Shown here piece by piece: positions 1 to 64,000 of a DNA stretch of 64,000 nucleotides (position 1 is the first letter of the stretch; each line of letters starts with the position of its first letter). The stretch spans positions 135,898 to 199,897 of the forward strand of contig DBHK01000025.1 of NCBI GenBank assembly GCA_002295635.1. The letters run 5' to 3'. The position numbers were made by a program, and so were the translations under genes. The notes below the pieces were generated by a model. That model did no database searches, was not told the DNA's origin, and was given only the letters and a program-made list of their open reading frames with translations. Source of the stretch: Alphaproteobacteria bacterium UBA830 (GTDB lineage: Bacteria > Pseudomonadota > Alphaproteobacteria > MPNO01 > UBA830).

Positions 1-1
1 A

Positions 2-343
2 ATACCGGAAGACCTGGAGGACAATGCAGATGTGACGGCAGCGCGTAATGCCCTTGAACTTGCTAATCAAAGTGCCGCTGTGGGTGATTTAGATGTTTTA
101 GAAGCCGCTTTAGGAGCCAACCCTGCAGATCATCAGATTCGTTTCGATTTAGCAGTTGGCCTTTTCGGCGCGGGTCGCCGGGAGGAGGCTATTGAACATC
201 TAATCCAAAGTATGAAGATCGATAGAACATGGAATGAAGAAGCAGCTCGCAAGCAGTTAATCCAATTCTTCGATACAATGAGCCCAACCGATGAGTGCAC
301 AATTGTGGGCCGCCGCAAAATGTCCGCGGTATTGTTTTCATGA
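2..343 (+). CDS. C-terminal part of a thioredoxin-family co-chaperone (YbbN/CnoX-like helical/TPR tail); 5' end lies outside the window
   Basis: The frame is open from the window edge (IPEDLEDNADVTAARNALELA...). The tail is helical and ends ...RRKMSAVLFS. The following LON-domain and Trm112 genes fit the usual alphaproteobacterial neighbourhood. Confidence 0.55.
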   Translation: MPEDLEDNADVTAARNALELANQSAAVGDLDVLEAALGANPADHQIRFDLAVGLFGAGRREEAIEHLIQSMKIDRTWNEEAARKQLIQFFDTMSPTDECTIVGRRKMSAVLFS

Positions 344-359
344 TAATTAAAGATTCCCG

Positions 360-1019
360 ATGACCGGCGTATTCGATCCACCGTTCGAGAAACTTCCAAC
401 GGAGATACCAATTTTTCCGCTTACTGGGGTTCTGCTTTTGCCAGGAGGCAAACTACCGCTGAACCTTTTTGAACCTCGATATCTTAGCATGATGTCAGAA
501 GCACTAGCCGGTCACCGGTTGATCGGTATGGTTCAGCCGACAGGCGATAATGAAGGCGATCAGCCGGAGGTCTACCAAACCGGCTGTGCCGGGCGTCTAA
601 CATCGTTCAGTGAAACCGAGGATGGCCGTTACCTTGTCACACTTAGCGGATATATTCGTTTTGATATTAAACAGGAACTACCGTTGCGCGCGGGGTTTCG
701 GACTATAATACCAGATTGGCTACCGTATCGTGGCGATCTGGCAGAAGTCGATAGCGTTGGCATTGACCGCGACAGGATGTTACGGACCCTAAAAGGGTAT
801 TTTACTGCAAATCAAGTTGATGCAAATTGGGACGCTATTGAAGAAACGTCTACAGATCGACTTGTTAACGCCCTCGCAATGATGTGTCCTTTCCAGCCAA
901 GCGAAAAACAGGCCCTCTTAGAGGCGGAGTCTGTAGTTGATAGAGCGGATGTAATGGTGGCACTGTTAGAGATGTCACTGGCCGCGAACGATGATAACGT
1001 TAATCTACAAAGAAACTAA
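360..1019 (+). CDS. LON peptidase substrate-binding (LON N-terminal) domain protein
   Basis: The N-terminus reads [30 protein letters not shown], the characteristic start of a Lon N-domain. At 219 aa the protein has no ATPase or protease part. Confidence 0.8.
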
Positions 1020-1041
1020 TACTGGACCGGGAATATTTTTA

Positions 1042-1236
1042 ATGACACACGAAACAATCGGGATTGATCCAAAATTATTGGAAATCTTGGTCTGTCCTCT
1101 TACCAAAGGTCCGTTGGCCTACGACTCCGTCGCCCAAGAACTTGTTAGCGAGCAGGCACGTCTCGCTTATCCTATCCGCGATGGAATTCCGATCATGCTG
1201 GCCGACGAGGCCAGACTGCTCGACGACGAAAAATAA
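1042..1236 (+). CDS. Trm112 family protein
   Basis: The motif [16 protein letters not shown]...[18 protein letters not shown] is typical of Trm112/YcaR. I chose the ATG at 1042 rather than the track's upstream start, which overlaps the previous gene. Confidence 0.8.
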
Positions 1237-1260
1237 CCCAAAGTCGTATTAGAATTATCC

Positions 1261-1626
1261 ATGGCCGGCAGCGAACCACGCGCGACCGACATCAAGGTAA
1301 ATCGGGTGGAAAAAACGCTGGAGATTATCTTTGATGATGGCACAGATTTCTTATTACCTGCTGAATACCTTAGAGTCGAAAGCCCTTCGGCGGAGGTGCA
1401 GGGTCACGGGCCTGGTCAAAAAATTCTAGTGGCGGGTCGGCGTCATGTTGGAATAGCTAATGTCGAACCGGTTGGCAATTATGCGATTCGCATCGTGTTC
1501 GACGATCTACATGATACCGGTATTTTTTCATGGCGATACCTCTATCAGCTTGGCGCTGAATTCAAAACCCGCTGGGAAGAATATCTTGCTGCAATAGACT
1601 CTGCCGGGCTCCGCCGAGACCCCTGA
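1261..1626 (+). CDS. DUF971 (gamma-butyrobetaine hydroxylase-like N-terminal domain) protein
   Basis: The pattern LEIIFDDG..FLLPAEYLRVESPSAE...VGNYAIRIVFDDLHDTGIFSWRYL matches my memory of the DUF971 family. Confidence 0.7.
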   Translation: MAGSEPRATDIKVNRVEKTLEIIFDDGTDFLLPAEYLRVESPSAEVQGHGPGQKILVAGRRHVGIANVEPVGNYAIRIVFDDLHDTGIFSWRYLYQLGAEFKTRWEEYLAAIDSAGLRRDP

Positions 1627-1672
1627 TATATTGATAGGTACAGCAACCCTCCGGCTGGCGCGACAATAAAAG

Positions 1673-2884
1673 CTAGAGCGGTTGGCCGCGGGCTAACCGC
1701 GGTAGTTCGCCGAGTTGTCCCATAGCATGTTTCATTAGTAGTCTTTTGAGTGGCGGCGACTGATTGACCAGCCCCAAGCCGGCGTCCCGTGCGAGCCGAA
1801 TAGGCGCAATATCATTGGAGAAAAGACGATTCAATGAATCGGTCGCAGCAATCATCATCATGTTATCCGGCTTCCGCCATCTTTCGTAGTGCTCGAGAGT
1901 TGCGGCATCTCCGGGATCAAGACCAAGCCTAAGCCGGTCGACAATAATTTCCGCGAGCGCCGCAACATCCCGAAGGCCAAGGTTCAATCCTTGGCCGGCA
2001 ATCGGATGGATAGCATGAGCCGAGTCGCCAATAAGGGCAACCCGAGGGGCAACGTAACGCCGCGCGTGAACAGCAGAAAGCGGATATAACCAACGCTCCG
2101 AACCGACCCGCACCTCCCCGAGAAAACTCCCAAAACGGGAGTGCAACTCTTCGGCGAAGGTAGCATCATCAAGTTTAATTATTTTAGCAGCGAATTCATT
2201 TCTCTCGGTCCAAACAATCGAGGATCGGTTTTTCGTCATTGGTAGAATCGCGAACGGGCCCGATGACAGAAAATGCTCATGAGCTACACCTTGGTGAGAA
2301 ACCTCGTGCTCTACAGCGCATACGATGCCTGTTTGGGGATAAGACCAACTCACCGCATCTATCCCAGCCATTTCCCGCACTGCAGAATGGCGCCCATCGG
2401 CGGCAACTGCCAACCGAGCCTCAACACTTCTACCGTCATCAAGATCTAGCGACACATAGCTAGGATAAAAATGGGCGGCAGACAGAGGTACCTTTTCTAA
2501 AACCGGCAAACCTCTCTTCTTAACCTCTTGAGCGAGCGTACGACGAATGTGCGCGTTCTCGACGATCCATCCAAGGGGACCCTTACCCAAATCGCGGTGG
2601 TCGTAGTGGAGAAACAGCGGCGACGTGCCGTCTGCGACACGGATCTCTAAAATCGGCTCTGCAGAGGCCGAGAGCGGGCCCCATAGTCCCGTACCATTTA
2701 GGATAAGTTGTGATCCCGCAGAGACTGCCGAGCCGCGGCCGTCAAAAGTAGCCGCGGCCATATCGTCAAGGCTACCCCGCTCGATCACAACCACTCGGGC
2801 GCCTACTCCAAGAAGATTGAGAGCGAGAGACAGCCCAACTATGCCTCCGCCTATAATTGCTACGTCAAAACGCTCTTTATTCAT
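1673..2884 (-). CDS. UbiH/UbiF/VisC/Coq6-family FAD-dependent ubiquinone biosynthesis hydroxylase
   Basis: The N-terminus carries the FAD fold DVAIIGGGIVGLSLAL. A later GDSAHAIHPIAGQGLNLGLRD motif is typical of the flavoprotein monooxygenase family. Confidence 0.85.
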   Translation of the reverse strand: MNKERFDVAIIGGGIVGLSLALNLLGVGARVVVIERGSLDDMAAATFDGRGSAVSAGSQLILNGTGLWGPLSASAEPILEIRVADGTSPLFLHYDHRDLGKGPLGWIVENAHIRRTLAQEVKKRGLPVLEKVPLSAAHFYPSYVSLDLDDGRSVEARLAVAADGRHSAVREMAGIDAVSWSYPQTGIVCAVEHEVSHQGVAHEHFLSSGPFAILPMTKNRSSIVWTERNEFAAKIIKLDDATFAEELHSRFGSFLGEVRVGSERWLYPLSAVHARRYVAPRVALIGDSAHAIHPIAGQGLNLGLRDVAALAEIIVDRLRLGLDPGDAATLEHYERWRKPDNMMMIAATDSLNRLFSNDIAPIRLARDAGLGLVNQSPPLKRLLMKHAMGQLGELPRLARGQPL

Positions 2885-3386
2885 ACGTCATACATGGCCC
2901 TTGAGGAGAGAACTGTCCAGTGCCGGCGCAGAGTAGTGATTAAGTATCGTGCAAAAACTAATAAATGCTGTTCTGTTAAGAATTTCCCAGCCCGGTTTCA
3001 GGAACTCTCCGGGGGACTGCATCCATTCTGGATGTAAAACACGGTCTGGAACGGGCTTTTCAGGTAATCTTCTATAATTGATAGAAGGCGCCCACGGACA
3101 GTCCTAAATCGCAAAAAGCTTACAAGCTACTTTAAACACACCGGTTCTCGCCACCGGTACTTGTAAATGACTCGATCCAATTCAGACGGCCGAGACGGCT
3201 ATCAACGCGGAGGCGATATCGGGTTAAATAGGTGCTACTTGCGGGATTATTTCGCAACACCATTTTATTGGCCTCGGTCAAACTGGCACCGTATCTCCGG
3301 TGCGGTTCCCTAGCTGGGGAAGAACCGGTTATAATAGATAGAAGATTGGGGGGGTGTCGTTTCCATATTTGAAAGGAGGGCTGTGG

Positions 3387-4220
3387 GTGTCATCCACTGA
3401 AGACTTTTTTGTTCGTTTCTGGGGTGTTCGTGGATCAATCGCTTCTCCAGGACCCCAAACGGCCGAGTATGGAGGCAATACATCATGTATTGAGATTCGC
3501 TGCGGGGGGAATCCTCTGATCTTTGATGCAGGAACGGGACTGCGGGATCTCGGGGAAGCCATCGCGGCAGACGGCGTAAAGGATTTAGATCTGTTTCTGA
3601 CACACACACATATAGATCATATCGCTGGATTCCCCTTCTTTCGTCATGCGTTCCAGCGCGGAAACACACTCCGCGTTTGGTCCGGCCACTTGGAGAGTGC
3701 CTCAAGCACCGAAGGGGTCCTGCGCCAGTATATGTCCGAGCCACTATGGCCTGTACCAATAGATATATTCAGCGCGGATGTAAGTTATCATGACTTTCGC
3801 GCCGGTGACACGTTAAACCCTTGCGAGGGCGCAAAGCTACGTACAGCACCATTAAACCACCCCCAGAACGCTACTGGTTATCGGGTCGATTTCGGGGGTA
3901 AAGCAATATGTTACATATCAGATACTGAGCAGCGAGAAGACGGATTGGACCCGAATATCCTCGAGTTGATCGACGGCGCTGATATCGTAATTTACGACTC
4001 TACATATACGGACCGTGAATACCCTAATTATAAAGGCTGGGGCCACTCCACCTGGCAAGAAGGCGTGCGGCTCTGCGATGCGGCCAGTGTAGGCACCCTC
4101 GTGATATTTCATCATATGCCTGAGCGCACCGACGCCGATCTCAACCTAATCGCTGAAGAGGCTGAAAGGACGAGACCGGGTACCATAGTTGCTCGCGAAG
4201 GCATGACTCTCTCACCCTAA
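3387..4220 (+). CDS. MBL-fold metallo-hydrolase
   Basis: The protein has FVRFWGVRGS..., the metal motif THTHIDHIAGF and a later HH motif. I chose the GTG at 3387 because AGGAGG at 3374-3379 lies 7 nt upstream. The track start at 3354 has no such site. Confidence 0.8.
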   Translation: MSSTEDFFVRFWGVRGSIASPGPQTAEYGGNTSCIEIRCGGNPLIFDAGTGLRDLGEAIAADGVKDLDLFLTHTHIDHIAGFPFFRHAFQRGNTLRVWSGHLESASSTEGVLRQYMSEPLWPVPIDIFSADVSYHDFRAGDTLNPCEGAKLRTAPLNHPQNATGYRVDFGGKAICYISDTEQREDGLDPNILELIDGADIVIYDSTYTDREYPNYKGWGHSTWQEGVRLCDAASVGTLVIFHHMPERTDADLNLIAEEAERTRPGTIVAREGMTLSP

Positions 4221-4232
4221 CCCGACTGTCTA

Positions 4233-5081
4233 GTGATAACACCTATTACACGAATAAGATGGCGAGCACTCCGAATGGGGTTACAGACTGTGCTTTGCGG
4301 AAAACGACTTGGTTGGTTTATACCTTACCGGTATGCAGCGTCTGTAACTGAGCCGGACGGATACCCAGCGCTCGAACCTTTCTTCGACGCTGCCCAGCCC
4401 GCCTTTGAGGCTGTCCTTGACAATATCGACGACTATGCTGATGAGTTAGAGGTAATCGGCACGGAACCCTCGCCACAGCCGCGGTGGCGCCAAGGCTGGT
4501 TTCCTCGCCTAGATGCAGCGGCTGCATATACTATGGTGCGTGACCGCCAACCTCGACAAATTCTCGAAATCGGCTCAGGTCATTCTACCCGATTCATGGC
4601 CCGGGCTGTCTCGGATGGTGACCTGTCAACACGTATTATTTCGATAGATCCCGCACCTAGGGCATCTATCAACAAGATTGGCGTCGAACACGTGGCCTCT
4701 ACCCTACACAGGGCAGATTCAAAAATATTCGACTCTCTCGTCGCCGGGGATTTCTTGTTTGTGGACTCCAGTCATATAATGATGCCCGGTACAGATGTTG
4801 ATTATCTCATAAACGATATTTGGCCGCGCCTCCCGCCCGGCGTCATCTTCCATGCTCATGATATATTGCTACCCGACGGATATCCGGCCCACTGGAGGTG
4901 GCGAGGATACAACGAACAATTGGCGATCGCGCCGCTGATCGTCGGAAACGCCGCAAGGCTTCTTTTTGCCAGCCGGTTTGCAATTACTCGAATGAAGGCA
5001 AGGGTGGATCAAGGGGTCATCGGGCGACTAGACCTGTTTGATGGTGCGATCGAGACTAGTCTGTGGCTTGAGAAATCGTAA
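4233..5081 (+). CDS. Class I SAM-dependent methyltransferase-like protein
   Basis: A glycine-rich SAM-binding loop, ILEIGSGHSTRFMA, is followed by an acidic strand (ISIDP). The start is GTG and is uncertain. Confidence 0.6.
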   Translation: MITPITRIRWRALRMGLQTVLCGKRLGWFIPYRYAASVTEPDGYPALEPFFDAAQPAFEAVLDNIDDYADELEVIGTEPSPQPRWRQGWFPRLDAAAAYTMVRDRQPRQILEIGSGHSTRFMARAVSDGDLSTRIISIDPAPRASINKIGVEHVASTLHRADSKIFDSLVAGDFLFVDSSHIMMPGTDVDYLINDIWPRLPPGVIFHAHDILLPDGYPAHWRWRGYNEQLAIAPLIVGNAARLLFASRFAITRMKARVDQGVIGRLDLFDGAIETSLWLEKS

Positions 5082-5176
5082 CTTAATATGGTGTTCTATG
5101 GGGGGCCCGGACTTTAAACTAACTAAATGGTATGACGCCAGTAACCCTCGCCGTACTAAGTACGTCAGTGTAAGCT

Positions 5177-6016
5177 TTGCTCGTGAACCCAATCTTCAAT
5201 TCCGCCACTAATTTCTTTCGCCACCCTGTTGCAAGGCGGAGACCATTTCGTACTCTTGCACGTGTCGCGGTCTGGCAGTTCGTTAGCCGCGCCCAAGATA
5301 GAGTCAAGAAAGATTGGTTGGATGGTACATGCTTAATCGCCGGCAGAGGCATGACCGGATTAACCGGAAACATCTATTACGGCCTGCACGAATTTCACGA
5401 AATGGCGTCCGTTCTCCACATATTGCGAAGCGGCGATGCTTTCGCTGATGTTGGAGCAAATGCAGGGGCGTATACTGTACTAGCCAGCGGCGTCGCGGGT
5501 GCCAACACAGAAGCCATTGAACCGGGTCGGGCTGCGCTTTCGGCCCTTAAAACTAATATCACGATGAACGCCCTCGATAGACAGGTCACAGTTTACGAAT
5601 GTGCCGTCGCGGCGGTCCCCGGCGAGGCTTCTTTTACTGAGGGCGCCGGGACTATGAATCGCTTGACAGAGACGGGAACTCGGCGAGTCCCGGTAATGGC
5701 CCTCGACGGGCTAAGCCGAATTCCAACGATGATAAAGATCGATATCGAGGGCGGCGAAATGGCGGCTTTTCATGGCGCGCAGAAAATTCTTGGTTCGGAT
5801 GCGCTTCTTTGTATAGTTTCGGAAAGCCACGACACCGAAATAAGCGGATTTCTCGCTGATTTTGGCTTTGCCAAGTATCGCTACAATGCACTTACTCGAA
5901 CCTTTCACGAGGATGTGAGGGGCCGAGAAAGTGCCTGGTTCGTGCGCGATATGGTGGGCCTGTTAGAGCGGATTAACGACGCGAGGAAGACCGAAGTTTT
6001 CGGCGTTTGGGTTTAG
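5177..6016 (+). CDS. FkbM-family methyltransferase
   Basis: The pattern FADVGANAGAYTVLAS ... IKIDIEGGEMAAFHGA is typical of FkbM family methyltransferases. The start is TTG and is uncertain. Confidence 0.75.
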   Translation: MLVNPIFNSATNFFRHPVARRRPFRTLARVAVWQFVSRAQDRVKKDWLDGTCLIAGRGMTGLTGNIYYGLHEFHEMASVLHILRSGDAFADVGANAGAYTVLASGVAGANTEAIEPGRAALSALKTNITMNALDRQVTVYECAVAAVPGEASFTEGAGTMNRLTETGTRRVPVMALDGLSRIPTMIKIDIEGGEMAAFHGAQKILGSDALLCIVSESHDTEISGFLADFGFAKYRYNALTRTFHEDVRGRESAWFVRDMVGLLERINDARKTEVFGVWV

Positions 6017-6052
6017 AATTCAGTTTGGCCCCCGCCGGCAGGTTTTCCCTCG

Positions 6053-7252
6053 TTATTTGTATGGATCCGCCGCATCTCGAAGGCCGTCGCCGAAGAAGTT
6101 AAATGCCAGGATTACGATGATAACTGGTACCACCGGCAACATCAGCCAGGGATAAAGTGCTACGACGTTGATGTTCTGCGCTTCGGCTAGCAGAACCCCC
6201 CAACTGGTGATCGGCGGGCGTAGACCTAGGCCGAGAAACGAAAGGGCTGTCTCTCCTAGGATCATTGCTGGAATAGACAGGGTGGCTGAGGCGATTAAAT
6301 GACTCATAAAGCTCGGCATCATATGTCGCCAGATTATACGGCCGGGCTTGGCGCCCATCAGGCGGGCAGCCGACACAAAATCCTCCTCGCGCACCGCTAA
6401 AAGCTTTGATCTCACTGCTCGGGCAAGCCCGGTCCAGTCCAGAAGGCCGAGGATGATCGTAATGCCAAAATAAATTAGGATAGGGCTCCACGTCACTGGT
6501 AGCGCCGCAGATAGCGCCATCCACAATGGCAGTTCAGGGAAGGACCGTATAACCTCGATTGTCCGCTGGGTAACATTGTCCACCCAACCGCCGTAATAAC
6601 CCGCCAAACCACCGAAGAACATACCCAGCATAAAGCTGATAGCGATGCCGATGATGCCGACAGTGAGCGAGATCCGCGTGCCCATCACGATACGTGAAAA
6701 CATGTCACGTCCTAGCCGGTCGGTCCCTAGCAGAAAAAAGGTGCCATTTTCTGGCGGACAAATCAGGTGAAACCGCATCTCTATCAAGCCCCAAAATTGA
6801 TACTTATCCCCGAGACATAAAAAGCGGATTGGGTTTACCTGATTGGGGTCGTCTTCGTATTCGCGCTTAAGGTTTTCCATGTTGAGCGTATATTTCAGAC
6901 CGTAGGTGAAGGGTGCGCTTATACCCCCGTCATGGAAAAGGTGTAACGACTGGGGAGGGGCGAAGATGTGTTCAGTGTGCCGGGTGTTCATGTTGTAGGG
7001 CGCGATGAATTCACTGATCAGTACCGAGAAATATATCAGCGCAAGAATTGCGCCCGACCAGACCGCTAGCTTGTGTTTTCGAAAGCGGATCCACATCATT
7101 CGCCATTGCGACGCCATATAGATGCGTTCCTGTTCTGGGGTCAGCGCCTCGGCGACGTGGGGGTCGAACGGTTGATCGGATACCCAGTGTTCGAGACGAT
7201 CGCTTCCGGGCGCCCCATCCCCCGATGATCCAGATTGCGATGGGCTGCTCAT
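6053..7252 (-). CDS. ABC transporter permease, Opp/Dpp (DppC/YejE-like) family with N-terminal extension
   Basis: It is a multi-TM protein with the BPD-transport EAA-like region (ARLMGAKPGRIIWRHMMPS) and a C-terminal DGLRDAADPY. Its ATG overlaps the upstream stop (ATGA at 7249-7252). Confidence 0.85.
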   Translation of the reverse strand: MSSPSQSGSSGDGAPGSDRLEHWVSDQPFDPHVAEALTPEQERIYMASQWRMMWIRFRKHKLAVWSGAILALIYFSVLISEFIAPYNMNTRHTEHIFAPPQSLHLFHDGGISAPFTYGLKYTLNMENLKREYEDDPNQVNPIRFLCLGDKYQFWGLIEMRFHLICPPENGTFFLLGTDRLGRDMFSRIVMGTRISLTVGIIGIAISFMLGMFFGGLAGYYGGWVDNVTQRTIEVIRSFPELPLWMALSAALPVTWSPILIYFGITIILGLLDWTGLARAVRSKLLAVREEDFVSAARLMGAKPGRIIWRHMMPSFMSHLIASATLSIPAMILGETALSFLGLGLRPPITSWGVLLAEAQNINVVALYPWLMLPVVPVIIVILAFNFFGDGLRDAADPYK

Positions 7253-8247
7253 CGTTTTGCCCCCCCGCCCAGTCGGATTCGGGGGTCAAGCATGGCGAGC
7301 AGGATGTCTGAAATAAACACGCCGACGACCGTCAATAGAGATAGGAACATTAAAAAAGACCCGGCAAGGTACATATCTTGGCTTTGCAGCGCCCGCAGCA
7401 GCATCGGCCCGGTAGTCGGCAGGGACAGCACCACAGATACAATTACCGCTCCAGAAATGACCTGCGGTAGCAGATTACCAATGTCGGCGATGAACGGATT
7501 TAGAGACATGCGCAGAGGGTACTTTATCAGCAGCTTACGAGGCTTTAGCCCCTTGGCTCGGCCAGTAACCACGTATTGCCGTTGCAGCTCGTCAAGCAGG
7601 TTCGCGCGCAGCCGGCGGATCATTCCGGCCGTCCCCGAAGTACCGATAACGACCACCGGCACCCAAAGATGTTCGAGAATCGATAAGAACTTGGCCCAGG
7701 TCCACGGCTGTCCGATGAACTGATCGTCCATCAGCCCCCCAACCGAGGTGCCAAACCATCGGTTAGCGAGGTACAGAAGGACCAGCGCTAAAAGAAAATT
7801 AGGGGTCGCGAGACCGAGAAAGCCAAGAAAAGAAAGGCTATAATCTCCCCAAGAATACTGGTGCGTGGCCGAATAGACACCGATCGGGAACGAAACTGCC
7901 CATGTAAACAAGATGGTTGTGAACGACACTAGAAAGCTGAGCCACAGACGATCTCCAACAACCTCGGATACAGGCTGATTGTGCTCAAATGAGAAACCGA
8001 AATCGCCCTGCAGCATGCCAAACAGCCACATTAGGTATTGCTGCCACCAGGGTTTGTCGAGGCCATACTGCTCTCGCAAGAAGGCGATCTTAGCCTCATC
8101 GACCGCTTCGCCCTGACTTTGAAGTTCATTAATGTAGCTGCTCAGATAGTCGCCGGGCGGCAGTTGGATAATAACGAAGACTATCAGACTAATCGCGAGT
8201 AGCGTGGGGATCATAATTAGCAAACGATGGCCAAGATATTTGAGCAT
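7249..8247 (-). CDS. ABC transporter permease, Opp/Dpp (DppB/YejB-like) family
   Basis: The N-terminus is MLKYLGHRLLIMIPTLLAISLIVFVII. The protein contains TGRAKGL and ends in DPRIRL, both typical of DppB/OppB permeases. Confidence 0.85.
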   Translation of the reverse strand: MLKYLGHRLLIMIPTLLAISLIVFVIIQLPPGDYLSSYINELQSQGEAVDEAKIAFLREQYGLDKPWWQQYLMWLFGMLQGDFGFSFEHNQPVSEVVGDRLWLSFLVSFTTILFTWAVSFPIGVYSATHQYSWGDYSLSFLGFLGLATPNFLLALVLLYLANRWFGTSVGGLMDDQFIGQPWTWAKFLSILEHLWVPVVVIGTSGTAGMIRRLRANLLDELQRQYVVTGRAKGLKPRKLLIKYPLRMSLNPFIADIGNLLPQVISGAVIVSVVLSLPTTGPMLLRALQSQDMYLAGSFLMFLSLLTVVGVFISDILLAMLDPRIRLGGGAKR

Positions 8248-8259
8248 ACTATTCTGATC

Positions 8260-10176
8260 CTACCGCTGGGGCTCGCGCCGTTCGGCGTTATCAAACCAAA
8301 AGGTATCCGGCCGATAAATGCCAAAATGGGCACCTGGATTCCAGTTGTAGATGCCTTTGTCGGGTAAATTTCGGAGGTCTTTATTCACAACTACCGGCTG
8401 CGGCACCGAACCGATTAGACCAATCGAATAAACCTGATCGGCATTGATTTCCAGCATGCGCTGCCAAATACCCTGCCGCTCGCGGCGGCTGCGAGCATAG
8501 GCCCACGCCCTATTCAGCTTAAGCAGTTCCAGTGCGAAGGGGTCAGACGGTCGTTCGCCAGCGCGGGACTGAGTTTGGAAATACTGGCCCCATTTGGGCC
8601 ATTGAAGTTGCAGCTGGTCGGTAGGCGCGAATTCGGCCGGGATGGTGTCCGCATTTGGGATGCCGAATTCGTGGCCAGACCAGATTGACACCAGAGTTTC
8701 TCCTGCGAAGATCCGGTTACGGAACACCTCGCGTTGCGACGGACGCGTAAACAGTTTGATGCCCGCCGCCAGCCATGAATCATGAATGAGTTCCAGAACG
8801 TCTGTTTGTTCTGTATCTTCGCCCGCGGTTTCGACGATAATTTCCATCGGACGACCATCAGGCAACAGCCGGACGCCGCGTGAATCTCGCTTTAATAGGC
8901 CGAGTTCGTCCAGTAGCGAGTTAGCACTCACCAAGTCGAACTGAGCCCACGCATCGCGGTAGGCTTTTTTGTGAAGAGGGCTCGAGGGCAGCACGGTATT
9001 CTGCCCCTCGATCGCTAGACCGTAATATATAACTTGGTTAATTTCATGGCGGTTAATTGCGAGTGATAAAGCGCGCCGGAACTTCACGTCCTGCATTAGG
9101 TTACGCCAAACGTCGTCTTTCACATTCAAATTGGGGAATAGCGCTAGATGCGAGCCCTTTGCTGTCTGCCACAGACGAACTTTGAAATTTTCGCGCTTCT
9201 CGGCTTCCTTAAGGAACGTGTAGTTATTGAACGCTATACCGCGTGCTTGAAAATCTGATTCCCCCGCACCCGTTTTAAGCGGAATTACGCCGGCCGCGGC
9301 GATGGACATGGCAATCCGGTCAGTATACGGCAACTGGCGACCGTTTTGATCAACGCGATGATAAAAAGGATTGCGCTCAAAAATAAAGCGCTGCGCCGGC
9401 GGTTTTGTAAGTAGGAGCCAAGGCTGGAGTGTCGGTAGGTCCGGATTATCGTTTTTGTACTGGTTATCCCGCCGGTTATGAAGGGCTGCCCAGTTCCGAC
9501 GCCCCGATTTCTTCACCTTAGTGCGCAGTGTATTTGCTTCGGCGTAATCTGCGTGAAACTGCTTAAGATAATGTGACGGCCGATAGATATAGAGTGGCGT
9601 AGCAGATGCCAGCGCCGGCAAAAAATGAGGGTTTGGGAGACTCCATGAAAAACGCACAGTGTGCCTATCAATGACTTCAAACTTTGCGGCCTCGCCCGAA
9701 ACTACCATCTGTTTTGGTGCCCCGAGTGGCGATAGCTTTTTGTGGTTGGCGATATCCTCCCACCAATAACGGAAATCTTCAGATGTAAAGAGTGTTCCGT
9801 CTGACCAGCGATGGCCCTTACGAAGGCGTAGTGTAAATATTCGGCCCTGTTTGACGTCGACTCCGGCGAGGATATCCGGCTGCAGCGCAAACTGCGTGTC
9901 GTAGGTCATCAAACGCGCGTAACCGTATACAACGATGATCCGCGTATCCTTCGAACGACCAAAAACGACGCGCATGGTGCCGCCGTGTCGACCCGGATTT
10001 TCTAGCTGGACGATGCGCGGCTCCTGCGGCAGGCGCGCGGTGATGGGCGGTAGTTTGCCAATCGCAATATCGTTTTTAAACCAAGGTGTTTCTAAAGGTT
10101 TTGCTGTTTGCGCGACGGCTGCACCAAAAACAAAAGTGCCGGCGATCAAGACGGTGGATCGTATTATACTCTTCAT
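8260..10176 (-). CDS. ABC transporter substrate-binding protein, family 5 (peptide/oligosaccharide/opine type)
   Basis: It has a signal peptide ([25 protein letters not shown]). At 638 aa its size and composition fit YejA/OppA-like binding proteins. Its ATG overlaps the stop of the ATPase gene (10173-10176). Confidence 0.8.
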   Translation of the reverse strand: MKSIIRSTVLIAGTFVFGAAVAQTAKPLETPWFKNDIAIGKLPPITARLPQEPRIVQLENPGRHGGTMRVVFGRSKDTRIIVVYGYARLMTYDTQFALQPDILAGVDVKQGRIFTLRLRKGHRWSDGTLFTSEDFRYWWEDIANHKKLSPLGAPKQMVVSGEAAKFEVIDRHTVRFSWSLPNPHFLPALASATPLYIYRPSHYLKQFHADYAEANTLRTKVKKSGRRNWAALHNRRDNQYKNDNPDLPTLQPWLLLTKPPAQRFIFERNPFYHRVDQNGRQLPYTDRIAMSIAAAGVIPLKTGAGESDFQARGIAFNNYTFLKEAEKRENFKVRLWQTAKGSHLALFPNLNVKDDVWRNLMQDVKFRRALSLAINRHEINQVIYYGLAIEGQNTVLPSSPLHKKAYRDAWAQFDLVSANSLLDELGLLKRDSRGVRLLPDGRPMEIIVETAGEDTEQTDVLELIHDSWLAAGIKLFTRPSQREVFRNRIFAGETLVSIWSGHEFGIPNADTIPAEFAPTDQLQLQWPKWGQYFQTQSRAGERPSDPFALELLKLNRAWAYARSRRERQGIWQRMLEINADQVYSIGLIGSVPQPVVVNKDLRNLPDKGIYNWNPGAHFGIYRPDTFWFDNAERREPQR

Positions 10177-12053
10177 GCAAGTAATTCCCCCACGCTGGCC
10201 GAGGGGGCCGCGCGTACGAAATGTTCGTTGCCCAGATCAACAAGGCCGAGATCATGGCCGCTGCCGATCGTGAACGGCTCTGGCCATTCAGAGGGAATAG
10301 ATGCCTTTCCTTCCATCAGCGCCGTTAGGTCGAGCCGGGACCCTGGGTCGGGCTTTGGAACCGCCGACAACAGGGCCTTGGTATACGGATGCACCGGCGC
10401 CCGGAATAGCGCGTCGCGAGGCGCTGTTTCCACCAGACGCCCGGCGCACATCACGGCGATCCGGTCGGCGATATAATCAACAACCGCCAGATTGTGGGAA
10501 ATGAAAAGATAGGTAAGCCCCAGATCCTGCTGCAGGTCTTTGAGCAGGTTCAGAATTTGCGCCTGTACCGATACATCTAGAGCCGAGACCGGCTCATCGC
10601 ATAGCAGCAGCTCGGGTTTCAGGGCTAGCGCCCGAGCGATGCCGATTCGCTGTCTCTGGCCGCCCGAAAAGCTATGCGGATAACGGTTAAGATAGCGTGG
10701 ATCAAGGCCAACGAGCGCAATCAACTCCTGCACCATTTCCGCGCGATAGGCCTCGTCGCCGATATTGTGGATAAGCAACGGCTCAGAAATGATGTCAAAT
10801 ACCGTCATTCGAGGATTTAGAGACGAGAATGGGTCTTGGAACATAAACTGGACCCTCCGCCGGTAAGGAAGAAGTTCCTTTTCGCCCAACGCGGTCAGAT
10901 CGATGTCGGTCCCACGGTCGTTAAATATCACCTGACCGGAATCGGGGGTTAGCGCGCGCATAATCATCTTGGAGAGCGTTGTCTTGCCACAACCCGACTC
11001 GCCGACAAGGCCCAGACATTCACCCTGTCGAACAAAAAAGCTGACATCTTCAACTGCCAGCACTTTCTGAACTTCGCCGCCACTAAAGATGCCGCCTTTT
11101 CGAAGCGGATAGGTTTTAGTTAGCCCGGAAACTCGCAGGAGCGGTTTTTCCAGGGCAACCGCCTCTTCCTCACGTGCCGCCAGTAGATGGCCGGTTGTAT
11201 GACGGATCTCGCGCAGTGGGACAAGGCGTTCACCTTCTTCCATGTGAAAACGCGGAACGGCCCGCAAAAGAGCTTTTAGATAATCATGTCCTGGGCTGAG
11301 GAAGATATCATCCAGCGAACCGCGTTCCAGCACCCCACCATGATACATTACCACGATCTCATCGGCGACGTTAGCAACAACACCGAGATCATGGGTGATC
11401 ATCAGCACCGCCATCTGTAATTCCCGTTGCAGATCGTTAATCAACTTCAGGATTTGCGCTTGAATGGTTACGTCCAGCGCGGTGGTCGGCTCGTCCGCGA
11501 TCAGTAGGGATGGGCGACAGACAAGCGCCATGGCAATCATTGCGCGCTGGCGGAGCCCGCCCGACAGCTCAAAGGGATAGGTTTTCAACGCGCGTGCGGG
11601 GTCGGGGAAACCGACGAGACGCAACATCTCGGCTGTTAATTCTATCCCGAGTTGCTTCGATAACTCGCGGTGTAGAAAAAGTGCTTCCGAAATTTGGTCA
11701 CCAACTGTGTGTAGCGGCGACAGCGACGTCATCGGCTCCTGAAAAATTATGGATATCTGGCCGCCGCGGATTTCCCGCATCTTCGGCCCGTTGGCATCCA
11801 GCGCCAGCAGATTGGTGGTTTTCCTGTTTTTGGGATCGGTATATATAATCTCGCCGCCGGTTACCTTTGCTGCCTTCGGCAGAATACCCATAATTGTCTG
11901 GGAGACGACGGATTTGCCGGATCCGGATTCGCCGACTAGTGCAACGGTTTTCCCTTCGGGAACACGGAAACTAGCCCCCCTGACGGCAGGGACAATGCCC
12001 TCGGCCACGTGGAATTCGACCTTGAGGTCGTTGACGTTCAATAAATCCTTCAT
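10173..12053 (-). CDS. Fused double-NBD ABC transporter ATP-binding protein (YejF/DppDF-like)
   Basis: There are two complete NBDs: Walker A GESGSGKS and GESGCGKT, signatures LSGGLRQR and FSGGQRQR, and Walker B LLIADEPT and LLLCDEPV. Confidence 0.9.
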
Positions 12054-12556
12054 TGGGAATCGCTACTAGGTGTAAATAACTCTTTCGTTTCACCCAGAAG
12101 CTCAAGATTCCCCAAGGTGGTCGGCGAAAGATCCAGCCCTCGGTCACTAGCAGCTTTCGACGCGCATTTAACAATATCGGCGAACCCACTGAGAGTCGAT
12201 TCAATCCGAATTTTAACGCCGCCCCCCTTAAGAACAAGTTGCAGCCAACCACGCCTCCCGTCACGACGGGTCGAAAAGTGCCGGAGGCGCATCTCCTCTA
12301 TATCCTGCCAACGCATGGAACGTGAAAAAGGCCCGGAAACCATTATTCCCGTAATACTAAGCTCTATGACACTAACATGTCGAATGATCACGTTCCCGGT
12401 ATAGACGATGAACAAAGACACCAAAAATATCATTGTCCAGTATACAGGGCCTATTGTTTGAAGGAAAAGAACTGGCCCCACCGTAACCGCTAGACCAAAA
12501 GCCGCACGGATATAGTCGGAAGCAATTGTATGTATTGTATGGCGGTATTCGGTCAC
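12050..12556 (-). CDS. Small membrane protein, two TM helices plus a C-terminal PH-like soluble domain (hypothetical)
   Basis: Two hydrophobic helices are present (AAFGLAVTVGPVLFLQTI, YWTMIFLVSLFIVYTG). The basic beta-rich tail resembles bacterial PH-like domains. I chose the GTG at 12556, which overlaps the upstream stop (GTGA). Its own stop overlaps the ATPase ATG (ATGA at 12050-12053). Confidence 0.5.
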   Translation of the reverse strand: MTEYRHTIHTIASDYIRAAFGLAVTVGPVLFLQTIGPVYWTMIFLVSLFIVYTGNVIIRHVSVIELSITGIMVSGPFSRSMRWQDIEEMRLRHFSTRRDGRRGWLQLVLKGGGVKIRIESTLSGFADIVKCASKAASDRGLDLSPTTLGNLELLGETKELFTPSSDSQ

Positions 12557-13320
12557 GCGGGTGCCGGAAAAAGGTCTCGCGCCGACATCCAACGGGCTGC
12601 CGGATGGGATGCCGTCCGATCGATGAATTCGCGGATGAAATCCCAACACCCTTGGTCATGCGTTAGATGGTGAGTGAGCAATCCCGTAGCCTCTCCAGCA
12701 TCCGCCGCCCCTTCGCGCTTCGCGACAAGATGCGCGATCGCCGCGGCTAGATTGGACGTGTTCCCTGCAAAACCCCCGGTACCGTGCCAATCGATAATGT
12801 CTATATGAGTGTTGACAGCCGTCAGCCCCGGCACTGGTTCAACATTTGGGCGGGCTGCGAATGTCGAGATACCGTGGTACCCCAGACCCGGCAGCAGGGA
12901 CATTACCGAGGGGTGGATTCGGTTCCATGGCGGGACTATGGCCTCGACCCAGCCGCCCTCGCCAAAAATATCGAACAGTCGCCCCCGACCTGTGGCCAGT
13001 TCGCCAGCTATGTCCCACAGATCCCGATCGGCACCGAGCTCAGATTTCCGGTCACCAGAAGACCGGAAATTCCGGTGGGCATATCCATGCTGCAGGATAT
13101 CTACGTGCATATCTGACAATATATCTGATAGCGCAGGCACCGCGGTCGCGGGGACGACGGCGATAGCGACCGGCACGCCGGCCTCACGCTGGAGAGCGAG
13201 CAGGTGTTCGAGGGCGGACGTCGGCTCGATCGCATCGTCATCTCGCCACCAGAACACCGCGTTCCGTCCGGCATCAGCCCAGTGATCGAGCTCGGCCGTT
13301 AGGTCGCCCCAAGAACTCAT
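12553..13320 (-). CDS. Polysaccharide deacetylase (NodB/CE4-like) family protein
   Basis: It has a WWRDDD motif near the N-terminus and HGYAH and THHL histidine motifs. The ATG at 13320 overlaps the upstream stop (ATGA at 13317-13320). Confidence 0.65.
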   Translation of the reverse strand: MSSWGDLTAELDHWADAGRNAVFWWRDDDAIEPTSALEHLLALQREAGVPVAIAVVPATAVPALSDILSDMHVDILQHGYAHRNFRSSGDRKSELGADRDLWDIAGELATGRGRLFDIFGEGGWVEAIVPPWNRIHPSVMSLLPGLGYHGISTFAARPNVEPVPGLTAVNTHIDIIDWHGTGGFAGNTSNLAAAIAHLVAKREGAADAGEATGLLTHHLTHDQGCWDFIREFIDRTASHPAARWMSARDLFPAPA

Positions 13321-14477
13321 GTGGCCGTCCGACAGTGCTGCTCGAGCCATGCTGAGAGGAGGTGGGCGCTTGTATCAGCACCGTTGGCTTTAAGCCCCGA
13401 GATATCCGGTGGCGGGGCGGCCAGTGCTTCATTTACGGCGTGGGCAAGGGCTTGCGGGCTCAACTGATCTTCCTTAATACTGCGGATACCGTTGCGGTCT
13501 TCCAGAAGACGCGCGCGCAGCGTCTGTTCCGTTTCCAGACCGCCGGCATAGGGCACGATCACGCCACGGGTCTGCGCCGCTAACATTTCCATAACTGTGT
13601 TGTAACCACCCTGGCTGATTGAGAGCGTGCAATTCGCCATCAGCGTAGTAAAATCCGCCCGGGCCCGTTCGACGGCGATACCCTCTGGCGCGTCTTCTTT
13701 CAGCTGATCAAATATGGCCTGCGGCAGGGCATGGCCGACGAGAATACGCCATAGGCGATCGGAAAGTTCCGTTTCTTTCCTAGCTAACATGGCGGCTCTA
13801 AAGAGTTCCTCAGAGACAGCCCCCCCGCCGGCGGAAACAATCACCTCGTCGGCACCCGGCCCACCTGGTATTTTTTTCGGCGTGTCCACAACATATCCAC
13901 TATAGGCGACGATATCCGAAATCCGGTCAGCGGGGCCAAAAGTATCGCCGAAGGGTATTAGTTTTGGATCACCGTGAATAAGTATGCGATCATAATAGGT
14001 TTCGATCCGCGACAACATCTCTTCCACACGCTGTGGCTTGGGTGGTTTGACCAAGATGTCGCGGACCGAAGATACAATAAGTGGTCGGTTTGGCCGTGTC
14101 TTTGCGGCATCTAACAGCGCGGTCAGTTCGTTGCGCAGTTGGCGCCGCCCAAATGGAAACAGCTCCGTGATGACAGCATCCGGGGAACAAGCTTCATAAG
14201 CCTGCAACAGGAGCCCGCGGCGCCGTTCATAGAAAGCTTCATCGATTTCCAGACCATTTTCGTCGACCAGGGTTTTAAAATGCTTATCTGCCGCGCGCAC
14301 GGGTGGTAGCTGGATCAGCTTTGCACCTGTTACGTCGAGGCCCGGCACATCGTGACCGCCGGACACGATGGTCACGTCCATACCTGCGCGGCTGAATGCC
14401 CGCGAAAGGGTCGCGGTTCGTTTCAGATGTCCTATCCCGAGCAGATGCTGCACCCAGAAAAATATTCTAGGTGCCAT
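13317..14477 (-). CDS. Glycosyltransferase, GT-B fold (GT28 C-terminal / COG4671-like), paralog 1
   Basis: The N-terminus reads RIFFWVQHLLGIGHLKR, a G-x-GH-x-x-R loop. The C-terminal half has SQGGYNT. It is similar to the 17503-18723 product. A GGAGGG Shine-Dalgarno sequence precedes the ATG at 14477. Confidence 0.75.
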   Translation of the reverse strand: MAPRIFFWVQHLLGIGHLKRTATLSRAFSRAGMDVTIVSGGHDVPGLDVTGAKLIQLPPVRAADKHFKTLVDENGLEIDEAFYERRRGLLLQAYEACSPDAVITELFPFGRRQLRNELTALLDAAKTRPNRPLIVSSVRDILVKPPKPQRVEEMLSRIETYYDRILIHGDPKLIPFGDTFGPADRISDIVAYSGYVVDTPKKIPGGPGADEVIVSAGGGAVSEELFRAAMLARKETELSDRLWRILVGHALPQAIFDQLKEDAPEGIAVERARADFTTLMANCTLSISQGGYNTVMEMLAAQTRGVIVPYAGGLETEQTLRARLLEDRNGIRSIKEDQLSPQALAHAVNEALAAPPPDISGLKANGADTSAHLLSAWLEQHCRTAT

Positions 14478-15075
14478 TATTCCCTCCATTCTCTGTCAGG
14501 GGAACGTTCAGCGCTTCGATCGCGAAACCACCATCCGAATCAGCTTCGAATATGTGAACACTGGCCCAATTCATTTTTTCCGGCGGTTTGCCAACCATAC
14601 TCCATCCGGTCGCTAATGACAGCGCCGCCCGTATGATTCCCTGGTGGCAGACAGCGCCGGTCGGTTGTCCTGTAGCCGCTATCTCGCGTGCCCAAGCGGC
14701 CACGCGGTCGCGTACGTCTCGCGGGCTTTCGCCCCCGTGCGGCCGCAGATCAAGCCCCTTTGCGGCTCGGATAGAAATCTCATCGCCGTATATTTCTTCC
14801 AGCTCCGAACGGGTGTGGCCTTCCCATGCGCCCCAGTCCATTTCAATAATCGCGGGGTCAAGCTGAGTGATTTCAAGCGAGAGTATTTCGGCCGTCTGCT
14901 GCGCTCGGCTAAGGGGGCTAGAAACCCACCGAAACACCCGATAGGCGTCGGGAACGCGCCATTTCGCGACTTCCTCGCACCCTTCCGCCGACAGTGGGCG
15001 GTCAGTGCGGCCCTGTAGCCGATGCTCCCCGTTCCAGTCGGTTGGTCCGTGGCGGATCAAAGCAATCTCCGTCAT
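14467..15075 (-). CDS. Histidine phosphatase (phosphoglycerate-mutase-like) family protein
   Basis: The catalytic RHG motif is at the N-terminus (IALIRHGPTDWN). A second histidine region is present (AVCHQGIIRA). The ATG overlaps the upstream stop (ATGA at 15072-15075). Confidence 0.85.
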   Translation of the reverse strand: MTEIALIRHGPTDWNGEHRLQGRTDRPLSAEGCEEVAKWRVPDAYRVFRWVSSPLSRAQQTAEILSLEITQLDPAIIEMDWGAWEGHTRSELEEIYGDEISIRAAKGLDLRPHGGESPRDVRDRVAAWAREIAATGQPTGAVCHQGIIRAALSLATGWSMVGKPPEKMNWASVHIFEADSDGGFAIEALNVPLTENGGNNGT

Positions 15076-16223
15076 ACGGCCCCCAACTCCACAGCGCCAC
15101 GCAAAATACGGTCGAGCGTGACCGCCGCGGATGTTATATCGTTTTCTGAGGCCGTGCGAGCAAGTGCCTTCTTTGAGAATACGGACCGCCTATTCGGCGC
15201 AACGAGCAATTCCGCAGTGGCGGTGGCAAATGCACCAACATCCCCGACAAGACACAAAAGCCCAGTTTCGCCGTGTCTGACAAAATCTGGAACCCCGCCG
15301 GTTTCACCTGCGACCACTGGTAGTCCCGTGGCTTGGGCTTCCAACATTGCCATCCCGTATGCCTCGTTCACAGCAGGCCAGACCATTAAATCCGCCGCTG
15401 CGTATAACGCAGGCAGTTCCTCAGGCATGACCCCACCCGCGAACCGGATGCGATTACTGGCCAAATCTGCAAACGCGGCTTCCACCGGTAAACGAGCGGG
15501 GCCGTCGCCTACGATCAGAAGCGCCCATTCACTATTCTGTAGACGACCTAGTGCCTCGGCCAGCACCCGGTAACTGGCGAGCTTGTCTCCGTCCCGCATC
15601 ATTCCAACCGCCAACAGTATCGGGGTGTTACCGTCCACCTGAAAGCGCCCGACGATATCTGCTCGATGTTTTATCCGGTTTTTTGCGGCAAGCGCGAAAG
15701 GCGTCGTGTCGGTGAACGGCGGAAGAGTGTGATATCTGCCGGGATCTTCTAGCAACGGTTGCACGCAGGCGGCGTCTCGCTGCGACAGGCCGATAATTCC
15801 TAGCCCGTGCTTGATGGCCGATTCCGCCGCTCTGTACCCAATGTCCCAGGGCCCACCCGCCTGTTTAGGCGCGTGGGAAACCTCGGCGAGAAAATAGGGT
15901 ATTTCGAGGGCCTCGCTGACAGCCGGCCCGATCCAGTCCGGCGCTTTGTGGTATACGTGATATGTGAACCAGGCATCAGGCCGCCGCTCGGAATTTCCCC
16001 TCTGCCAGTTCTCGATCAGAACCCTTGCTTCCTCTTGTGCCCCCTGGGCAAGCGCCCTCTGGGTTGCTGGATCCCCGATACCGTCGCGGCTAACGAACTC
16101 GCTGGCAATGTCCACCTTATGCCCGCACCCCAGAGCGGCAATCAGGTTGCGAGCCATTTGGCGATCGCCCGACGGCACCGGCGACGATACAGGTTTCATT
16201 GGGGCGTAGAAAGCGATCCTCAT
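15072..16223 (-). CDS. Glycosyltransferase family 4 (group 1)
   Basis: The C-terminal GT-B region NEAYGMAMLEAQATGLPVVAGETGGVPDFV carries the E-x7-E type motif of GT4 enzymes. Confidence 0.85.
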   Translation of the reverse strand: MRIAFYAPMKPVSSPVPSGDRQMARNLIAALGCGHKVDIASEFVSRDGIGDPATQRALAQGAQEEARVLIENWQRGNSERRPDAWFTYHVYHKAPDWIGPAVSEALEIPYFLAEVSHAPKQAGGPWDIGYRAAESAIKHGLGIIGLSQRDAACVQPLLEDPGRYHTLPPFTDTTPFALAAKNRIKHRADIVGRFQVDGNTPILLAVGMMRDGDKLASYRVLAEALGRLQNSEWALLIVGDGPARLPVEAAFADLASNRIRFAGGVMPEELPALYAAADLMVWPAVNEAYGMAMLEAQATGLPVVAGETGGVPDFVRHGETGLLCLVGDVGAFATATAELLVAPNRRSVFSKKALARTASENDITSAAVTLDRILRGAVELGAV

Positions 16224-16234
16224 CGTACGAAGCT

Positions 16235-17488
16235 TCAGGCCGCATCGCGGTCGGATAAAGTGACCGCTGCACCTAGCTTGGCTGCAAGCCGGTCGATCCC
16301 CGCCCTGAATGAAAATGCGCTTCGTACGCGCGCCTCTCCAGCGCGGCCTAGAAACAGTCTGCGTTCGGAATTTACAGCGAGCGTCGCGATTGCGTTTCTG
16401 AGTGCATCAGGGTTATCCGCCGGGACCAGCACCCCAGTTTCGCCGTCGACGATCAACTCCGGAATGGCTGAAACATCGGTAGCAACACAGACTAAGCCCT
16501 GGCTCTGAGCTTCCATCAGTACATTTGGAAGACCGTCGCGGTCACCATCGTTACCGACCCGGCTTGCCAAAACGAACAAGTCGGCCTTTCGGTATAGATT
16601 GCGCACTTCACCTTGCGGCAATGCGCCGAACCAGACCACTCTGTCCGCGATACCAAGCCGTTCGGCCCGCACTTTTAAGCGGTCACACAATTCGCCGCCG
16701 CCGACATGCCACAGCCGCCAATTGATATGTGAAGGCAATCCCGCCACCGCATCGAGGAGAATGTCGTGACCCTTTTTCTCCACCGCTCGGCCCACACACA
16801 AGAAGTACAATGGGTCGTCAGGATCAGACCCATCGCGCAAGGCCCTTCTGTTCGGCGCGGGCGGAAATCGATCAGCGTCCAGCCCATGATAGACCAACTC
16901 CACTTTTCCTTCCCCGTTGTCCAGCGCCGCCAGATGGTCTCGAGCATAGCCAGAACAGGTAACCAGCCAGCTAGCGGCGGCCAATTTTTCTCGCTTCTCC
17001 CATTCCGGCGTGGTCCAGATATCCTTTGCGTGGGCGGATACAGTCCAGGGCCTTCCAGTCAGCGCAGCTGCGTAGCGTGCGACGGATGCGGGCGTGTGTA
17101 GAAAATGAGCATGGATATGTTCTATATCTGGCGCCAGTTCATGTGCCAGCACGAGGGCCTGCCCGAAGCGACGGATTCGGTTAGTTGTCCTGTCGCGGTA
17201 TAAATCTCGTAGCCATGCACGCCGAACTTTCCGGTAGGCTGACAATTTCCGCATTTTGCGCCAAGCAACCCACACCCGTCGTGGTTCTTGGTAAAGATAT
17301 TCCGGAAGATATCGTACGGGGGCCTCAATTTCTTCGTGTACCGGATGTTTTTGGCTGTCCGTCGGGTGTCGTAGAGATACGATCTCGACATCGAGCCCTC
17401 GTTCTTCAAGGCCCCGAATCTCTTGGGCTATAAAGGTTTCCGACAAACGTGGGTACCCTTTGACTACTATGGCGATGCGGCCAGACAT
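16235..17488 (-). CDS. Glycosyltransferase family 4 (group 1, WcaL-like)
   Basis: The motifs are IAIVVKGYPRLSETFI at the N-terminus and DGLPNVLMEAQSQGLVCVATDVSAIPELI later in the protein. Confidence 0.85.
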   Translation of the reverse strand: MSGRIAIVVKGYPRLSETFIAQEIRGLEERGLDVEIVSLRHPTDSQKHPVHEEIEAPVRYLPEYLYQEPRRVWVAWRKMRKLSAYRKVRRAWLRDLYRDRTTNRIRRFGQALVLAHELAPDIEHIHAHFLHTPASVARYAAALTGRPWTVSAHAKDIWTTPEWEKREKLAAASWLVTCSGYARDHLAALDNGEGKVELVYHGLDADRFPPAPNRRALRDGSDPDDPLYFLCVGRAVEKKGHDILLDAVAGLPSHINWRLWHVGGGELCDRLKVRAERLGIADRVVWFGALPQGEVRNLYRKADLFVLASRVGNDGDRDGLPNVLMEAQSQGLVCVATDVSAIPELIVDGETGVLVPADNPDALRNAIATLAVNSERRLFLGRAGEARVRSAFSFRAGIDRLAAKLGAAVTLSDRDAA

Positions 17489-17502
17489 GGCGATACGGTC
17501 GT

Positions 17503-18723
17503 TCAGACTCGGCCTGCAATGGCAGCGATTGGTTTTGCGCGGCGCCCAGTAAGGCGGCGTGCCAGCCGGTTAACGTTTGGCAGTCCGTCGAGTAGCCCCG
17601 GTACGACGATATCGGATGGACGGTTCTGTTGTGGCAGGTGGCGCAGAGCGGTCGCCATGTCCCTAGCATTGCGGATACCGTCATCCTCCAGCATACGGAC
17701 AAGGCCCAATTCTTGGGCACGATCCGCCCTGATGAACTGCTCCATACGAGGTACCGTTCGCGGGATGACCAGAGCCGGTTTGTCGAAGGAAAGGATCTCG
17801 CAAAATGTGTTATAACCCCCCATTGCCACGATGCCCGCCGCGGCTTGGATCAATGGTTCGATATTGGCCTCGAACGTTATCGCTTCAACATTTTTAAGTT
17901 CTGCGACTCGACGGCTGAACTCGAGTTGTTTTTCTTGTTGCATGAACGGTCCGAACACCATCAATGCCGGATAGGGTGGCGTGGCCTCTGACTCGTAAGC
18001 GCGGAGCACCCAATCGACCATTGCTTCCCCGTCTCCACCGCCTCCCGGCGTCACTAACAGGTGAGGCTGGTCGAAAGGAACCGCATGTTCGGCGTTGGGC
18101 GCGCCGCGCGCGGCGTCACGTTCCAGATATCCGGTGTAAACCATTTTGCGCCGGACCTGTTGAGGTAACGTAATCTCCGCAAGGGGGTCACAGATTTGCG
18201 GCAAACCGTAGACCCAAATCTGATCGTAAAGGTGTTCAAGCGCCGGAATGACATTCTTACGCTCCCATTCAGGCGCTAACAACGATGGCTCATCCATTAC
18301 GTCGCGCAACCCCAGAACCAGAGGTGTACCGCGTTCACACAGCATTTCTAATGTTTCCGCAACCTCCCCCCGCAGGCCCAGAGGCTCCTTGTCGACAATG
18401 AAGATATTTGGATCGAATACTTCAGCTGTGTGCTTGATGATTGATGCGCGTAGCGCAACGGTCTGTTCAATATCGAGATCTAGGCTGTGAGACGTGTAAT
18501 CGCCGTTACGCAGCTTTATTACACCGGGCACCCTTACGAAATCGACCCTTCGCTTGAAATCGAAATTCCCTATGATTGGCGATCCAGAAAGAATAATTAC
18601 GGACATGTTTTGGTTCTGGTCCACGAGAGCATGAGCGATAGCACGACAACGCCGCAGATGCCCGAGTCCGAAGCTATCATGGCTGTAAATGAGTGCTCGC
18701 TGCGGCTGTTTATTTGTCATCAT
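17503..18723 (-). CDS. Glycosyltransferase, GT-B fold (GT28 C-terminal / COG4671-like), paralog 2
   Basis: ALIYSHDSFGLGHLRRC and a C-terminal MGGYNT motif parallel the 13317-14477 product. I chose the ATG at 18723. The track start at 18777 is a TTG with no obvious RBS, so the start remains uncertain. Confidence 0.75.
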   Translation of the reverse strand: MMTNKQPQRALIYSHDSFGLGHLRRCRAIAHALVDQNQNMSVIILSGSPIIGNFDFKRRVDFVRVPGVIKLRNGDYTSHSLDLDIEQTVALRASIIKHTAEVFDPNIFIVDKEPLGLRGEVAETLEMLCERGTPLVLGLRDVMDEPSLLAPEWERKNVIPALEHLYDQIWVYGLPQICDPLAEITLPQQVRRKMVYTGYLERDAARGAPNAEHAVPFDQPHLLVTPGGGGDGEAMVDWVLRAYESEATPPYPALMVFGPFMQQEKQLEFSRRVAELKNVEAITFEANIEPLIQAAAGIVAMGGYNTFCEILSFDKPALVIPRTVPRMEQFIRADRAQELGLVRMLEDDGIRNARDMATALRHLPQQNRPSDIVVPGLLDGLPNVNRLARRLTGRRAKPIAAIAGRV

Positions 18724-18831
18724 GCATGAACCAATGGGTTTTGCGCAGAATATCGCATGCCTTGGACATCTCCCCAAATATTATATGTCTGGAGGGATCT
18801 TTTTCTGATATTAACACATTTTACTATGAAT

Positions 18832-18870
18832 TAGATAAAAGCTGATATTTAGCACGATATAGATAAAAGC
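18832..18870. repeat. Two copies of the 11-bp direct repeat TAGATAAAAGC, 28 bp apart, in the divergent AT-rich intergenic region
   Basis: I read exact copies at 18832-18842 and 18860-18870. They lie between the GT operon start (18723/18777) and the ABC-exporter start (18957). Confidence 0.7.
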
Positions 18871-18956
18871 CGGCATGGCTATTCAATAGGCGGCACGTTG
18901 CGGTAATATGGGGTACTGTCGCAAACATACCGACAGCTTATACGTTCGTCGCATCG

Positions 18957-21620
18957 GTGGGGATCCAAGTGGAAACAAGCATTTACCGTTACGTCATGAA
19001 GTATTCGCTGCGTCAGCAGGTCATTCTGACGCTTATGGCGATTGCGTCGTTCCCCTTCTTATATGCCTTTTACGAATTACCAAAGATGATCGTTAACGGT
19101 GCAATTCAAGCCAAAAGTGTCAGCTTTCCAACTACGATGGTGGGTGTTGAGTTAGACCAAATTAACTATCTCTGGGTCCTGTGTGCCGGTTTTCTCATTC
19201 TTGTGATTGTTAATCAGGCGTTTAAATACGCGATCAATCTCTACGCAGGGATAACGGGCGAACGTATGTTGCGCCGGCTACGTTTCCAGCTATACGGTAG
19301 AATTCTGAGGTTTCCGCTACCACAGTTTCGAAAAACATCATCGTCCGAAATGGTGACTATGATCACCGCTGAGGTCGAGCCGTTGGGCGGGTTTGTCGGC
19401 GATGCTTTTAAGTTACCGGTATTCCAAGGCGGCTACCTACTAGTCATTCTCGCGTTTTTGTTTGTTCAGAACTGGTTTATGGCGCTTGCCGCGATCGCGC
19501 TATACCCACTCCAGGGCTACCTGATCCCGAAGCTGCAAAGCCGTGTAAGAGTGTTTAGCAAGCAAAGGGTTCGTTTGGTGCGTCAGCTGTCCGACCGTAT
19601 CGGCGAAACAGCAAATGGTGTTGTTGAAATTCATTCAAATAACAGCGCTCGGCGCGAGTTGGCTGAATTTTCTGGCCGCCTAGGGGCCTTATACGATGTC
19701 CGCCTCCAGATTTATATTTGGAAGTTTATAATCAAATTCCTGAATAATTCGATAAATCAACTCGGCCCATTTTGCTTCTACGCGATTGGTGGCTGGCTAG
19801 CAATAAAGGGCGAACTCGAGATCGGCACACTTATGGCAGCTATCGCCGCCCATAAGGACCTCGCAGCACCCTGGAAAGAACTTCTGAATTTTTATCAGCG
19901 TCAAGCAGATGCAAAAATTAAGTACGAGCAGGTGATGGAACAGTTCCAGCCGCCAGGAATGATGGAAGAAAGTCGCCAGGTAGGTGAACCAGAGTCGGTG
20001 GAGCCGCTGCGTGGCGACGTTGTAGCCTCTGGCCTGTCCTTGGGGGATGACACGGGCGCCACGCTGGTCGATAGTGCCTCTTTCACCTTTGATACCTCCG
20101 AACATGTCGCAATGGTTGGTGGTGGCGGTTCCGGGAAGGAAGAAACGGCCCAGCTTTTAGCAGCTCTTCTGGAGCCAACTGGAGGCGGCCTACAGATCGG
20201 CCCAGAAAAGCTTGGGGATATGCCGGAGGCAGTCACAGGCAGAAGGCTCTCTTACGTTGGCGCATCGGCTTATCTATTCTCGAATACTATTCGCGATAAC
20301 CTGCTCTACGGCGTCCAACATCTACCTCTAATAGAACCCAATTACACCGAAGACGAACGCCGAATTCATGAAAGTCGGTTGTCTGAGGCTACTGCTTCGG
20401 GCAATTCCACCGACGACCTCAATGCCAACTGGATAGACTATAACGGTGCTGGCGTACCGGATGATGACGCTCTTCTCAAACGCATCTTCGATGTTCTGGA
20501 AATGGTCAAGTTGGATCAAGATATCTATACCCTAGGACTTCGCAGCGTCGTTGATCCGACGGCCCAGTCAGGCTTAGCAGATAAATTCTTGGAGGCCCGA
20601 AACGAATTTCGTAGTCGCGTTACTGACCCGGATATTGCCGCGCTGGTCGAGGGGTTTGACTCGGAGCGTTACAATCAAAATGCTACACTTGGAGAGAACC
20701 TGCTGTTCGGCACCCCGGTAGGGCCCTCTTTTGATATGGATCGCCTTGCTGAAAACGAATATGTAATTTCTGTCCTCGACGGCCAAGGCCTGACGAGTCG
20801 AATGCTCGAGGCCGGCCAGCAGATCGCCTCTACTATGGCTGAAGTATTCGCGGGGCTGTCCGCTGGGCATCCGTTCTTCGAACAATTCAGTTTCATATCA
20901 TCCGAGGATCTTCCGGAACTTCAGTCGATCCTAACGCGGATCAGCCGTGATGGGATAGATGCGATCCGACCAGAAGAACGAACTATGCTTCTATCTTTGC
21001 CATTCAAGATTTCCCCTTCGCGCCATCGTTTAGGGGTGATCGACGATGCCCTCCAAGAGCAAATATTGAAAGCCCGTCACGCCTTTTCAGAAAATCTCCC
21101 GGACGAACTGGAGGGGGGGATAGAATTTTTTGATAAGGACACGTACAACTCGGCCGGGACACTACAAGATAATATCTTGTTCGGGAAACTTGCTTACGGT
21201 CAAGCGGGCGGCGCCGATCGGGTCGGTGAAATTGTATCCGCGATTATCAGCGACCTTGGCTTGCGTAACATCGTGATGGAAGTTGGCTTAGATTTCCATG
21301 CCGGTATAGGCGGAGGACGGCTTTCCAGCGCCCAACGACAGAAGATCGGTATTGCTCGGGCAGTTCTTAAACGGCCTGATGTACTTATCTTAAATGAAGC
21401 CACTGGAAGCCTAGATGGGGCAACACAGACGGCGCTACTCTCCAACCTGCGTGACGAAATGAGTGGTCGTGGAGTGGTATGGGCACTAAACCGTGCAACT
21501 ATGGCAGAGAGTTTTGACAAGATCTTAGTAATGAAGTCCGGACGTGTCACTGAACAAGGTAGCTGGGATGAACTCAACAGGGAGGGTTCGGATTTTTACG
21601 AACTTCTGCAGTCTGAATGA
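18957..21620 (+). CDS. Atypical ABC exporter-like protein: type-I exporter TMD fused to an expanded, motif-degenerate NBD
   Basis: The N-terminal ~330 aa has the TM-helix pattern of ABC_membrane domains. The C-terminal part carries GGGGSGKEE, LSSAQRQKIGIARA and VLILNEAT. The start is uncertain: GTG at 18957 or 18969, or ATG at 18996. Confidence 0.8.
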   Translation: MGIQVETSIYRYVMKYSLRQQVILTLMAIASFPFLYAFYELPKMIVNGAIQAKSVSFPTTMVGVELDQINYLWVLCAGFLILVIVNQAFKYAINLYAGITGERMLRRLRFQLYGRILRFPLPQFRKTSSSEMVTMITAEVEPLGGFVGDAFKLPVFQGGYLLVILAFLFVQNWFMALAAIALYPLQGYLIPKLQSRVRVFSKQRVRLVRQLSDRIGETANGVVEIHSNNSARRELAEFSGRLGALYDVRLQIYIWKFIIKFLNNSINQLGPFCFYAIGGWLAIKGELEIGTLMAAIAAHKDLAAPWKELLNFYQRQADAKIKYEQVMEQFQPPGMMEESRQVGEPESVEPLRGDVVASGLSLGDDTGATLVDSASFTFDTSEHVAMVGGGGSGKEETAQLLAALLEPTGGGLQIGPEKLGDMPEAVTGRRLSYVGASAYLFSNTIRDNLLYGVQHLPLIEPNYTEDERRIHESRLSEATASGNSTDDLNANWIDYNGAGVPDDDALLKRIFDVLEMVKLDQDIYTLGLRSVVDPTAQSGLADKFLEARNEFRSRVTDPDIAALVEGFDSERYNQNATLGENLLFGTPVGPSFDMDRLAENEYVISVLDGQGLTSRMLEAGQQIASTMAEVFAGLSAGHPFFEQFSFISSEDLPELQSILTRISRDGIDAIRPEERTMLLSLPFKISPSRHRLGVIDDALQEQILKARHAFSENLPDELEGGIEFFDKDTYNSAGTLQDNILFGKLAYGQAGGADRVGEIVSAIISDLGLRNIVMEVGLDFHAGIGGGRLSSAQRQKIGIARAVLKRPDVLILNEATGSLDGATQTALLSNLRDEMSGRGVVWALNRATMAESFDKILVMKSGRVTEQGSWDELNREGSDFYELLQSE

Positions 21621-21687
21621 CACGAGTTGATATGAAAAAACCGCAGGACCAATTCATGATTTTCGCGACATCGGCAAGGAGAAACCA

Positions 21688-22134
21688 GTGAGCCTGAATG
21701 AAGAGGTAGAAGCCCTGCGCAGGGTGCCACTGTTTGCCAAGATCGAACCGTCAAAATTGAAATTACTCGCATTTACCAGCGAACGCTTGACCTTCGCTGC
21801 AGGCCGCGAATTGTTTCACGAGGGCGATGCAGGCGATGCCGCTTATATCATTCTCGAAGGAAAGGCTGATATCGTCATCGATACCCCAAACGGGGAGTTA
21901 GCCGTCGCAAAGGTCGGTAAAAATGATCTGATTGGCGAAATTGCCATACTGATCGACGTTCCTCGAACAGCCACAATCAGAGCGGAAACAGAACTCACCG
22001 CTCTTGTAATTACCAAGGATTTATTCTTCCAAATGATTAACGAGTTCCCGGACATGGCGGTAGAGATTATGCGGGAACTAGCCCATCGCCTAGAAGCTAC
22101 GACGTCGCAGCTACGCGAAGTCAGCAACGGGTAA
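21688..22134 (+). CDS. Stand-alone cyclic nucleotide-binding (CAP/CNB) domain protein
   Basis: The motifs are PLFAKIEPSKLKLLA, FHEGDAGDAAYIILEG and the phosphate-binding cassette GEIAILIDVPRTATIRA. AAGGAG lies 7 nt upstream of the GTG start. No effector domain is present. Confidence 0.85.
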   Translation: MSLNEEVEALRRVPLFAKIEPSKLKLLAFTSERLTFAAGRELFHEGDAGDAAYIILEGKADIVIDTPNGELAVAKVGKNDLIGEIAILIDVPRTATIRAETELTALVITKDLFFQMINEFPDMAVEIMRELAHRLEATTSQLREVSNG

Positions 22135-22157
22135 AAATCCAGGAACCCGACAAGTAT

Positions 22158-22649
22158 ATGAGCAGACTGGACTCTTTTATCCGGCGTGTTTCGGCGCAAC
22201 GAGATTGCCTTAACTTGGCTAAGGAGCTGATAGAGGATACGCCGGGGCCAGTTCTCGAACTGGGTCTCGGAAACGGCCGCACCTACGATCATTTACGTGA
22301 ACTGTTCCCCGATCGGGCCATTTTCGTTTTCGACCGCCGTATCGCTGCTCATCCGGAGTGTATTCCTAATGAAAAATATATGATCCTTGGTGACATTGTA
22401 GAAACACTAGCATCCGCCACAGATCGCATCGGTGGTAAAGCCGCCCTCGCCCACTGCGATATCGGTACCGGTGTTAAGGAAAGCAATGCTAAGCTGATCG
22501 CCGAGATCGCGCCGCTAATAGACGCGCTGATGATTCGGGGCGGGATCGTGTGTAGCGACCAAGAATACTCCGTCGAAAACTGGTCCCCTGAGCCCCTGCC
22601 CGCCGGCATACGGTCGGGTCGCTATTTCATCAATCGTGTAGGCTATTAA
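22158..22649 (+). CDS. Small class I SAM-methyltransferase-fold protein (hypothetical)
   Basis: The glycine-rich loop VLELGLGNGRTYDHL is followed by the acidic strand IFVFDRR. The protein is 163 aa and the gene sits 23 nt after the CNB gene. Confidence 0.55.
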   Translation: MSRLDSFIRRVSAQRDCLNLAKELIEDTPGPVLELGLGNGRTYDHLRELFPDRAIFVFDRRIAAHPECIPNEKYMILGDIVETLASATDRIGGKAALAHCDIGTGVKESNAKLIAEIAPLIDALMIRGGIVCSDQEYSVENWSPEPLPAGIRSGRYFINRVGY

Positions 22650-22778
22650 GAGAACGCCTGAATAGCCGCAATCCAACGGGAGGATTATCTACCATTATAA
22701 TGTTTCTGTGCCGATGGCCTACGAATCATAAAGATCCTTGCCATTAATCAAGCATGGCTCTCTGTAAGGCTCAAGACC

Positions 22779-25112
22779 TCAAGAGAGTCGGACACGCCGA
22801 AGGCGCAGCGCATTTCCTATAACGGATACTGATGACAGGCTCATTGCTGCTGCCGCAAACATTGGTGACAGTAAGATGCCGAACACCGGGAAAAGCACTC
22901 CCGCCGCAATCGGCACCCCTAGTCCATTGTAAATATATGCGAAGAAAAGATTCTGTTTGATATTACGCATTGTTGCTCTTGCCAACAACCGGGCGCGAAT
23001 GATACCGCTTAGATCGCCTTTTACGAGCGTGATGCCTGCTGTCTCCAGAACAACATCTGGTCCAGTCCCCATTGCAATGCCCACATCTGCAAGTGCTAGC
23101 GCAGGGGCATCGTTAATGCCATCACCAGCCATGCCAACCTTGTCGCCACATAGGGTGATATTTTTAACCAGACGGGCCTTGTCTTCTGGCAATAGTCCTG
23201 CATGGATAATTTCAATATCCAATTCTTTGGCTACTGCCCTTGCCGTTTTCTCATTATCCCCAGTCGCCATTACGATGTGAACACCGTCACGGCGAAGGCG
23301 TGAAAGCGCGGCTGGCGCCGTCTCTTTAATTGGGTCGGCGAACCTTAGAATCGCCGCGACCGCGCCATCAATCGCAAGGAAAGATACGGTCTCACCATTT
23401 TCTCGATAGCTGTTACAACGGGCATCGATATAAGCAATATCTATATCGACTTCCGACATCATTGCCCGGTTTCCAAGTACAATACGGCGATCATCAACCC
23501 GGGCCGAAACACCCTTACCAGTGATAGAGGAAAACTCGGTAGCATCGGCCAGAGGAATAGACCGCGTTTCTGCAGCCAAAACAATCGCCGCTGCAAGCGG
23601 GTGTTCTGATCCGCGTTCCAGCGCGGCAGCCAATCTCAGAATTTGAGCCTCTCGGATATTCATCATAACGTCTATGCCAACAAGAGTCGGCCGGCCGGCG
23701 GTCAGAGTGCCGGTCTTGTCAATTACCAGCGTATCAATCGTTGCCAGTTGTTCCAGCGCCTCTGCGTCTCGTATCAGGACTCCGACGCTCGCTCCTCGGC
23801 CTGTTGCTGTCATAATAGACATGGGCGTGGCAAGACCGAGTGCACAAGGACAAGCAATGATGAGAACAGAAACTGCAACAACCACGGCGTGACCGATACG
23901 AGGATCCGGCCCCCAAGAAGACCAGACCATAAATGCAGCTATCGCCGCCAAAATAACAGCCGGCACTAATATAACAGCGATCCTATCGGCAATATTCTGG
24001 ACTGGCGCACGGCTACGCTGGGCTGCAGAAGCCATTTCGACAATACGTGACAGCAACGTATCACCCCCAACGCAGATTGCTTCCATGACCAATTGCCCTT
24101 TGCCGTTGAGGGTAGCGCCGCTGACCAAGTCACCAGGCCCTTTTTCAACAGGGCTAGGCTCACCGGTAATCATCGATTCGTCTACCGCAGATATCCCATC
24201 GACAATCCGTCCATCAGTCGGAATTTTCTCACCTGGCCGGATCCTGAGCAGATCACCTACTCGGACCTCGTCCAGAGCGATTTCGTTTTCTGAGCCGTCA
24301 TCATTCACTCGGCTAGTTTTTTTCGCGGCAAGGTCTAACAGAGCCCGCAGCGCAGTACCGGTTTTCTCACGCGCACGGAGCTCAAGAATCTGCCCCAACA
24401 CCACAAGCACTATGATGACCGCGGCTGCTTCAAAATAAACACCGACCGAGCCGTCCGGTTGACGAAAGCTCTCTGGGAACTCATCAGGTATCAGAGTCGC
24501 GGTCAGGCTGAACAGATAAGCAGCGCTCACGCCAATAGAGATCAGGGTAAACATATTTAGATTGCGATTGACTACTGATCGCACACCACGCTCTAGGAAT
24601 GGCCAGCCGCACCAGAGAACTACTGGCGTTGCTAGAAGCAGCTCTACCCAAGTAGTCGCGCGGACGCTCAACCAGTCTTTAATGGGAAGCCCAATAATCG
24701 GGCCCATCGTAATCACGGAAATCGGTATGGTGAAAAGCATCCCGACTAGGAGTCTACGATAAAAATTTAGGAGTTCCGGATTTGGGCTAGCATCGGAGCC
24801 TGGAACGGCCATAGGCTCAAGAGCCATACCGCAGATTGGACAGCTACCGTGGACCTCCTGAACAATTTCTGTATGCATAGGGCAGATGAACATCGTTCCG
24901 GCCGGTACGTTAGCGGCGGCTTCTAGATGAGCACCGGATATAAAATATTGTGGGTCTGCGGCAAAGCGATCGCAGCAGCGCTGGCTACAAAAATGATACT
25001 TCTCACCGTTATACTCGTGATGCGGTTTCTCGGATGTAATATCCACGGACATACCGCACACTGGGTCTATGGCGGTATATTCTTGGGAAGAGGTCTCAGG
25101 AAGTTGAGGCAC
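22779..25112 (-). CDS. Heavy-metal (Cu/Ag-type) translocating P1B-type ATPase
   Basis: All the core motifs are present: CPC ([13 protein letters not shown]), DKTGTLT, SEHPLA and [10 protein letters not shown]. The N-terminal Cys-rich modules are CGMSV...[12 protein letters not shown] and CPMH...CPICGM. Confidence 0.9.
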
Positions 25113-25169
25113 TAAAGGCTCCGAAAGAATTTTCTAGAGTGATTTAACGCTGTAGATCCGAAGCTGCAA

Positions 25170-25964
25170 TCATTCTCCAAGGTCAATATCTACCCAAACC
25201 GGGACGTGATCGGACGGTTTCTGCCAACCGCGGGCCTCCTTGAACACTCCCGCGTCTCTCACATTCTTTGAGAGCAGTGGGCTGACCCAAATGTGATCTA
25301 AACGACGACCTCGATTGCTACCCGGCCAAGTGCGGTTTCGGTAACTCCACCAAGAATAAAGTTTCTCCTCTTCCGGGATGATGGCGCGAACCGCATCAAA
25401 CCAACCGTGACTAGCCTGCCATGTTAAGAGCCCTTCAACCTCCCTTGGAGTGTGACTGACAACTTTCAGAAGTTGTTTGTGCGACCACACATCGTTTTCG
25501 TGTGGTGCTATATTCAAGTCACCCACCAATATTCGCCTTCCTCTATTTGAAAGTCCTTTTGACCAAGCGGTCGCTTCCTTCAAGAAATCTAACTTGTGCG
25601 CGAACTTTTCGTTAGTTTTGGGGTCAGGCTCGTCACCCCCGGCAGGAACATAGAAATTATGAAGTTCTACCGCGTCACCAATGTCTGCGGCGACGTGCCG
25701 ACAGTCTTCAAGAGCACACCAGTCCCGCGCCCCAGCATCGAGTAGCGGCGTCCGCGAGAGAATGGCGACGCCGTTATATCCCTTCATGCCACGGATAAGC
25801 TGATACGGATACCCGAATCCGGAAATGTCATCAGCGGGGAAATCCGAATCTTGGGCCTTGGTTTCCTGTAGACAGATAAAATCCGCGTTCAATCGGCCAG
25901 CGATACGCTTCAGTGTTTCCAGCCTTAGTCGTACCGAATTTATATTCCACGAGACGATTCTCAT
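25170..25964 (-). CDS. xthA: Exodeoxyribonuclease III
   Basis: MRIVSWNINSVRLRL...ICLQETK and the C-terminal PSDHVPV are hallmark motifs of the EEP/ExoIII family. Confidence 0.9.
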   Translation of the reverse strand: MRIVSWNINSVRLRLETLKRIAGRLNADFICLQETKAQDSDFPADDISGFGYPYQLIRGMKGYNGVAILSRTPLLDAGARDWCALEDCRHVAADIGDAVELHNFYVPAGGDEPDPKTNEKFAHKLDFLKEATAWSKGLSNRGRRILVGDLNIAPHENDVWSHKQLLKVVSHTPREVEGLLTWQASHGWFDAVRAIIPEEEKLYSWWSYRNRTWPGSNRGRRLDHIWVSPLLSKNVRDAGVFKEARGWQKPSDHVPVWVDIDLGE

Positions 25965-25977
25965 GATGGAGCGGTAC

Positions 25978-26772
25978 CTACTCTGCAGCCAGTTTTACAT
26001 TGGCCCGAGCAGTCGCGCGCGCGCGGCAAGCATCACCAAAGCTGTGCCACAGGCCTTGCGAAAGGATGTTCGCCTCGAAACGCCACTCCACATGCCATTG
26101 CACGCCCACGCAGAAAGTTTCTGTATCTTTATAACTGATTCCCTCAATCACTCCGTCTGGAGCCGATACACATTCAATTTCGAAACCGGGGGCGACCTCG
26201 TCTACTGCCTGCGCATGAAGAGAATTCACCATGATTTCTCGGCTATCACAGATTTTATGGAAGAAGCCGTTCTCTGAGGTCACCACAAGGTGCCTTTCAC
26301 TAAATTTGTGTTCCATGTCACCCTCCCTAGGCATTCGGTGATCATTAAACCCCTCGACTTCGTGAACACGGTAATGCAGCGTCCCGCCCATGGCGACATT
26401 AATCTCTTGGATGCCCCGACATGAGCCAAACACTGGTATTCCCTGTTTTACACATTCCCGGATCAGTGGAAGGACGGTATTATCTCTCGGGGGGTCGCGA
26501 ACCTCGTCATCAGGAAACGGTTTACCGTCGTAATGATGGGGTTCGACATTAGCGCGACCGCCGGTCAGCATTAGCCCGTCAAGACGGCTTGCGAGATCTT
26601 CAAAATCATAATCATCCGCCAGCGCAGGAATGATCATCGGCACCGCTCCGGCACCATCGTATACGCCGCGAATATAACGCTCCCCGACACCGTGCTGCGC
26701 CAATGAATGGGCTGGTAAGTAAATTTGGCTGGCGGGAATTCCAACGAGAGGCTTCAAGGCACTATCAACCAT
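25978..26772 (-). CDS. Gamma-glutamyl-gamma-aminobutyrate hydrolase-like class I glutamine amidotransferase (peptidase C26, PuuD-like)
   Basis: The nucleophile elbow is GSCRGIQEINVAMGG and a later QWHVEW motif is present. The size is typical of this family. Confidence 0.75.
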   Translation of the reverse strand: MVDSALKPLVGIPASQIYLPAHSLAQHGVGERYIRGVYDGAGAVPMIIPALADDYDFEDLASRLDGLMLTGGRANVEPHHYDGKPFPDDEVRDPPRDNTVLPLIRECVKQGIPVFGSCRGIQEINVAMGGTLHYRVHEVEGFNDHRMPREGDMEHKFSERHLVVTSENGFFHKICDSREIMVNSLHAQAVDEVAPGFEIECVSAPDGVIEGISYKDTETFCVGVQWHVEWRFEANILSQGLWHSFGDACRARATARANVKLAAE

Positions 26773-26845
26773 ATGGAATGGCTATCACACAGCCGCATTA
26801 ACGGCAATGGAAGGCAACTTTAATTCCGCTTTAGTAGTGCGATTA

Positions 26846-27472
26846 TTACTCTGATTCACTCTCGAATTTAGTTTCGTCAAACTCGAATACGGCGTCCGGG
26901 ATCATCACGTTAAACTCCGGCGCGGCGAGTATAACTGAAGTCGAAACGCCCTGCGCATCGGTGACCACCCACTTTCGCAAGGATAGTGGCCTTTCTGCAA
27001 ATGCCATAACGAATTTGCCATCCTCAGGCTCATCCGTCTTGAAGATCTCGATCGACAGCGTGTTGGCACTACGAAAGATGCGGCGTACGGTCACATCGCC
27101 GCTTAGCTCTATTTTTTTTCCTACTAGGAAGCCTGCTGGCGTCAATTCTAGTGGAACATGAGCTACTTCATTAAGTTCCGTATCGACATGCGCTAGCCAG
27201 AACCCATTTGCGTATACCTGAATATTAGGGGGCCGGATATATTGTAGACGCACCTTCTTCGGCCGTTTGATATATATATTGCCCTCAGCAAATTGGTTGC
27301 CAGACGAATATTGCATGAACTTGCTGCGCAGCGATCTCATACTATTGAGATATTCCTCTACCCGCGCTATATCCGCTTTATCCTGTGCGGTAATAAAGTA
27401 TTCACCCCGCAAAGGAATGCTCACTGTCAGAAATGACAGGGCGATTACTCCATAAAGAATTGTCCGCTTCAT
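26846..27472 (-). CDS. lolA: LolA-family outer-membrane lipoprotein carrier protein
   Basis: It has a signal peptide (MKRTILYGVIALSFLTV) and the pattern SLRSKFMQ...GNIYIKRPKKVRL. It lies immediately downstream of ftsK, which is the conserved ftsK-lolA arrangement. Confidence 0.7.
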   Translation of the reverse strand: MKRTILYGVIALSFLTVSIPLRGEYFITAQDKADIARVEEYLNSMRSLRSKFMQYSSGNQFAEGNIYIKRPKKVRLQYIRPPNIQVYANGFWLAHVDTELNEVAHVPLELTPAGFLVGKKIELSGDVTVRRIFRSANTLSIEIFKTDEPEDGKFVMAFAERPLSLRKWVVTDAQGVSTSVILAAPEFNVMIPDAVFEFDETKFESESE

Positions 27473-27515
27473 TAACCTTCTTATAAGGCCCGAATTCAGC
27501 AAATGTAAGGTGGTT

Positions 27516-29966
27516 CTAGTTATCGCGGCTATCGATATCCCTGGCCATAACTTGACGTTTTCCAGCGTGGTTAGCTTTGCTAATCACGCCTTCCGCTTCC
27601 ATTCGTTCGATAATACGCGCAGCACGGTTGTAGCCAATTTGCAGATGCCGCTGCACGAAGCTAGTCGACGCCTTGCGTTCGCGGCAGACCACCGCAACGG
27701 CCCGGTCATACATCTCCTCGTCCGCTCCCCCGGTGCTAGTAACGTCTCCTGATGGAATAAATGGACTATCGTGTTCGCCCTCGGTCACCTCGTCAATATA
27801 TTCCGGTGGGGCCTGTTCCCGCATGAAAGTCACCACTCGTTCCACTGCTTCGTCAGACACAAATGGTCCATGAACACGGCCTATGCGACCACCTCCGGCC
27901 ATATAAAGCATGTCACCTTGACCTAGTAGTTGTTCGGCCCCACCCTCGCCCAGAATCGTTCGGCTATCAATCTTGGATGTCACTTGGAAGGAGATCCGAG
28001 TTGGGAAATTAGCTTTGATCGTGCCAGTGATTACGTCCACAGACGGCCGCTGCGTCGCCATAATAAGATGAATACCAGCCGCGCGGGCCATCTGCGCCAG
28101 CCGTTGAACGGCCGCCTCGACCTCCTTGCCCGCAACCATCATCAAATCTGCCATTTCGTCAACTATAACGACGATGTATGGTAGCGGTTTCATTTCGTAA
28201 GCTTGTTCTTCGTATATTGGCTCACCGCTCTCCGGGTCGAAACCGGTCTGAATTGTGCGCATCAGCGTCTCACCCTTTTTTAAAGCATCGGCGATACGCT
28301 GATTGTAACCGTTAATATTTCGGACGCCGAGATGAGACATCGCGCGGTACCGATCTTCCATCTCCCGCACAGCCCATCGAAGGGCGATGACTGCCTTCGC
28401 AGGATCGGTCACTACTGGAGAAAGCAGATGAGGGATGTCGTCGTAGACCGAAAGTTCCAGCATTTTTGGATCAATCATGATAAACTTACATTGCTCCGGG
28501 GTCAGGCGGTAAAGAAGCGACATAATCATTGTGTTGACGGCAACCGATTTCCCAGACCCGGTAGTCCCCGCGATCAGCAGGTGTGGCATTCGAGCTAAGT
28601 CGACCATGGTGGGAGAACCGCCAATATCTTTACCAAGCACCAATGTGAGTGCGCCGGAATGTTTTTCATAGTCCTTGGACTCAACAAGCTCACGCAGGGC
28701 CACTAGCTCGCGCCGTAAGTTCGGTAGCTCGATCCCGATCACATTCTTACCAGGCACTACGGCGACACGCACTGAGACAGCGCTCATCGAGCGAGCTATA
28801 TCGTCAGCAAGGCTGATAACGCGAGACGATTTGGTACCCGGTGCTGGCTCGAGCTCGTACAGCGTGACAACCGGCCCGGGACGGACCTTAACTATTCGTC
28901 CATTAACGCCGAAATCTTCCAGCACTGATTCCAACAACCTTGCGTTTTCTGTTAGTGCTTCCTCATCTTGCTTGCTCTCGTCTTTTTCGGCAGGCGCCTC
29001 GTCCAAAACGTCTAGCGGTGGCAGACTGTATTCGCCGGTGCCTAGGTCTAGGACCTGCTGATCCGATTCAAAGGCTCTCTTTCCAGCAGCCGGCTTTTTG
29101 CGCTTAGCGGCGACAATTTTTCTTCTGCTTGCCGTCGCGTGATCATTTTCCGTAGCGGTTTTATACCTCTTATCAAGAACGGGCTCACGCCGTCCACCCC
29201 CCAAATCGTCAGCTAAATTGGGCGCCAACTCATAAACAGTATGACTATTGGAGGATGAAAATCTAATACTGCGGAAAGCTTTAATCGAGGCGCCCACAAT
29301 AATCCCTGCCGCCCGCCCCGACCATCTCCCAACCATGAGACTGGTACGAGCTGAGTATTCGCTGGCGTGTAAGGCGTTACGTATTCCGTTGATCCATTCT
29401 TGGCGAGAAATGCCGAGCGCACAAACCAGTGCGCTGAACGCAAAGACAGCCAGAGCAAACACGAGCACCCAGAGCGGCAATTTCGCTGCTTCTGTTAGTG
29501 GGATGATATCTTTAAGAAGAACGGCGCCGGTCACGCCGCCGAGGCCAACCTTGACTGGCCAAACTTCAGGTGCACCAGCAAAGGCGAATGCCATGGCAGA
29601 AAGCAAAAGGGCGACTGGTAAGGAGGTAAAACGGAACCAGAAACGGCCCATTTTGAGATGTCGCGTAACCCGCCATCCCCAAACCATAAAAACTAATCCC
29701 GGCAAAAAAGCGGAAAGGCCTATGCTTTGTATCAAGATATCTGCAATCCAGGCGCCGGTGAATCCTAAGGGGTTGCCAGCCTCGCGTGCGACGGCATGGT
29801 TCCAGGATGGATCGGTGGAATCGTACCCGATTATACAAATCGTTAACGCGGCACCAAAAACAAATATGATAACCCCGAAAATTTCTACCGCTCGGCGCTT
29901 AAAAAAGGCTATTATCTCGGGGGGGAGGATGGTGTTGGCGCCGGCATTCCGGGTTCGTGTGGCCAT
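27516..29966 (-). CDS. ftsK: DNA translocase FtsK
   Basis: N-terminal TM helices are followed by the motor domain with Walker A AGTTGSGKSV and a DEMADLMM Walker B. The C-terminal gamma winged-helix region reads STSFVQRHLQIGYNRAARIIERME. Confidence 0.95.
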   Translation of the reverse strand: MATRTRNAGANTILPPEIIAFFKRRAVEIFGVIIFVFGAALTICIIGYDSTDPSWNHAVAREAGNPLGFTGAWIADILIQSIGLSAFLPGLVFMVWGWRVTRHLKMGRFWFRFTSLPVALLLSAMAFAFAGAPEVWPVKVGLGGVTGAVLLKDIIPLTEAAKLPLWVLVFALAVFAFSALVCALGISRQEWINGIRNALHASEYSARTSLMVGRWSGRAAGIIVGASIKAFRSIRFSSSNSHTVYELAPNLADDLGGGRREPVLDKRYKTATENDHATASRRKIVAAKRKKPAAGKRAFESDQQVLDLGTGEYSLPPLDVLDEAPAEKDESKQDEEALTENARLLESVLEDFGVNGRIVKVRPGPVVTLYELEPAPGTKSSRVISLADDIARSMSAVSVRVAVVPGKNVIGIELPNLRRELVALRELVESKDYEKHSGALTLVLGKDIGGSPTMVDLARMPHLLIAGTTGSGKSVAVNTMIMSLLYRLTPEQCKFIMIDPKMLELSVYDDIPHLLSPVVTDPAKAVIALRWAVREMEDRYRAMSHLGVRNINGYNQRIADALKKGETLMRTIQTGFDPESGEPIYEEQAYEMKPLPYIVVIVDEMADLMMVAGKEVEAAVQRLAQMARAAGIHLIMATQRPSVDVITGTIKANFPTRISFQVTSKIDSRTILGEGGAEQLLGQGDMLYMAGGGRIGRVHGPFVSDEAVERVVTFMREQAPPEYIDEVTEGEHDSPFIPSGDVTSTGGADEEMYDRAVAVVCRERKASTSFVQRHLQIGYNRAARIIERMEAEGVISKANHAGKRQVMARDIDSRDN

Positions 29967-29982
29967 TATCAGTTCTCCATTC

Positions 29983-31173
29983 CTACAAAACTCTCTCTAA
30001 GCGGTTAAGTGCATCAGCAGTTGTATCGTTATCGTGGACGAGGGCGAGGCGAATGTAGCCTGCGCCGGGGTGAGTGCCACCGACTTCCCGGGCGAGATAC
30101 TCTCCTGGTATTACTCGTACACCAGCATCCCGCCATAAACGCATAGCCGCTTCTTCACCGTTACCAACCTCAAGCCACAAATAGAATCCGCCCTCGGGTT
30201 TGTAGTAACCAGATCTCTTTGAGAGGATGCTAGCAGCTATCTCGTATTTTTCGGCATATAAAGCGCGGGTGGCTATTACGTGCTCTTCATCTGACCACAG
30301 CGCTGATGCTGCGGCCAAAAGCGGCAGAGGCGGCGGGGCACCGCCATAATCCCGTAGCCGGGCAAACCTGCGGATCAGGTCAGGATCACCTGCAACGAAT
30401 CCTGACCTAAGTCCTGGCGCGCTCGATCGCTTGGATAATGAATTCATAACTGCGACGTTTCGAAAACTACCGTCCAATGCGGCGCAGGCCTCGGCTGCGC
30501 CGGTGGGCGGTTTGCCAAAGTATAACTCGCTATAACATTCGTCCGAAACCAAAAGAAAATCGTAATCGCGCGCCAGGCCGACAAGGGATTGCATCGTTTC
30601 CATTGGTGCAATCGCTCCCTGGGGATTCGCGGGAGAGCAATAATAGGCAAGCGCCGTTCGGCTAAGGATTTCCTCGGGTAAGGCCGAAAAATCAGGCAGA
30701 AATCCATTCTCTTTTCCTGCAGATACAAGTATCGGCTCCGCACCGGCCATTACCGCTGCGCCGAGATAAACTTGGTAAAACGGGTTAGGCATCAGAACGA
30801 TCGGCTTTTTACCATCCTTGTGCTGAGGGACGGCAGCCAACGCTATCATGAACAGAGCTTCACGAGTTCCAGACACAGGGATGACCATAGTTTTACCCTC
30901 AACCATACCATCTGGTAAGCTGTATCGCCGGGTCAGCCAACCAGCGATGGTATCGCGCGCAGCCTCCGTACCTCTCATCGGCGGATATTTCGCCCACTCT
31001 GCAGCCTGCTTGGCGACCGTCTCGGCGAGGAATGCTGGCGGCGAATGTTGCGGCTCGCCTAATGACAGCGGAATTGGTGGCAGATCTGCTGGTGGCGCTA
31101 TATCACCAAGCAGTGCACGAAGTCGATCGAAAGGGTAGTCACCGATCACATCTAGGCGAGCATTTAATTGCAA
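29983..31173 (-). CDS. Class I/II PLP-dependent aminotransferase (DapC-like succinyldiaminopimelate transaminase candidate)
   Basis: The motifs are YPFDRL...LSLGEPQH, the PLP-lysine region NSLSKRSSAPGLRSGF, and PANPQG. The start is TTG. Confidence 0.75.
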   Translation of the reverse strand: MQLNARLDVIGDYPFDRLRALLGDIAPPADLPPIPLSLGEPQHSPPAFLAETVAKQAAEWAKYPPMRGTEAARDTIAGWLTRRYSLPDGMVEGKTMVIPVSGTREALFMIALAAVPQHKDGKKPIVLMPNPFYQVYLGAAVMAGAEPILVSAGKENGFLPDFSALPEEILSRTALAYYCSPANPQGAIAPMETMQSLVGLARDYDFLLVSDECYSELYFGKPPTGAAEACAALDGSFRNVAVMNSLSKRSSAPGLRSGFVAGDPDLIRRFARLRDYGGAPPPLPLLAAASALWSDEEHVIATRALYAEKYEIAASILSKRSGYYKPEGGFYLWLEVGNGEEAAMRLWRDAGVRVIPGEYLAREVGGTHPGAGYIRLALVHDNDTTADALNRLERVL

Positions 31174-31564
31174 GCTAAGTCTCCTGTTGACCCTGTTAGG
31201 GGTATCGCCAAGCCATAGTTCATAAATCTAATGTTCCCCTAAAATTCCATTCCTCGCGCTAAACGAGAACAAATCATAAAGATATTATCGCCCAAGCCTA
31301 TTACTGAGTTTCAGCCTTACCCTCAGATTCTACATCATCATGAGCAGCTAAGATACTGGCCTACAAGGGGTAGCGTGATTCGATTGGTTTCGGATCCGTA
31401 ACGAACATTACATGAACATAATAGTCCTAACAGCTGGCCTTACTACAAAAAACCGCCCAAATTACTGAAAAAGCTTCCCCGAAGCGTGATAGGGTTAATA
31501 ATGAGGGGTCGACGCAAGCGTTGGGATTGCGCATTTTGGAGACGTAATATTGTAAAGAGGTTTG

Positions 31565-31969
31565 ATGGGCCTAAAATACAAGGGAGTCGGCCTCGTGGGC
31601 GGCCGAGCACTCGGCGAAGCGCTCATAACCGTTGAGGGGATCGCGTTCAATCTCGGTGTGGATGAAAAAACTGGAATCGTGATCGAAACTGGCCACCCAT
31701 TGCTCGGAAAAAACATTGCTGGGCGCGTTCTAGTCTGCCGTTCGGGGAAAGGTTCGACAGCTGGCTCTTTCAGCCTTTTGCAATTAGCGAAACGGGGGCT
31801 CGCGCCGGCCGCAATAATAAATCTTCGCGCCGATGCAGTTATTATAGCCGGCTGTGTTATCGCTGAAATACCGCTGGTTCATCGCCTAGACACTGAAATT
31901 ACAGACCTGCCGCTCGGCACTTGGCTTTTTGTTGATGGTGAATTGGGCACTGTTGAGGTGTTGTCATGA
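31565..31969 (+). CDS. Aconitase X swivel-domain small subunit (DUF126)
   Basis: The pattern is GEALITVEGIAFNLGVDEKTGIV...GKNIAGRVLVCRSGKGSTAGSF. Its stop overlaps the start of the DUF521 gene. Confidence 0.75.
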   Translation: MGLKYKGVGLVGGRALGEALITVEGIAFNLGVDEKTGIVIETGHPLLGKNIAGRVLVCRSGKGSTAGSFSLLQLAKRGLAPAAIINLRADAVIIAGCVIAEIPLVHRLDTEITDLPLGTWLFVDGELGTVEVLS

Positions 31970-33183
31970 ACCTGACAACCGATCAGGAGGCAATGCTGGC
32001 CGGCAAAAAAGGCTGGCCTCTCCAGATTGCCATGAAAATGCTCGCAGCTGTCGGCAGAGCGCAAGATGCACCGGAACTTATCCCAGTTACTTCTGCACAT
32101 CTGGTCATTGACGGAACTGCTTTAGGCAAAGCAGGCGGTGATTTCCTGGAACGCCTTGTGGTAGAAGGTGGCCGTTTCGTCATTCCGACTTCGATCAATG
32201 CCATCGCTGTAGACCGAACGAAACCGCTGAAGACGGCGGAAGAAGAAAACCAGATCCGTATTCTCGAAGCATGCGAAAAGATGGGCGCGCTACCGAGCTG
32301 CTCCTGTAATCCGTTTATTCAGGGAATAGTGCCGTCGTTCGGTGAGCACGTCGCATGGAGCGAGTCCGCTACCGCTCCATACATAAATTCAGTTCTTGGG
32401 GCGAGGACTAACAGAGAGGGAGCAACCGCGGTTGCATCTGCACTGACAGGGCTTACCCCGCGGTACGGCATGCATCTCGAAGAAAATAGGCGGCCAAATG
32501 TGCTGATTCGCGTCGAAACCGATTTGGCAAGTGTCGATCAGTTTAGCTTGCTTGGTGCGCTAGTTGGTCGGCTTGCAGCGGAAAGAATACCCACCTTGGA
32601 GGGGCTGACTAGAATACCGTCGATTGACGATTACGTGTCGTTCAGCGCAGCGTATGCAATCCATAGTATGTCGGCAATATATCATTTCTCGGGAATTACG
32701 CCGGAGGCCAAGACCTTGGCCGACGCGTATAGCGAACCAGCACCATTGCCGATCATTATAGACGACGACGCGTTGGATGCCGAGCGGAGGAAAACAGCTA
32801 ACGGAAAAGAGGGCCCAGTCGACGTCGTTTCCATCGGCTGTCCACATGCTTCCATCGAACAGCTACGGGAAGCAGTCGAAAAAATCGAATCGTCGACGAA
32901 CTCCCCGGAAATCAAAGTTAAGTTTTACATCCACACTAACCGAACAACATATGATATTGCAGAAGCTGAGGGCTTAATCTCGGTCCTCTTAGACGCAGGG
33001 ATCACGGTAACGGCGGACAACTGCTCGGTTGTCTCTTATGATAAGTTGATTAAAGGGGTGCGGCTAGCGACAAACTCAACGAAGATGGCGCTTTTCGCCA
33101 AATCGGTTTGCAATGCGGAAATACTTTTTGGAAGCACCCAGGAATGTATCGACGCTGGACTTAGCGGAATTTGGAAGGGTTGA
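31966..33183 (+). CDS. Aconitase X catalytic large subunit (DUF521)
   Basis: The N-terminus is MNLTTDQEAMLAGKKG. Conserved Cys-containing motifs are present: SCSCNPF, GCPHAS and ADNCSVV. Confidence 0.8.
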   Translation: MNLTTDQEAMLAGKKGWPLQIAMKMLAAVGRAQDAPELIPVTSAHLVIDGTALGKAGGDFLERLVVEGGRFVIPTSINAIAVDRTKPLKTAEEENQIRILEACEKMGALPSCSCNPFIQGIVPSFGEHVAWSESATAPYINSVLGARTNREGATAVASALTGLTPRYGMHLEENRRPNVLIRVETDLASVDQFSLLGALVGRLAAERIPTLEGLTRIPSIDDYVSFSAAYAIHSMSAIYHFSGITPEAKTLADAYSEPAPLPIIIDDDALDAERRKTANGKEGPVDVVSIGCPHASIEQLREAVEKIESSTNSPEIKVKFYIHTNRTTYDIAEAEGLISVLLDAGITVTADNCSVVSYDKLIKGVRLATNSTKMALFAKSVCNAEILFGSTQECIDAGLSGIWKG

Positions 33184-33956
33184 TGGAACTTTCAGGCATA
33201 CAGGACGCGGGCATCGTTATAACCGGCGCGGCACAGGGGATCGGTGAAGCAATAGCGCGGCACTTGGCTGCGGGCGGTGCCCAACTAGCATTGATCGATC
33301 GACAAGCGAATGCCGTTGGTCAAGTCGCCGCCGAGTTATCTGCCACAGCTATCGAGGCAGATCAAACCGACGAGACATCCGTAAACGCAGCTATAGATAT
33401 AGCTGAGAAAAAACTCGCCGGCGGTATTTCTGGTATGGTCAATGTGGCCGGCATTCAGAAGCTCAATCCATTGATTGACCAGTCTACGGAGGATTTCGAT
33501 AACCACTTTGCCGTCAACCTTCGCGGCACATGGCTCGCAACCCGCGCAGCCGCCCGCTATATGGCGAAACGCAAGTCCGGCGCGATTGTGACGATTTCGT
33601 CTAATGCAGCTCGTGTTCCCCGCGTCCGGCAGGGCGCCTATTGCGCATCCAAAGCGGGTATAAGCCACCTTATGCGCGTGTTTGCCTTGGAATTGGGCCC
33701 ACTGGGGATTCGAGTCAACACCGTGGCCCCGGGCGCAACGGAAACCCCGATGATCCATCGTATGATGGAAGATATGGGCTTTGGCAAAGTATTGCTTGAG
33801 GGCGATTTAGATAATTTTCGTGCTGGCGTGCCTTTGGGACGGATCGCATCAGTTGATGACGTTGCCGACGCCGTCACCTTCTTACTCTCCGACCAGTCGA
33901 GATACATCACTATGCACGAGATGGTGGTAGACGGCGGCGCCGCGTTAGGAGCCTGA
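33183..33956 (+). CDS. Short-chain dehydrogenase/reductase (classical SDR)
   Basis: The motifs are TGAAQGIGEA, NVAGI, the catalytic YCASKAG, and PGATETP. The ATG at 33183 shares one nucleotide with the upstream TGA. Confidence 0.85.
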   Translation: MELSGIQDAGIVITGAAQGIGEAIARHLAAGGAQLALIDRQANAVGQVAAELSATAIEADQTDETSVNAAIDIAEKKLAGGISGMVNVAGIQKLNPLIDQSTEDFDNHFAVNLRGTWLATRAAARYMAKRKSGAIVTISSNAARVPRVRQGAYCASKAGISHLMRVFALELGPLGIRVNTVAPGATETPMIHRMMEDMGFGKVLLEGDLDNFRAGVPLGRIASVDDVADAVTFLLSDQSRYITMHEMVVDGGAALGA

Positions 33957-33962
33957 CCAGTC

Positions 33963-34676
33963 ATGCAGCTAGACGGCAAAACAGCCCTTATCGCTGGTGC
34001 TTCGGAAGGTGTGGGTCGCGAGACTGCGCTTCTATTTGCCGCAGCCGGATCAACCGTTATTGCTGTCTCTCGTAGCGCGAATGCTTTGGAGAAGCTTGCC
34101 GCCGAGACCGATGGACTGATAAGGTCGATCCCCGGAGACCTGACAGATGGTGGCTTTGTCGATCATCTTTCCAAAGAAGCGGGCGACGTAGATATTCTCG
34201 TCAACTCAGCGGGCCGGACCGCGCATGCGCCTTTTCTTGAGTCTGATCCAGATATGTGGCGCGACGCGTGGGAACTTAACGTCAACGCCCTGCTACGACT
34301 GAGCCAGGCGGTGGCCCGCGGTATGGTAGAACGCCGCCGTGGCCATATTATCAATATTTCATCGGTTCTTGCGCGGCAGGTGTATCCGCTAACTATGGTA
34401 TATGCGGCGACTAAACACGCAACGGCGGCGATTACCCGGGGCATGCGGATCGAACTTGCCGAATATGGCGTACGGGTGACGGAGATCGCGCCGGGATTAC
34501 TTGACACTGGGCTTATGGCGCAAGCTGTTCACCCGGAAGTGGTGGCCGCTTACGCCAAACGGAAAGGCAAGCGCTTAGCGGCAAAGGAGGTGGCTACGGC
34601 CATCTTGTATGCAGCAAGCACTGATCCTGGAACGGCGCCCGAACTGATCGCCTTAAACCCACACAACCAGATCTAA
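33963..34676 (+). CDS. Short-chain dehydrogenase/reductase (classical SDR)
   Basis: The motifs are AGASEGVGRE, NSAG and the catalytic YAATKHA. Confidence 0.85.
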   Translation: MQLDGKTALIAGASEGVGRETALLFAAAGSTVIAVSRSANALEKLAAETDGLIRSIPGDLTDGGFVDHLSKEAGDVDILVNSAGRTAHAPFLESDPDMWRDAWELNVNALLRLSQAVARGMVERRRGHIINISSVLARQVYPLTMVYAATKHATAAITRGMRIELAEYGVRVTEIAPGLLDTGLMAQAVHPEVVAAYAKRKGKRLAAKEVATAILYAASTDPGTAPELIALNPHNQI

Positions 34677-34700
34677 TACTGCGGAGAGAGGATAATAAAA

Positions 34701-35453
34701 ATGGATATGGAATTGGCCAACAAGGTCGCTTGGGTGACCGGCGCAACCGGCGCTATTGGACACGAAATTGCCATGAGCTTCGCCCGCGAAGGCGCAAAAG
34801 TAGCTGTGTCCGCTCGGACGGAGGGAGCGCTTCACTCGTTAGTTAGAGAGATCGAGAGCTCTGGCGGTAATGCGATTGCCGTCAGCCTAGATGTCACCAA
34901 CTCCGTAGATGTGAAAGCAGGGGCTGAGAAGATTGTTTCAGAAATGGGTGCGATCGAAATCCTCGCGACCACAGTTGCCGTGCCTGCCTTCGGTCCCTTC
35001 CTAGAGATCGACGGCGATATTTTTCGGCAAGCGCTGGAAGTAAAATATCTCGGCTACATCAACTGTTTCCAGGCGGTGTTGCCACACATGGTAAAGCAAG
35101 GGGCCGGATCAATCGTGGCCATCACCGGTACAGGCGGCAAGCTCCCGATCAACATCCACCTACCCGGCGGTAGCGTGAACGCTGCGCTGAACCTGGTGCT
35201 CAAGGGACTAGCAAACGAGTACGGGCCGCAAAATATCCGCGTAAACGCAGCATCACCGGGCCCCATCATGTCCGAACGCCAGCAACAGATGATTGATGCC
35301 GGTATGGGCGACCCGGCCAAGGGTATTCCGCTCGGCCGCCTTGGGAAAGCCGCCGAAGTGGCAGATGCAGTTACTTTTTTGGCAAGCGCCCGAGCGAACT
35401 ATATAACCGGTCAGGTGCTTTCGCTAGACGGCGGCGGGATTAAAGCCCTATAA
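34701..35453 (+). CDS. SDR-fold protein lacking the canonical YxxxK catalytic motif
   Basis: The TGATGAIGHE cofactor loop and the RVNAASPGPI motif are present. Where Y-x3-K is expected, the sequence reads GGSVNAAL. Confidence 0.75.
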   Translation: MDMELANKVAWVTGATGAIGHEIAMSFAREGAKVAVSARTEGALHSLVREIESSGGNAIAVSLDVTNSVDVKAGAEKIVSEMGAIEILATTVAVPAFGPFLEIDGDIFRQALEVKYLGYINCFQAVLPHMVKQGAGSIVAITGTGGKLPINIHLPGGSVNAALNLVLKGLANEYGPQNIRVNAASPGPIMSERQQQMIDAGMGDPAKGIPLGRLGKAAEVADAVTFLASARANYITGQVLSLDGGGIKAL

Positions 35454-35541
35454 GAATTATATTTCTGGCATGAAGTAAGTATCTTCAAAGCATATCGTAT
35501 TCAAAAACTCATATTCGAGAAAATCGTATAATCCAGCCACG

Positions 35542-36234
35542 TCAACGAATAAGTCGATAACCTCCGGGTTCGGTAACTAAAATGTCGGCATTTGACGGAT
35601 CTCGCTCGATTTTCTGGCGCAAACGATAAACGTGGGTCTCCAAGGTGTGGGTCGCAACGCCGGAATTGTATCCCCAAATTTCATTCAGTAAAACCTCTCT
35701 GCTAATGACGCTCTCCTCGGCCCAGAATAGATATTTAAGAATTTCTGCTTCCTTTTCTGTCAAACGAATTCTGCCACCCTCATTTTTTCGATCAATTATC
35801 TTCTTGGTCGCCGGGTGGAAGGAATACGGGCCAAAGTCAAAGCTTCCATCTTTACTACTCCCGTTCCGCCGAAGCTGTGTGCGTAGACAAACCAGAAGCT
35901 TCTCAAGCTTGAAAGGTTTTGTAATGTAGTCGTTGGCACCGTAAACCGCGCCGATAATGTTATCAGCTTCAGTGTCCGCTCCAGTCAGCATTACCATGGG
36001 TTGGTTCATGCCGGCTTGGCGCATTATTTTGCATAGATCGCGACCATCTACGTCGGGCAGACTGATATCCAAAACCACTATCTCATAATTAGAATCTTTA
36101 ATTAGTTCGAGAGCCTCTTTGCCATTTGAGGCTTCATCAACTTTAAATTCGTTGTGGAGCTCCAATTGGTCGCGCAAAATATCCCGAAGAACTTCATCTT
36201 CATCGACCAGAAGGAGACTTACTTCTTTAATCAT
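35542..36234 (-). CDS. OmpR/PhoB-family response regulator (orphan)
   Basis: The receiver domain carries LLLVDEDE and the phospho-acceptor context VVLDISLPDVDG, plus KPF. The C-terminal winged helix reads LTEKEAEILKYL...THVYRLRQKI. No kinase gene is adjacent. Confidence 0.85.
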   Translation of the reverse strand: MIKEVSLLLVDEDEVLRDILRDQLELHNEFKVDEASNGKEALELIKDSNYEIVVLDISLPDVDGRDLCKIMRQAGMNQPMVMLTGADTEADNIIGAVYGANDYITKPFKLEKLLVCLRTQLRRNGSSKDGSFDFGPYSFHPATKKIIDRKNEGGRIRLTEKEAEILKYLFWAEESVISREVLLNEIWGYNSGVATHTLETHVYRLRQKIERDPSNADILVTEPGGYRLIR

Positions 36235-36470
36235 TTCTCAGCTTTTTCCGCTGGTTAGGGCATCATCTGCGCCGGCCTGATTTGATATCAAGGCCATCAT
36301 AATCGAGATCGCCCCGCCTTGTGAGGGTGTTATTGAAAAGTTACCAGACATATCACAATGACCTACAATAAATTACACCTCACTGGCCTGATCAAGGATA
36401 CAATTTCCTATTTCTTTAGCTTACAAGCAAATCAACTTCAAACGACGCGCTCTTCATTTTATAAAACTGC

Positions 36471-36980
36471 ATGGATCTAATCGTCTCAGCAGACGGGAAC
36501 GCGCGTTTTGGCGACACTGTTTATAGGTGCGCCATCGGGCGCAAGGGTATTCGATCAGACAAAACCGAGGGAGACGGAGCCAGCCCATCTGGAAGGTATA
36601 AGCTTTTGCAGGTGCTTTATCGAGAGGAGCGCCTTAGCGCCCCAGATACGGCGCTCTCCGTCGTCGCCCTGTCCGAGGAGGATGGGTGGTGCGATGCACC
36701 TCAAGACCCTGCTTACAACCGTGCAGTTACGCTCCCCTATCCATCAAGTTGCGAACCCCTTTACCGAAACGACGCGCTCTACGACATTGTCGTCGTGACC
36801 GACCACAATACGAATCCTGTCGTGCCCGGGGATGGCAGTGCAATATTCCTTCACGTCGCCGGAGGCATACACTACCCACCTACGGACGGCTGCATCGCGT
36901 TCATTCAGCGTGATTTAAGTAAGATACTGGCTATCTGGAAGCCAGAGACCGATTATCTTGTCATCGGCAAAGGCCTCTGA
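36471..36980 (+). CDS. L,D-transpeptidase (YkuD) catalytic-domain family protein
   Basis: The motif GSAIFLHVAGGIHYPPTDGCIAF matches the His...Gly-Cys active-site arrangement of YkuD domains. I see no obvious signal peptide. Confidence 0.65.
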   Translation: MDLIVSADGNARFGDTVYRCAIGRKGIRSDKTEGDGASPSGRYKLLQVLYREERLSAPDTALSVVALSEEDGWCDAPQDPAYNRAVTLPYPSSCEPLYRNDALYDIVVVTDHNTNPVVPGDGSAIFLHVAGGIHYPPTDGCIAFIQRDLSKILAIWKPETDYLVIGKGL

Positions 36981-37019
36981 AAACTCCCGAACCGCTTGGT
37001 GCCGGCTCGGAAAGACAAA

Positions 37020-37715
37020 TCACTGTTTAACCCCGGCAATGCGAATACCAAAAATAGCAGTCCCCACCCTAACCTCCGTCGCACCGAGGCGTACACCGGT
37101 TTGGTAGTCCGCCGACATCCCCATGCTGAGACGGCTAAGATCGTTACGGTCCGCAATTTCGCCTAGCAGCGCAAAGTGCAAAGCTGCATTTTCTCCGATC
37201 GGAGGTATGCACATCAACCCGACGACCGGTAGTGAATATTCACCCCGACATTTTTCAATAAATGCATCGACCTCGCCAAGTAGTACACCATTTTTTTGAG
37301 GCTCCTCGCCGGTGTTCACCTGAACAAATACCTCAGGGCGGCGATCTTGGCGATCCATCTCCCGTGCTAGAATTTGAGCAAGCTTCTCACGATCCAGTGT
37401 TTGAATAATGTCAAACAACGCAACCGCATCTCCCGCCTTGTTTGACTGCAGTGGCCCTATGAGATGGAGGATACAATCCGGATAGGCATCCTTTAACGCT
37501 AACCATTTGCCCTTGGCTTCCTGTATGCGATTTTCGCCAAACACCCGGTGCCCGGACCTCAGCGCCGCAACAACCAGCTCCTGCGGTTGAGATTTCGAGA
37601 CCGCGATTAGCGACACCGAGTCAGGGTCTCTACCCACTTCATTGGCCGCCGCGACAATTTCTGAGCGCACGCCCTCGAGTTTTGTTGTAATTTTGGTCTC
37701 TGATGTCATTTGCAC
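37020..37715 (-). CDS. yggS: YggS-family pyridoxal-phosphate homeostasis protein
   Basis: The PLP-lysine region is LIAVSKSQP. HLIGPLQSNK, LSMGMSADY and VRVGTAIFG are all characteristic of this family. Confidence 0.9.
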   Translation of the reverse strand: MQMTSETKITTKLEGVRSEIVAAANEVGRDPDSVSLIAVSKSQPQELVVAALRSGHRVFGENRIQEAKGKWLALKDAYPDCILHLIGPLQSNKAGDAVALFDIIQTLDREKLAQILAREMDRQDRRPEVFVQVNTGEEPQKNGVLLGEVDAFIEKCRGEYSLPVVGLMCIPPIGENAALHFALLGEIADRNDLSRLSMGMSADYQTGVRLGATEVRVGTAIFGIRIAGVKQ

Positions 37716-38030
37716 CTGAGATTAAGGCATTAATCCCACTATTAAAATGAGATTGGTCAGGATCCTCTTACAAACTATTGTAATGACAGGATCGACCCCT
37801 CCAAAAAATAATCTTTATCCCCCGAAACACAGAGTCTTGGTGCGTTGAAGATATAAAAAAGATAAAAGACGCGCCTCCCACCACAAAACAAAATTTGCAG
37901 CAGTAACTAAGCTATAGGTATCGGTGTAATTTGTCCCACTGGTTCCCTCGCCCGAAAACCAAGTTTTCTCTCCGACAGGTTTAAGGGTTGTCTCGTTCTA
38001 TTGATTTTGCACAGATTGAGAGGTTGTCTT

Positions 38031-38056
38031 AAAAAAGGGGCGGCATAAGCCGCCCC
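38031..38056 (-). terminator. Rho-independent terminator downstream of the porin gene
   Basis: On the minus strand, the 8-bp GC stem GGGGCGGC / GCCGCCCC (38037-38044 and 38049-38056) has a 4-nt loop. A run of six U follows (plus-strand AAAAAA at 38031-38036). The structure lies 27 nt after the porin stop. Confidence 0.85.
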
Positions 38057-38082
38057 TTAAATCGTTCAATCAAGATCAAGTC

Positions 38083-39195
38083 TTAGAAGCTGACCTTGAG
38101 GCGGCCGGCGATGGCTTCGCCAGAGTTAGACGTGGCGGAAGTCGCTCCCACCGCACCATCGTTGTAGTCAGCTGACCAAGCGGTAAGCGAGAAGTTAACG
38201 CCCGGAGCAACAGCACGGGACCAAGCAACCGCGAGGATCGACTGGTCGTCACCGTCACCGGCAGCACCAGCATCAGTTACAGTCTCGGATTCCGCGAGTG
38301 CAACACTGAACTTATTGGCACCCATCTTGTAGTTTGCACCAATTTCAAAAGTTTCCAGTCCAGCAACTGCAGTTGCACCAGTACTAATAGTGCTTACCTC
38401 TGCGCGCTCAACAAAGCTCGCCTGGATGTTAACACCCGAGAAACCAACCTTAGCAGCGATGGCCATAACCTCAGGATCATCCTGGTTGACGGTTGACTCT
38501 GCGTAGGTCTCGTAAGAGGCGGCAATAGCGATGCTCGTGCCATCCATTTTGGTGACATAGTTCACACCGAGTGATCTACCGTGCGAGTCGACCGTTGTGG
38601 CTTCACGGCCACCGTTGCTGTCCTGCGATCTCGCAGGAACGTAACCTACGCCAAGCTGGAAACCTGACATCCGGGGGGAGTACCAAGCCACACCCTCAGA
38701 GTCAGAAGTAAGGTCCGCAAAGTTTGCGTTGCCTGTCGTAACGCCGCCAGGATTGGAGACAAACCTTGACGTATCAAACGGAAGGCTCAGTCCGACGCCA
38801 GCCGAAGAGCCCTGATAGCCCGCAGTCATCGTCTTCGCAACCATATCCGTCGAACCAACACGGATCTCACCGAACGAGCCGGAAATACGCATCCAGTGTT
38901 CGTCGATTTGGTCACCGTCTGTGTTACCTTCTAGCTCAATGCGTGCCTTAATCTTGATGCCGTTATCAAGCTTAGTTGATGCATTGAAGTGGATTTCAGC
39001 GTCCTGTTGGACGTCCCAATCGTTAATGCTGCTGGTTTGGGTAGCGGCGTCAAACGCAGCGTCATTTTCACCAACGCCGAAAATTACCGACGTGTTACCG
39101 TTGACGGTCAATTTCGGCTTAGCAATAGCCGTACCGCCAAAGGCTACCAGACCGGCAGCAACTAAAGCGGTGGAAGTAAGTAGATGCTTCTTCAT
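38083..39195 (-). CDS. Outer-membrane porin (alphaproteobacterial general porin type)
   Basis: It has a signal peptide (MKKHLLTSTALVAAGLVAFGGTAIA), alternating beta-strand composition rich in G/S/T/A/D/N, and a C-terminal Phe (...RLKVSF). A GGAGGG RBS precedes the ATG at 39195. Confidence 0.8.
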   Translation of the reverse strand: MKKHLLTSTALVAAGLVAFGGTAIAKPKLTVNGNTSVIFGVGENDAAFDAATQTSSINDWDVQQDAEIHFNASTKLDNGIKIKARIELEGNTDGDQIDEHWMRISGSFGEIRVGSTDMVAKTMTAGYQGSSAGVGLSLPFDTSRFVSNPGGVTTGNANFADLTSDSEGVAWYSPRMSGFQLGVGYVPARSQDSNGGREATTVDSHGRSLGVNYVTKMDGTSIAIAASYETYAESTVNQDDPEVMAIAAKVGFSGVNIQASFVERAEVSTISTGATAVAGLETFEIGANYKMGANKFSVALAESETVTDAGAAGDGDDQSILAVAWSRAVAPGVNFSLTAWSADYNDGAVGATSATSNSGEAIAGRLKVSF

Positions 39196-39789
39196 TTTTT
39201 CCCTCCAGGGAAATTTTAAGCTAGCAGCGGTCCACCTCATGCGGAACACCACGTTTGCTTTTATTTAAAAACTCTCAGGCGCAATAATAAAAGAGGCCTT
39301 CGATTGGGTTATTTTTAGGGGAGAAATTCAGCGGCTTCAATAAAATCAACGGTTAGTGCCAAAAAAAACACCCTGCTGTGGCATAAATAACACATATCAC
39401 GCTGGCTGGCCGTTTTCGGTTATCGCTTGGGGCAAATATGAGTGTTACTCAGAGGTCTCATATTTCTATTTTATGGGGCTCACGCTTTGTCGGGGGTTTT
39501 TTGCCAAGCCCCCATCCCCGCGAAATATGGCTCAAACAAGATGACGAAGTAGTCCTAAACATCATACAATGCAGACAGGCTCGGTAAGTTTTCCAGAACG
39601 GGTTCCGTTTTCGTTCAAAATACGGGTGTATTACTCTGTATCTCAGGAGTAGAATTATACTCCGGATTATTCGAAACAATAAACAGATCAGCGATCCCGC
39701 AAGATTGCCGACGTAAGGGTGTAAGATAAAATTGCTATGGTTAACTGTAATATGCTCGCCCCGTACAGAGAATGGAGAGGAACAAAGGA

Positions 39790-40347
39790 ATGACCATAAA
39801 TAAGTGGTGCCAGGCCACTTTGCTGGTGACCGGAATCGCGTTGTCGGGCTGCGGCGGTCCTATGATCAACCCTATGGACGACCCCGATACATTTGAACCT
39901 GGCCAAGCAAAACGGGGCTACTACAACGACGGAGGAAGTTTCTTCGGAGGCGATGGCGTTGATCTTTCAAGCATTGTTGGCCTTTCAGATAACGACCGCT
40001 CAACCCCAAAAGGGGTAGGCATCGGTGTTAATACCTATCTTTGGCGTGCGGCCCTAGATACAATGGCCTTTATGCCTCTTTCGTCAGCCGACCCGTTCGG
40101 AGGCGTTATAATAACCGATTGGTATACGCCGCCCGAAACGCCTGATGAGCGTTTTAAGATGAATATATACATCTTGGGCCGACAGTTACGCACGGATGGT
40201 GTTCGTGTGGCCGTGTTCCGTCAGAGCCGAGATGGGAGCCAATGGGTCGACGCAAGTGTGGAGAAGAAGACCTCGGTGAAACTGGAAAACCAGATACTTG
40301 TTCGCGCCCGACAGCTTCGAGTTGCAGTGCGATCAGCCGGAAACTGA
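39790..40347 (+). CDS. DUF3576-like lipoprotein
   Basis: The lipobox is LLVTGIALSGC. The conserved core is YLWRAALDTMAFMPLSSADPFGGVIITDWY. Lying upstream of leuS is the common position in alphaproteobacteria. The start could also be the ATG at 39772. Confidence 0.7.
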   Translation: MTINKWCQATLLVTGIALSGCGGPMINPMDDPDTFEPGQAKRGYYNDGGSFFGGDGVDLSSIVGLSDNDRSTPKGVGIGVNTYLWRAALDTMAFMPLSSADPFGGVIITDWYTPPETPDERFKMNIYILGRQLRTDGVRVAVFRQSRDGSQWVDASVEKKTSVKLENQILVRARQLRVAVRSAGN

Positions 40348-40496
40348 GGGACACAAACTGAAGCGTTGCAGCCAAACACACACGTGCACACACCATATAT
40401 TTTAATCGAGCCCAATTTTGCATATGAGTCGATCGGGGTGATGCGCAGGACTTACCGTCACCAAACCTTTTTTTAAACATTTGGGAATCACACCCA

Positions 40497-43049
40497 ATGC
40501 CAGCTAAAGACAAACCTTCGCGATACGCATTCAAAGCCGCCGAGGACAGATGGCAAGCCGCATGGGATGCCGGGCAATGTTTTGCCGCGCGCGACAATTT
40601 GAACCAGCCAAAATATTACGTCCTTGAAATGTTTCCTTATCCGTCGGGTCGTATACACATGGGCCATGTCCGCAACTATACGATGGGAGACGTCGTTGCG
40701 CGATACAAGCGCGCACGCGGATTTAACGTCCTTCACCCAATGGGGTGGGATGCTTTCGGCATGCCGGCGGAAAACGCCGCCATGGAAAAAAACGTGCACC
40801 CGGCTGAATGGACCTACGCCAACATCGACACCATGCGTCGGCAGTTAAAGATGATGGGACTATCAATCGATTGGTCCCGAGAAATCGCGACCTGCCATCC
40901 AGCTTACTATCGCCACGAGCAGAAAATGTTTTTAGACTTCCTTGAATCGGGGCTAATAGAGCGGCGAGAAGGCTGGGTCAACTGGGACCCGGTTGACCAA
41001 ACCGTCTTGGCCAATGAACAGGTGATAGACGGCAAAGGATGGCGATCGGGCGCCCCGGTTGAAAAACGGCGGCTGTCCCAGTGGTTCTTCAAGATCACAG
41101 ATTATGCGCAGGATCTGCTAGACGCCCTGGACACACTTGACCGGTGGCCGGAAAAAGTACGGTTGATGCAGGCAAATTGGATTGGACGATCTGAGGGCCT
41201 GAAGATTTCGTTCGAGATGGCAAATCGCGATGACAGGCTCGAGGTCTATACAACCCGAGCGGATACTATTTTTGGTGCAAGCTTCTGCGCTATTTCGCCA
41301 GAGCACCCCTTAGCGGGTGAACTGGCGACTGGAAATACGGGTTTAAAGGAATTCATCGACGAATGCGGTCGGTTGGGCACATCGGAAGCCGTTATCGAAA
41401 AAGCTGAGAAAATCGGCTTTGATACCGGGCTTCAGGTCCACCATCCATTTATTGATGGAAAAACCCTGCCGGTCTATGTCGCAAACTTCATCCTAATGGA
41501 ATACGGAACAGGTGCGATATTCGGCTGTCCAGCCCATGATCAACGAGATCTAGATTTCGCCAGAAAGTATAACCTCGACGTCTTGCCGGTGGTTATTCCT
41601 TTGGAATCAAGGGAGTTTTCGATTGGTGATGAGGCATATACTGGCCCAGGTATGCTTGCAAATTCCGATTTTCTAGACGGCTTATCTGTCGACGCGGCAA
41701 AAGCGGAGGTCTCTGATCGCTTGGAGGCCACCATGCGCGGGAAGCGGGAGGTGAATTTTCGTTTACGGGACTGGGGAATTTCGCGCCAGCGTTACTGGGG
41801 CTGTCCGATTCCAGTCATTCACTGTGACAAATGCGGCGTCGTCCCAGTCCCGGCCTCGGATCTCCCGGTTGTTCTGCCGGATGACGTCAGCTTCGACGAG
41901 CCGGGCAACCCACTAAACAACCATGAAGCATGGAAATCTGTCGATTGCCCACTCTGCGGCGATTGCGCAACTCGTGAGACCGACACATTCGATACGTTTG
42001 TTGATTCGTCTTGGTATTTCGCGCGCTTTACCGAGCCTAGCGCTGACACACCCACAGACCAAGGTGCTGCAGATTACTGGCTCCCGGTCGATCAATATAT
42101 CGGAGGGATCGAACACGCCATCCTACACCTCCTATATTCTCGCTTTTACATGAGAGCCATGACCCAAATCGGTCATGGCAGCGTCGACGAACCTTTCGCT
42201 GGCCTGTTCACGCAGGGTATGATCTGTCACGAGACATATCGGACCGACAAGGGGGAGTGGGTAGAACCTACCAACATTGTCGAAGGCGAGGGGGGGGCAG
42301 TTATTAAAGCCGATACCCTCGAACCTGTTATTGTTGGGCGATCCGAGAAAATGTCCAAATCGAAAAAGAACGTCATTGATCCTGAAGACATCATCAAAAC
42401 CTACGGCGCCGATACCGCCCGGTGGTTTATGCTTTCCGACAGCCCGCCGGATCGCGACCTTGACTGGACCGAGGCCGGAATAAGCGGGGCCTGGCGTTTC
42501 ACCAACCGACTGTGGCGGCTGGTAGCCGGTACCGCAAACACCCTGCCAGAATATAAGGAAAATAACGCCAACATAGATCTCCGACGCGCCATTCATACCG
42601 CAATAGCGGGAGTCACTGAGGACCTAGAAACATTTCATTTCAACCGAGCCATCGCCCGCGTACACGAACTTGTCAATGTACTCGCCGACGTCGACCCAAA
42701 GATCGATGGCCCCGCGCTTCGCGAGGGATTGGAAACAGTGACGCTACTCATCGGCCCGATGATGCCGCACTTGGCAGAAGAACTATGGCAGATTCTTGGA
42801 TACCAAACGCTTGTCGCGGAGACCGGGTGGCCTGAATTCGACTCAAATCTCCTTGTCCGGGATACTGTTAAAATTGCCGTACAGGTGCGCGGAAAAATGC
42901 GGGGTACTGTGGAAATCACCAATGATGCCGAGCAAAAGGAGGCGGAAGCAGCGGCACTTTCGCTGCCGACCGTAGCCGCGGCGCTCGGCGGCGACGATGT
43001 GAAGAAGATCATTTATGTCCCTAACAGGATCATAAATGTTATTCACTAG
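40497..43049 (+). CDS. leuS: Leucine--tRNA ligase
   Basis: The class I motifs are present: the HIGH region ([15 protein letters not shown]) and KMSKS ([13 protein letters not shown]). The length (850 aa) and overall pattern also fit. Confidence 0.97.
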
Positions 43050-43584
43050 CGATCATGGCGCCTGGAATCGCCGCCGCTTGGGCCTCGCTATTTATGGAGC
43101 GGCAACACTGCTGTTATCGGGTTGCAGCTTTCAGCCGATCCATGGGGATAGATCGGCAGCGTCCGGCAGGGCACTCGCAAACTTCGAGATCGCTAAAATT
43201 GCGGATCGAACCGGACAGATGATGCGCAATGAACTATTGCAGCAACTACAACCCCGCGGCCGCGCGCGGACACCGCGGTTCAAACTAAGTGTCTATCTGA
43301 CCGAAAGCCGAAGCAACCTCGCTATTAGAAAAGATGACGTTGCGACTCGGGCAAATCTAACGCTAGCAGCCTCATACGCCGTCGCGAACAGGTCTGATGG
43401 TACACAGCTATTATCAGGGCAGACTCGTTCAGTAAATAGCTACAACATATTGACTTCAGACTTCGCAACGCTCAGCGCCCAGGCCGATGCGCGTAACCGC
43501 GCAATACGGCAACTCGCGCGCAATATTAAGGAACGTCTTGCCGTCTGGCTTGTCCAGACGGGAGGCCATCCGGGTACACGATGA
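43036..43584 (+). CDS. lptE: LPS-assembly lipoprotein LptE
   Basis: The lipobox is [10 protein letters not shown]. The position immediately after leuS and before holA is the conserved leuS-lptE-holA order. Confidence 0.75.
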
Positions 43585-44609
43585 AAGTTCCCGCCGCGCG
43601 CGCGGATGTTTTCGTCGCTAACCCACCCGATGATATCCGCGGCATGCTGATCTACGGGCCCGACCTCGGTCTGGTCCGGGAACGCGCGGAATCTTTGACC
43701 AAAACTATTGCCGGTAGTTTATCCGATCCATTTAATGTCGCCGAATTCACGCCGGCAGACCTCCGAAACGATCCGTCGCGACTGATCGATGAGGCATGCG
43801 CCCTTTCGATGATGGGGGGGCGCCGGGTGGTACGGTTAAGGGAAGCAACTGAAGCGGTCACCAGCGCTGCGACTGATGCCCTGGAAGCAAATGGGGACGC
43901 CCTGATCATTATTGAAGCCGGCGATCTCAATCCTCGATCCAAACTACGTGGTTTGTTCGAAAAAGGTAATGGGGTCGCCAGCATCCCATGCTATATGGAC
44001 GAAGAAGCAAGCCTAAAAGATCTTGTTCTCAATTCGCTAAACGACGCCGGCCTAAAGGCCGACAAGAGTGTTGTGTCTTGGATCACTAGCAATCTGGGCG
44101 CCGACCGGATGGTTAGCCGAATGGAACTCGAGAAGTTAGTACTATTTATGTTGGGACAATCTGAAGTGACCCTCGAAAGCGCACAAGCGATAATTGGTGA
44201 TGCTGCCGCCATCACCTCAGACGACGTCGTTTTCGCAGCAGCGGGCGGGGATCTGAAAGGGCTAACAGTTGCGCTTTCACGAGCCCGTTTCGAGGGCGTG
44301 TCAGCGGTATCATTATTACGCGCCGCCAGCCGCCACCTATCGCGTTTGGAAGAAGTGGTAATAGCCATTACCGCCGGCGCAGCGCCCGACCAGGCGATGA
44401 AAAGTCTCCGCCCTCCAGTCTTTTTTAAACAGCAGATTGGTTTCAGAAACCAGATCAAGCTTTGGCGGCTCAAAACTTTAGCTCGCGCCCGCGCTGAACT
44501 TATTAAGGCCGAGATCGATTGTAAAACGTCGGGTATGCCAGACGACGCTCTTTGCGAACGAACGTTTATGCGCCTTGCTGCAATGGCTGGCGCCCGTGTT
44601 CCTAAGTAG
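43581..44609 (+). CDS. holA: DNA polymerase III subunit delta
   Basis: Size and position fit. The N-terminal pattern is LIYGPDLGLVRERAESL. The ATG overlaps the lptE stop (ATGA). Confidence 0.8.
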   Translation: MKVPAARADVFVANPPDDIRGMLIYGPDLGLVRERAESLTKTIAGSLSDPFNVAEFTPADLRNDPSRLIDEACALSMMGGRRVVRLREATEAVTSAATDALEANGDALIIIEAGDLNPRSKLRGLFEKGNGVASIPCYMDEEASLKDLVLNSLNDAGLKADKSVVSWITSNLGADRMVSRMELEKLVLFMLGQSEVTLESAQAIIGDAAAITSDDVVFAAAGGDLKGLTVALSRARFEGVSAVSLLRAASRHLSRLEEVVIAITAGAAPDQAMKSLRPPVFFKQQIGFRNQIKLWRLKTLARARAELIKAEIDCKTSGMPDDALCERTFMRLAAMAGARVPK

Positions 44610-45918
44610 ACCTTAACGGTTCTTCAAAACTTTTCGGGCCGTCCAAAACCGGCAGGACGCGGAGAAGCCAAACCGCGGAAATTACTTTGATAATGCATGG
44701 AACCAATGCGTAGGCCAGCGCAAGAGACAGGCCGACACCCGAAGTTAGAGACTGACCCGGCTGGTATCCAAGAGCACCCAGCGTTGGCAGCGAAAAACCA
44801 GTCGCTAGCGCCAGCGCGGATTTTGTACAGAAAGCGTTGGCCGCAAAAAAGCGACCAGCGCGTTGCTGATCTCTTTGGGCAACAATTCGGTCGGCAATAA
44901 TCGCTGGTGGTATTGCGAGATCCGCGCCCAACGCGCTGCCGGATAAAACACATATGCAGACAAATGGCAGAATGTCGCCACTAGAAAGTGTGAAGGCCCA
45001 GAGGAATGTGGCAACCGCAAGCGACATGCTGATCGCCCAAGTCTTAACTTTCCCCGTCCGTACTGCAATTTTTTGCCATACAGGCAGAAAAAGAGCTCCG
45101 CTCAGGAAATATGTAAATAGAAAAAGTCCGGAGAATTGCTCGGCTTCAAGACGGTCTCGAATATAGAATAGCACTAACACAGCGGGAATTGCGCTGGCCA
45201 AACTGCTGACAAAAAATATGCCGTAAAAGTGGCGAGCCCATCGGTCGCGCATTAAGCAAATAAAACCGGATGCTTGCGAGCCCGATACTTTGCGTCCCGA
45301 AACAATGGGTTGGTGCCGGCACCAGATATAGAACAGCCAAACACCTACGATAAAAATCGGCACTAAAATTAAGGTCAGCAGCGAGAAACTCGGTGCAGGC
45401 GCGAAAGTATCTTGGAGAACAGCGGGTAGGATTGACGCTGTCAAAATACCCAAAAGAGCGAATGCCTCGCGGATCCCAGTCACTCTGGTTCGATCTGATG
45501 ACGATACATTCCATAATCCGCCGAAAGCGTGGTAGTTGATTGTTACGATGCTGAAACCAGTCGTACAGAGCAATACTGATATCGCGAACCAGGTCAGCGG
45601 GTTTTCCTCGCCTAAAGTTGATAGCTTCGGATTGAACAAACCCGCAAAGCCGACCAGCAACAAGACCCCACCGCCTATGACAATCTCGAGTCTATGTCGA
45701 GAAAACCGATCGCTCAGGACACCGATCAATGGGTCCTGAAGTGCATCGATTACGCGAAGTAACATCAGGATGCCGCCGAGCAGCCCAATTGGCTGCATTA
45801 GGGCGGTTGCATAAAAATCTGGTGCGTGCAGATAAAGCGGTAGGCCCGCGAAAGACAGGGGCAGAGCTAAAGCTCCATAGAATATTAGCTTTGACCGGGC
45901 TGTTGGAGCTCCGGGCAT
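44602..45918 (-). CDS. MFS transporter (GPH/sugar-or-lipid:cation symporter-like)
   Basis: There are about 12 predicted hydrophobic helices and a DALQDPLIGVLSDR motif typical of the GPH family. I chose the ATG at 45918, just after the upstream stop. Confidence 0.75.
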   Translation of the reverse strand: MPGAPTARSKLIFYGALALPLSFAGLPLYLHAPDFYATALMQPIGLLGGILMLLRVIDALQDPLIGVLSDRFSRHRLEIVIGGGVLLLVGFAGLFNPKLSTLGEENPLTWFAISVLLCTTGFSIVTINYHAFGGLWNVSSSDRTRVTGIREAFALLGILTASILPAVLQDTFAPAPSFSLLTLILVPIFIVGVWLFYIWCRHQPIVSGRKVSGSQASGFICLMRDRWARHFYGIFFVSSLASAIPAVLVLFYIRDRLEAEQFSGLFLFTYFLSGALFLPVWQKIAVRTGKVKTWAISMSLAVATFLWAFTLSSGDILPFVCICVLSGSALGADLAIPPAIIADRIVAQRDQQRAGRFFAANAFCTKSALALATGFSLPTLGALGYQPGQSLTSGVGLSLALAYALVPCIIKVISAVWLLRVLPVLDGPKSFEEPLRST

Positions 45919-45923
45919 GGTAG

Positions 45924-46457
45924 CTATGTTCCTCCGAACAACGCTCGCCTCAAATCTGGCTCCGACGTTCTTGCACCAAGCCAAATATCGAAAAACCGGC
46001 GAGTGAAAGCGGGGTCTTTGACCTCTCCAATTTTATTGCCGTCGCGGAAGAAAACTGTATTGCCCTCATTATCTCTCACGCCGGTTAATCGTGTGCCGTC
46101 CGATACATTGGGGAAAATATCTTGAAGCTGCCCTCTCCAAGCGTTCAGCGTCAGATCATCATAGAAGCCTTGGCCGCGCATTTCCGAAATTGTTCGGTCA
46201 ACGATATCAGCTCCCTTGAGATCTCGGAGATATTTGAGGGAGAGCGCGAAGGGAGCGTCGGGGCGCCAACCGGTCATCGGCGCATATAGCTCCGCCCGAT
46301 AGACATCCCAAAAAAGGATTGTGAGAATCCCTTCACCGATTTTTCTCGGATTTTCAATATACCGGGCCACCGTATCAACGGTCGAACCCGCAAAAGTGGG
46401 CCCTAGCGGGAGCCAAAATGCGACAATCACCACTGGCAGCATTCGATAACTAGGCAT
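45924..46457 (-). CDS. Secreted chalcone-isomerase-fold (CHI-like) protein
   Basis: It has a signal peptide (MPSYRMLPVVIVAFWLPLGPTFAGS). The pattern FWDVYRAELY...LKYLRDL is as in CHI-like family proteins. I chose the start at 46457; the track's longer ORF would overlap the cfa-like gene by 188 nt. Confidence 0.65.
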   Translation of the reverse strand: MPSYRMLPVVIVAFWLPLGPTFAGSTVDTVARYIENPRKIGEGILTILFWDVYRAELYAPMTGWRPDAPFALSLKYLRDLKGADIVDRTISEMRGQGFYDDLTLNAWRGQLQDIFPNVSDGTRLTGVRDNEGNTVFFRDGNKIGEVKDPAFTRRFFDIWLGARTSEPDLRRALFGGT

Positions 46458-47619
46458 GACGCAATTCCACCTGCATAACATTAGTCCGGCCGCTGCGGAA
46501 CGCACCCGAACATGATGAAAGGTAAAAGCGCCACAGTCTGATAAATTTATCATCAAAGCCAAGGTCTCGGACCTGTTTGTATTTTTGGTCAAAAGTTGCA
46601 AGCCACCTATCGAGGGTTTCGGCGTAGTCTCCGCCAAATCTATATGTATCGTCTATTCGGAGGCCAGAGTGCGCGGCCTCCTCCCGGAAACGCTTTTCGC
46701 TTGGCAGAAGCCCGCCGGGAAAAATGCTATCCCGAATTGCATCGCCCCCACGTCGGTACGTTTCGAAATAATCGTCATCAATCGTTATAGCTTGGATGAT
46801 TGCCAGACCTTTCGGATCAAGCTGCGTTTTCAACCGGTCGAAGTACGTTCTCCAGTATCTTTCTCCAACCGCTTCAAACATTTCAATCGACACGATAGAT
46901 TCAAAGCTACGGCGCGGTTCCCGATAATCCTCGAGCCTAATATCTGCCTGACTGCCGACTACCTTCAGTCGCGCTCGCGCATAGCTCGCTTGTCCCGGTG
47001 AAATAGTCAGCCCGGTCACGTGATGATCCCGTTCTGCAATTGCGCGCTCGGCGAACCCGCCCCAACCGCATCCGATCTCCAGTACATCTCTGGCCACCCC
47101 ACCTAGCCTATCCAGAATACGGTCGTACTTGGCGAGTTGCCCATTCATTAGCGAGGTATCGGGTTTGGTAAAAATAGCAGACGAATAGCTCATGGTAGGA
47201 TCCAACCAAAGCGCATAGAAGTCGTTACCGAGATCGTAGTGGGCGTAAATATTGGAAAGGGCGCGACGGCGAGTGTTGGGTTTCAGTTGCCGAGAAAGCC
47301 AGAAAAGGGATCTCTTTACTGGGCTACCGGCTATCAGCCTGCCGAGCGCGGCCTCGTTCCTAAATGCGAATTCAACGAGTGCCCCGATATCGTCGCTATC
47401 CCATTTTCCCGCCTGATGATCCCGAGCGAAGGCCGCATCTCCGCCGACCGCCATGTTACATAGTACATCGGGGGAATGGATATCCAGATGGGCTTTTGGT
47501 CCTGATAAACTGCCCGAAAAGTCGTAACTGCAACCATCGTGAAGAATAATCCGAATGGAGCCGTATTCTATTCTTTCTAAAGATTTAAGGACCATTTCGT
47601 CCGTGTTCTTGTGCAGCAT
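46450..47619 (-). CDS. Cyclopropane-fatty-acyl-phospholipid synthase family SAM-dependent methyltransferase
   Basis: The motifs are HYDLGNDFYALWLDPTMSYSSAIF, the SAM loop VLEIGCGWGGFA, and the C-terminal RLWRFYLSSCSGAFR. Confidence 0.9.
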   Translation of the reverse strand: MLHKNTDEMVLKSLERIEYGSIRIILHDGCSYDFSGSLSGPKAHLDIHSPDVLCNMAVGGDAAFARDHQAGKWDSDDIGALVEFAFRNEAALGRLIAGSPVKRSLFWLSRQLKPNTRRRALSNIYAHYDLGNDFYALWLDPTMSYSSAIFTKPDTSLMNGQLAKYDRILDRLGGVARDVLEIGCGWGGFAERAIAERDHHVTGLTISPGQASYARARLKVVGSQADIRLEDYREPRRSFESIVSIEMFEAVGERYWRTYFDRLKTQLDPKGLAIIQAITIDDDYFETYRRGGDAIRDSIFPGGLLPSEKRFREEAAHSGLRIDDTYRFGGDYAETLDRWLATFDQKYKQVRDLGFDDKFIRLWRFYLSSCSGAFRSGRTNVMQVELRHA

Positions 47620-47744
47620 ATGGCCAAGCCCCGTTGCTATTAGGTGGACGCTTAAGCGGTTATCTCTCGAGAAGAATTACGCGCGATTTTCTGTCCTAGA
47701 TTTATTGAATATCACTCCATTTAAGCTCGCCACAACCCCGGGGG

Positions 47745-49016
47745 TCAAACCGTCCAATTCGGCGATGTCCCGAGACCTGAGGCAACCCTCAAAGCGCTCC
47801 ATACGCCGTCCTCATGAAAGCCATATCGCTGCCAAGCTCCACAATACCAGGTGCCGCGCATGCCTTGTATTTCCTGAATCAGGCCCTGAGCATCTATTGC
47901 GGCCTTATCGAATATGGGGTGTTCAAATTCGAATTCGTCATAGACCAGTTCCGGATCAGCAGAACGGATCGGGTTTAGCGTCTCAAACAGAGGAAAACGA
48001 TAATCGAGAGATTGCAGACGGTTCATCCAGTAGGACATAGTTACGTCGGGTGTGTTGCGGTTCCGGTGTTCCATAATATAGGCCCAGCTCGACCATGCGT
48101 TGCGCCGGCGAGGCATGAAAGATGGGTCACCGTGCAGTACTGTCCGGTTTTTCTGGAACTTGAAGACAGAGAGAATTTCGCGCTCCCGTTCCGTCGGAGT
48201 ATCCAGTAGCGCTAGGGCTTGGTCGGCATGGCAAGCCAGCACGACCTTATCAAAGGCATTACGCGACCCGTCTTCTGCGGTGACAAAACATTGGCCAACC
48301 TCTGTCGCCGGGCGCTCGATTCGCACCGCACCGGAAGGGCGTATGCACCCGGAAAAGGCGTCTTTTAAGCGGCGGACATACTCGCGAGCACCGCCAGTAA
48401 CTGTATACCACTGAGGCTGATTACTCAGCGTTAAGAGACCGTGATTTTTAAAAAAGCGGATGAATGTCGCGGCTGGAAATTCCATCATGGTTTCTGGGGG
48501 ACAACTCCATATAGCACTGCCCATGGGCACAAGAAAGTAACGCCGAAACCAAGCGCCCATAGACAGTTCATCTAGACAGTCTCCCAACGTAAAGTCAGTC
48601 TCCCGTGTTAGAAAATTTGGCGACTGGCGAAAGAACCGCACTACGTCGCTCATCATTCGCCAATACGCGGGCCGCGCGAGGTTCCGCTTTTGAGCAAATA
48701 CGTTCCAAAATTTAGGTGTCCCGTATTCTAGCCATCCCTCGTCCACCGTTAATCCGAAGGACATATCGGATTTCTGTACCGGTACATTCAGCTCGGCAAA
48801 TAGTTGGGCCAGCAGAGGATAGTTACGATAATTGAAAACAATAAACCCAGTATCAACAGGTATATCTTCAGACGCGCCTTCCGGACGAATCAGCACGGTT
48901 CGGGTGTGCCCCCCGAAGTGTCTGCTTTTCTCGAAAATGGTGACGTCATGCATCCCGTCAAGTAGATAGGCTGCGGACAGACCAGAAATACCACTGCCAA
49001 CTATAGCTATTTTCAT
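47745..49016 (-). CDS. NAD(P)/FAD-dependent oxidoreductase (amine-oxidase/desaturase-like, COG2907 type)
   Basis: The dinucleotide fold is MKIAIVGSGISGLSAAYLL...FEKSRHFGGHT. The C-terminal YCGAWQRYGFHEDG is typical of this family. Confidence 0.85.
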   Translation of the reverse strand: MKIAIVGSGISGLSAAYLLDGMHDVTIFEKSRHFGGHTRTVLIRPEGASEDIPVDTGFIVFNYRNYPLLAQLFAELNVPVQKSDMSFGLTVDEGWLEYGTPKFWNVFAQKRNLARPAYWRMMSDVVRFFRQSPNFLTRETDFTLGDCLDELSMGAWFRRYFLVPMGSAIWSCPPETMMEFPAATFIRFFKNHGLLTLSNQPQWYTVTGGAREYVRRLKDAFSGCIRPSGAVRIERPATEVGQCFVTAEDGSRNAFDKVVLACHADQALALLDTPTEREREILSVFKFQKNRTVLHGDPSFMPRRRNAWSSWAYIMEHRNRNTPDVTMSYWMNRLQSLDYRFPLFETLNPIRSADPELVYDEFEFEHPIFDKAAIDAQGLIQEIQGMRGTWYCGAWQRYGFHEDGVWSALRVASGLGTSPNWTV

Positions 49017-49126
49017 TTTCGATCTCTGTTTATCTACCGGATTTACGTCGTTCTACAGGTAACGGATTATCATACCACACAGACACCCCGGCGAATCTTG
49101 GTGTTCCTTAGGAAAGGGGAAAACAA

Positions 49127-49852
49127 ATGAACGAACTTGCAACCCTGCTTCGCGACTTAGTAGTAGCCAACCGAATTCTCGCCAATGAGAACGTGGTCGA
49201 CGCATACGGCCATGTTAGCGTCCGTAACCCCAACAACCCAGACCGCTACTTTTTATCCTGTTCGCGCAGCCCGGAATTGGTCCAGCGGAGCGACCTCATG
49301 CAATTCGAACTGGACGGCGCACCAGTCGACGGTGATTCGCGAAATCCCTATCTTGAGCGATTTATCCACGGCGCCGTCTATGAACGGAACCCGACCATAC
49401 AGGCCGTGGTGCACAGCCACGCCGAGGAAGTTCTGCCCTTTACCATATCGCAACAACCGCTGTTACCGGTAATCCATTCAGCTGGGCTTATGGGCCCGAA
49501 ACCGCTGGTTTGGGACATTGCTGATAAATTTGGTGATACGACACTCCTTGTTGTCAACATGGATCAGGGCCGGGATCTCGCTGAGGCGCTCGTAAGTCAC
49601 CGTATCGTTCTAATGCGCGGCCACGGTTTCGTCGCCGCAGGGAGATCACTATCGGAGGTCATTCGACTATCGGTGATGTTACCCCGAAATGCGCGGGTCC
49701 TAACGACAGCACTTCAGTTCGGCGGCCTGAAGCCACTATCTTCCGCCGAAGTTGCCCTCCGCGAAGACATGAATCCAGATGGAAAGGAATTCTATCGTGC
49801 TTGGGAGTACTGGGCGGCACGGGCCGGCTGTTCAGAGATGCTGGACGGATAA
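49127..49852 (+). CDS. Class II aldolase/adducin N-terminal domain family protein
   Basis: The motifs are GHVSVR, a metal-binding histidine region (VVHSHAEEV) and MRGHGFVA. Confidence 0.8.
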   Translation: MNELATLLRDLVVANRILANENVVDAYGHVSVRNPNNPDRYFLSCSRSPELVQRSDLMQFELDGAPVDGDSRNPYLERFIHGAVYERNPTIQAVVHSHAEEVLPFTISQQPLLPVIHSAGLMGPKPLVWDIADKFGDTTLLVVNMDQGRDLAEALVSHRIVLMRGHGFVAAGRSLSEVIRLSVMLPRNARVLTTALQFGGLKPLSSAEVALREDMNPDGKEFYRAWEYWAARAGCSEMLDG

Positions 49853-49913
49853 GCAGATTGTTGCAGCCGCACACATTGGATTAAGAAACCGGATCGTAAT
49901 TTATCGATAGAAG

Positions 49914-52247
49914 CTAGTCGGCAAGACTAACTCTTAGCGCCCGCCAAACCTTCTCTGGCGTCGCCGGCATTTCGATGGTAGTTCCGCCAGCGTTGTGTAG
50001 CGCATCATTGACAGCATTCATCACCGCCGGCATAGCGCCGACTGTTCCAGACTCACCAACCCCCTTTACGCCCAGTGGGTTGCGGGCAGTAGGCACCTCG
50101 TTGGCGGCTATATTAAAATTGCAAAAATCGTCAGCCCGCGGCATGCAGTAATCCATAAATGAGCCTGTTAGAAGCTGGCCTGAGTCTCGTTCGTAGTTTA
50201 TATCCTCCATAAGGATCTGGCCCGCGCCTTGAACAATACCGCCGTGGATTTGGCCGTCGAATAGCAGGGGATTCAGAATTGTGCCGGCATCATCGATGGC
50301 AGTGTAACGAACCAGTTCTACCCGCCCAGTATCGGTATCTACCTCAACCTCGGCTACGTGTACTCCGTTAGGAAATGTTGATCCGTCCCCGGAACTAGCA
50401 CCGAATTGACCGTGCTCGTATAAACCTGGCTCGATATCCGGCGGTAACTTTGGTTTGACATAGGCGGTCTTAGCAACATCCTCAAGACTTACTGATCGGT
50501 CTGTGCCGACCACTGTGAAAGCTCCATCACCAAATGCGATATCGCCCTCCGCAGCTTCGAGCATATGAGCAGCGATGCGCTTGCCCTTTTCAATGATCTT
50601 GTCCGCAGCCTCCACAATGGCAGCACTAACGAACACAGCAACACGCGCATTAAACGTGCCAACACCATGGGCCACTTTATCCGTGTCCCCATAGCGATAG
50701 ACCACCTTTTCCGGTTCAACTCCCAGTCTGTCGGAGAGCACCTGCTTAAAGGTGGTGCCGTGGCCCTGGCCGTGATCCATAGCGCCCGAAAGCATCGTGA
50801 CTCCTCCGGTTGCATCGAAGCGGATTTCGATATGCTCGAAATTTGTGTTGGCAACACCAGTGATCGAGTTCGATGTTCCGAAACCCAACAATTTCCCGCG
50901 TTTTTTTGCTTCGATGCGACGGGTCTCTATATCTTTATAACCGGCCGCAACGAGACATTCTTCATAGTTTCCGGTGAAATCCCCACAATCAAAGTAATCG
51001 CCCATCGATGTTCTGAACGGCAGCGCGTCGGGGGGTATCGTATTGCGCCGACGTAGTTCTACCGCGTCAATACCGATTTGGCGTGCTGCAACATCCACCA
51101 TGACTTCTAATACATGGACGGGTTCTGGTTTCGCGCCGCCTCGGTATTGAGCATTGCTCATCATATTTGTTAGAACACCGGTAACTTGCGCAAAGACTGC
51201 AGGGATCCCGTAGACGCCGGCTAGTCCGCCAAGGCCACTAGTGGCACACCCAACGTTCCGGTCCGTCGTATAATAAGCCCCGATGGGCACCTTGGTATGG
51301 GTGCGTAGGCCGAGGAATATACCATCTTCGTCCAGTGCAAGTTCCGCTTCCACAAAACCACCCCGAGCGTGATCATCACTGAGGATACTCTCGGTGCGTT
51401 CCGCGATCCATTTCACCGGTCGGCCAGTTACCTCGGATGCCCAGAGGCTGAGTGCATATTCCGGGTAAACCCCGCCGCGGATCCCGAACCCTCCGCCCAT
51501 ATTGTCACATACAACATGTAACTTGGACTGCGGCATCTTAAATATCTGCCCGGCAATCTGCTGTCGCATACCATGCACCGATTGCACGGTGGCACGCAGG
51601 TTATAACGGTCTTCGAATTCGTCATAGTGACCAATACAGCCTCGATTTTCCATTGCATTGCCGGCCACCCGGTTAACACAAACCCGGTGGCGGACTAGAT
51701 GTGTCGCCCCTTTGAAAGCTGCCTCCGTCGCCTGCTCATCACCGCGCTTGTAAGTAAAAGCCTCGTTGTCAGGATTTTCCTCCCAAACTGAAGCGTGGCC
51801 AGAGTCGAGCGCGTCGTCCAGTGACGCGAGAACAGGAAGCGAATTAAATTCGAATTCGATTAGTTCGGCGGCGTCTTTTGCCTGATTTACCGTTTCTGCG
51901 ACGATAAACGCAATCGCCTCGCCGACATATCGCACGCGCCCCTGAGCCAGTAGAGGCCTAATCCGAACAAAGCCATCCGACCCATCTATCTTCTTACAGG
52001 GTGTTAGTACACCTATATTTCCAAGATCCCGTGCCGCCAAGTCGTCTCCAGTCAGTATTGCCAGCACCCCAGGCGCAGTCCGCGCCGGATCGACGTTCAG
52101 TGATAAGATTTCGGCATGCGCAACCGGTGAGCGAAAAACCACGGCATGAACGAGGTTGAGCGCAGAAACGTCATCAAGATATCGGCCACGTCCCTGCAGC
52201 AATCGAAGATCTTCCTCTCGAACAATGGGCGCACCAATCCTAGTCAT
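49914..52247 (-). CDS. Xanthine dehydrogenase/CO dehydrogenase-family molybdopterin-binding large subunit (CoxL-like)
   Basis: The N-terminus IVREEDLRLLQGRGRYLDD, plus GGGFG, the QYRGGAKPE loop and the C-terminal GVGESGTVGAMPAV, are hallmarks of the family. The ATG at 52247 is preceded by GGAGAAGG. Confidence 0.9.
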   Translation of the reverse strand: MTRIGAPIVREEDLRLLQGRGRYLDDVSALNLVHAVVFRSPVAHAEILSLNVDPARTAPGVLAILTGDDLAARDLGNIGVLTPCKKIDGSDGFVRIRPLLAQGRVRYVGEAIAFIVAETVNQAKDAAELIEFEFNSLPVLASLDDALDSGHASVWEENPDNEAFTYKRGDEQATEAAFKGATHLVRHRVCVNRVAGNAMENRGCIGHYDEFEDRYNLRATVQSVHGMRQQIAGQIFKMPQSKLHVVCDNMGGGFGIRGGVYPEYALSLWASEVTGRPVKWIAERTESILSDDHARGGFVEAELALDEDGIFLGLRTHTKVPIGAYYTTDRNVGCATSGLGGLAGVYGIPAVFAQVTGVLTNMMSNAQYRGGAKPEPVHVLEVMVDVAARQIGIDAVELRRRNTIPPDALPFRTSMGDYFDCGDFTGNYEECLVAAGYKDIETRRIEAKKRGKLLGFGTSNSITGVANTNFEHIEIRFDATGGVTMLSGAMDHGQGHGTTFKQVLSDRLGVEPEKVVYRYGDTDKVAHGVGTFNARVAVFVSAAIVEAADKIIEKGKRIAAHMLEAAEGDIAFGDGAFTVVGTDRSVSLEDVAKTAYVKPKLPPDIEPGLYEHGQFGASSGDGSTFPNGVHVAEVEVDTDTGRVELVRYTAIDDAGTILNPLLFDGQIHGGIVQGAGQILMEDINYERDSGQLLTGSFMDYCMPRADDFCNFNIAANEVPTARNPLGVKGVGESGTVGAMPAVMNAVNDALHNAGGTTIEMPATPEKVWRALRVSLAD

Positions 52248-52407
52248 ACCTTCTCCCTCATAGCCGGTTTTTGTTGCCAGATACAATCAGGCCGCCTTTT
52301 GTAGTCCGCGACCCGACCCATTTACAGTTCTCAACCAAGTATCCAAATACTAGTAGGGGGGAGCGCTCTATCTGTTCATCTCGGATACACCGTTCTCCGA
52401 AAAGCTT

Positions 52408-53349
52408 TTAACAGCTATTTTCAGGGCGGCCGCGCATTAAACGGTCGACAATATCCTCGAACTGCTCGAGCGACTGGTATTTCACGCGAAGATAGCCACC
52501 GGTGCCATCAAAGGTTATCTCAACCTTGGCGCCAAGCCCGTTGGAAAGTTCGCGCTCAATGGCCTGCGTGTCGGTGTCGCTAGGGATCGGCCGTTTTCTT
52601 CCGACGAAGGATGATTTACCAGCCCTTTTATCACGAGACTTTTTGCCGAGGAGTTCTGTTTGGCGTACGCTTAGACCATCGGTCACGATCTTCAGCGCCA
52701 GTCTGGTCGGATCTTGCGCGGACAGGATTGCTCGGGCGTGCCCCACTGTAAGCCTACCATCCTCGAGCATCTCCTGCACTTTCTTTGGTAGATAAAGTAA
52801 GCGCATCATATTAGCGACGTGGCTCCTGCTCTTACCGACGACCCTGGCTACCTGTTCCTGCGTTTTACCGAAATCTTTGGACAGCCGGGCAAGTGCCTTT
52901 GCTTCCTCTAACGGCGATAGCTCGTCTCGCTGAATATTCTCGATTAGGGCTACTGCAAGCGCCTCGGCATCAGAGAAGTCCCGGACGATGACCGGGGCTT
53001 CGTGAGCTTTAGCTAGCTGCGCGGCACGCCAGCGGCGTTCACCGGCTACGATTTCAAAAGTATTCTCACTGTTTCGCACTGGTCGTACGATCAAGGGCTG
53101 TAGTATGCCCTGTTCCCGGATCGATTCTGTAAGTTCCCCCAATGCCACATCGTCAAAATGTCGCCGAGGCTGAAGCGGGTTCGGTATAAGCCTAGCAATG
53201 GGAACAACTCGCATACCCCGGGCATCGGCCTCTCGGCCCCCCGGGCTTGCGGGCGCCGCAGAGGTTGCAGAAAGACTGGATTTTTGGTCGCCAAAAAGCG
53301 CTTCTAGACCTCGGCCCAATTGACGTGGCCGGCTATTTTCATCACTCAT
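52408..53349 (-). CDS. parB: Chromosome-partitioning protein ParB
   Basis: The motifs are LGRGLEALF, NPLQPRR, GERRWRAA and the HTH region QEQVARVVGKSRSHVANMMRLL. The ATG at 53349 overlaps the end of parA. Confidence 0.95.
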   Translation of the reverse strand: MSDENSRPRQLGRGLEALFGDQKSSLSATSAAPASPGGREADARGMRVVPIARLIPNPLQPRRHFDDVALGELTESIREQGILQPLIVRPVRNSENTFEIVAGERRWRAAQLAKAHEAPVIVRDFSDAEALAVALIENIQRDELSPLEEAKALARLSKDFGKTQEQVARVVGKSRSHVANMMRLLYLPKKVQEMLEDGRLTVGHARAILSAQDPTRLALKIVTDGLSVRQTELLGKKSRDKRAGKSSFVGRKRPIPSDTDTQAIERELSNGLGAKVEITFDGTGGYLRVKYQSLEQFEDIVDRLMRGRPENSC

Positions 53350-54262
53350 GCCTTGTTCCTCCGGCGGTTGGGTCATTACCTCTTAAGGTTGTATTTCTTT
53401 CCTCCCTTTGAGATTCGTGCCGGCGCAAAACCTCGCTCGCCAGATGGACATATGCTTGGGATCCGGCGCAAGCCAAATCGTAAATAAGTACCGGCTGTCC
53501 GTGAGAAGGAGCCTCTGAGACACGTACATTTCTTGGTATAACGGTATCGTAGACACTATCTCCGAAGTAGTTCCGCACATCGTCTTCTACTAGGGACGAC
53601 AATTTGTTCCGAGAATCATACATAGTAAGAACTATCCCCTCAATATTCAACCCTGGGTTGAATCGTTCGGTAACTCTATCGATTGTGCGTACAAGCTGGC
53701 TCAGCCCCTCGAGGGCAAGAAACTCACACTGCAGCGGCACCAATACAGAATCCGAGGCAACTAGCCCGTTCAGCGTTAGCAACCCCAGCGCGGGCGGACA
53801 GTCAATCAAGATGTAATCGAACCGTTTTGCCTCTCTACGAAGGGCGTCGCGCAAACGGCGCTCTCGTCCTTCCAGATCTACTAGTTCCAGCTCTGCTGCT
53901 GATAGGTCGATAGTGGATGGGATAACCCCCAATCCCGGCACCCGTGTTTCAATCATCGCGGCGTCGAACTCGACTGCACCCAGCAGAAGGTTATACGTCC
54001 CGATGGTGCGCTGATCGCGATCAATACCAAGGCCGGTCGATGCATTCCCCTGTGGGTCCAGGTCGACTAAGAGCACTCGGCTACCGGCCGCCGCTAATGC
54101 CGTCGCTAGGTTGATAGCGGTAGTGGTCTTGCCAACACCGCCTTTCTGGTTAGCCACTGAAATAATACGCCCACTTTCATGACCCCCTACGCGGCCTCTC
54201 GGGGCGTCCTGCTCTGTGAACACCCTGTCAGCGGGGAGGGCCTCAAGCATCTCTTTTTCCAT
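53342..54262 (-). CDS. parA: Chromosome-partitioning ATPase ParA
   Basis: The deviant Walker A is NQKGGVGKTTTAINLA, followed by VLLVDLDPQGNAS. Confidence 0.95.
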   Translation of the reverse strand: MEKEMLEALPADRVFTEQDAPRGRVGGHESGRIISVANQKGGVGKTTTAINLATALAAAGSRVLLVDLDPQGNASTGLGIDRDQRTIGTYNLLLGAVEFDAAMIETRVPGLGVIPSTIDLSAAELELVDLEGRERRLRDALRREAKRFDYILIDCPPALGLLTLNGLVASDSVLVPLQCEFLALEGLSQLVRTIDRVTERFNPGLNIEGIVLTMYDSRNKLSSLVEDDVRNYFGDSVYDTVIPRNVRVSEAPSHGQPVLIYDLACAGSQAYVHLASEVLRRHESQREERNTTLRGNDPTAGGTRHE

Positions 54263-54323
54263 TAGTACAGACCTATGGGTTCGTCGCCACCACGCGGAGC
54301 GCCTGTTTCCGACAATAAAATCC

Positions 54324-54956
54324 CTACTTTCGGGTCAGCTCGGTAATCCTTAAAATACGGGCATCGGGTGATGTCCAACTTTCAAACGTCTCAACGTGCA
54401 TTTTCCAGCGTTTACAAGCCTCGGTCAATTCACCCTGCCATTGCGCACCCTTCTGAAAGAGACAGGTCCGGGCACCCAATGATTCTGCCATTCCACACAA
54501 TTTAGAGAGGGGTGCTACTGCCCGCGCCGTTAAAATATCCACAGAATTTTGAGTCGATTCGTCTGCAAATACCTCGACGCGCGAATTTTTTACCGTCGCT
54601 GGCGCCCCGGTAGCATTAATTACTTCTTGGAGGAACTTACATTTACGCCCACGCGACTCTACAAGTGTTACTGGCAAACCAGTTACGATTGACAAAACCA
54701 ATCCGGGAAATCCCGCTCCGGCGCCAATGTCTGTGATCGAGCCAGCATCCCGGGGCAGGTGGGCAGTAAGCTGAAAAGAATCCAACATGTGGCGGCCCCA
54801 CAGATCGGAGAGGCTATGCCGCGACACAAGGTTCTGAACGTTCTGGCGCCGGCGGAGAAGTTCCGCGTAAATCTCAAGTCGCTCCATTGTTTCACGTGAA
54901 ACGTTGGCGATATTCTGGAAAACTTCTGCAGTAATGGGGGAGGGGCCTGGCGCCAA
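54324..54956 (-). CDS. rsmG: 16S rRNA (guanine527-N7)-methyltransferase RsmG
   Basis: The motifs are VSRETMERL and the SAM loop DIGAGAGFPGLVL. The position between mnmG and parA fits. The start is TTG. Confidence 0.9.
   Translation of the reverse strand: MAPGPSPITAEVFQNIANVSRETMERLEIYAELLRRRQNVQNLVSRHSLSDLWGRHMLDSFQLTAHLPRDAGSITDIGAGAGFPGLVLSIVTGLPVTLVESRGRKCKFLQEVINATGAPATVKNSRVEVFADESTQNSVDILTARAVAPLSKLCGMAESLGARTCLFQKGAQWQGELTEACKRWKMHVETFESWTSPDARILRITELTRK
54888..54903. other. parS-like centromere site (15/16 match to TGTTTCACGTGAAACA) inside the 5' end of rsmG
   Basis: I read TGTTTCACGTGAAACG directly in the sequence at 54888-54903. Confidence 0.75.
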
Positions 54957-54958
54957 AC

Positions 54959-56833
54959 TTAAGCTGCCTTACGCCGAACGTGGCGGAGCAGGGTCGTCAG
55001 TGCGGCGGGCGTCACTCCCGGAATACGGCTGGCGGCCCCCAAGGTCTCCGGCCGCGCCGCGCCCAACTTTTCGCGCATTTCATTAGACAGACCGCCTACC
55101 GAGGCGTAATTCAAGTCTGGCGGCAGCGTCAGCGCTTCATCCTTTCGAAACGCGGCGATATCGGCTTGTTGACGGTCAAGATAGCCGGCATAAAGCGAGT
55201 CATGAGCAATCTGCTGAAGTACGCCGCTGTCGATTTGGCTGATCTGAGGCCATATGCGTAAAACCGCCTCAATACCAGCGTCGGCCTGAGCCAGCAGCTT
55301 AAGGGCAGACCTGCGTACGCCATCCTGAGAGACCTTAACCCCCTTAGCCAACAATTTCTCCGGTGTTTCAGAAAACTTTGCGAGATCGGCTCTAGCGGCA
55401 GAAATCTCCAACATCTTTGTTGCAAAAACCTGCGCTCGCTCGGCCCCAACGCACCCAAGGGCCGTTGCCGCAGGCGTGAGACGCTGGTCGGCATTATCAG
55501 CGCGCAGTGTGAGCCGATATTCGGCCCGGGACGTAAACATCCGATAAGGCTCAGACGTTCCACGATTGATCAAGTCATCAATCATTACACCAATGTATGC
55601 CTGCGCGCGATCAAGAACAAAAGGTGTATTATTATCACCGGCAGATCTGGCCGCATTTAAGCCCGCCATCAGCCCCTGAGCGGCAGCCTCCTCATAGCCG
55701 GTGGTGCCATTGATCTGCCCGGCGAAATACAATCCCTTCACCCGTCGGGTTTCCAGTGTCGCTCGGAGCTCACGGGGATCGACAAAATCATATTCGATTG
55801 CGTATCCCGGTCTTATCACCCGCGCCCTTTCTAAGCCGACAATCTTCGCGAGAAAGGCACGCTGTACCGGCTCCGGCAACGAGGTTGAAATACCATTTGG
55901 GTATACTGTGTCATCGTTCAAGCCTTCTGGCTCAAGAAAAATCTGATGCCGCGATTTATCCGTAAACCGTAGTACTTTGTCCTCAATAGAAGGACAATAC
56001 CGTGGGCCGGTGCTCTCGATTTGACCAGAATACATCGGCGCACGGTGGATATTGTCCTGAATGATTTCATGTACGCGCTCATTTGTGTAGGTGATATGGC
56101 AGGCAATCTGAGGCGTTTCAATCTGCCGGGTCATAGTAGAAAAGGGAATAGGCGGATCATCTCCCGGCTGCACCTCTAGTGCTGTCCAATTTATGGATTT
56201 ACCATCGAGACGCGGTGGGGTTCCGGTTTTTAACCGCCCTAGCGAAAAGCCGCAGAGCTCGAGCGTCTCTGACAAGCCATTTACAGGTTTTTCGCCCACC
56301 CGGCCAGCGGGTATTTTTCTTTCTCCTATATGGATAAGGCCCCGCAAAAAAGTTCCGGTGGTGAGCACGACCCTACCCGATGCGATCGTTTCGCCACCCG
56401 CCATTATCACTCCGGCGACCCGGCGGGCCGCTCCCGTGCCGATTATCGTGAGATTTTCGACACTACCTTCGCGAATAAATAGATTGGGCTGTTCTTTGAT
56501 CGCCGCCTGCATCGCGTCGCGGTAGAGTTTCCGGTCCGCTTGAGCTCGGGGGCCCTGAACCGCCGGCCCCTTTCGCCTGTTCAGCATTCGGAATTGAATT
56601 CCGGCCCGATCGATAACCCTTGCCATCAGGCCATCCATTGCGTCAATTTCGCGAACAAGGTGCCCTTTACCGAGACCGCCTATCGCCGGGTTGCAGGACA
56701 TTTCACCGATTGTAGACGCCTTATGAGTCACCAACAGAGTTCGGGCGCCCAAGCGAGCTGAGGCTGCAGCAGCCTCACAACCAGCGTGGCCGCCACCAAC
56801 AACAATCACATCATACGGATCAGAATCTAGCAT
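54959..56833 (-). CDS. mnmG: tRNA uridine-5-carboxymethylaminomethyl modification enzyme MnmG (GidA)
   Basis: The motifs are [24 protein letters not shown] and [16 protein letters not shown]. The protein is 624 aa. Confidence 0.97.
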
Positions 56834-56898
56834 AATTCCGCGGAATATAAGCCCGGCTTGGCCCGAGGTAAAGCAAGAAGCAAAGGATCGCCCACTCT

Positions 56899-56914
56899 TG
56901 TTTCACGTGAAACA
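56899..56914. other. Perfect palindromic parS site TGTTTCACGTGAAACA in the mnmE-mnmG intergenic region
   Basis: The exact 16-mer reads at 56899-56914. Confidence 0.85.
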
Positions 56915-56930
56915 ATACCGAACCACTCGT

Positions 56931-58265
56931 TTACTTCCCGATACAGAAATCGGCAAAAATAACGTCAAGAAGATCCTCGATATCAACTCTTCCCGTAATA
57001 GAGCCTAGTGCCTGGGCGCCCTGACGAAGGTCCTCAGCGAAAAGCTCCGGCACTTCAGTCGTCGACGCACGGCGTAGTGCATCTAAACACGCCTTTAATG
57101 CCGTCCGGTGCCGCAATCGGGTAAGAGGAGGGTCCCCGCTGACCGCTTTCATCAATTCGGCAGACCGTTTCTCGAGCCCGCTTAGAAGCCCTTGCAAACC
57201 ATCACCGGTTTTTGCAGACACAAAAAATGCATCAGGCGCCGGCCCCCGGGACATCCCAGGCTTAAGGTCAATTTTAGTTGAAACCGCGATCGCTCCCGGC
57301 AGCGACAAGAGGTCAAGACTCGCCTCGTCGACCGGCCCAGTCTGGTCAAAAAGAACCAAGCAAATATCTGACGTTTCAGCTCGGTTAACCGCCCGTCGTA
57401 TTCCCTCTTGTTCGACCGGATCCACCGCATCGCGAACCCCGGCAGTGTCCGCCAAGGTCACCGGCCACCCGCCGAGATCGAGGTGAACCTCAATCACATC
57501 TCTGGTGGTCCCGGCCTTTTCTGAAACAATCGCAACGTCACGCGCAGCTAGCGCATTCATTAGAGAAGATTTCCCGGCGTTCGGTGCCCCAAGGATAGCC
57601 ACTTGAAGGCCATCACGCAGCCGTTCACCACGGCGTTTATCATCTAAAAACCCTTCAATTTCGACCGCGAGCTTGCTCAGTTTTGCCCGCACCGACACCT
57701 CGACATCAGTGGGAATATCGTCCTCCGGAAAGTCGATCCATGCTTCGCTATAGGCTAGGATTTCGATTACTTGGGAACGCCAAGTTTCAAGTCGGCTCGA
57801 AAGGCCACCTCCCAGCTGGGCTAATGCTTGGCGACGCTGGGCTTCGGTTTCTGCATCAATTAGGTCTGCAATAGCCTCAGCCTCGGTCAAGTCGATTTTC
57901 CCGGCAAGAAACGCCCGCTTCGAGAATTCTCCGGGCTCAGCCATTCGGATACCGGGAAAAGCCGAAAGGGCTGCCGCGATAGCTTCGCAAGTAGCGCGGC
58001 CGCCGTGACAGTGAAGTTCTGCAACATCCTCGCCAGTAAAACTTGCCGGTTGAGGGAACCAAATCGCGACACCGTCGTCGAGTGGAGCGTTAATCGATGG
58101 ATCCACCATACGGCACCGTATGGCCTGCCGTGGCTCTGGCAATGCATCCCGGGAAGTTACTGCCAACAGAACAACACTGGCAGCGACACCAGAAATACGG
58201 AAGATTGAGATGCCCCCCCGCCCCTTTGCGGTAGCTAGCGCAAAAATAGTATCGTTTTCAGTCAT
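56931..58265 (-). CDS. mnmE: tRNA modification GTPase MnmE (TrmE)
   Basis: The N-terminus is DTIFALATAKGRGGISIFRISG. The G-domain has GAPNAGKSSL and DTAG. The C-terminus is the invariant FCIGK. Confidence 0.95.
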   Translation of the reverse strand: MTENDTIFALATAKGRGGISIFRISGVAASVVLLAVTSRDALPEPRQAIRCRMVDPSINAPLDDGVAIWFPQPASFTGEDVAELHCHGGRATCEAIAAALSAFPGIRMAEPGEFSKRAFLAGKIDLTEAEAIADLIDAETEAQRRQALAQLGGGLSSRLETWRSQVIEILAYSEAWIDFPEDDIPTDVEVSVRAKLSKLAVEIEGFLDDKRRGERLRDGLQVAILGAPNAGKSSLMNALAARDVAIVSEKAGTTRDVIEVHLDLGGWPVTLADTAGVRDAVDPVEQEGIRRAVNRAETSDICLVLFDQTGPVDEASLDLLSLPGAIAVSTKIDLKPGMSRGPAPDAFFVSAKTGDGLQGLLSGLEKRSAELMKAVSGDPPLTRLRHRTALKACLDALRRASTTEVPELFAEDLRQGAQALGSITGRVDIEDLLDVIFADFCIGK

Positions 58266-58653
58266 GCAGAAATGGCCTCGCGCAGCCTTGATAAAGGGCG
58301 GCGTCGGCGCTATCCCCCAAGATCCAGCGCCATGGCGTATTGCTCCATAAATGCCAGATATATATCACTATAACTATTGATGCCGAAACCCATGCATTCC
58401 TCCATCCTTTTTCTAGGGTTAATTCGGTGGCTCGTTCTAGTAACGCCTTTTGTGGGAATTTTGTTAGGTGCGTCGTTGATTCAAGCAACGTTCTGTAGCC
58501 AGGAAGCATCACGCCTCTTTAAATTTGCAATGAATATCAACTGACACTTTCATGATTGACTTCGCTCACCCATGTCGCGCTTACTCTACCATATTCCAAA
58601 GCAAAGCCGCTGTTTCATATATAGAACAACTTACCGATAGAAAAACTCCTTGC

Positions 58654-60696
58654 ATGGGCCGAAACCGACTGTCTGAAGAAACCAGCCCTTATCTTTTGCA
58701 GCATGCCGAGAATCCGGTCCATTGGTTCGGCTGGGGCCCCGTCGCTTTGTCTGCTGCTAATGAACATAACAGACCTATCCTCCTCTCTATCGGTTATGCC
58801 GCTTGTCATTGGTGCCACGTGATGGCGCATGAATGTTTCGAGAATCAAGCGATCGCCGAGCAAATGAATACTCTTTTTGTTAACATAAAAGTCGATCGGG
58901 AGGAGCGACCCGATATCGACGCCATCTATCAGCAAGCATTACAACTTCTCGGTCAGCAGGGCGGATGGCCCCTCACCATGTTCCTAACACCGGCTGGGGA
59001 GCCGTTTTGGGGTGGTACATATTTTCCTCCGGATTCGCGTTACGGGAGGCCAGGATTTCCTCAAGTTCTTTCTGCTATTTCCGACCACTGGCTCGGAAAA
59101 CCAGAAAAAGCGTATGAAACAGCAAAGGCCCTTACAAACGGACTCCAAAGAGCCTGGGCGACAGAACTGTCAGAAGCGAAGTCAACCGAAATCCCACTTA
59201 CGATTAATGACGAGGCAGCGGTCCGTATTGCGGAAGAATTCGACATGGTGGATGGCGGTTTCGGCAAACCGCCCAAATTCCCCAATCCCTCAATTCATGA
59301 ACTTCTTTGGCGATCTCATCTGCGAACAGGGGACGAGGCCTTGAGGGATGCGGTGCTGGTTTCGTTAACAAAAATGTCTCAAGGCGGTATTTATGACCAT
59401 CTCGGCGGAGGATTTTCGCGTTATTCGACCGATGCGATATGGCTCACCCCTCATTTCGAGAAAATGCTCTACGACAACGCCCAAATTATTGATCTCCTTG
59501 TATGGTCCTGGCAAGGAACGGGTAACCCTTTATTCGCCCAACGTGCGGAAGAAACAATCGACTGGTGTCTCCGGGAAATGGTCGTCGAAGCAGGGACTAC
59601 AGAGGGTAGACCGTTTGCAGCGAGTTATGACGCTGATTCAGAGGGAGAAGAAGGAAAGTTTTACGTTTGGTCTATCTCTGAAATTAATGAGGTTTTAGGA
59701 GATTGTGCCGAATCTTTACTTTTCAAAACCATTTACAACGTTTCATCGGATGGGAATTGGGACGGTCACAATATTCTGAATCGGATCAGCCACCCCGATT
59801 TGCTCAACGATGATCAAGAGGGGGTGCTTGCCGTTGCGCGGAGGAAACTTCTAGCTGTCCGAAACAGCCGTACATGGCCTGACTGGGACGACAAGGTTCT
59901 TGCTGACTGGAACGGTATGATGATTGCCTCGATGGCACATGCGGCAGTTGTTTTTAACAGGCCCGATTGGCTTCACGCCGCCATATCGGCGTTCGCTTTC
60001 GTCCGTGATTGCATGCAGCGCGACGGACGGCTTATGCACGCGTTTCGTCTGGGGAAGCTTAAACACTCTGCGACACTCGATGACTATGCCAACATGTCGC
60101 GAGCCGCGGTCGCCCTGTACGAAGCCACTGGTGACAAAGATTATATCAGAACAGCGAGGCACTGGGTGAAAACGATGAACGTCCACTTCTGGGATACTGC
60201 CAAAGGCGGTTATTTTTTCACCGCGGACGACGCGGAAGCGCTAATAATCCGAACAAAGACAGCCGCCGATAATGCCACACCTGCGGGTAACAGCGTCATA
60301 GCCGCGACACTAATCCGACTTCATTACCTAACAGGTGAGGATGCCTTTCGAACACGTGCTGAGAATATTTTTACAGCCTTTGCCGGTGAAGTATCCAAAA
60401 ATTTCTTTCCGTTGGCCGGCCTCCTCTGCGCAAACGAAATGCTTCAATGCGCCACGCAAGTCGTAATCATAGGCGATCCCGCGAAGGCCCCAACGAAGGC
60501 CCTCACCGCCGCTGCATGGAGGGCGTCAAATATGAACAAAATCGTTCAATGCATTGCGCCAAACCAAACCTTACCTGACGACCACCCCGCCTCTGGGAAA
60601 AAACAGGTTGCCGGCAAACCCACCGCTTATGTTTGTATCGGCCGAACCTGTTCTCTTCCCTTGACGGATCCTACGGATCTTAGCGTCGCAATCTAG
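58654..60696 (+). CDS. Thioredoxin-domain / six-hairpin glycosidase-like protein (YyaL/DUF255 family)
   Basis: The N-terminus [25 protein letters not shown]...[10 protein letters not shown] is the DUF255 signature. I chose the ATG at 58654 rather than the upstream track start. Confidence 0.85.
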
Positions 60697-60740
60697 ACCC
60701 TTTATCCAGCACTACGAAGATATTGAAAATAAACCAAAAA

Positions 60741-61437
60741 CTAGGAGCGTGAAGGGATTTTAAACCCCCTTCTTACCGCGGGGCGCGCGAGACATCGATC
60801 TCGCCAATCCAAAAGGCTTTTGAACCCCTCAAGACCGAGCAAATCACCAGCACCATAGGTCGTGGTGAGGGCCCTGACCCACGGGAATGTTGCGATATCC
60901 GCGATTGAATAATCACTACCCAAAATGTAACGACGGCTGGACAGGTGTTGATCCAAAACCCCCAATAAGCGTTTAGTCTCATTTACATATCGGTCTGTCG
61001 GATATGGATCAACAATCCTGTCAGCAACAAACTTACAGAAATGGCGGAGTTGTCCGAACATTGGTCCAATACCGCCTACTTGGAACATTAACCACTGGAG
61101 GCACTAGTAACGCGCCGCCGGTTGGCTTGGAATGAATTTTCTAATTTTCTCCGCGAGGTAAATCAGAATCGCACCGCTGTCCCAAAGAGGGAGAGGCTCA
61201 CTGCCAGGGCCATGGGGGCCGATCATCGCCGAGTATTTTGTTGTTTGGGTTGAGAGACAGGAATTCGTCCTTCATCTGTTCCTCCGCCCCAAACGACACA
61301 AAGGGCGCTTCATAGGGAAGCCCAGCCTCTTCCAGCATAATGGAAGCATTAACGGCGTTGGGGGTCGGCAAAGAGTACAATTGTATATACTTTAAAGAAG
61401 GAAAGATCAAAGCCATCGGGTCCCACGTGGGTTGCAT
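60741..61437 (-). pseudogene. Disrupted YfcG/YghU-like (Nu-class) glutathione S-transferase
   Basis: The N-terminal ORF (IQLYSLPTPNAVNASIMLEEAGLPYE...LSLNPNNKI) and the C-terminal ORF (MFQVGGIGPMFGQ...YSIADIATFPWV) belong to one GST. A frame change near 61230-61233 and an in-frame TAG at 61104-61106 (ARY*CLQWLMFQ) separate them. Confidence 0.8.
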
Positions 61438-61476
61438 GTAAATCAGTTGGCGTTCTTATTCCGGTAGCTCGGAGTG

Positions 61477-62130
61477 TCAGGGTAAAACACTCCTGCCATA
61501 CAACACCATTGCGCGCGCAACGACGAATAGAACAACGGCGTTCAGAACGTGCCAAGCGAAGTGGGTGCCAAAGGAAAACTGACCGCATATCGGCAAATCG
61601 ATTGTCCTTAACGTGAGCGAAACGAAGAACACCGTCGCCGCCAGTAACAGCGCCGATCCGGCTATATGACCCCTCGCAAAGCGCAGATAACCCCCGATTA
61701 AAATCATTGCCAACAGAGCTGCTACATATGAGCCGCCGCGGAAGCCAGTCAAAGGAGGTACCAACATTGCAACACCGAGAACCACCGCGACACCGATACC
61801 ACAGATTACCGCGGGAGCCTCTACAAATCGCCTAAGCGCATACCATGTATAGATCAGAATAAATGTTGCTATCGGGATGACGTCCGACAGAAGCGCCCAG
61901 CGCGTCGCATGAGTATGAAATAGCCAACTGCCGACCCCAATTGTGAGAATCAGCACACAGAAGACCCAAGAAACGATATCGCGATACCCCGAGGGGCCCT
62001 GTTTCCGGATTAGGTTCGCTATCAACACCGCACTTAAAATAAAAGAGAAGTTGGTGACCGCATTTAGCGGCTCAGACCAGTACTCTGGGCCAGTACGCTC
62101 GCAGTAAATATCGATATATTCATGTTCCAT
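61477..62130 (-). CDS. Ceramidase (alkaline ceramidase/PAQR-like) family membrane protein
   Basis: The N-terminus YCERTGPEYWSEPLNAVTNFSF is followed by seven hydrophobic helices carrying conserved His residues (WLFHTHATRW, THFAWH). Confidence 0.65.
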   Translation of the reverse strand: MEHEYIDIYCERTGPEYWSEPLNAVTNFSFILSAVLIANLIRKQGPSGYRDIVSWVFCVLILTIGVGSWLFHTHATRWALLSDVIPIATFILIYTWYALRRFVEAPAVICGIGVAVVLGVAMLVPPLTGFRGGSYVAALLAMILIGGYLRFARGHIAGSALLLAATVFFVSLTLRTIDLPICGQFSFGTHFAWHVLNAVVLFVVARAMVLYGRSVLP

Positions 62131-62402
62131 TAACAACACCCTAATCGACTAGCCGCAGCGTTCAATGGCGGAAACAACTTATATAATGTGTTGATATCGG
62201 AATTACTGAAAATCAATACTAAATCGAACCTAGTTAAGTAATCTTTGCCGCCTCTACTCTTTATTTTTGCTGCTCGCCACACTGTTTTATGGAGCAGCAA
62301 AGGGGGGCGGGATACGCTGACGTACAACAGGTAGTGTTTCGTCATCGAAAATTTCAGGCATGGTGCCTTGACCTCATATGGCTGAGTACGCAATTTAGCC
62401 AA

Positions 62403-62861
62403 ATGCCGTGTATATCGCTAGAAACGTTTATCGGGCCAGTGTCGATTGAAGAAAACCACGGAAATATTATCCATGTCGGATGGAGTCATATTGATCAGAG
62501 AACCAGTGAATCCAAACTTCTGAAGGAGGCGCGGGAGCAGATCGAGGCCTATTTCGCCGAACGTCTCACAGAATTTGACCTGCCGCTCTCGCCACAAGGA
62601 TCGCCATTTCAAAAAACGATCTGGGCAGAGATGTCCAATATACCCCATGGACAGACTAGGACATATGGAAATTTAGCAACGCGCGCAAATACTTCGCCAC
62701 GCGCTGTCGGCAGGGCCTGTAGCGCGAATCCAATCCCGATTATTATACCTTGCCACCGGGTAATTGGCGCGAATGGTAGTGGTGGCTACTCCGGAAGGGG
62801 CGGTTTAACGACTAAAATTAGGCTGCTTAACTTTGAAAGAGGTCAAACACATTTTCCTTAA
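62403..62861 (+). CDS. ogt: Methylated-DNA--protein-cysteine methyltransferase
   Basis: The active site is IPCHRVIGANG. IPHGQTRTYGNLA and NPIPIIIP lie upstream of it. The ATG at 62403 gives a typical ~150-aa protein. Confidence 0.85.
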   Translation: MPCISLETFIGPVSIEENHGNIIHVGWSHIDQRTSESKLLKEAREQIEAYFAERLTEFDLPLSPQGSPFQKTIWAEMSNIPHGQTRTYGNLATRANTSPRAVGRACSANPIPIIIPCHRVIGANGSGGYSGRGGLTTKIRLLNFERGQTHFP

Positions 62862-62985
62862 ACGTATCAGTTACATTTCCATCGGTGACTTTTCTACACG
62901 CCGCCGCTAATATGGTAATAATAAGAAGCGGTTACATCCATACATAACCATATGTCATTATTTATTAGATCGGGGGTACCGGTTA

Positions 62986-63690
62986 ATGTCCAATATTTCC
63001 ATTGATTCCGCGGACGGTAGCGGCGATTTTTCTGCTTATTGCGCGATGCCTCCCACAGGCAGCGGGCCGGGTATAGTCGTTATTCAAGAAATTTTCGGTG
63101 TTAATCAAGTCATTCGTGATCTTTGCGACGGATTTGCCAGCAACGGTTACATCGCAATAGCCCCAGATATTTTTTGGCGCATTGAGCCCGGCGTGCAGCT
63201 GACCGATAAAAGTCAGGCCGAATGGGATAAAGCTTTTGAACTGATGAATGCATTCCTACCCAACTTCGAAAAAGGTGTTGGCGACATAGGCGCGACTATT
63301 TCCCATGTCCGCAACATGGAGGCCTGTAATGGAAAAGTTGGGGCCGTGGGCTATTGCCTAGGCGGCAGCCTCGCATATGCCACAGCCTGTTTCACAGACG
63401 CAGATGCATGTTCTGGATATTACCCAGTCCAGATTGAAGATTCGCTTGATCTTTCAGAGGGCATTAAAAATCCCCTTATACTTCATGTTGCGGAGAATGA
63501 CGGCTTCTGCCCGCCGGACGCGCAAGCGAAGATCAAGGAAAAGCTGGCGCCAAACCCGAATATCACCATCTATTCTTATCCTGACGTGGATCATGCATTT
63601 TCCCGGGTTGGCGGCGATAATTACGATGAGGGCGCGGCTATGCTAGCCAACGACCGGACATCAAAACTTTTCGAGTCAATTCTCGGATAG
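62986..63690 (+). CDS. Dienelactone hydrolase family protein
   Basis: The motifs are GPGIVVIQEIFGVN, the nucleophile elbow GYCLGGSLA and a C-terminal DHAF histidine. Confidence 0.85.
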   Translation: MSNISIDSADGSGDFSAYCAMPPTGSGPGIVVIQEIFGVNQVIRDLCDGFASNGYIAIAPDIFWRIEPGVQLTDKSQAEWDKAFELMNAFLPNFEKGVGDIGATISHVRNMEACNGKVGAVGYCLGGSLAYATACFTDADACSGYYPVQIEDSLDLSEGIKNPLILHVAENDGFCPPDAQAKIKEKLAPNPNITIYSYPDVDHAFSRVGGDNYDEGAAMLANDRTSKLFESILG

Positions 63691-63818
63691 AAAATGACCT
63701 GACCCGGAACGTCTAAGGATTTTTTAAAAACATTGGTGCAAAACCCTCGCCATAGATACCCGCTGCGGGGATTACATCTAATCAATCCCTATTAGCAATT
63801 TGAGAGAAGGAAACGCAG

Positions 63819-64000
63819 ATGCCCAAAGCTATCGTCGTTGAAGAAACCGGTTCACCATCGGTCATGAAGTGGCGGGATATTGAGGTTGGGCGGCCCGCCA
63901 AAGGGGAAGTGACCATCCGAGCGAAGGCGATCGGGGTAAACTTCATAGATATCTACCAGAGATCGGGTCTTTATCCGATGGCGTTACCATTTACCCCCGG
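63819..64000 (+). CDS. NADPH:quinone oxidoreductase / zeta-crystallin-like MDR (N-terminal fragment, continues past window)
   Basis: The sequence MPKAIVVEETGSPSVMKWRDIEVGRPAKGEVTIRAKAIGVNFIDIYQRSGLYP is a typical Qor N-terminus. The ORF is still open at the window end. Confidence 0.8.
   Translation, partial: MPKAIVVEETGSPSVMKWRDIEVGRPAKGEVTIRAKAIGVNFIDIYQRSGLYPMALPFTP

Follow-up and report, generated by a model that had tools for sequence, protein, structure and literature searches.

The locus described here lies in a 64,000-nt stretch of contig DBHK01000025.1 from Alphaproteobacteria bacterium UBA830 (the window, to whose positions all coordinates refer). Its gene content was established by Pfam and NCBIfam profile searches, which agreed almost throughout with the gene list of a sequence-only reading (four glycosyltransferases (GTs), a phosphatase, a deacetylase, a small membrane protein and an importer). 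It is a real locus of 18 genes, probably for a sugar polymer, that is kept across hundreds of alphaproteobacterial species. Eleven minus-strand genes, spaced by −23 to +14 nt, specify in this order a GT28-like and two GT4 glycosyltransferases, a histidine phosphatase, a second GT28-like enzyme, a CE4 deacetylase, a 2-TM protein and, with four genes, an Opp-type importer. The divergent plus-strand unit comprises genes for an ABC exporter homologue of 887 aa, a cyclic-nucleotide (cNMP)-binding (CNB) protein of 148 aa and a methyltransferase of family PF12692. Convergent with the importer are genes for an MBL-fold hydrolase, a PF13578 methyltransferase and an FkbM protein. The gene map and base composition bear out the earlier description of two divergent units around an AT-rich control region: the intergenic region (18724..18956, no strand) has a GC content of 41.6% compared with a window mean of 52.7%, and only 1.1% of 233-bp windows have a GC content that low. 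It carries a direct repeat, TAGATAAAAGC, with copies at 18832 and 18860, and no motif common to distant relatives was found in it.

The two COG4671 GT28-like glycosyltransferases, GT28b (17503..18723, minus strand; PF04101, 3e-7), encoded by the first gene of the leftward operon, and GT28a (13317..14489, minus strand; PF04101, 6e-11), are paralogues as proposed earlier, if distant ones (23% identity, E 2e-13). GT4b (16235..17488, minus strand; PF00534, 3.7e-35) is EpsE- and WcaL-like, and the best NCBIfam resemblances of GT4a (15072..16223, minus strand; PF13692, 5e-29, and PF00534) are to BshA, MshA and sucrose-phosphate synthase types, all below cutoff. The histidine phosphatase (branch 1; 14467..15075, minus strand; PF00300, 9e-40) has a conserved RHG motif. 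Despite the lack of any Pfam match, the NodB-like nature of the cytoplasmic deacetylase (12553..13320, minus strand; 255 aa from the corrected start, ATG 13320) was confirmed by an AlphaFold model (pLDDT 96.4), whose top Foldseek matches are CE4 enzymes (3rxz, E 2.7e-9), and by the CE4-like motifs DD, HxxxH, DxxDW and LxHH, which are invariant throughout the family. The GTG start of the small membrane protein (12050..12556, minus strand), corrected to 12556, overlaps the deacetylase stop codon. This protein has a hydrophobic N-terminus, probably with two TM helices, and perhaps a PH-like domain on the cytoplasmic side; W, T-R and W residues are invariant in its family, some members of which weakly match bPH_6 and DUF6585.

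The importer, previously recognized as of Opp/Dpp type, is complete. It consists of an OppC-type permease (6053..7252; PF00528 and PF12911), an OppB-type permease (7249..8247; PF00528 and PF19300), a periplasmic family-5 SBP of the oligo/polysaccharide type (SBP_bac_5; 8260..10176; PF00496, 3.7e-49) and a fused double ATPase with canonical motifs (10173..12053; two PF00005 domains and oligo_HPY) that matches GsiA (4e-184) and YejF (2e-173), all encoded on the minus strand. The SBP, alone among the proteins of the locus, carries a signal peptide, which is of the Sec type. Its nearest solved structures are 5ipw (2e-80), the pectin-binding SPH1118 (2e-69) and an alpha-galactoside binder (1e-27), whereas peptide binders match at 1e-6 or weaker. 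Because the SBP is nearest to oligo- and polysaccharide binders, the imported substrate is probably an oligosaccharide rather than a peptide, and the earlier assignment is adjusted to that extent.

Conservation of the gene cluster

Synteny was counted in loci with full flanks from 53 species. The CNB gene is present in all 53, GT4b and GT28a in 51 each, GT28b in 50, GT4a in 49, the importer ATPase in 48, the deacetylase in 47, and the histidine phosphatase and small protein in 43 each; the three core glycosyltransferases occur in 50/53. The phosphatase gene adjoins GT4a every time, and the CNB gene follows the ABC gene in 53/53 loci with a median gap of 37 nt. In Azospirillum the gene order is rearranged and the linkage is kept. 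Since about 50 of the 53 species show the same arrangement, it is more than chance, and this check of neighbourhoods in other genomes decisively supports the earlier proposal of one functional cluster.

The genes beyond the importer had also been drawn into the system, and for two of them this holds. The MBL-fold metallohydrolase (3354..4220, plus strand; PF12706, 1.8e-21) has an intact HxHxDH motif, and in metagenome loci its orthologues (at least 45% identity) adjoin the gene for MT24, the importer, MT17, CNB or the ABC protein; in Sinorhizobium meliloti the neighbour is the deacetylase gene. MT24, a class I SAM methyltransferase (Methyltransf_24; 4233..5081, plus strand; PF13578, 3.9e-13), follows the MBL gene in about 30 MBL-bearing metagenome loci and is also encoded in two other loci, L059 and L063. 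Joined to the cluster in various arrangements, the MBL hydrolase and MT24 are cluster members. The FkbM-family methyltransferase (5177..6016, plus strand; PF05050/TIGR01444, 3e-15), on the other hand, has an orthologue in none of 166 related loci. The small SAM methyltransferase MT17 (22158..22649, plus strand; PF12692, 2.1e-58) is encoded 3' of CNB in 32/53 loci and, in other genomes, directly upstream of MBL or of an ABC::CNB fusion. With the CE4 fold confirmed and MT24 and MT17 syntenic, both deacetylation and methylation belong to the cluster, as had been suggested.

Relation to the PPP cluster and other known systems

The sequence-only reading could name no characterized system of this composition. 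An orthologous cluster had, in fact, been named in 2023: smb21252-smb21271 on pSymB of S. meliloti, which Tn-seq and insertion mutants show to protect against phazolicin and whose product was provisionally called PPP, phazolicin-protecting polysaccharide (Travin et al., 2023; PMC10128002). Sequence identity links GT4a to SMb21252 (41%), the deacetylase to SMb21253 (38%), GT28b to redA SMb21264 (46%), GT4b to redB SMb21265 (54%), GT28a to SMb21266 (42%) and the ABC protein to SMb21269 (36%); the CNB protein (58%), the MBL hydrolase (45%) and all four importer components (51-65%; OppC-type 64%, OppB-type 65%) are likewise related. By these similarities the UBA830 locus, that of a marine, Rhodospirillales-like alphaproteobacterium, is the orthologue of the PPP cluster and thus not wholly undescribed; a match to a characterized polysaccharide locus was to count against novelty, and the match to PPP, which is known from genetics, does so only by half. 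The word polysaccharide is itself an assumption, including on the part of the S. meliloti authors.

The orthologues smb21252/53/64/65/66/69 account for six of the nine genes on which phazolicin tolerance depends, and mutation of smb21252 or of smb21265 raises the sensitivity 8-fold (PMC10128002). The phenotype is of the envelope-barrier type (PMC10128002), and the cluster is induced under Myxococcus predation (PMC10315480). SMb21269 and SMb21271 are both required; the latter is also FkbM-type but not orthologous to the FkbM protein of UBA830. A PF14099 polysaccharide lyase and a UDP-sugar dehydrogenase, encoded directly upstream of the S. meliloti importer, are also among the nine. The importer, CNB, MBL and cyclase genes are not among the nine found by Tn-seq and are therefore dispensable for the phazolicin phenotype. 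The lyase, dehydrogenase, cyclase, DUF3095 and MscS-like genes are peculiar to S. meliloti when compared with the UBA830 window, whereas UBA830 has in addition a histidine phosphatase, a 2-TM protein and methyltransferases of PF12692 and PF13578, and its genes form divergent operons instead of running in one direction.

Profile searches of all ORFs of 1-35 kb turned up no domain of Wzx, Wzy, Wza, Wzc or a polyprenyl-phosphate priming transferase, in line with the earlier view that the locus does not belong to the Wzx/Wzy or Wza/Wzc type. The msbA2 operon of S. meliloti (SMb21188-SMb21191), considered to produce and export a polysaccharide (PMC3687685, PMC12239276), similarly combines glycosyltransferases with an MsbA-like ABC exporter and no Wzx/Wzy. 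It differs in having an acyltransferase and in lacking CNB, importer and COG4671 glycosyltransferases, and it is a separate locus, with about 100 kb of pSymB between it and PPP (938 kb versus 822-846 kb). The NdvB/NdvA (ChvB/ChvA) system for cyclic beta-1,2-glucan of alphaproteobacteria shares cytoplasmic synthesis of a periplasmic glycan and a type IV ABC exporter, but NdvA has a canonical NBD and its system one giant synthesis enzyme and no importer, CNB, deacetylase or methyltransferase. The Nod-factor pathway (NodC, NodB, NodS, NodIJ) resembles the locus in its sequence of cytoplasmic glycosyltransferase, CE4 deacetylase, SAM methyltransferase and ABC export; it uses a GT2 enzyme, a type V exporter and an acyltransferase and lacks importer and CNB.

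The degenerate ABC protein and its CNB partner

The 887-aa protein (18957..21620, plus strand) is a type IV, MsbA-fold ABC exporter homologue according to profile matches (PF00664 and a split PF00005) and a structure model. MsbA is its best family match, and PglK and glucan-exporter models match too. Its degenerate NBD is interrupted by a family-specific insert of about 280 aa, which defines an ABC family of 885 representatives; ABC homologues come from at least 579 species. The claim that all catalytic motifs are substituted goes slightly too far in that Walker A Lys394 is kept and so is the Glu that follows Walker B. It stands for Walker A S/T (Glu), the Q-loop Gln (Ala), LSGGQ (LSSAQ), the Walker B Asp (Asn) and the H-loop His (Asn). 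Of 83 family members, 4 have the canonical Ser/Thr behind the Walker A Lys, 4 have the Walker B Asp and 44 have the H-loop His. Rhizobiaceae orthologues lack Lys, Asp, Glu and His together, and SMb21269 is nonetheless needed for the phenotype. The 887-aa protein probably cannot go through a normal ATP-hydrolysis cycle. PglK and MsbA, flippases for lipid-linked glycans with the same transporter fold, differ in being ATP-driven with consensus motifs and in having neither the insert nor a CNB partner.

The stand-alone CNB protein (148 aa; 21688..22134, plus strand; PF00027, 1.3e-20) has a canonical phosphate-binding cassette (GEIAIL...PRTAT). In 8/8 long ABC family members tested (989-1206 aa) a CNB domain is fused at the C-terminus. 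A class III cyclase is encoded within Rhizobiaceae clusters and directly 3' of CNB in L058, L070 and L072; it is absent from the UBA830 window. The fusions and the recurrent cyclase strongly support the earlier idea that cAMP or cGMP controls the ABC protein through CNB. NCBIfam matches of the MBL hydrolase to RNase Z and a cyclic-nucleotide-degrading phosphodiesterase are weak, the RNase Z type being best and below cutoff; it is a candidate phosphodiesterase, possibly for cyclic nucleotides. The CNB protein also matches TIGR03896 (1.2e-14), and bacteriocin-type exporters of that context share the pairing of a cNMP-binding protein with an ABC exporter; they differ in containing peptidases, in being catalytically competent and in handling peptides.

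The ABC fold can be used without pumping, as in SUR and CFTR. The ABC::CNB pair might thus be a cNMP-controlled membrane regulator or sensor that tunes the importer, recruits glycosyltransferases or does both, with the glycan export machinery encoded elsewhere. The family-wide loss of catalytic residues is consistent with this, as are a GGDEF output domain added in one family member and an Azospirillum oryzae ABC::CNB gene directly beside the importer ATPase gene. In Ruegeria TM1040 the fused protein is encoded beside an importer paralogue with no glycosyltransferases nearby, and in Ruegeria AD91A it is solitary; since such fusions occur without nearby glycosyltransferases in some Rhodobacterales, the role of the ABC protein may be other than glycan export. 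We nevertheless regard a purely regulatory role as rather unlikely, for SMb21269 mutants phenocopy glycosyltransferase mutants while importer mutants were not recovered, the full exporter-type TMD is well conserved with many invariant residues, and the locus has no alternative exporter.

Proposed assembly, passage and recapture of an envelope glycan

With slightly more confidence than doubt, we favour a PPP-type envelope-glycan cluster in which the glycan is built in the cytoplasm, crosses the membrane by cNMP-set ABC passage and is recaptured by the importer. Four soluble GT-B glycosyltransferases would assemble an oligo- or polysaccharide, possibly on a primer from GT4a and the translationally coupled histidine phosphatase acting as a glycosyl-X-phosphate synthase/phosphatase pair. 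The CE4 enzyme would de-N-acetylate an amino sugar, and two or three SAM methyltransferases would methylate the product, which would cross the inner membrane through, or aided by, the 887-aa MsbA-fold protein. The activity of the latter would be set by cAMP or cGMP on its CNB partner, with the class III cyclase of many relatives (not of the UBA830 window) as likely nucleotide source and the MBL hydrolase as likely sink. The Opp-family importer would retrieve periplasmic fragments or excess product for turnover or recapture. Against export counts that it is hard to see what would power a transporter that does not hydrolyse ATP, and against the scheme as a whole that the locus encodes neither a priming enzyme or polymerase nor a ligase or outer-membrane export component. 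Further points against it are that phazolicin tolerance does not require the importer, CNB, MBL and cyclase genes, that the dehydrogenase and lyase genes are missing from the UBA830 window, and that the MBL hydrolase resembles RNase Z best, below cutoff.

GT28 relatives such as MurG and MGDG synthases, and EpsE/WcaL-like GT4 enzymes, use lipid acceptors. The product could accordingly be a lipid-linked glycan or glycolipid, anchored on undecaprenyl-PP or diacylglycerol, assembled at the membrane by the MurG-like and GT4 enzymes, flipped by facilitated diffusion through the MsbA/PglK fold and then attached to LPS or the outer membrane. The MsbA and PglK matches and the envelope-barrier phenotype (PMC10128002) agree with this. 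It is unlikely, as the locus offers neither a priming transferase nor a ligase or acyltransferase, as the cluster is closely coupled to an importer that takes soluble oligosaccharides from a periplasmic SBP, and as the pairing of histidine phosphatase and GT4a suggests a soluble phosphorylated acceptor.

That same pairing fits the synthase/phosphatase logic by which sucrose, trehalose, glucosylglycerol and glucosylglycerate are made, and leaked glucosylglycerol is recaptured by GgtABCD. A small, soluble glycoside or oligosaccharide that stays in the cytoplasm or in the periplasm (osmolyte-, OPG- or mycobacterial polymethylated polysaccharide-like), is released under control by the ABC protein and is recaptured on leakage by the importer, would suit the several methyltransferases, the importer co-transcribed with biosynthetic genes and the MscS-like channel gene directly upstream of smb21252 in S. 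meliloti. We consider it decidedly improbable: four glycosyltransferases and a deacetylase point to a larger product, the phosphatase is missing from Rhizobiaceae clusters, and an antibiotic-barrier phenotype better suits an envelope polymer.

For the favoured envelope-glycan cluster, the published PPP work is silent on the importer, on the CNB partner and on the dead motifs of the ABC protein (PMC10128002). The recurrence of a class III cyclase in the cluster, the likeness of the SBP to oligo- and polysaccharide binders, the catalytic decay of the ABC family, the insert of about 280 aa in its NBD and its C-terminal CNB fusions are newly described here.

Organization of the gene cluster and of its divergent spacer

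According to the ORF listing, the minus strand carries a run of eleven genes extending from 18723 down to 6053 with gaps of −23 to +14 nt, several neighbours overlapping by 4 nt, start on stop. Profile searches identified the first five products, in order, as a GT28-like glycosyltransferase (GT28b), two GT4 enzymes (GT4b and GT4a), a histidine phosphatase and a second GT28-like protein (GT28a), the four glycosyltransferase genes lying within 13317-18723. These are followed by a 255-aa protein without Pfam match, a 168-aa protein with a hydrophobic N-terminus and the genes for an importer (6053-12053), namely a fused double ABC ATPase, a 638-aa family-5 binding protein with a Sec signal peptide and, last, OppB- and OppC-type permeases. 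Beyond the spacer, the plus strand encodes an 887-aa ABC exporter homologue (18957-21620), a 148-aa cyclic nucleotide (cNMP)-binding protein (CNB, 21688-22134) and a 163-aa PF12692 methyltransferase (22158-22649). An MBL-fold hydrolase (3354-4220, plus strand), a PF13578 methyltransferase (4233-5081, plus strand) and an FkbM methyltransferase are encoded on the far side of the importer and are convergent with it. The ORF listing and the profile searches thus confirm the gene set put forward in a sequence-only reading of the locus, and the two GT28-like proteins are indeed paralogues, though distant ones (23% identity, E 2e-13). Since the flanking genes are housekeeping genes (LolA, FtsK, LeuRS, MnmE/MnmG), the locus is chromosomal.

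Wzx/Wzy-dependent exopolysaccharide (EPS), O-antigen and capsule loci are characterized by a flippase, a polymerase, Wzc/Wza and a priming transferase, whereas no Pfam domain for Wzx, Wzy, Wza, Wzc or a priming phosphoglycosyl transferase was found in any ORF between 1 and 35 kb. The locus also differs from Wzm/Wzt and KpsMT loci, which contain a type V ABC-2 permease and a separate nucleotide-binding domain (NBD); its sole exporter-like protein is a fused type IV half-transporter (PF00664). The view that this is not a standard EPS, O-antigen or capsule locus therefore holds.

The GC content of the 233-bp spacer between the two units is 41.6% (window mean 52.7%), a value reached or undercut by only 1.1% of windows of that size, in agreement with its earlier description as an AT-rich shared control region. 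It contains an exact 11-bp direct repeat, TAGATAAAAGC, at 18832-18842 and 18860-18870 (28 bp apart), which may be a regulator binding site. This repeat was not found in the intergenic regions of the relatives, and comparison with these regions yielded no motif common to them and the window. In five distant relatives (L004, L005, L015, L020 and L021) a motif like GACTATGGCA(C/T)AG is located just upstream of the first glycosyltransferase gene (GT28b), and several of them carry GTTTACC upstream of the ABC gene; neither motif occurs in the spacer of the window. A promoter and terminator scan returned fewer promoter-like sites than were found in shuffled sequence.

Several neighbouring genes deserve mention. 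The PF12692 methyltransferase gene is separated from an EEP-family gene (25170-25964) by one for a P-type heavy-metal ATPase (22779-25112), which has YHS and HMBD domains at its N-terminus. Two related loci (L001 and L008) show this arrangement too; in most relatives nothing intervenes before the EEP gene. Synteny of the EEP gene with the cluster holds in 30 of 53 loci, and the N-terminus of its product (MRIVSWNINS) looks like that of exonuclease III. We considered it as part of the cluster and take it instead as a neighbour, separated here by the P-type ATPase, and its synteny probably reflects conserved neighbourhood rather than shared function. Genes for the small and large subunits of aconitase X followed by three short-chain dehydrogenase genes (31562-35453) form a catabolic operon unrelated to the cluster. 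Furthermore, mnmG (gidA) and mnmE (trmE) lie side by side (54959-58265) and the cumulative GC skew is lowest at about 62-63 kb; the window may be situated near the chromosomal replication origin.

Conservation in Alphaproteobacteria and relation to the PPP cluster of Sinorhizobium meliloti

Homologues of the 887-aa protein that retain its unusual length are present in at least 579 species genomes (at least 599 pattern matches, of which 579 were confirmed by tblastn), including Sneathiella, Azospirillum, Inquilinus, Thalassobaculum, Oceanibacterium, Nisaea, Defluviicoccus, Stellaceae, Geminicoccaceae and many marine and soil MAGs. Synteny was assessed by comparing every window protein by tblastn with the best 80 of these at least 579 loci, and counts are given for the 53 loci with complete flanks. 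The CNB gene directly follows the ABC gene in 53/53 loci (median gap 37 nt). GT4b and GT28a are each present in 51, GT28b in 50, GT4a in 49, the importer ATPase in 48, the deacetylase in 47, the histidine phosphatase and the small membrane protein in 43 each and the PF12692 methyltransferase in 32 of the 53. In Azospirillum the gene order differs and the cluster genes are still together. The genes accordingly co-localize in other genomes, as the earlier reading had demanded of a genuine system. Two loci deviate: in L037 (a MAG labelled Gammaproteobacteria) and L051 (a Ferrovibrionaceae MAG) the ABC-CNB pair occurs without glycosyltransferases within 10 kb upstream, the MBL gene lying directly upstream of the ABC gene in the former and the PF12692 methyltransferase being present as well in the latter.

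The 10-kb flanks end short of the region beyond the importer, and this region was covered by a second scan centred on the MBL gene. MBL orthologues (at least 45% identity) are almost always followed by the PF13578 methyltransferase, and the pair then adjoins the importer or the PF12692 methyltransferase, CNB or ABC gene. Because the two recur beside cluster genes, they are members of the cluster. The FkbM gene of the window had no orthologue in any locus examined.

Rhizobiaceae chromids carry the same core (importer, GT28b, GT4b, GT28a, ABC and CNB) on one strand. When the window genes were mapped by tblastn onto pSymB of S. meliloti 2011 (locus L086) and compared with a published Tn-seq table (PMC10128002), six full-length orthologues emerged: GT4a corresponds to SMb21252 (41% identity), the deacetylase to SMb21253 (38%), GT28b to SMb21264 (RedA, COG4671; 46%), GT4b to SMb21265 (RedB; 54%), GT28a to SMb21266 (COG4671; 42%) and the ABC protein to SMb21269 (36%). 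The order of redA, redB and smb21266 is the same as in the window. In the presence of phazolicin, fitness drops strongly on disruption of any of nine genes "between smb21252 and smb21271" (Travin et al., 2023; PMC10128002), and all six belong to this set. Sensitivity to the peptide rises 8-fold when smb21252 or smb21265 carries an insertion, the presumed product, as yet uncharacterized according to the authors, was provisionally named phazolicin-protecting polysaccharide (PPP), and the genes are reported to be implicated in symbiosis as well (PMC10128002). Myxococcus predation induces seven of the nine genes (PMC10315480), and in a 2026 preprint the region still figures as an uncharacterized EPS cluster.

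The other three required genes encode a UDP-sugar dehydrogenase (SMb21256), a PF14099 polysaccharide lyase (SMb21259) and an FkbM-type methyltransferase (SMb21271). Neither the dehydrogenase nor the lyase domain was detected in the ORFs scanned across the window, and among the related loci searched lyase orthologues are confined to those of S. meliloti. The FkbM protein of the window and SMb21271 both belong to PF05050 and show no detectable orthology (E 0.15), which makes them family-level analogues. None of the importer, CNB, MBL and cyclase genes appears among the nine in the listed Tn-seq data. The ORF homologous to the 887-aa protein is intact in L086 (29689-32439) and encodes 916 aa; the Tn-seq table gives SMb21269 as 842345-844435 only (about 697 aa), so that some 200 residues at the N-terminus, in the transmembrane domain, seem to be absent from the older annotation. 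L086 also has, immediately preceding smb21252, a gene for an MscS-like mechanosensitive channel (8290-10506) and, beside the MBL gene, one for a DUF3095 protein (13485-14696), a family likewise found with the cluster in R. etli and in the related locus L127.

Two further S. meliloti loci were considered and rejected. The msbA2 operon embodies a similar idea, glycosyltransferases plus an MsbA-like exporter, but is a different locus about 100 kb away (938 kb versus 822-846 kb), and the Clr/cAMP-regulated nodP2-smb21248 cluster is a different one of the Wzx/ExoP type. Literature searches on COG4671, the R. etli RHE_PE genes, redA/redB or the combination of cyclase, glycosyltransferase and CNB returned nothing. 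The locus thus belongs to a known kind of system, one defined so far by genetics only. As the S. meliloti cluster has a name and phenotypes, the locus can no longer be called "undescribed" without reservation; the interpretation as a single unit, the modifying enzymes and the CNB-ABC link survive. The system is not confined to rhizobia and constitutes a deeply conserved alphaproteobacterial module that extends to marine and soil Rhodospirillales-like lineages.

The ABC protein and its cyclic nucleotide-binding partner

The 887-aa protein combines a type IV exporter transmembrane domain with an NBD that is broken by about 280 residues (455-735; window 20319-21161). Competent exporters of the MsbA/NdvA/PglK type possess GK[ST], a Q-loop Gln, LSGGQ, a Walker B Asp-Glu and an H-loop His. 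The window protein fails this set: the Walker A Ser/Thr is replaced by Glu (GKE), the Q-loop Gln by Ala, LSGGQ by LSSAQ, the Walker B Asp by Asn (Asn-Glu) and the H-loop His by Asn. The Walker A Lys394 and the Glu following Walker B are kept, and the statement that all catalytic motifs are substituted must be narrowed by these two residues. Among 83 homologues the Walker A position is occupied by Lys in 51, Arg in 21 and Ala in 5, and the position following it by Asp or Glu in 71 and by Ser or Thr in 4. The Q-loop Gln is kept in 18, the Walker B Asp in 4 (Asn in 45, Ser in 20), the catalytic Glu in 51 and the H-loop His in 44. In the Rhizobiaceae orthologues every one of these residues is missing (GSGAEA; FNR/FNQ), and SMb21269 is required for the phazolicin phenotype despite the lost motifs (PMC10128002). 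Elsewhere the NBD has invariant positions (the QRQK stretch following the signature, and the Asp of the D-loop); selection hence acts on the domain, though not to maintain hydrolysis of the normal kind.

The NBD insert is predicted to be mostly helical with high confidence (pLDDT about 85-95). Within it the Q-loop-proximal motif [YF]-x4-T-[LV]-x-[DE]-N-[LI]-L-[FY]-G recurs twice, the three copies lying at residues ~438-452, ~572-585 and ~730-743. The hhalign probability is 91% for copies 2 and 3 and weaker for copy 1, which suggests a partial internal (tandem) duplication of the helical subdomain. A search of 1.84 billion representative proteins with the insert by itself gave 885 matches, 608 of them at E ≤ 1e-10. 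The matches are ABC proteins of about 870-930 or about 1020-1090 aa, and in every full-length one the insert is located at ~450-730. A Foldseek search with the model of the ABC protein retrieved generic type IV exporters only and nothing with the insert.

The CNB protein matches PF00027 only, the CRP and FtrB models covering just their N-terminal halves. Unlike CRP/FNR transcription factors, in which the CNB domain is followed by a helix-turn-helix, it has no DNA-binding domain, and the family retains the canonical phosphate-binding cassette (GEIAIL...PRTAT). In all eight long members of the ABC family tested (989-1206 aa, including that of Ruegeria sp. TM1040) a C-terminal PF00027 domain is fused to the ABC protein. 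Azospirillum oryzae encodes such a fusion in one co-directional operon with the small methyltransferase, importer, glycosyltransferases, histidine phosphatase and deacetylase. On the strength of these Rosetta-stone fusions and the adjacency in 53/53 loci, a physical and functional partnership between the ABC and CNB proteins is very likely, as had been proposed. One fusion protein from the representative search (P0320, 1206 aa) has the architecture ABC - cNMP-binding - GGDEF, which connects the family with the synthesis of c-di-GMP.

A class III nucleotide cyclase is encoded within the cluster in Rhizobium and Sinorhizobium, and none in the window. Orthologues of the cyclase gene directly follow the CNB gene in L058, L070 and L072 and lie beside the PF13578 methyltransferase gene in L109. 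The MBL protein has an intact HxHxDH motif and weak likeness to RNase Z and to a cyclic nucleotide phosphodiesterase family; by inference only, it could act as a cNMP sink.

Deacetylase, importer and a possible export and re-uptake loop

The 255-aa protein is out of reach of Pfam sequence models, with a weak DUF2334 match only. Its AlphaFold model, built from a 43-sequence alignment (pLDDT 96.4), found exclusively CE4 enzymes as top Foldseek matches in the PDB (3rxz, E 2.7e-9, TM 0.67), and DD (WWRDDD), HxxxH (HGxxH), DxxDW and LxHH (THH) motifs are invariant in the family. Fold prediction and motifs together identify it as a CE4/NodB-fold deacetylase and uphold the earlier designation as NodB-like. 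PDB sequence searches were uninformative for GT28b and the deacetylase, armadillo-repeat matches of the latter being discarded as compositional.

Profile searches likewise confirmed a complete importer of the Opp/Dpp layout, with a family-5 binding protein, two permeases and OppD/F-type ATPases, the latter GsiA/YejF-like and canonical in all motifs. The nearest solved relative of the binding protein is 5ipw (2e-80), followed by SPH1118 of Sphingomonas sp. A1 (2e-69) and an alpha-galactoside binder (1e-27), with peptide binders at around 1e-6 or weaker, so that its structural affinities are oligosaccharide-like. SPH1118 is a pectin-binding protein that serves chemotaxis and assimilation (PMC9314435, PMC7055323). 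In S. meliloti, the polysaccharide lyase and UDP-sugar dehydrogenase genes lie just upstream of the importer, a placement that would fit uptake of acidic oligosaccharide fragments.

We regard an export model as somewhat more likely than not. In it, soluble glycosyltransferases would build a glycan in the cytoplasm, and GT4a with the translationally coupled phosphatase may provide a primer from a phosphorylated acceptor; the nearest models of GT4a are of the BshA, MshA and sucrose-phosphate synthase types. The CE4 enzyme and the methyltransferases would modify the glycan, the ABC protein would pass it across the inner membrane under cNMP control instead of ATP hydrolysis and the importer would recover fragments or surplus glycan from the periplasm. 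Less probable are readings in which the product is lipid-linked or a glycolipid, or a small soluble glycoside. A bolder proposal, which we consider rather improbable, is that the 887-aa family comprises ABC exporters that have abandoned ATP hydrolysis and are operated by a separate or fused cNMP-binding module. Such proteins would serve a glycan made in the cytoplasm either as signal transducers or as conduits gated by cNMP, and together with the dedicated ATP-driven importer they would form a regulated loop of export and re-uptake that determines how much envelope glycan is present.

The export model has weak points. It offers no energy source for export, and the one known phenotype does not depend on the importer, CNB and MBL genes, as judged from the listed Tn-seq data. 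Moreover, ABC::CNB genes occur without neighbouring glycosyltransferases. Less probably, the pair may instead be a regulator and not a conduit, a reading to be set beside the type IV exporter transmembrane domain of the ABC protein. Fused ABC::CNB genes without glycosyltransferases within 14-16 kb are found on the Ruegeria sp. TM1040 megaplasmid (L085, 15330-18299) and in Ruegeria sp. AD91A (L168); TM1040 has an importer paralogue (binding protein 48% identical) 7 kb upstream, and AD91A has neither importer nor glycosyltransferases.

New in this analysis are the catalytically dead exporter family, the cNMP fusions, the cyclase/MBL module and an importer probably of the oligosaccharide type. 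They supply four hypotheses for the system: an ATPase-dead exporter, direct control by cNMP as indicated by the domain fusions, a cyclase/phosphodiesterase pair and oligosaccharide re-uptake. The orthologous genes of S. meliloti protect against a peptide antibiotic and are induced by predation (PMC10128002, PMC10315480). If true, an ABC protein operated by cNMP would introduce a principle of regulation new both to ABC proteins and to envelope glycans, and its gating by cNMP would be both a new use of the ABC fold and a new bacterial output for cAMP/cGMP signalling.

Follow-up and report, generated by a model that had tools for sequence, protein, structure and literature searches.

Why should the genes of an Opp/Dpp-type importer stand directly behind a set of glycan-building enzymes? 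The question is raised by the window, a stretch of 64,000 nucleotides from Alphaproteobacteria bacterium UBA830, in which eleven minus-strand genes run from position 18723 to 6053 (Table 1) according to the ORF listing and inspection of start codons. A sequence-only reading of this DNA had described a translationally coupled unit, considered a functional link probable and suggested that the importer brings in an acceptor, brings in a precursor or recycles a periplasmic glyco-product. All six of its junctions with a 4-nt overlap (15072–15075, 13317–13320, 12553–12556, 12050–12053, 10173–10176 and 7249–7252) were reproduced, together with the 11-nt overlap at 14467–14477, in which the ATG at 14477 is preceded by GGAGG, and the gaps of at most 14 nt (17489–17502, 14 nt; 16224–16234, 11 nt; 8248–8259, 12 nt). 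The eleven-gene extent stands, and only the upstream end at 18777 is probably wrong: the ATG at 18723 is a likelier start of g01 than the TTG at 18777, because the orthologues align from the residue at 18723. The junctions are tighter than expected by chance, and in 58 related loci the spacing between g07 and the ATPase gene has a median of -4 nt and is at most 30 nt in 55. Promoter-like and terminator-like matches across the region are at or below the shuffle expectation, with none at 12050, and no consensus sigma-70 match was reported within 18724–18956, the sole sizeable non-coding gap of the module. In a metatranscriptome of a sample holding this sequence both halves of the operon match exact short contigs, none of them spanning any junction. 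The eleven genes form one operon, and their co-transcription is predicted.

Table 1. Features of the module, in order of position within the window.
Feature	Positions	Strand	Assignment	Evidence
Convergent trio	3354–6016	+	MBL-fold hydrolase, class I methyltransferase, FkbM methyltransferase	Pfam; conserved operon neighbours
g11	6053–7252	-	OppC-type permease	PF00528 + OppC_N
g10	7249–8247	-	OppB-type permease	PF00528 (BPD_transp_1) + PF19300
g09	8260–10176	-	OptA-type periplasmic family-5 solute-binding protein (SBP), 638 aa, signal peptide	PF00496 (SBP_bac_5)
g08	10173–12053	-	OptD-type fused double-NBD importer ATPase	ABC_tran x2 + oligo_HPY
g07	12050–12556	-	Small membrane protein, two-helix TM hairpin + PH-like beta-sandwich	AF2 model, pLDDT 88
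g06	12553–13320	-	CE4/NodB-fold, DUF2334-like deacetylase	AlphaFold model, pLDDT 97
g05	13317–14477	-	Second RedA-type glycosyltransferase	PF04101, 6e-11
g04	14467–15075	-	Histidine phosphatase, branch 1	PF00300 (His_Phos_1), 9e-40
g03	15072–16223	-	Second GT4 glycosyltransferase (GT4b)	Pfam Glycos_transf_1
g02	16235–17488	-	RedB-type GT4 glycosyltransferase	Pfam Glycos_transf_1, 3.7e-35
g01	17503–18723	-	RedA-type GT-B glycosyltransferase, COG4671, GT28-like C-terminal domain	Pfam PF04101
Intergenic	18724–18956		Divergent region between operon and exporter-like gene	Presumed site of both promoters
Exporter-like	18957–21620	+	ABC-exporter-like protein, 887 aa, degenerate NBD	PF00664 + partial PF00005
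cNMP	21688–22134	+	Stand-alone cyclic-nucleotide-binding protein	PF00027, 1e-20
Methyltransferase	22158–22649	+	SAM methyltransferase (Methyltransf_17), right-hand edge of module	PF12692, 2e-58

The gene labels proposed earlier are upheld by Pfam and by predicted folds. Among the enzymes, Glyco_tran_28_C is found in two genes and Glycos_transf_1 in two others. The proteins g01, g05 and g02 are orthologues of S. meliloti SMb21264 (redA, labelled COG4671 in Data Set S1 of PMC10128002), SMb21266 and SMb21265, with 46%, 42% and 54% identity by tblastn over at least 96% of the length and as mutual best matches. The mutual best matching also holds for pRL11; the identity of g01 to redA is 46% in locus L108 and 47% in pRL11, and that of RedB is 52–54% across rhizobia. 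The two RedA paralogues are resolved from each other at 24–29% identity. The orthologue of g03 is SMb21252 (41% identity to its homologue in L109), and the nearest solved structures, MshA and BshA, match g03 in the C-terminal domain only. The histidine phosphatase g04 is present in nearly all non-rhizobial loci.

Pfam gives no match for g06 itself. Foldseek comparison of its model with the PDB finds 3rxz (E 1e-8) and many CE4 enzymes (E 1e-8 to 1e-5, TM 0.5–0.76). The fold is of the NodB-homology type, and the alignment shows the Asp-Asp motif together with a His-His pair of metal ligands. Residues D27, D28, H78, H82, H217 and H218 are invariant among 32 orthologues, 12 of which carry a detectable DUF2334; the S. 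meliloti orthologue SMb21253 is 38% identical. The predicted activity of g06 is that of a CE4-type de-N-acetylase. The membrane protein g07, likewise with no Pfam match, is modelled with a TM hairpin at the N-terminus, then a PH-like beta-sandwich and a C-terminal helix. Its matches to PH-domain structures, including the bacterial PH proteins 3dcx/3hsa, have probabilities of 0.9–0.99 but E-values of only 0.02–0.3 (for 3dcx/3hsa 0.98 and 0.03). Its gene is translationally coupled to that of the importer ATPase.

The module extends beyond the operon, covering approximately 3354–22649. The divergent exporter-like gene adjoins the operon in most loci, and the cNMP-binding gene is syntenic in most loci. 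In many loci the permease end is bordered by homologues of the MBL hydrolase and MT24; S. meliloti has its MBL gene next to SMb21252–53 and an FkbM gene, SMb21271, within the cluster. The next genes after 22649 (Cu-ATPase and others) are unrelated. The exporter-like protein has a Walker A of GGGGSGKE, a Walker B of ILNEAT and a signature of LSSAQ; because these ATP-site motifs are degenerate, export itself is uncertain.

Comparison across genomes shows that the eleven-gene unit is real and is kept together in about a third of alphaproteobacterial genera. Of 15 relatives, drawn from several families, 12 keep all eleven genes and the exporter in the same order, as do most of the best 80 of more than 586 related loci recovered with the g05 sequence as query. 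A class-wide sample of 300 genomes (about 254 genera), with SBP and GT orthologues as markers, contains both in 86 genomes, the SBP alone in 3 and the GT alone in 9 (Fisher p = 2e-60); in at least 66 of these 86 the two markers are no more than 12 kb apart. That the coupling of the genes signifies a functional link, as had been claimed, is thus strongly supported. Importer orthologues lying elsewhere with no GT linkage had been named as the finding that would speak against it, and the SBP is found without the GT in just 3 of the 300 genomes. A chance adjacency, or a recent joining in this genome of two operons unrelated to each other, has negligible probability: its only support is that the parts are generic, and the conservation of gene order and of the overlapping junction across many families refutes it.

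An importer that serves general oligopeptide or oligosaccharide nutrition, sharing regulation but no substrate with the glycan genes, is very unlikely as well. The importer family is indeed generic, and some lineages break the linkage yet keep both parts: Kiloniella carries its SBP gene, and genus g2 its entire transporter, elsewhere. Against this reading, the two markers are nearly always present or absent together over the same sample, and an importer orthologue without the GT marker occurs in only 3 of 89 genomes, some or all of which could be explained by assembly gaps. The SBP orthologue is single-copy, is retained where the linkage is broken and is distinct from other PepT paralogues, since the E-values of SBP matches leave the range from 1e-100 to 1e-186 empty. 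Moreover, the linkage is kept through independent rearrangements and outlasts the change of gene order in Rhizobiales.

The arrangement had been regarded as unusual, whereas it is common in Alphaproteobacteria and its rhizobial form, the opt operon with redA/redB, is already published (Vos et al. 2007, PMID 17564602), as is the PPP cluster of S. meliloti (PMC10128002). The linkage is therefore genuine but already known: it is that of the rhizobial opt-red/PPP cluster. Orthology to pRL110046–pRL110056 of R. leguminosarum strain 3841 and to SMb21252–SMb21271 of S. meliloti, the cluster of the phazolicin-protecting polysaccharide (PPP; Travin et al. 2023, PMC10128002), holds despite differing gene order. 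The opt operon of R. etli and R. leguminosarum (optDABC-redA-redB-redA homologue) has in common with the window an ATPase-first importer with a fused double ATPase and a ~630-aa family-5 SBP, linkage of this importer to two RedA-type GTs and one RedB GT4, and an attached ABC-exporter-like protein of ~900 aa with a cNMP-binding protein. The order ATPase-SBP-permease-permease of OptDABC is the same, with 49–65% identity to SMb21260–63 and pRL110051–54 (g08 59%, g09 49–51%, g10 65%, g11 64%). The exporter-like and cNMP genes adjoin the cluster in the window and in both rhizobia; the former is orthologous to SMb21269 and pRL110047 (39% full-length identity to the pRL11 gene, 36–39% overall) and the latter is 58–59% identical to its rhizobial counterparts.

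In the rhizobial opt cluster the GTs follow the importer and the exporter runs in the same direction, whereas in the window the importer comes last and the exporter is divergent. The rhizobial cluster is flanked by an adenylate/guanylate cyclase, immediately before the importer, and a nucleotide-sugar dehydrogenase, which adjoins the importer together with a polysaccharide lyase. The rhizobial loci examined have neither the histidine phosphatase nor the PH-like membrane protein, both present in the window, and unlike in rhizobial opt, GT4b, phosphatase and deacetylase all lie inside the importer operon. The PPP cluster shares orthologues of g01, g02, g03, g05, g06, the importer, the exporter-like and cNMP proteins, the MBL hydrolase and the FkbM methyltransferase; its genes occupy several transcription units across about 23 kb, compared with the single operon of the window, and additionally encode a polysaccharide lyase, a dehydrogenase, a DUF3095 protein and a cyclase. 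Its product is treated as a surface polysaccharide in PMC10128002, where the importer is not discussed.

The published mutants bear on what the importer does. In S. meliloti, mutation of nine PPP genes, including those of GTs, deacetylase, lyase and exporter, causes strong phazolicin sensitivity, while the complete 'Affected_genes' sheet of the screen lists none of the four importer genes (PMC10128002). In R. leguminosarum, optAD mutants (pRL110053–54) are advantaged in rhizosphere and root, and bacteria in nodules need the exporter permease and the neighbouring UDP-GlcNAc 6-dehydrogenase. According to these transposon data, GT and exporter mutants lose protection, whereas importer mutants are neutral or advantaged. 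The phenotypes of the biosynthesis genes come only from these two species, and the organism of the window is an uncultured marine bacterium.

Since the importer genes are missing from the phazolicin-affected list, the suggestion that the importer supplies an external or periplasmic acceptor or precursor (peptide, muropeptide or sugar) to the GTs, upstream of synthesis, is disfavoured, and we consider it unlikely. It agrees with the position of the importer in one operon with the enzymes and with the fact that PepT-family transporters often carry peptides. Furthermore, R. etli opt mutants are reportedly impaired in the use of oligopeptides as nitrogen source and are said to have altered susceptibility to bacitracin and ampicillin; if so, Opt would be a peptide importer. 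Against it, the opt genes of R. etli, as in pRL11, lie upstream of redA/redB, so insertions in them may be polar on the GT genes. Moreover, S. meliloti importer mutants do not share the strong phenotype of GT and exporter mutants, and the advantage of optAD mutants is opposite to the defect of exporter mutants. It should be noted that a missing importer phenotype in a single antibiotic screen is no proof of a role in retrieval.

The ligand side of the importer also favours retrieval over precursor supply, because the nearest ligand-characterised relative of its SBP binds pectin oligosaccharides. By family the importer belongs to Opp/Dpp (PepT), having SBP_bac_5, two BPD_transp_1 permeases (OppB N-terminal domain and OppC_N) and an oligo_HPY-tailed ATPase with canonical Walker A, signature and Walker B in both NBDs. 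The nearest PDB entries to g09 are 5ipw (2e-80) and SPH1118 (2e-69, full-length), and oligosaccharide binders among its sequence relatives include the latter and AgpA. SPH1118 of Sphingomonas sp. A1 (PDB 7VER), a 69-kDa cluster-C protein of the same large family-5 subfamily, was annotated as peptide-binding yet binds pectin oligosaccharides/oligogalacturonides and not peptides. Its sugar-stacking Trp594 aligns with W612 of g09, a residue kept by 70 of 73 orthologues. Of five pocket arginines compared, two are shared, and 14 Trp residues are invariant in the SBP orthologues. Half of the ligand-contact residues of SPH1118 are not conserved in g09, so its ligand class is not fixed by this likeness, and the replacement of the acid-binding Arg57, Arg438 and Arg496 by Val, Asp and Asp indicates that the ligand is probably not oligogalacturonide. 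Taken together, the sequence suggests a carbohydrate-type SBP.

SPH1118-type SBPs double as chemotaxis receptors, and it is conceivable, with low probability, that the main role of the importer and the PH-like protein is sensing, either of the exported glycan or of an environmental oligosaccharide, with feedback on synthesis or export, for example through a cyclic-nucleotide branch, and that transport is secondary. A cNMP-binding protein is always in the module, the rhizobial cyclase immediately precedes the importer, the phazolicin screen (PMC10128002) also picks up cyaA and a cNMP phosphodiesterase, and the tightly coupled g07 has no obvious transport role. On the other hand, no component of the importer is missing, both of its NBDs are canonical, and no importer subunit is fused to a signalling domain. 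It is also under stronger purifying selection than the enzymes (93–97% identity for the permeases versus 64–71% for GT4b in the genomes of the closest relatives), which fits a working transporter.

Probably, then, the module is the common alphaproteobacterial version of the rhizobial opt-red/PPP envelope-glycan module, with the importer retrieving the product; recycling of a periplasmic glyco-product is the best fit among the roles suggested by the sequence-only reading. The four cytoplasmic GT-B enzymes (two RedA-type, RedB and the second GT4) would build a short glycan or glycoside, probably methylated and containing an amino sugar, as far as enzyme families can indicate, and the histidine phosphatase and the CE4 de-N-acetylase would assist its assembly. 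The ABC-exporter-fold protein may move this putative cargo outwards across the inner membrane, with an activity probably tied to cyclic nucleotide. The product would probably stay in the periplasm or envelope, because the module is devoid of outer-membrane export genes. The OptDABC importer, led by the PH-like membrane protein, may return the exported glycan, its presumable ligand, or fragments of it to the cell, and this re-uptake would serve recycling, homeostasis or sensing rather than precursor supply.

Several other known systems were compared. A Wzx/Wzy or ABC/Kps surface polysaccharide pathway was rejected: the genes of 3354–34676 include no priming phosphoglycosyltransferase, flippase/polymerase, KpsMT or outer-membrane exporter. 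The order GT4, phosphatase, de-N-acetylase is shared with the mycothiol and bacillithiol pathways (MshA/MshA2/MshB; BshA/BshB) and would yield a GlcN-X primer. These pathways were rejected too, with NCBIfam scores of 86 bits for BshA (cut-off 274) and 77 for MshA (cut-off 462); the GT4 matches to MshA/BshA span the nucleotide-sugar domain only, the deacetylase has a CE4 fold and not that of LmbE, and no cysteine ligase was found in the locus. YejABEF/YejBEF-YepA, an importer of microcin C, antimicrobial peptides and muropeptides, shares the ABC importer class, the fused double-NBD ATPase and the large family-5 SBP. Its gene order differs, and the scores fall short of the NCBIfam equivalog cut-offs (YejF 578 bits versus a cut-off of 834, YejB 121 versus 445). 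In S. meliloti, yejABEF is listed apart from SMb21260–63, as separate loci (PMC10128002).

The eleven ORFs of the operon lie consecutively between 18777 and 6053 on the minus strand (ORF listing; see the table). Inspection of in-frame starts reproduced every junction described in the sequence-only reading: 4-nt overlaps (ATGA or GTGA) at 15072-15075, 13317-13320, 12553-12556, 12050-12053, 10173-10176 and 7249-7252, an 11-nt overlap at 14467-14477 with GGAGG preceding its ATG, and gaps of 14 nt (17489-17502), 11 nt (16224-16234) and 12 nt (8248-8259). The proposed limits of 6053-18777 hold except for the start of the first gene. The longest ORF of g01 begins with TTG 18777, while orthologue alignments start at ATG 18723 or 18720, so ATG 18723 is the more probable start. 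The divergent intergenic region is therefore lengthened to about 233 nt.

Genes of the operon in order of transcription, with assignments by Pfam and NCBIfam
Gene	Order in transcription	Strand	Assignment
g01	first	-	GT28-like GT-B glycosyltransferase
g02	second	-	GT4
g03 (GT4b)	third	-	further GT4
g04	fourth	-	histidine phosphatase, branch-1
g05	fifth	-	further GT28-like enzyme
g06, g07	sixth, seventh	-	without Pfam match
g08	eighth	-	ABC ATPase, fused double-NBD, oligo_HPY tail
g09	ninth	-	family-5 binding protein (SBP), 638 aa, signal peptide
g10, g11	last two	-	permeases, OppB-type then OppC-type

Pfam and PDB sequence searches gave nothing meaningful for g06 and g07 (PDB matches of g06 to designed armadillo repeats are low-complexity and were discounted), and fold prediction was therefore required. 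Models were built from alignments of 32 orthologues. The predicted structure of g06 (255 aa, pLDDT 97) has the CE4/NodB deacetylase fold and matches 3rxz (Foldseek, E 1e-8) as well as many chitin, peptidoglycan and xylan deacetylases; its Asp-Asp and His-x3-His residues are invariant in the alignment, and 12 of the 32 orthologues match DUF2334. The g07 protein (168 aa, pLDDT 88) is predicted to form a membrane hairpin of two helices followed by a PH-like sandwich, which matches bacterial PH domains only weakly.

Across the 233-nt gap lies a divergent gene for an 887-aa ABC-exporter-like protein (18957-21620, plus strand). Its ATP-site motifs are degenerate (Walker A GGGGSGKE, Walker B ILNEAT, signature LSSAQ), and its NBD holds about 300 extra residues. 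Downstream of it are a stand-alone cyclic-nucleotide-binding (cNMP) protein of 148 aa, with which the exporter-like gene is always paired, and a methyltransferase. An MBL hydrolase and two methyltransferases are convergent on the permease-end side. The flanks (3354-6016 and 22158-22649) thus hold the MBL hydrolase and three methyltransferases (class I, FkbM and Methyltransf_17), and the genes past 22649 are unrelated to the module. Inspection of the gene content of the module revealed no priming phosphoglycosyltransferase, Wzx/Wzy or outer-membrane exporter.

The functional link between enzymes and importer, proposed from the tight coupling of the genes, is supported by their co-occurrence, adjacency and conserved order and by the junction at 12050. 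Of 15 relatives from the same taxonomic order, 12 carry all eleven genes with unchanged gene order and the exporter-like gene opposite them; the three with the transporter elsewhere all belong to one genus. Species-representative genomes were scanned with an alignment of g05, which yielded more than 586 loci, and the full arrangement recurs in most of the best 80 of them, carried by Rhodospirillales-like MAGs, Sneathiella, Kiloniella, Oceanibacterium and Reyranella. The 12050 junction is the most conserved of all (median -4 nt; at most 30 nt in 55 of 58 loci). In an even sampling of the class (300 genomes) the SBP orthologue, which is single-copy, was detected in 89 genomes and the glycosyltransferase orthologue in 95, with both present in 86 (Fisher p = 2e-60); no SBP match fell between E 1e-100 and 1e-186. 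In 66 of these 86 genomes the two genes share a contig and are no more than 12 kb apart, mostly 2.4-4.7 kb; they are on separate contigs of fragmented assemblies in 17, and distant on the same contig in 3. Roughly 30% of sampled alphaproteobacterial genera possess the gene set, among them marine Rhodospirillales-like bacteria at one end and rhizobia and relatives of Agrobacterium at the other. The importer almost always accompanies the enzymes, and the eleven genes very probably act as a single conserved functional unit, the orthologous counterpart of the rhizobial opt-red/PPP module. The arrangement had also been considered unusual, which is not supported, because it is widespread and known from the literature.

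The SBP gene is absent from the clusters of four Kiloniella loci (L059, L065, L073 and L106) and of L094 and L105, with the permease gene directly after the ATPase gene. Genomes whose cluster lacks it, such as those of Kiloniella, keep an orthologue of 53-54% identity elsewhere; a search of the L059 and L073 genomes, both Kiloniella, placed it on another contig. In the four Kiloniella loci an extra RedA-like paralogue takes the place of the deacetylase gene and the PH-like gene. Five loci (L070, L072, L078, L091 and L099) have the exporter-like and cNMP genes, co-directional, between the enzyme and transporter halves, namely between the fifth glycosyltransferase gene and the PH-like/ATPase genes. 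These loci are devoid of the deacetylase gene; the three sub-modules stay together in this rearrangement. Conservation is much higher for the transporter proteins (6053-12053) than for the enzymes (12553-18723): permease B is 97% identical in a genome pair in which GT4b is 71% identical, and the order-level values are 78-83% and 45-55%, respectively.

An internal promoter or terminator at 12050 had been named as evidence that would refute the link. Consensus scans matched neither at this position, and their totals did not exceed the shuffle expectation, such scans being weak evidence either way. In the metatranscriptome of a sample holding the window sequence, exact contigs of 150-170 nt match the SBP, PH-like, two glycosyltransferase and exporter genes. 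Both operon halves are therefore expressed in situ; none of the contigs crosses a junction.

Protein searches of plasmid records gave matches on Sinorhizobium pSymB and Rhizobium plasmids. The S. meliloti region comprises, in order, adenylate/guanylate cyclase, polysaccharide lyase, ABC ATPase, SBP, two permeases, glycosyltransferase, GT4, glycosyltransferase, methyltransferase, exporter-like gene, cNMP-binding protein and FkbM methyltransferase, with GT4, polysaccharide deacetylase and MBL hydrolase about 15 kb away. Identities to the S. meliloti orthologues (tblastn) are 51% for the SBP, 59% for the ATPase, 64-65% for the permeases, 42-54% for the glycosyltransferases, 41% for GT4b, 38% for the deacetylase, 36% for the exporter and 58% for the cNMP protein. 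The coordinates and sizes of the region agree with SMb21252-SMb21271, named the putative "phazolicin-protecting polysaccharide" (PPP) cluster by Travin et al. (PMC10128002), in which SMb21264 is redA and SMb21265 is redB. On pRL11 of R. leguminosarum 3841 the same genes form a single co-directional string, with pRL110053-54 being optAD according to Wheatley et al. Since the genes of the window are orthologues of the PPP and opt loci, the fusion of glycosyltransferases with an importer is already described for rhizobia, where the gene set affects antibiotic tolerance and symbiosis. Through the name optAD, the locus connects with the "opt operon" of R. etli (Vos et al. 2007). The window contains a more compact and apparently commoner non-rhizobial form, which also has the histidine phosphatase and the PH-like protein; the rhizobial loci compared contain no homologue of either. 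The exporter-like gene on pSymB of S. meliloti ml21 (16106-18810 of L108) is covered by two tblastn pieces in different frames meeting near 16507-16513 and is absent from the PLSDB gene table, and SMb21269 of strain 1021 is annotated at only 2091 bp. It may contain a frameshift, be split or have a mis-called start.

The importer had been suggested to bring in an acceptor or precursor for the glycosyltransferases, or to recycle a periplasmic glyco-product. Recycling is favored over precursor supply by the Tn-seq split, the R. leguminosarum phenotypes and the branch of the SBP. Nine genes of the S. meliloti cluster (three glycosyltransferases, GT4b, deacetylase, dehydrogenase, lyase, exporter and the FkbM gene) are among the strongest phazolicin-sensitizing ones, and the four importer genes SM_RS20900-20915 are absent from the complete "Affected_genes" sheet (PMC10128002). 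R. leguminosarum optAD mutants have an advantage in rhizosphere and root, and nodules require the exporter permease and the neighboring UDP-GlcNAc 6-dehydrogenase (Wheatley et al.). Published screens separate importer phenotypes from biosynthesis phenotypes, which together with the near-obligate presence of the importer makes export and re-import a testable hypothesis for what had been a loosely defined surface polysaccharide cluster.

Like SPH1118, which binds oligogalacturonides and not peptide mixtures, the SBP falls in the 69-kDa branch of family 5. The sugar-stacking Trp594 of SPH1118 and two pocket arginines are kept in the SBP family of the window; of the five pocket arginines checked, the other three are replaced, which means that the ligand should differ from that of SPH1118, and a pectin/uronate oligosaccharide, proposed by analogy with SPH1118, is not supported as the ligand. 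Retrieval of the cluster's own exported product by the importer is thus a serious possibility, slightly short of an even chance. Against it, opt is reportedly tied to oligopeptide use in the work of Vos et al.; the insertions used there could be polar on redA/redB. The degenerate ATP site of the exporter-like protein also counts against export and retrieval. The explanation as a whole, in which the operon is part of an opt-red/PPP-type module whose product is exported and taken up again, seems somewhat probable. Such importers should not be annotated as oligopeptide (Opp/Yej) transporters. YejABEF identity was rejected, as the scores are below equivalog cut-offs and yej is found at a different locus in S. 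meliloti. A mycothiol/bacillithiol-like thiol pathway was rejected as well: the GT4 similarity is partial and C-terminal only, the deacetylase belongs to another family and a ligase is lacking.

Judging by gene content, four soluble GT-B transferases, a phosphatase, a CE4 deacetylase and three methyltransferases suggest a short methylated glycan with a de-N-acetylated amino sugar as the product. The flanking methyltransferases and MBL hydrolase recur beside the operon in distant relatives and S. meliloti, which also suggests methylation. The lack of an outer-membrane export component suggests retention of the product in the periplasm or envelope, where the binding protein could reach it. Speculatively, the module may be a widespread cNMP-controlled loop in which a small methylated amino-sugar glycan is made, released to the periplasm and taken up again. 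The glycan would serve as envelope protectant, osmoprotectant or signal; release would proceed via the ABC-exporter-fold protein without canonical ATP-site residues, and retrieval via a dedicated PepT-type importer, which the PH-domain partner might couple to the membrane or exporter. If true, this would be a system of periplasmic-glycan homeostasis distinct from the OPG and cyclic-glucan systems.

The Clr regulon paper treats another pSymB cluster, nodP2-smb21248, and not SMb21252-71 (PMC5498481). In the phazolicin screen, the chromosomal adenylate cyclase gene cyaA and SMc03973, a 3',5'-cyclic-nucleotide phosphodiesterase, show an effect in the direction seen for the PPP genes (PMC10128002 Data Set S1), which fits with the module being under cyclic-nucleotide control.
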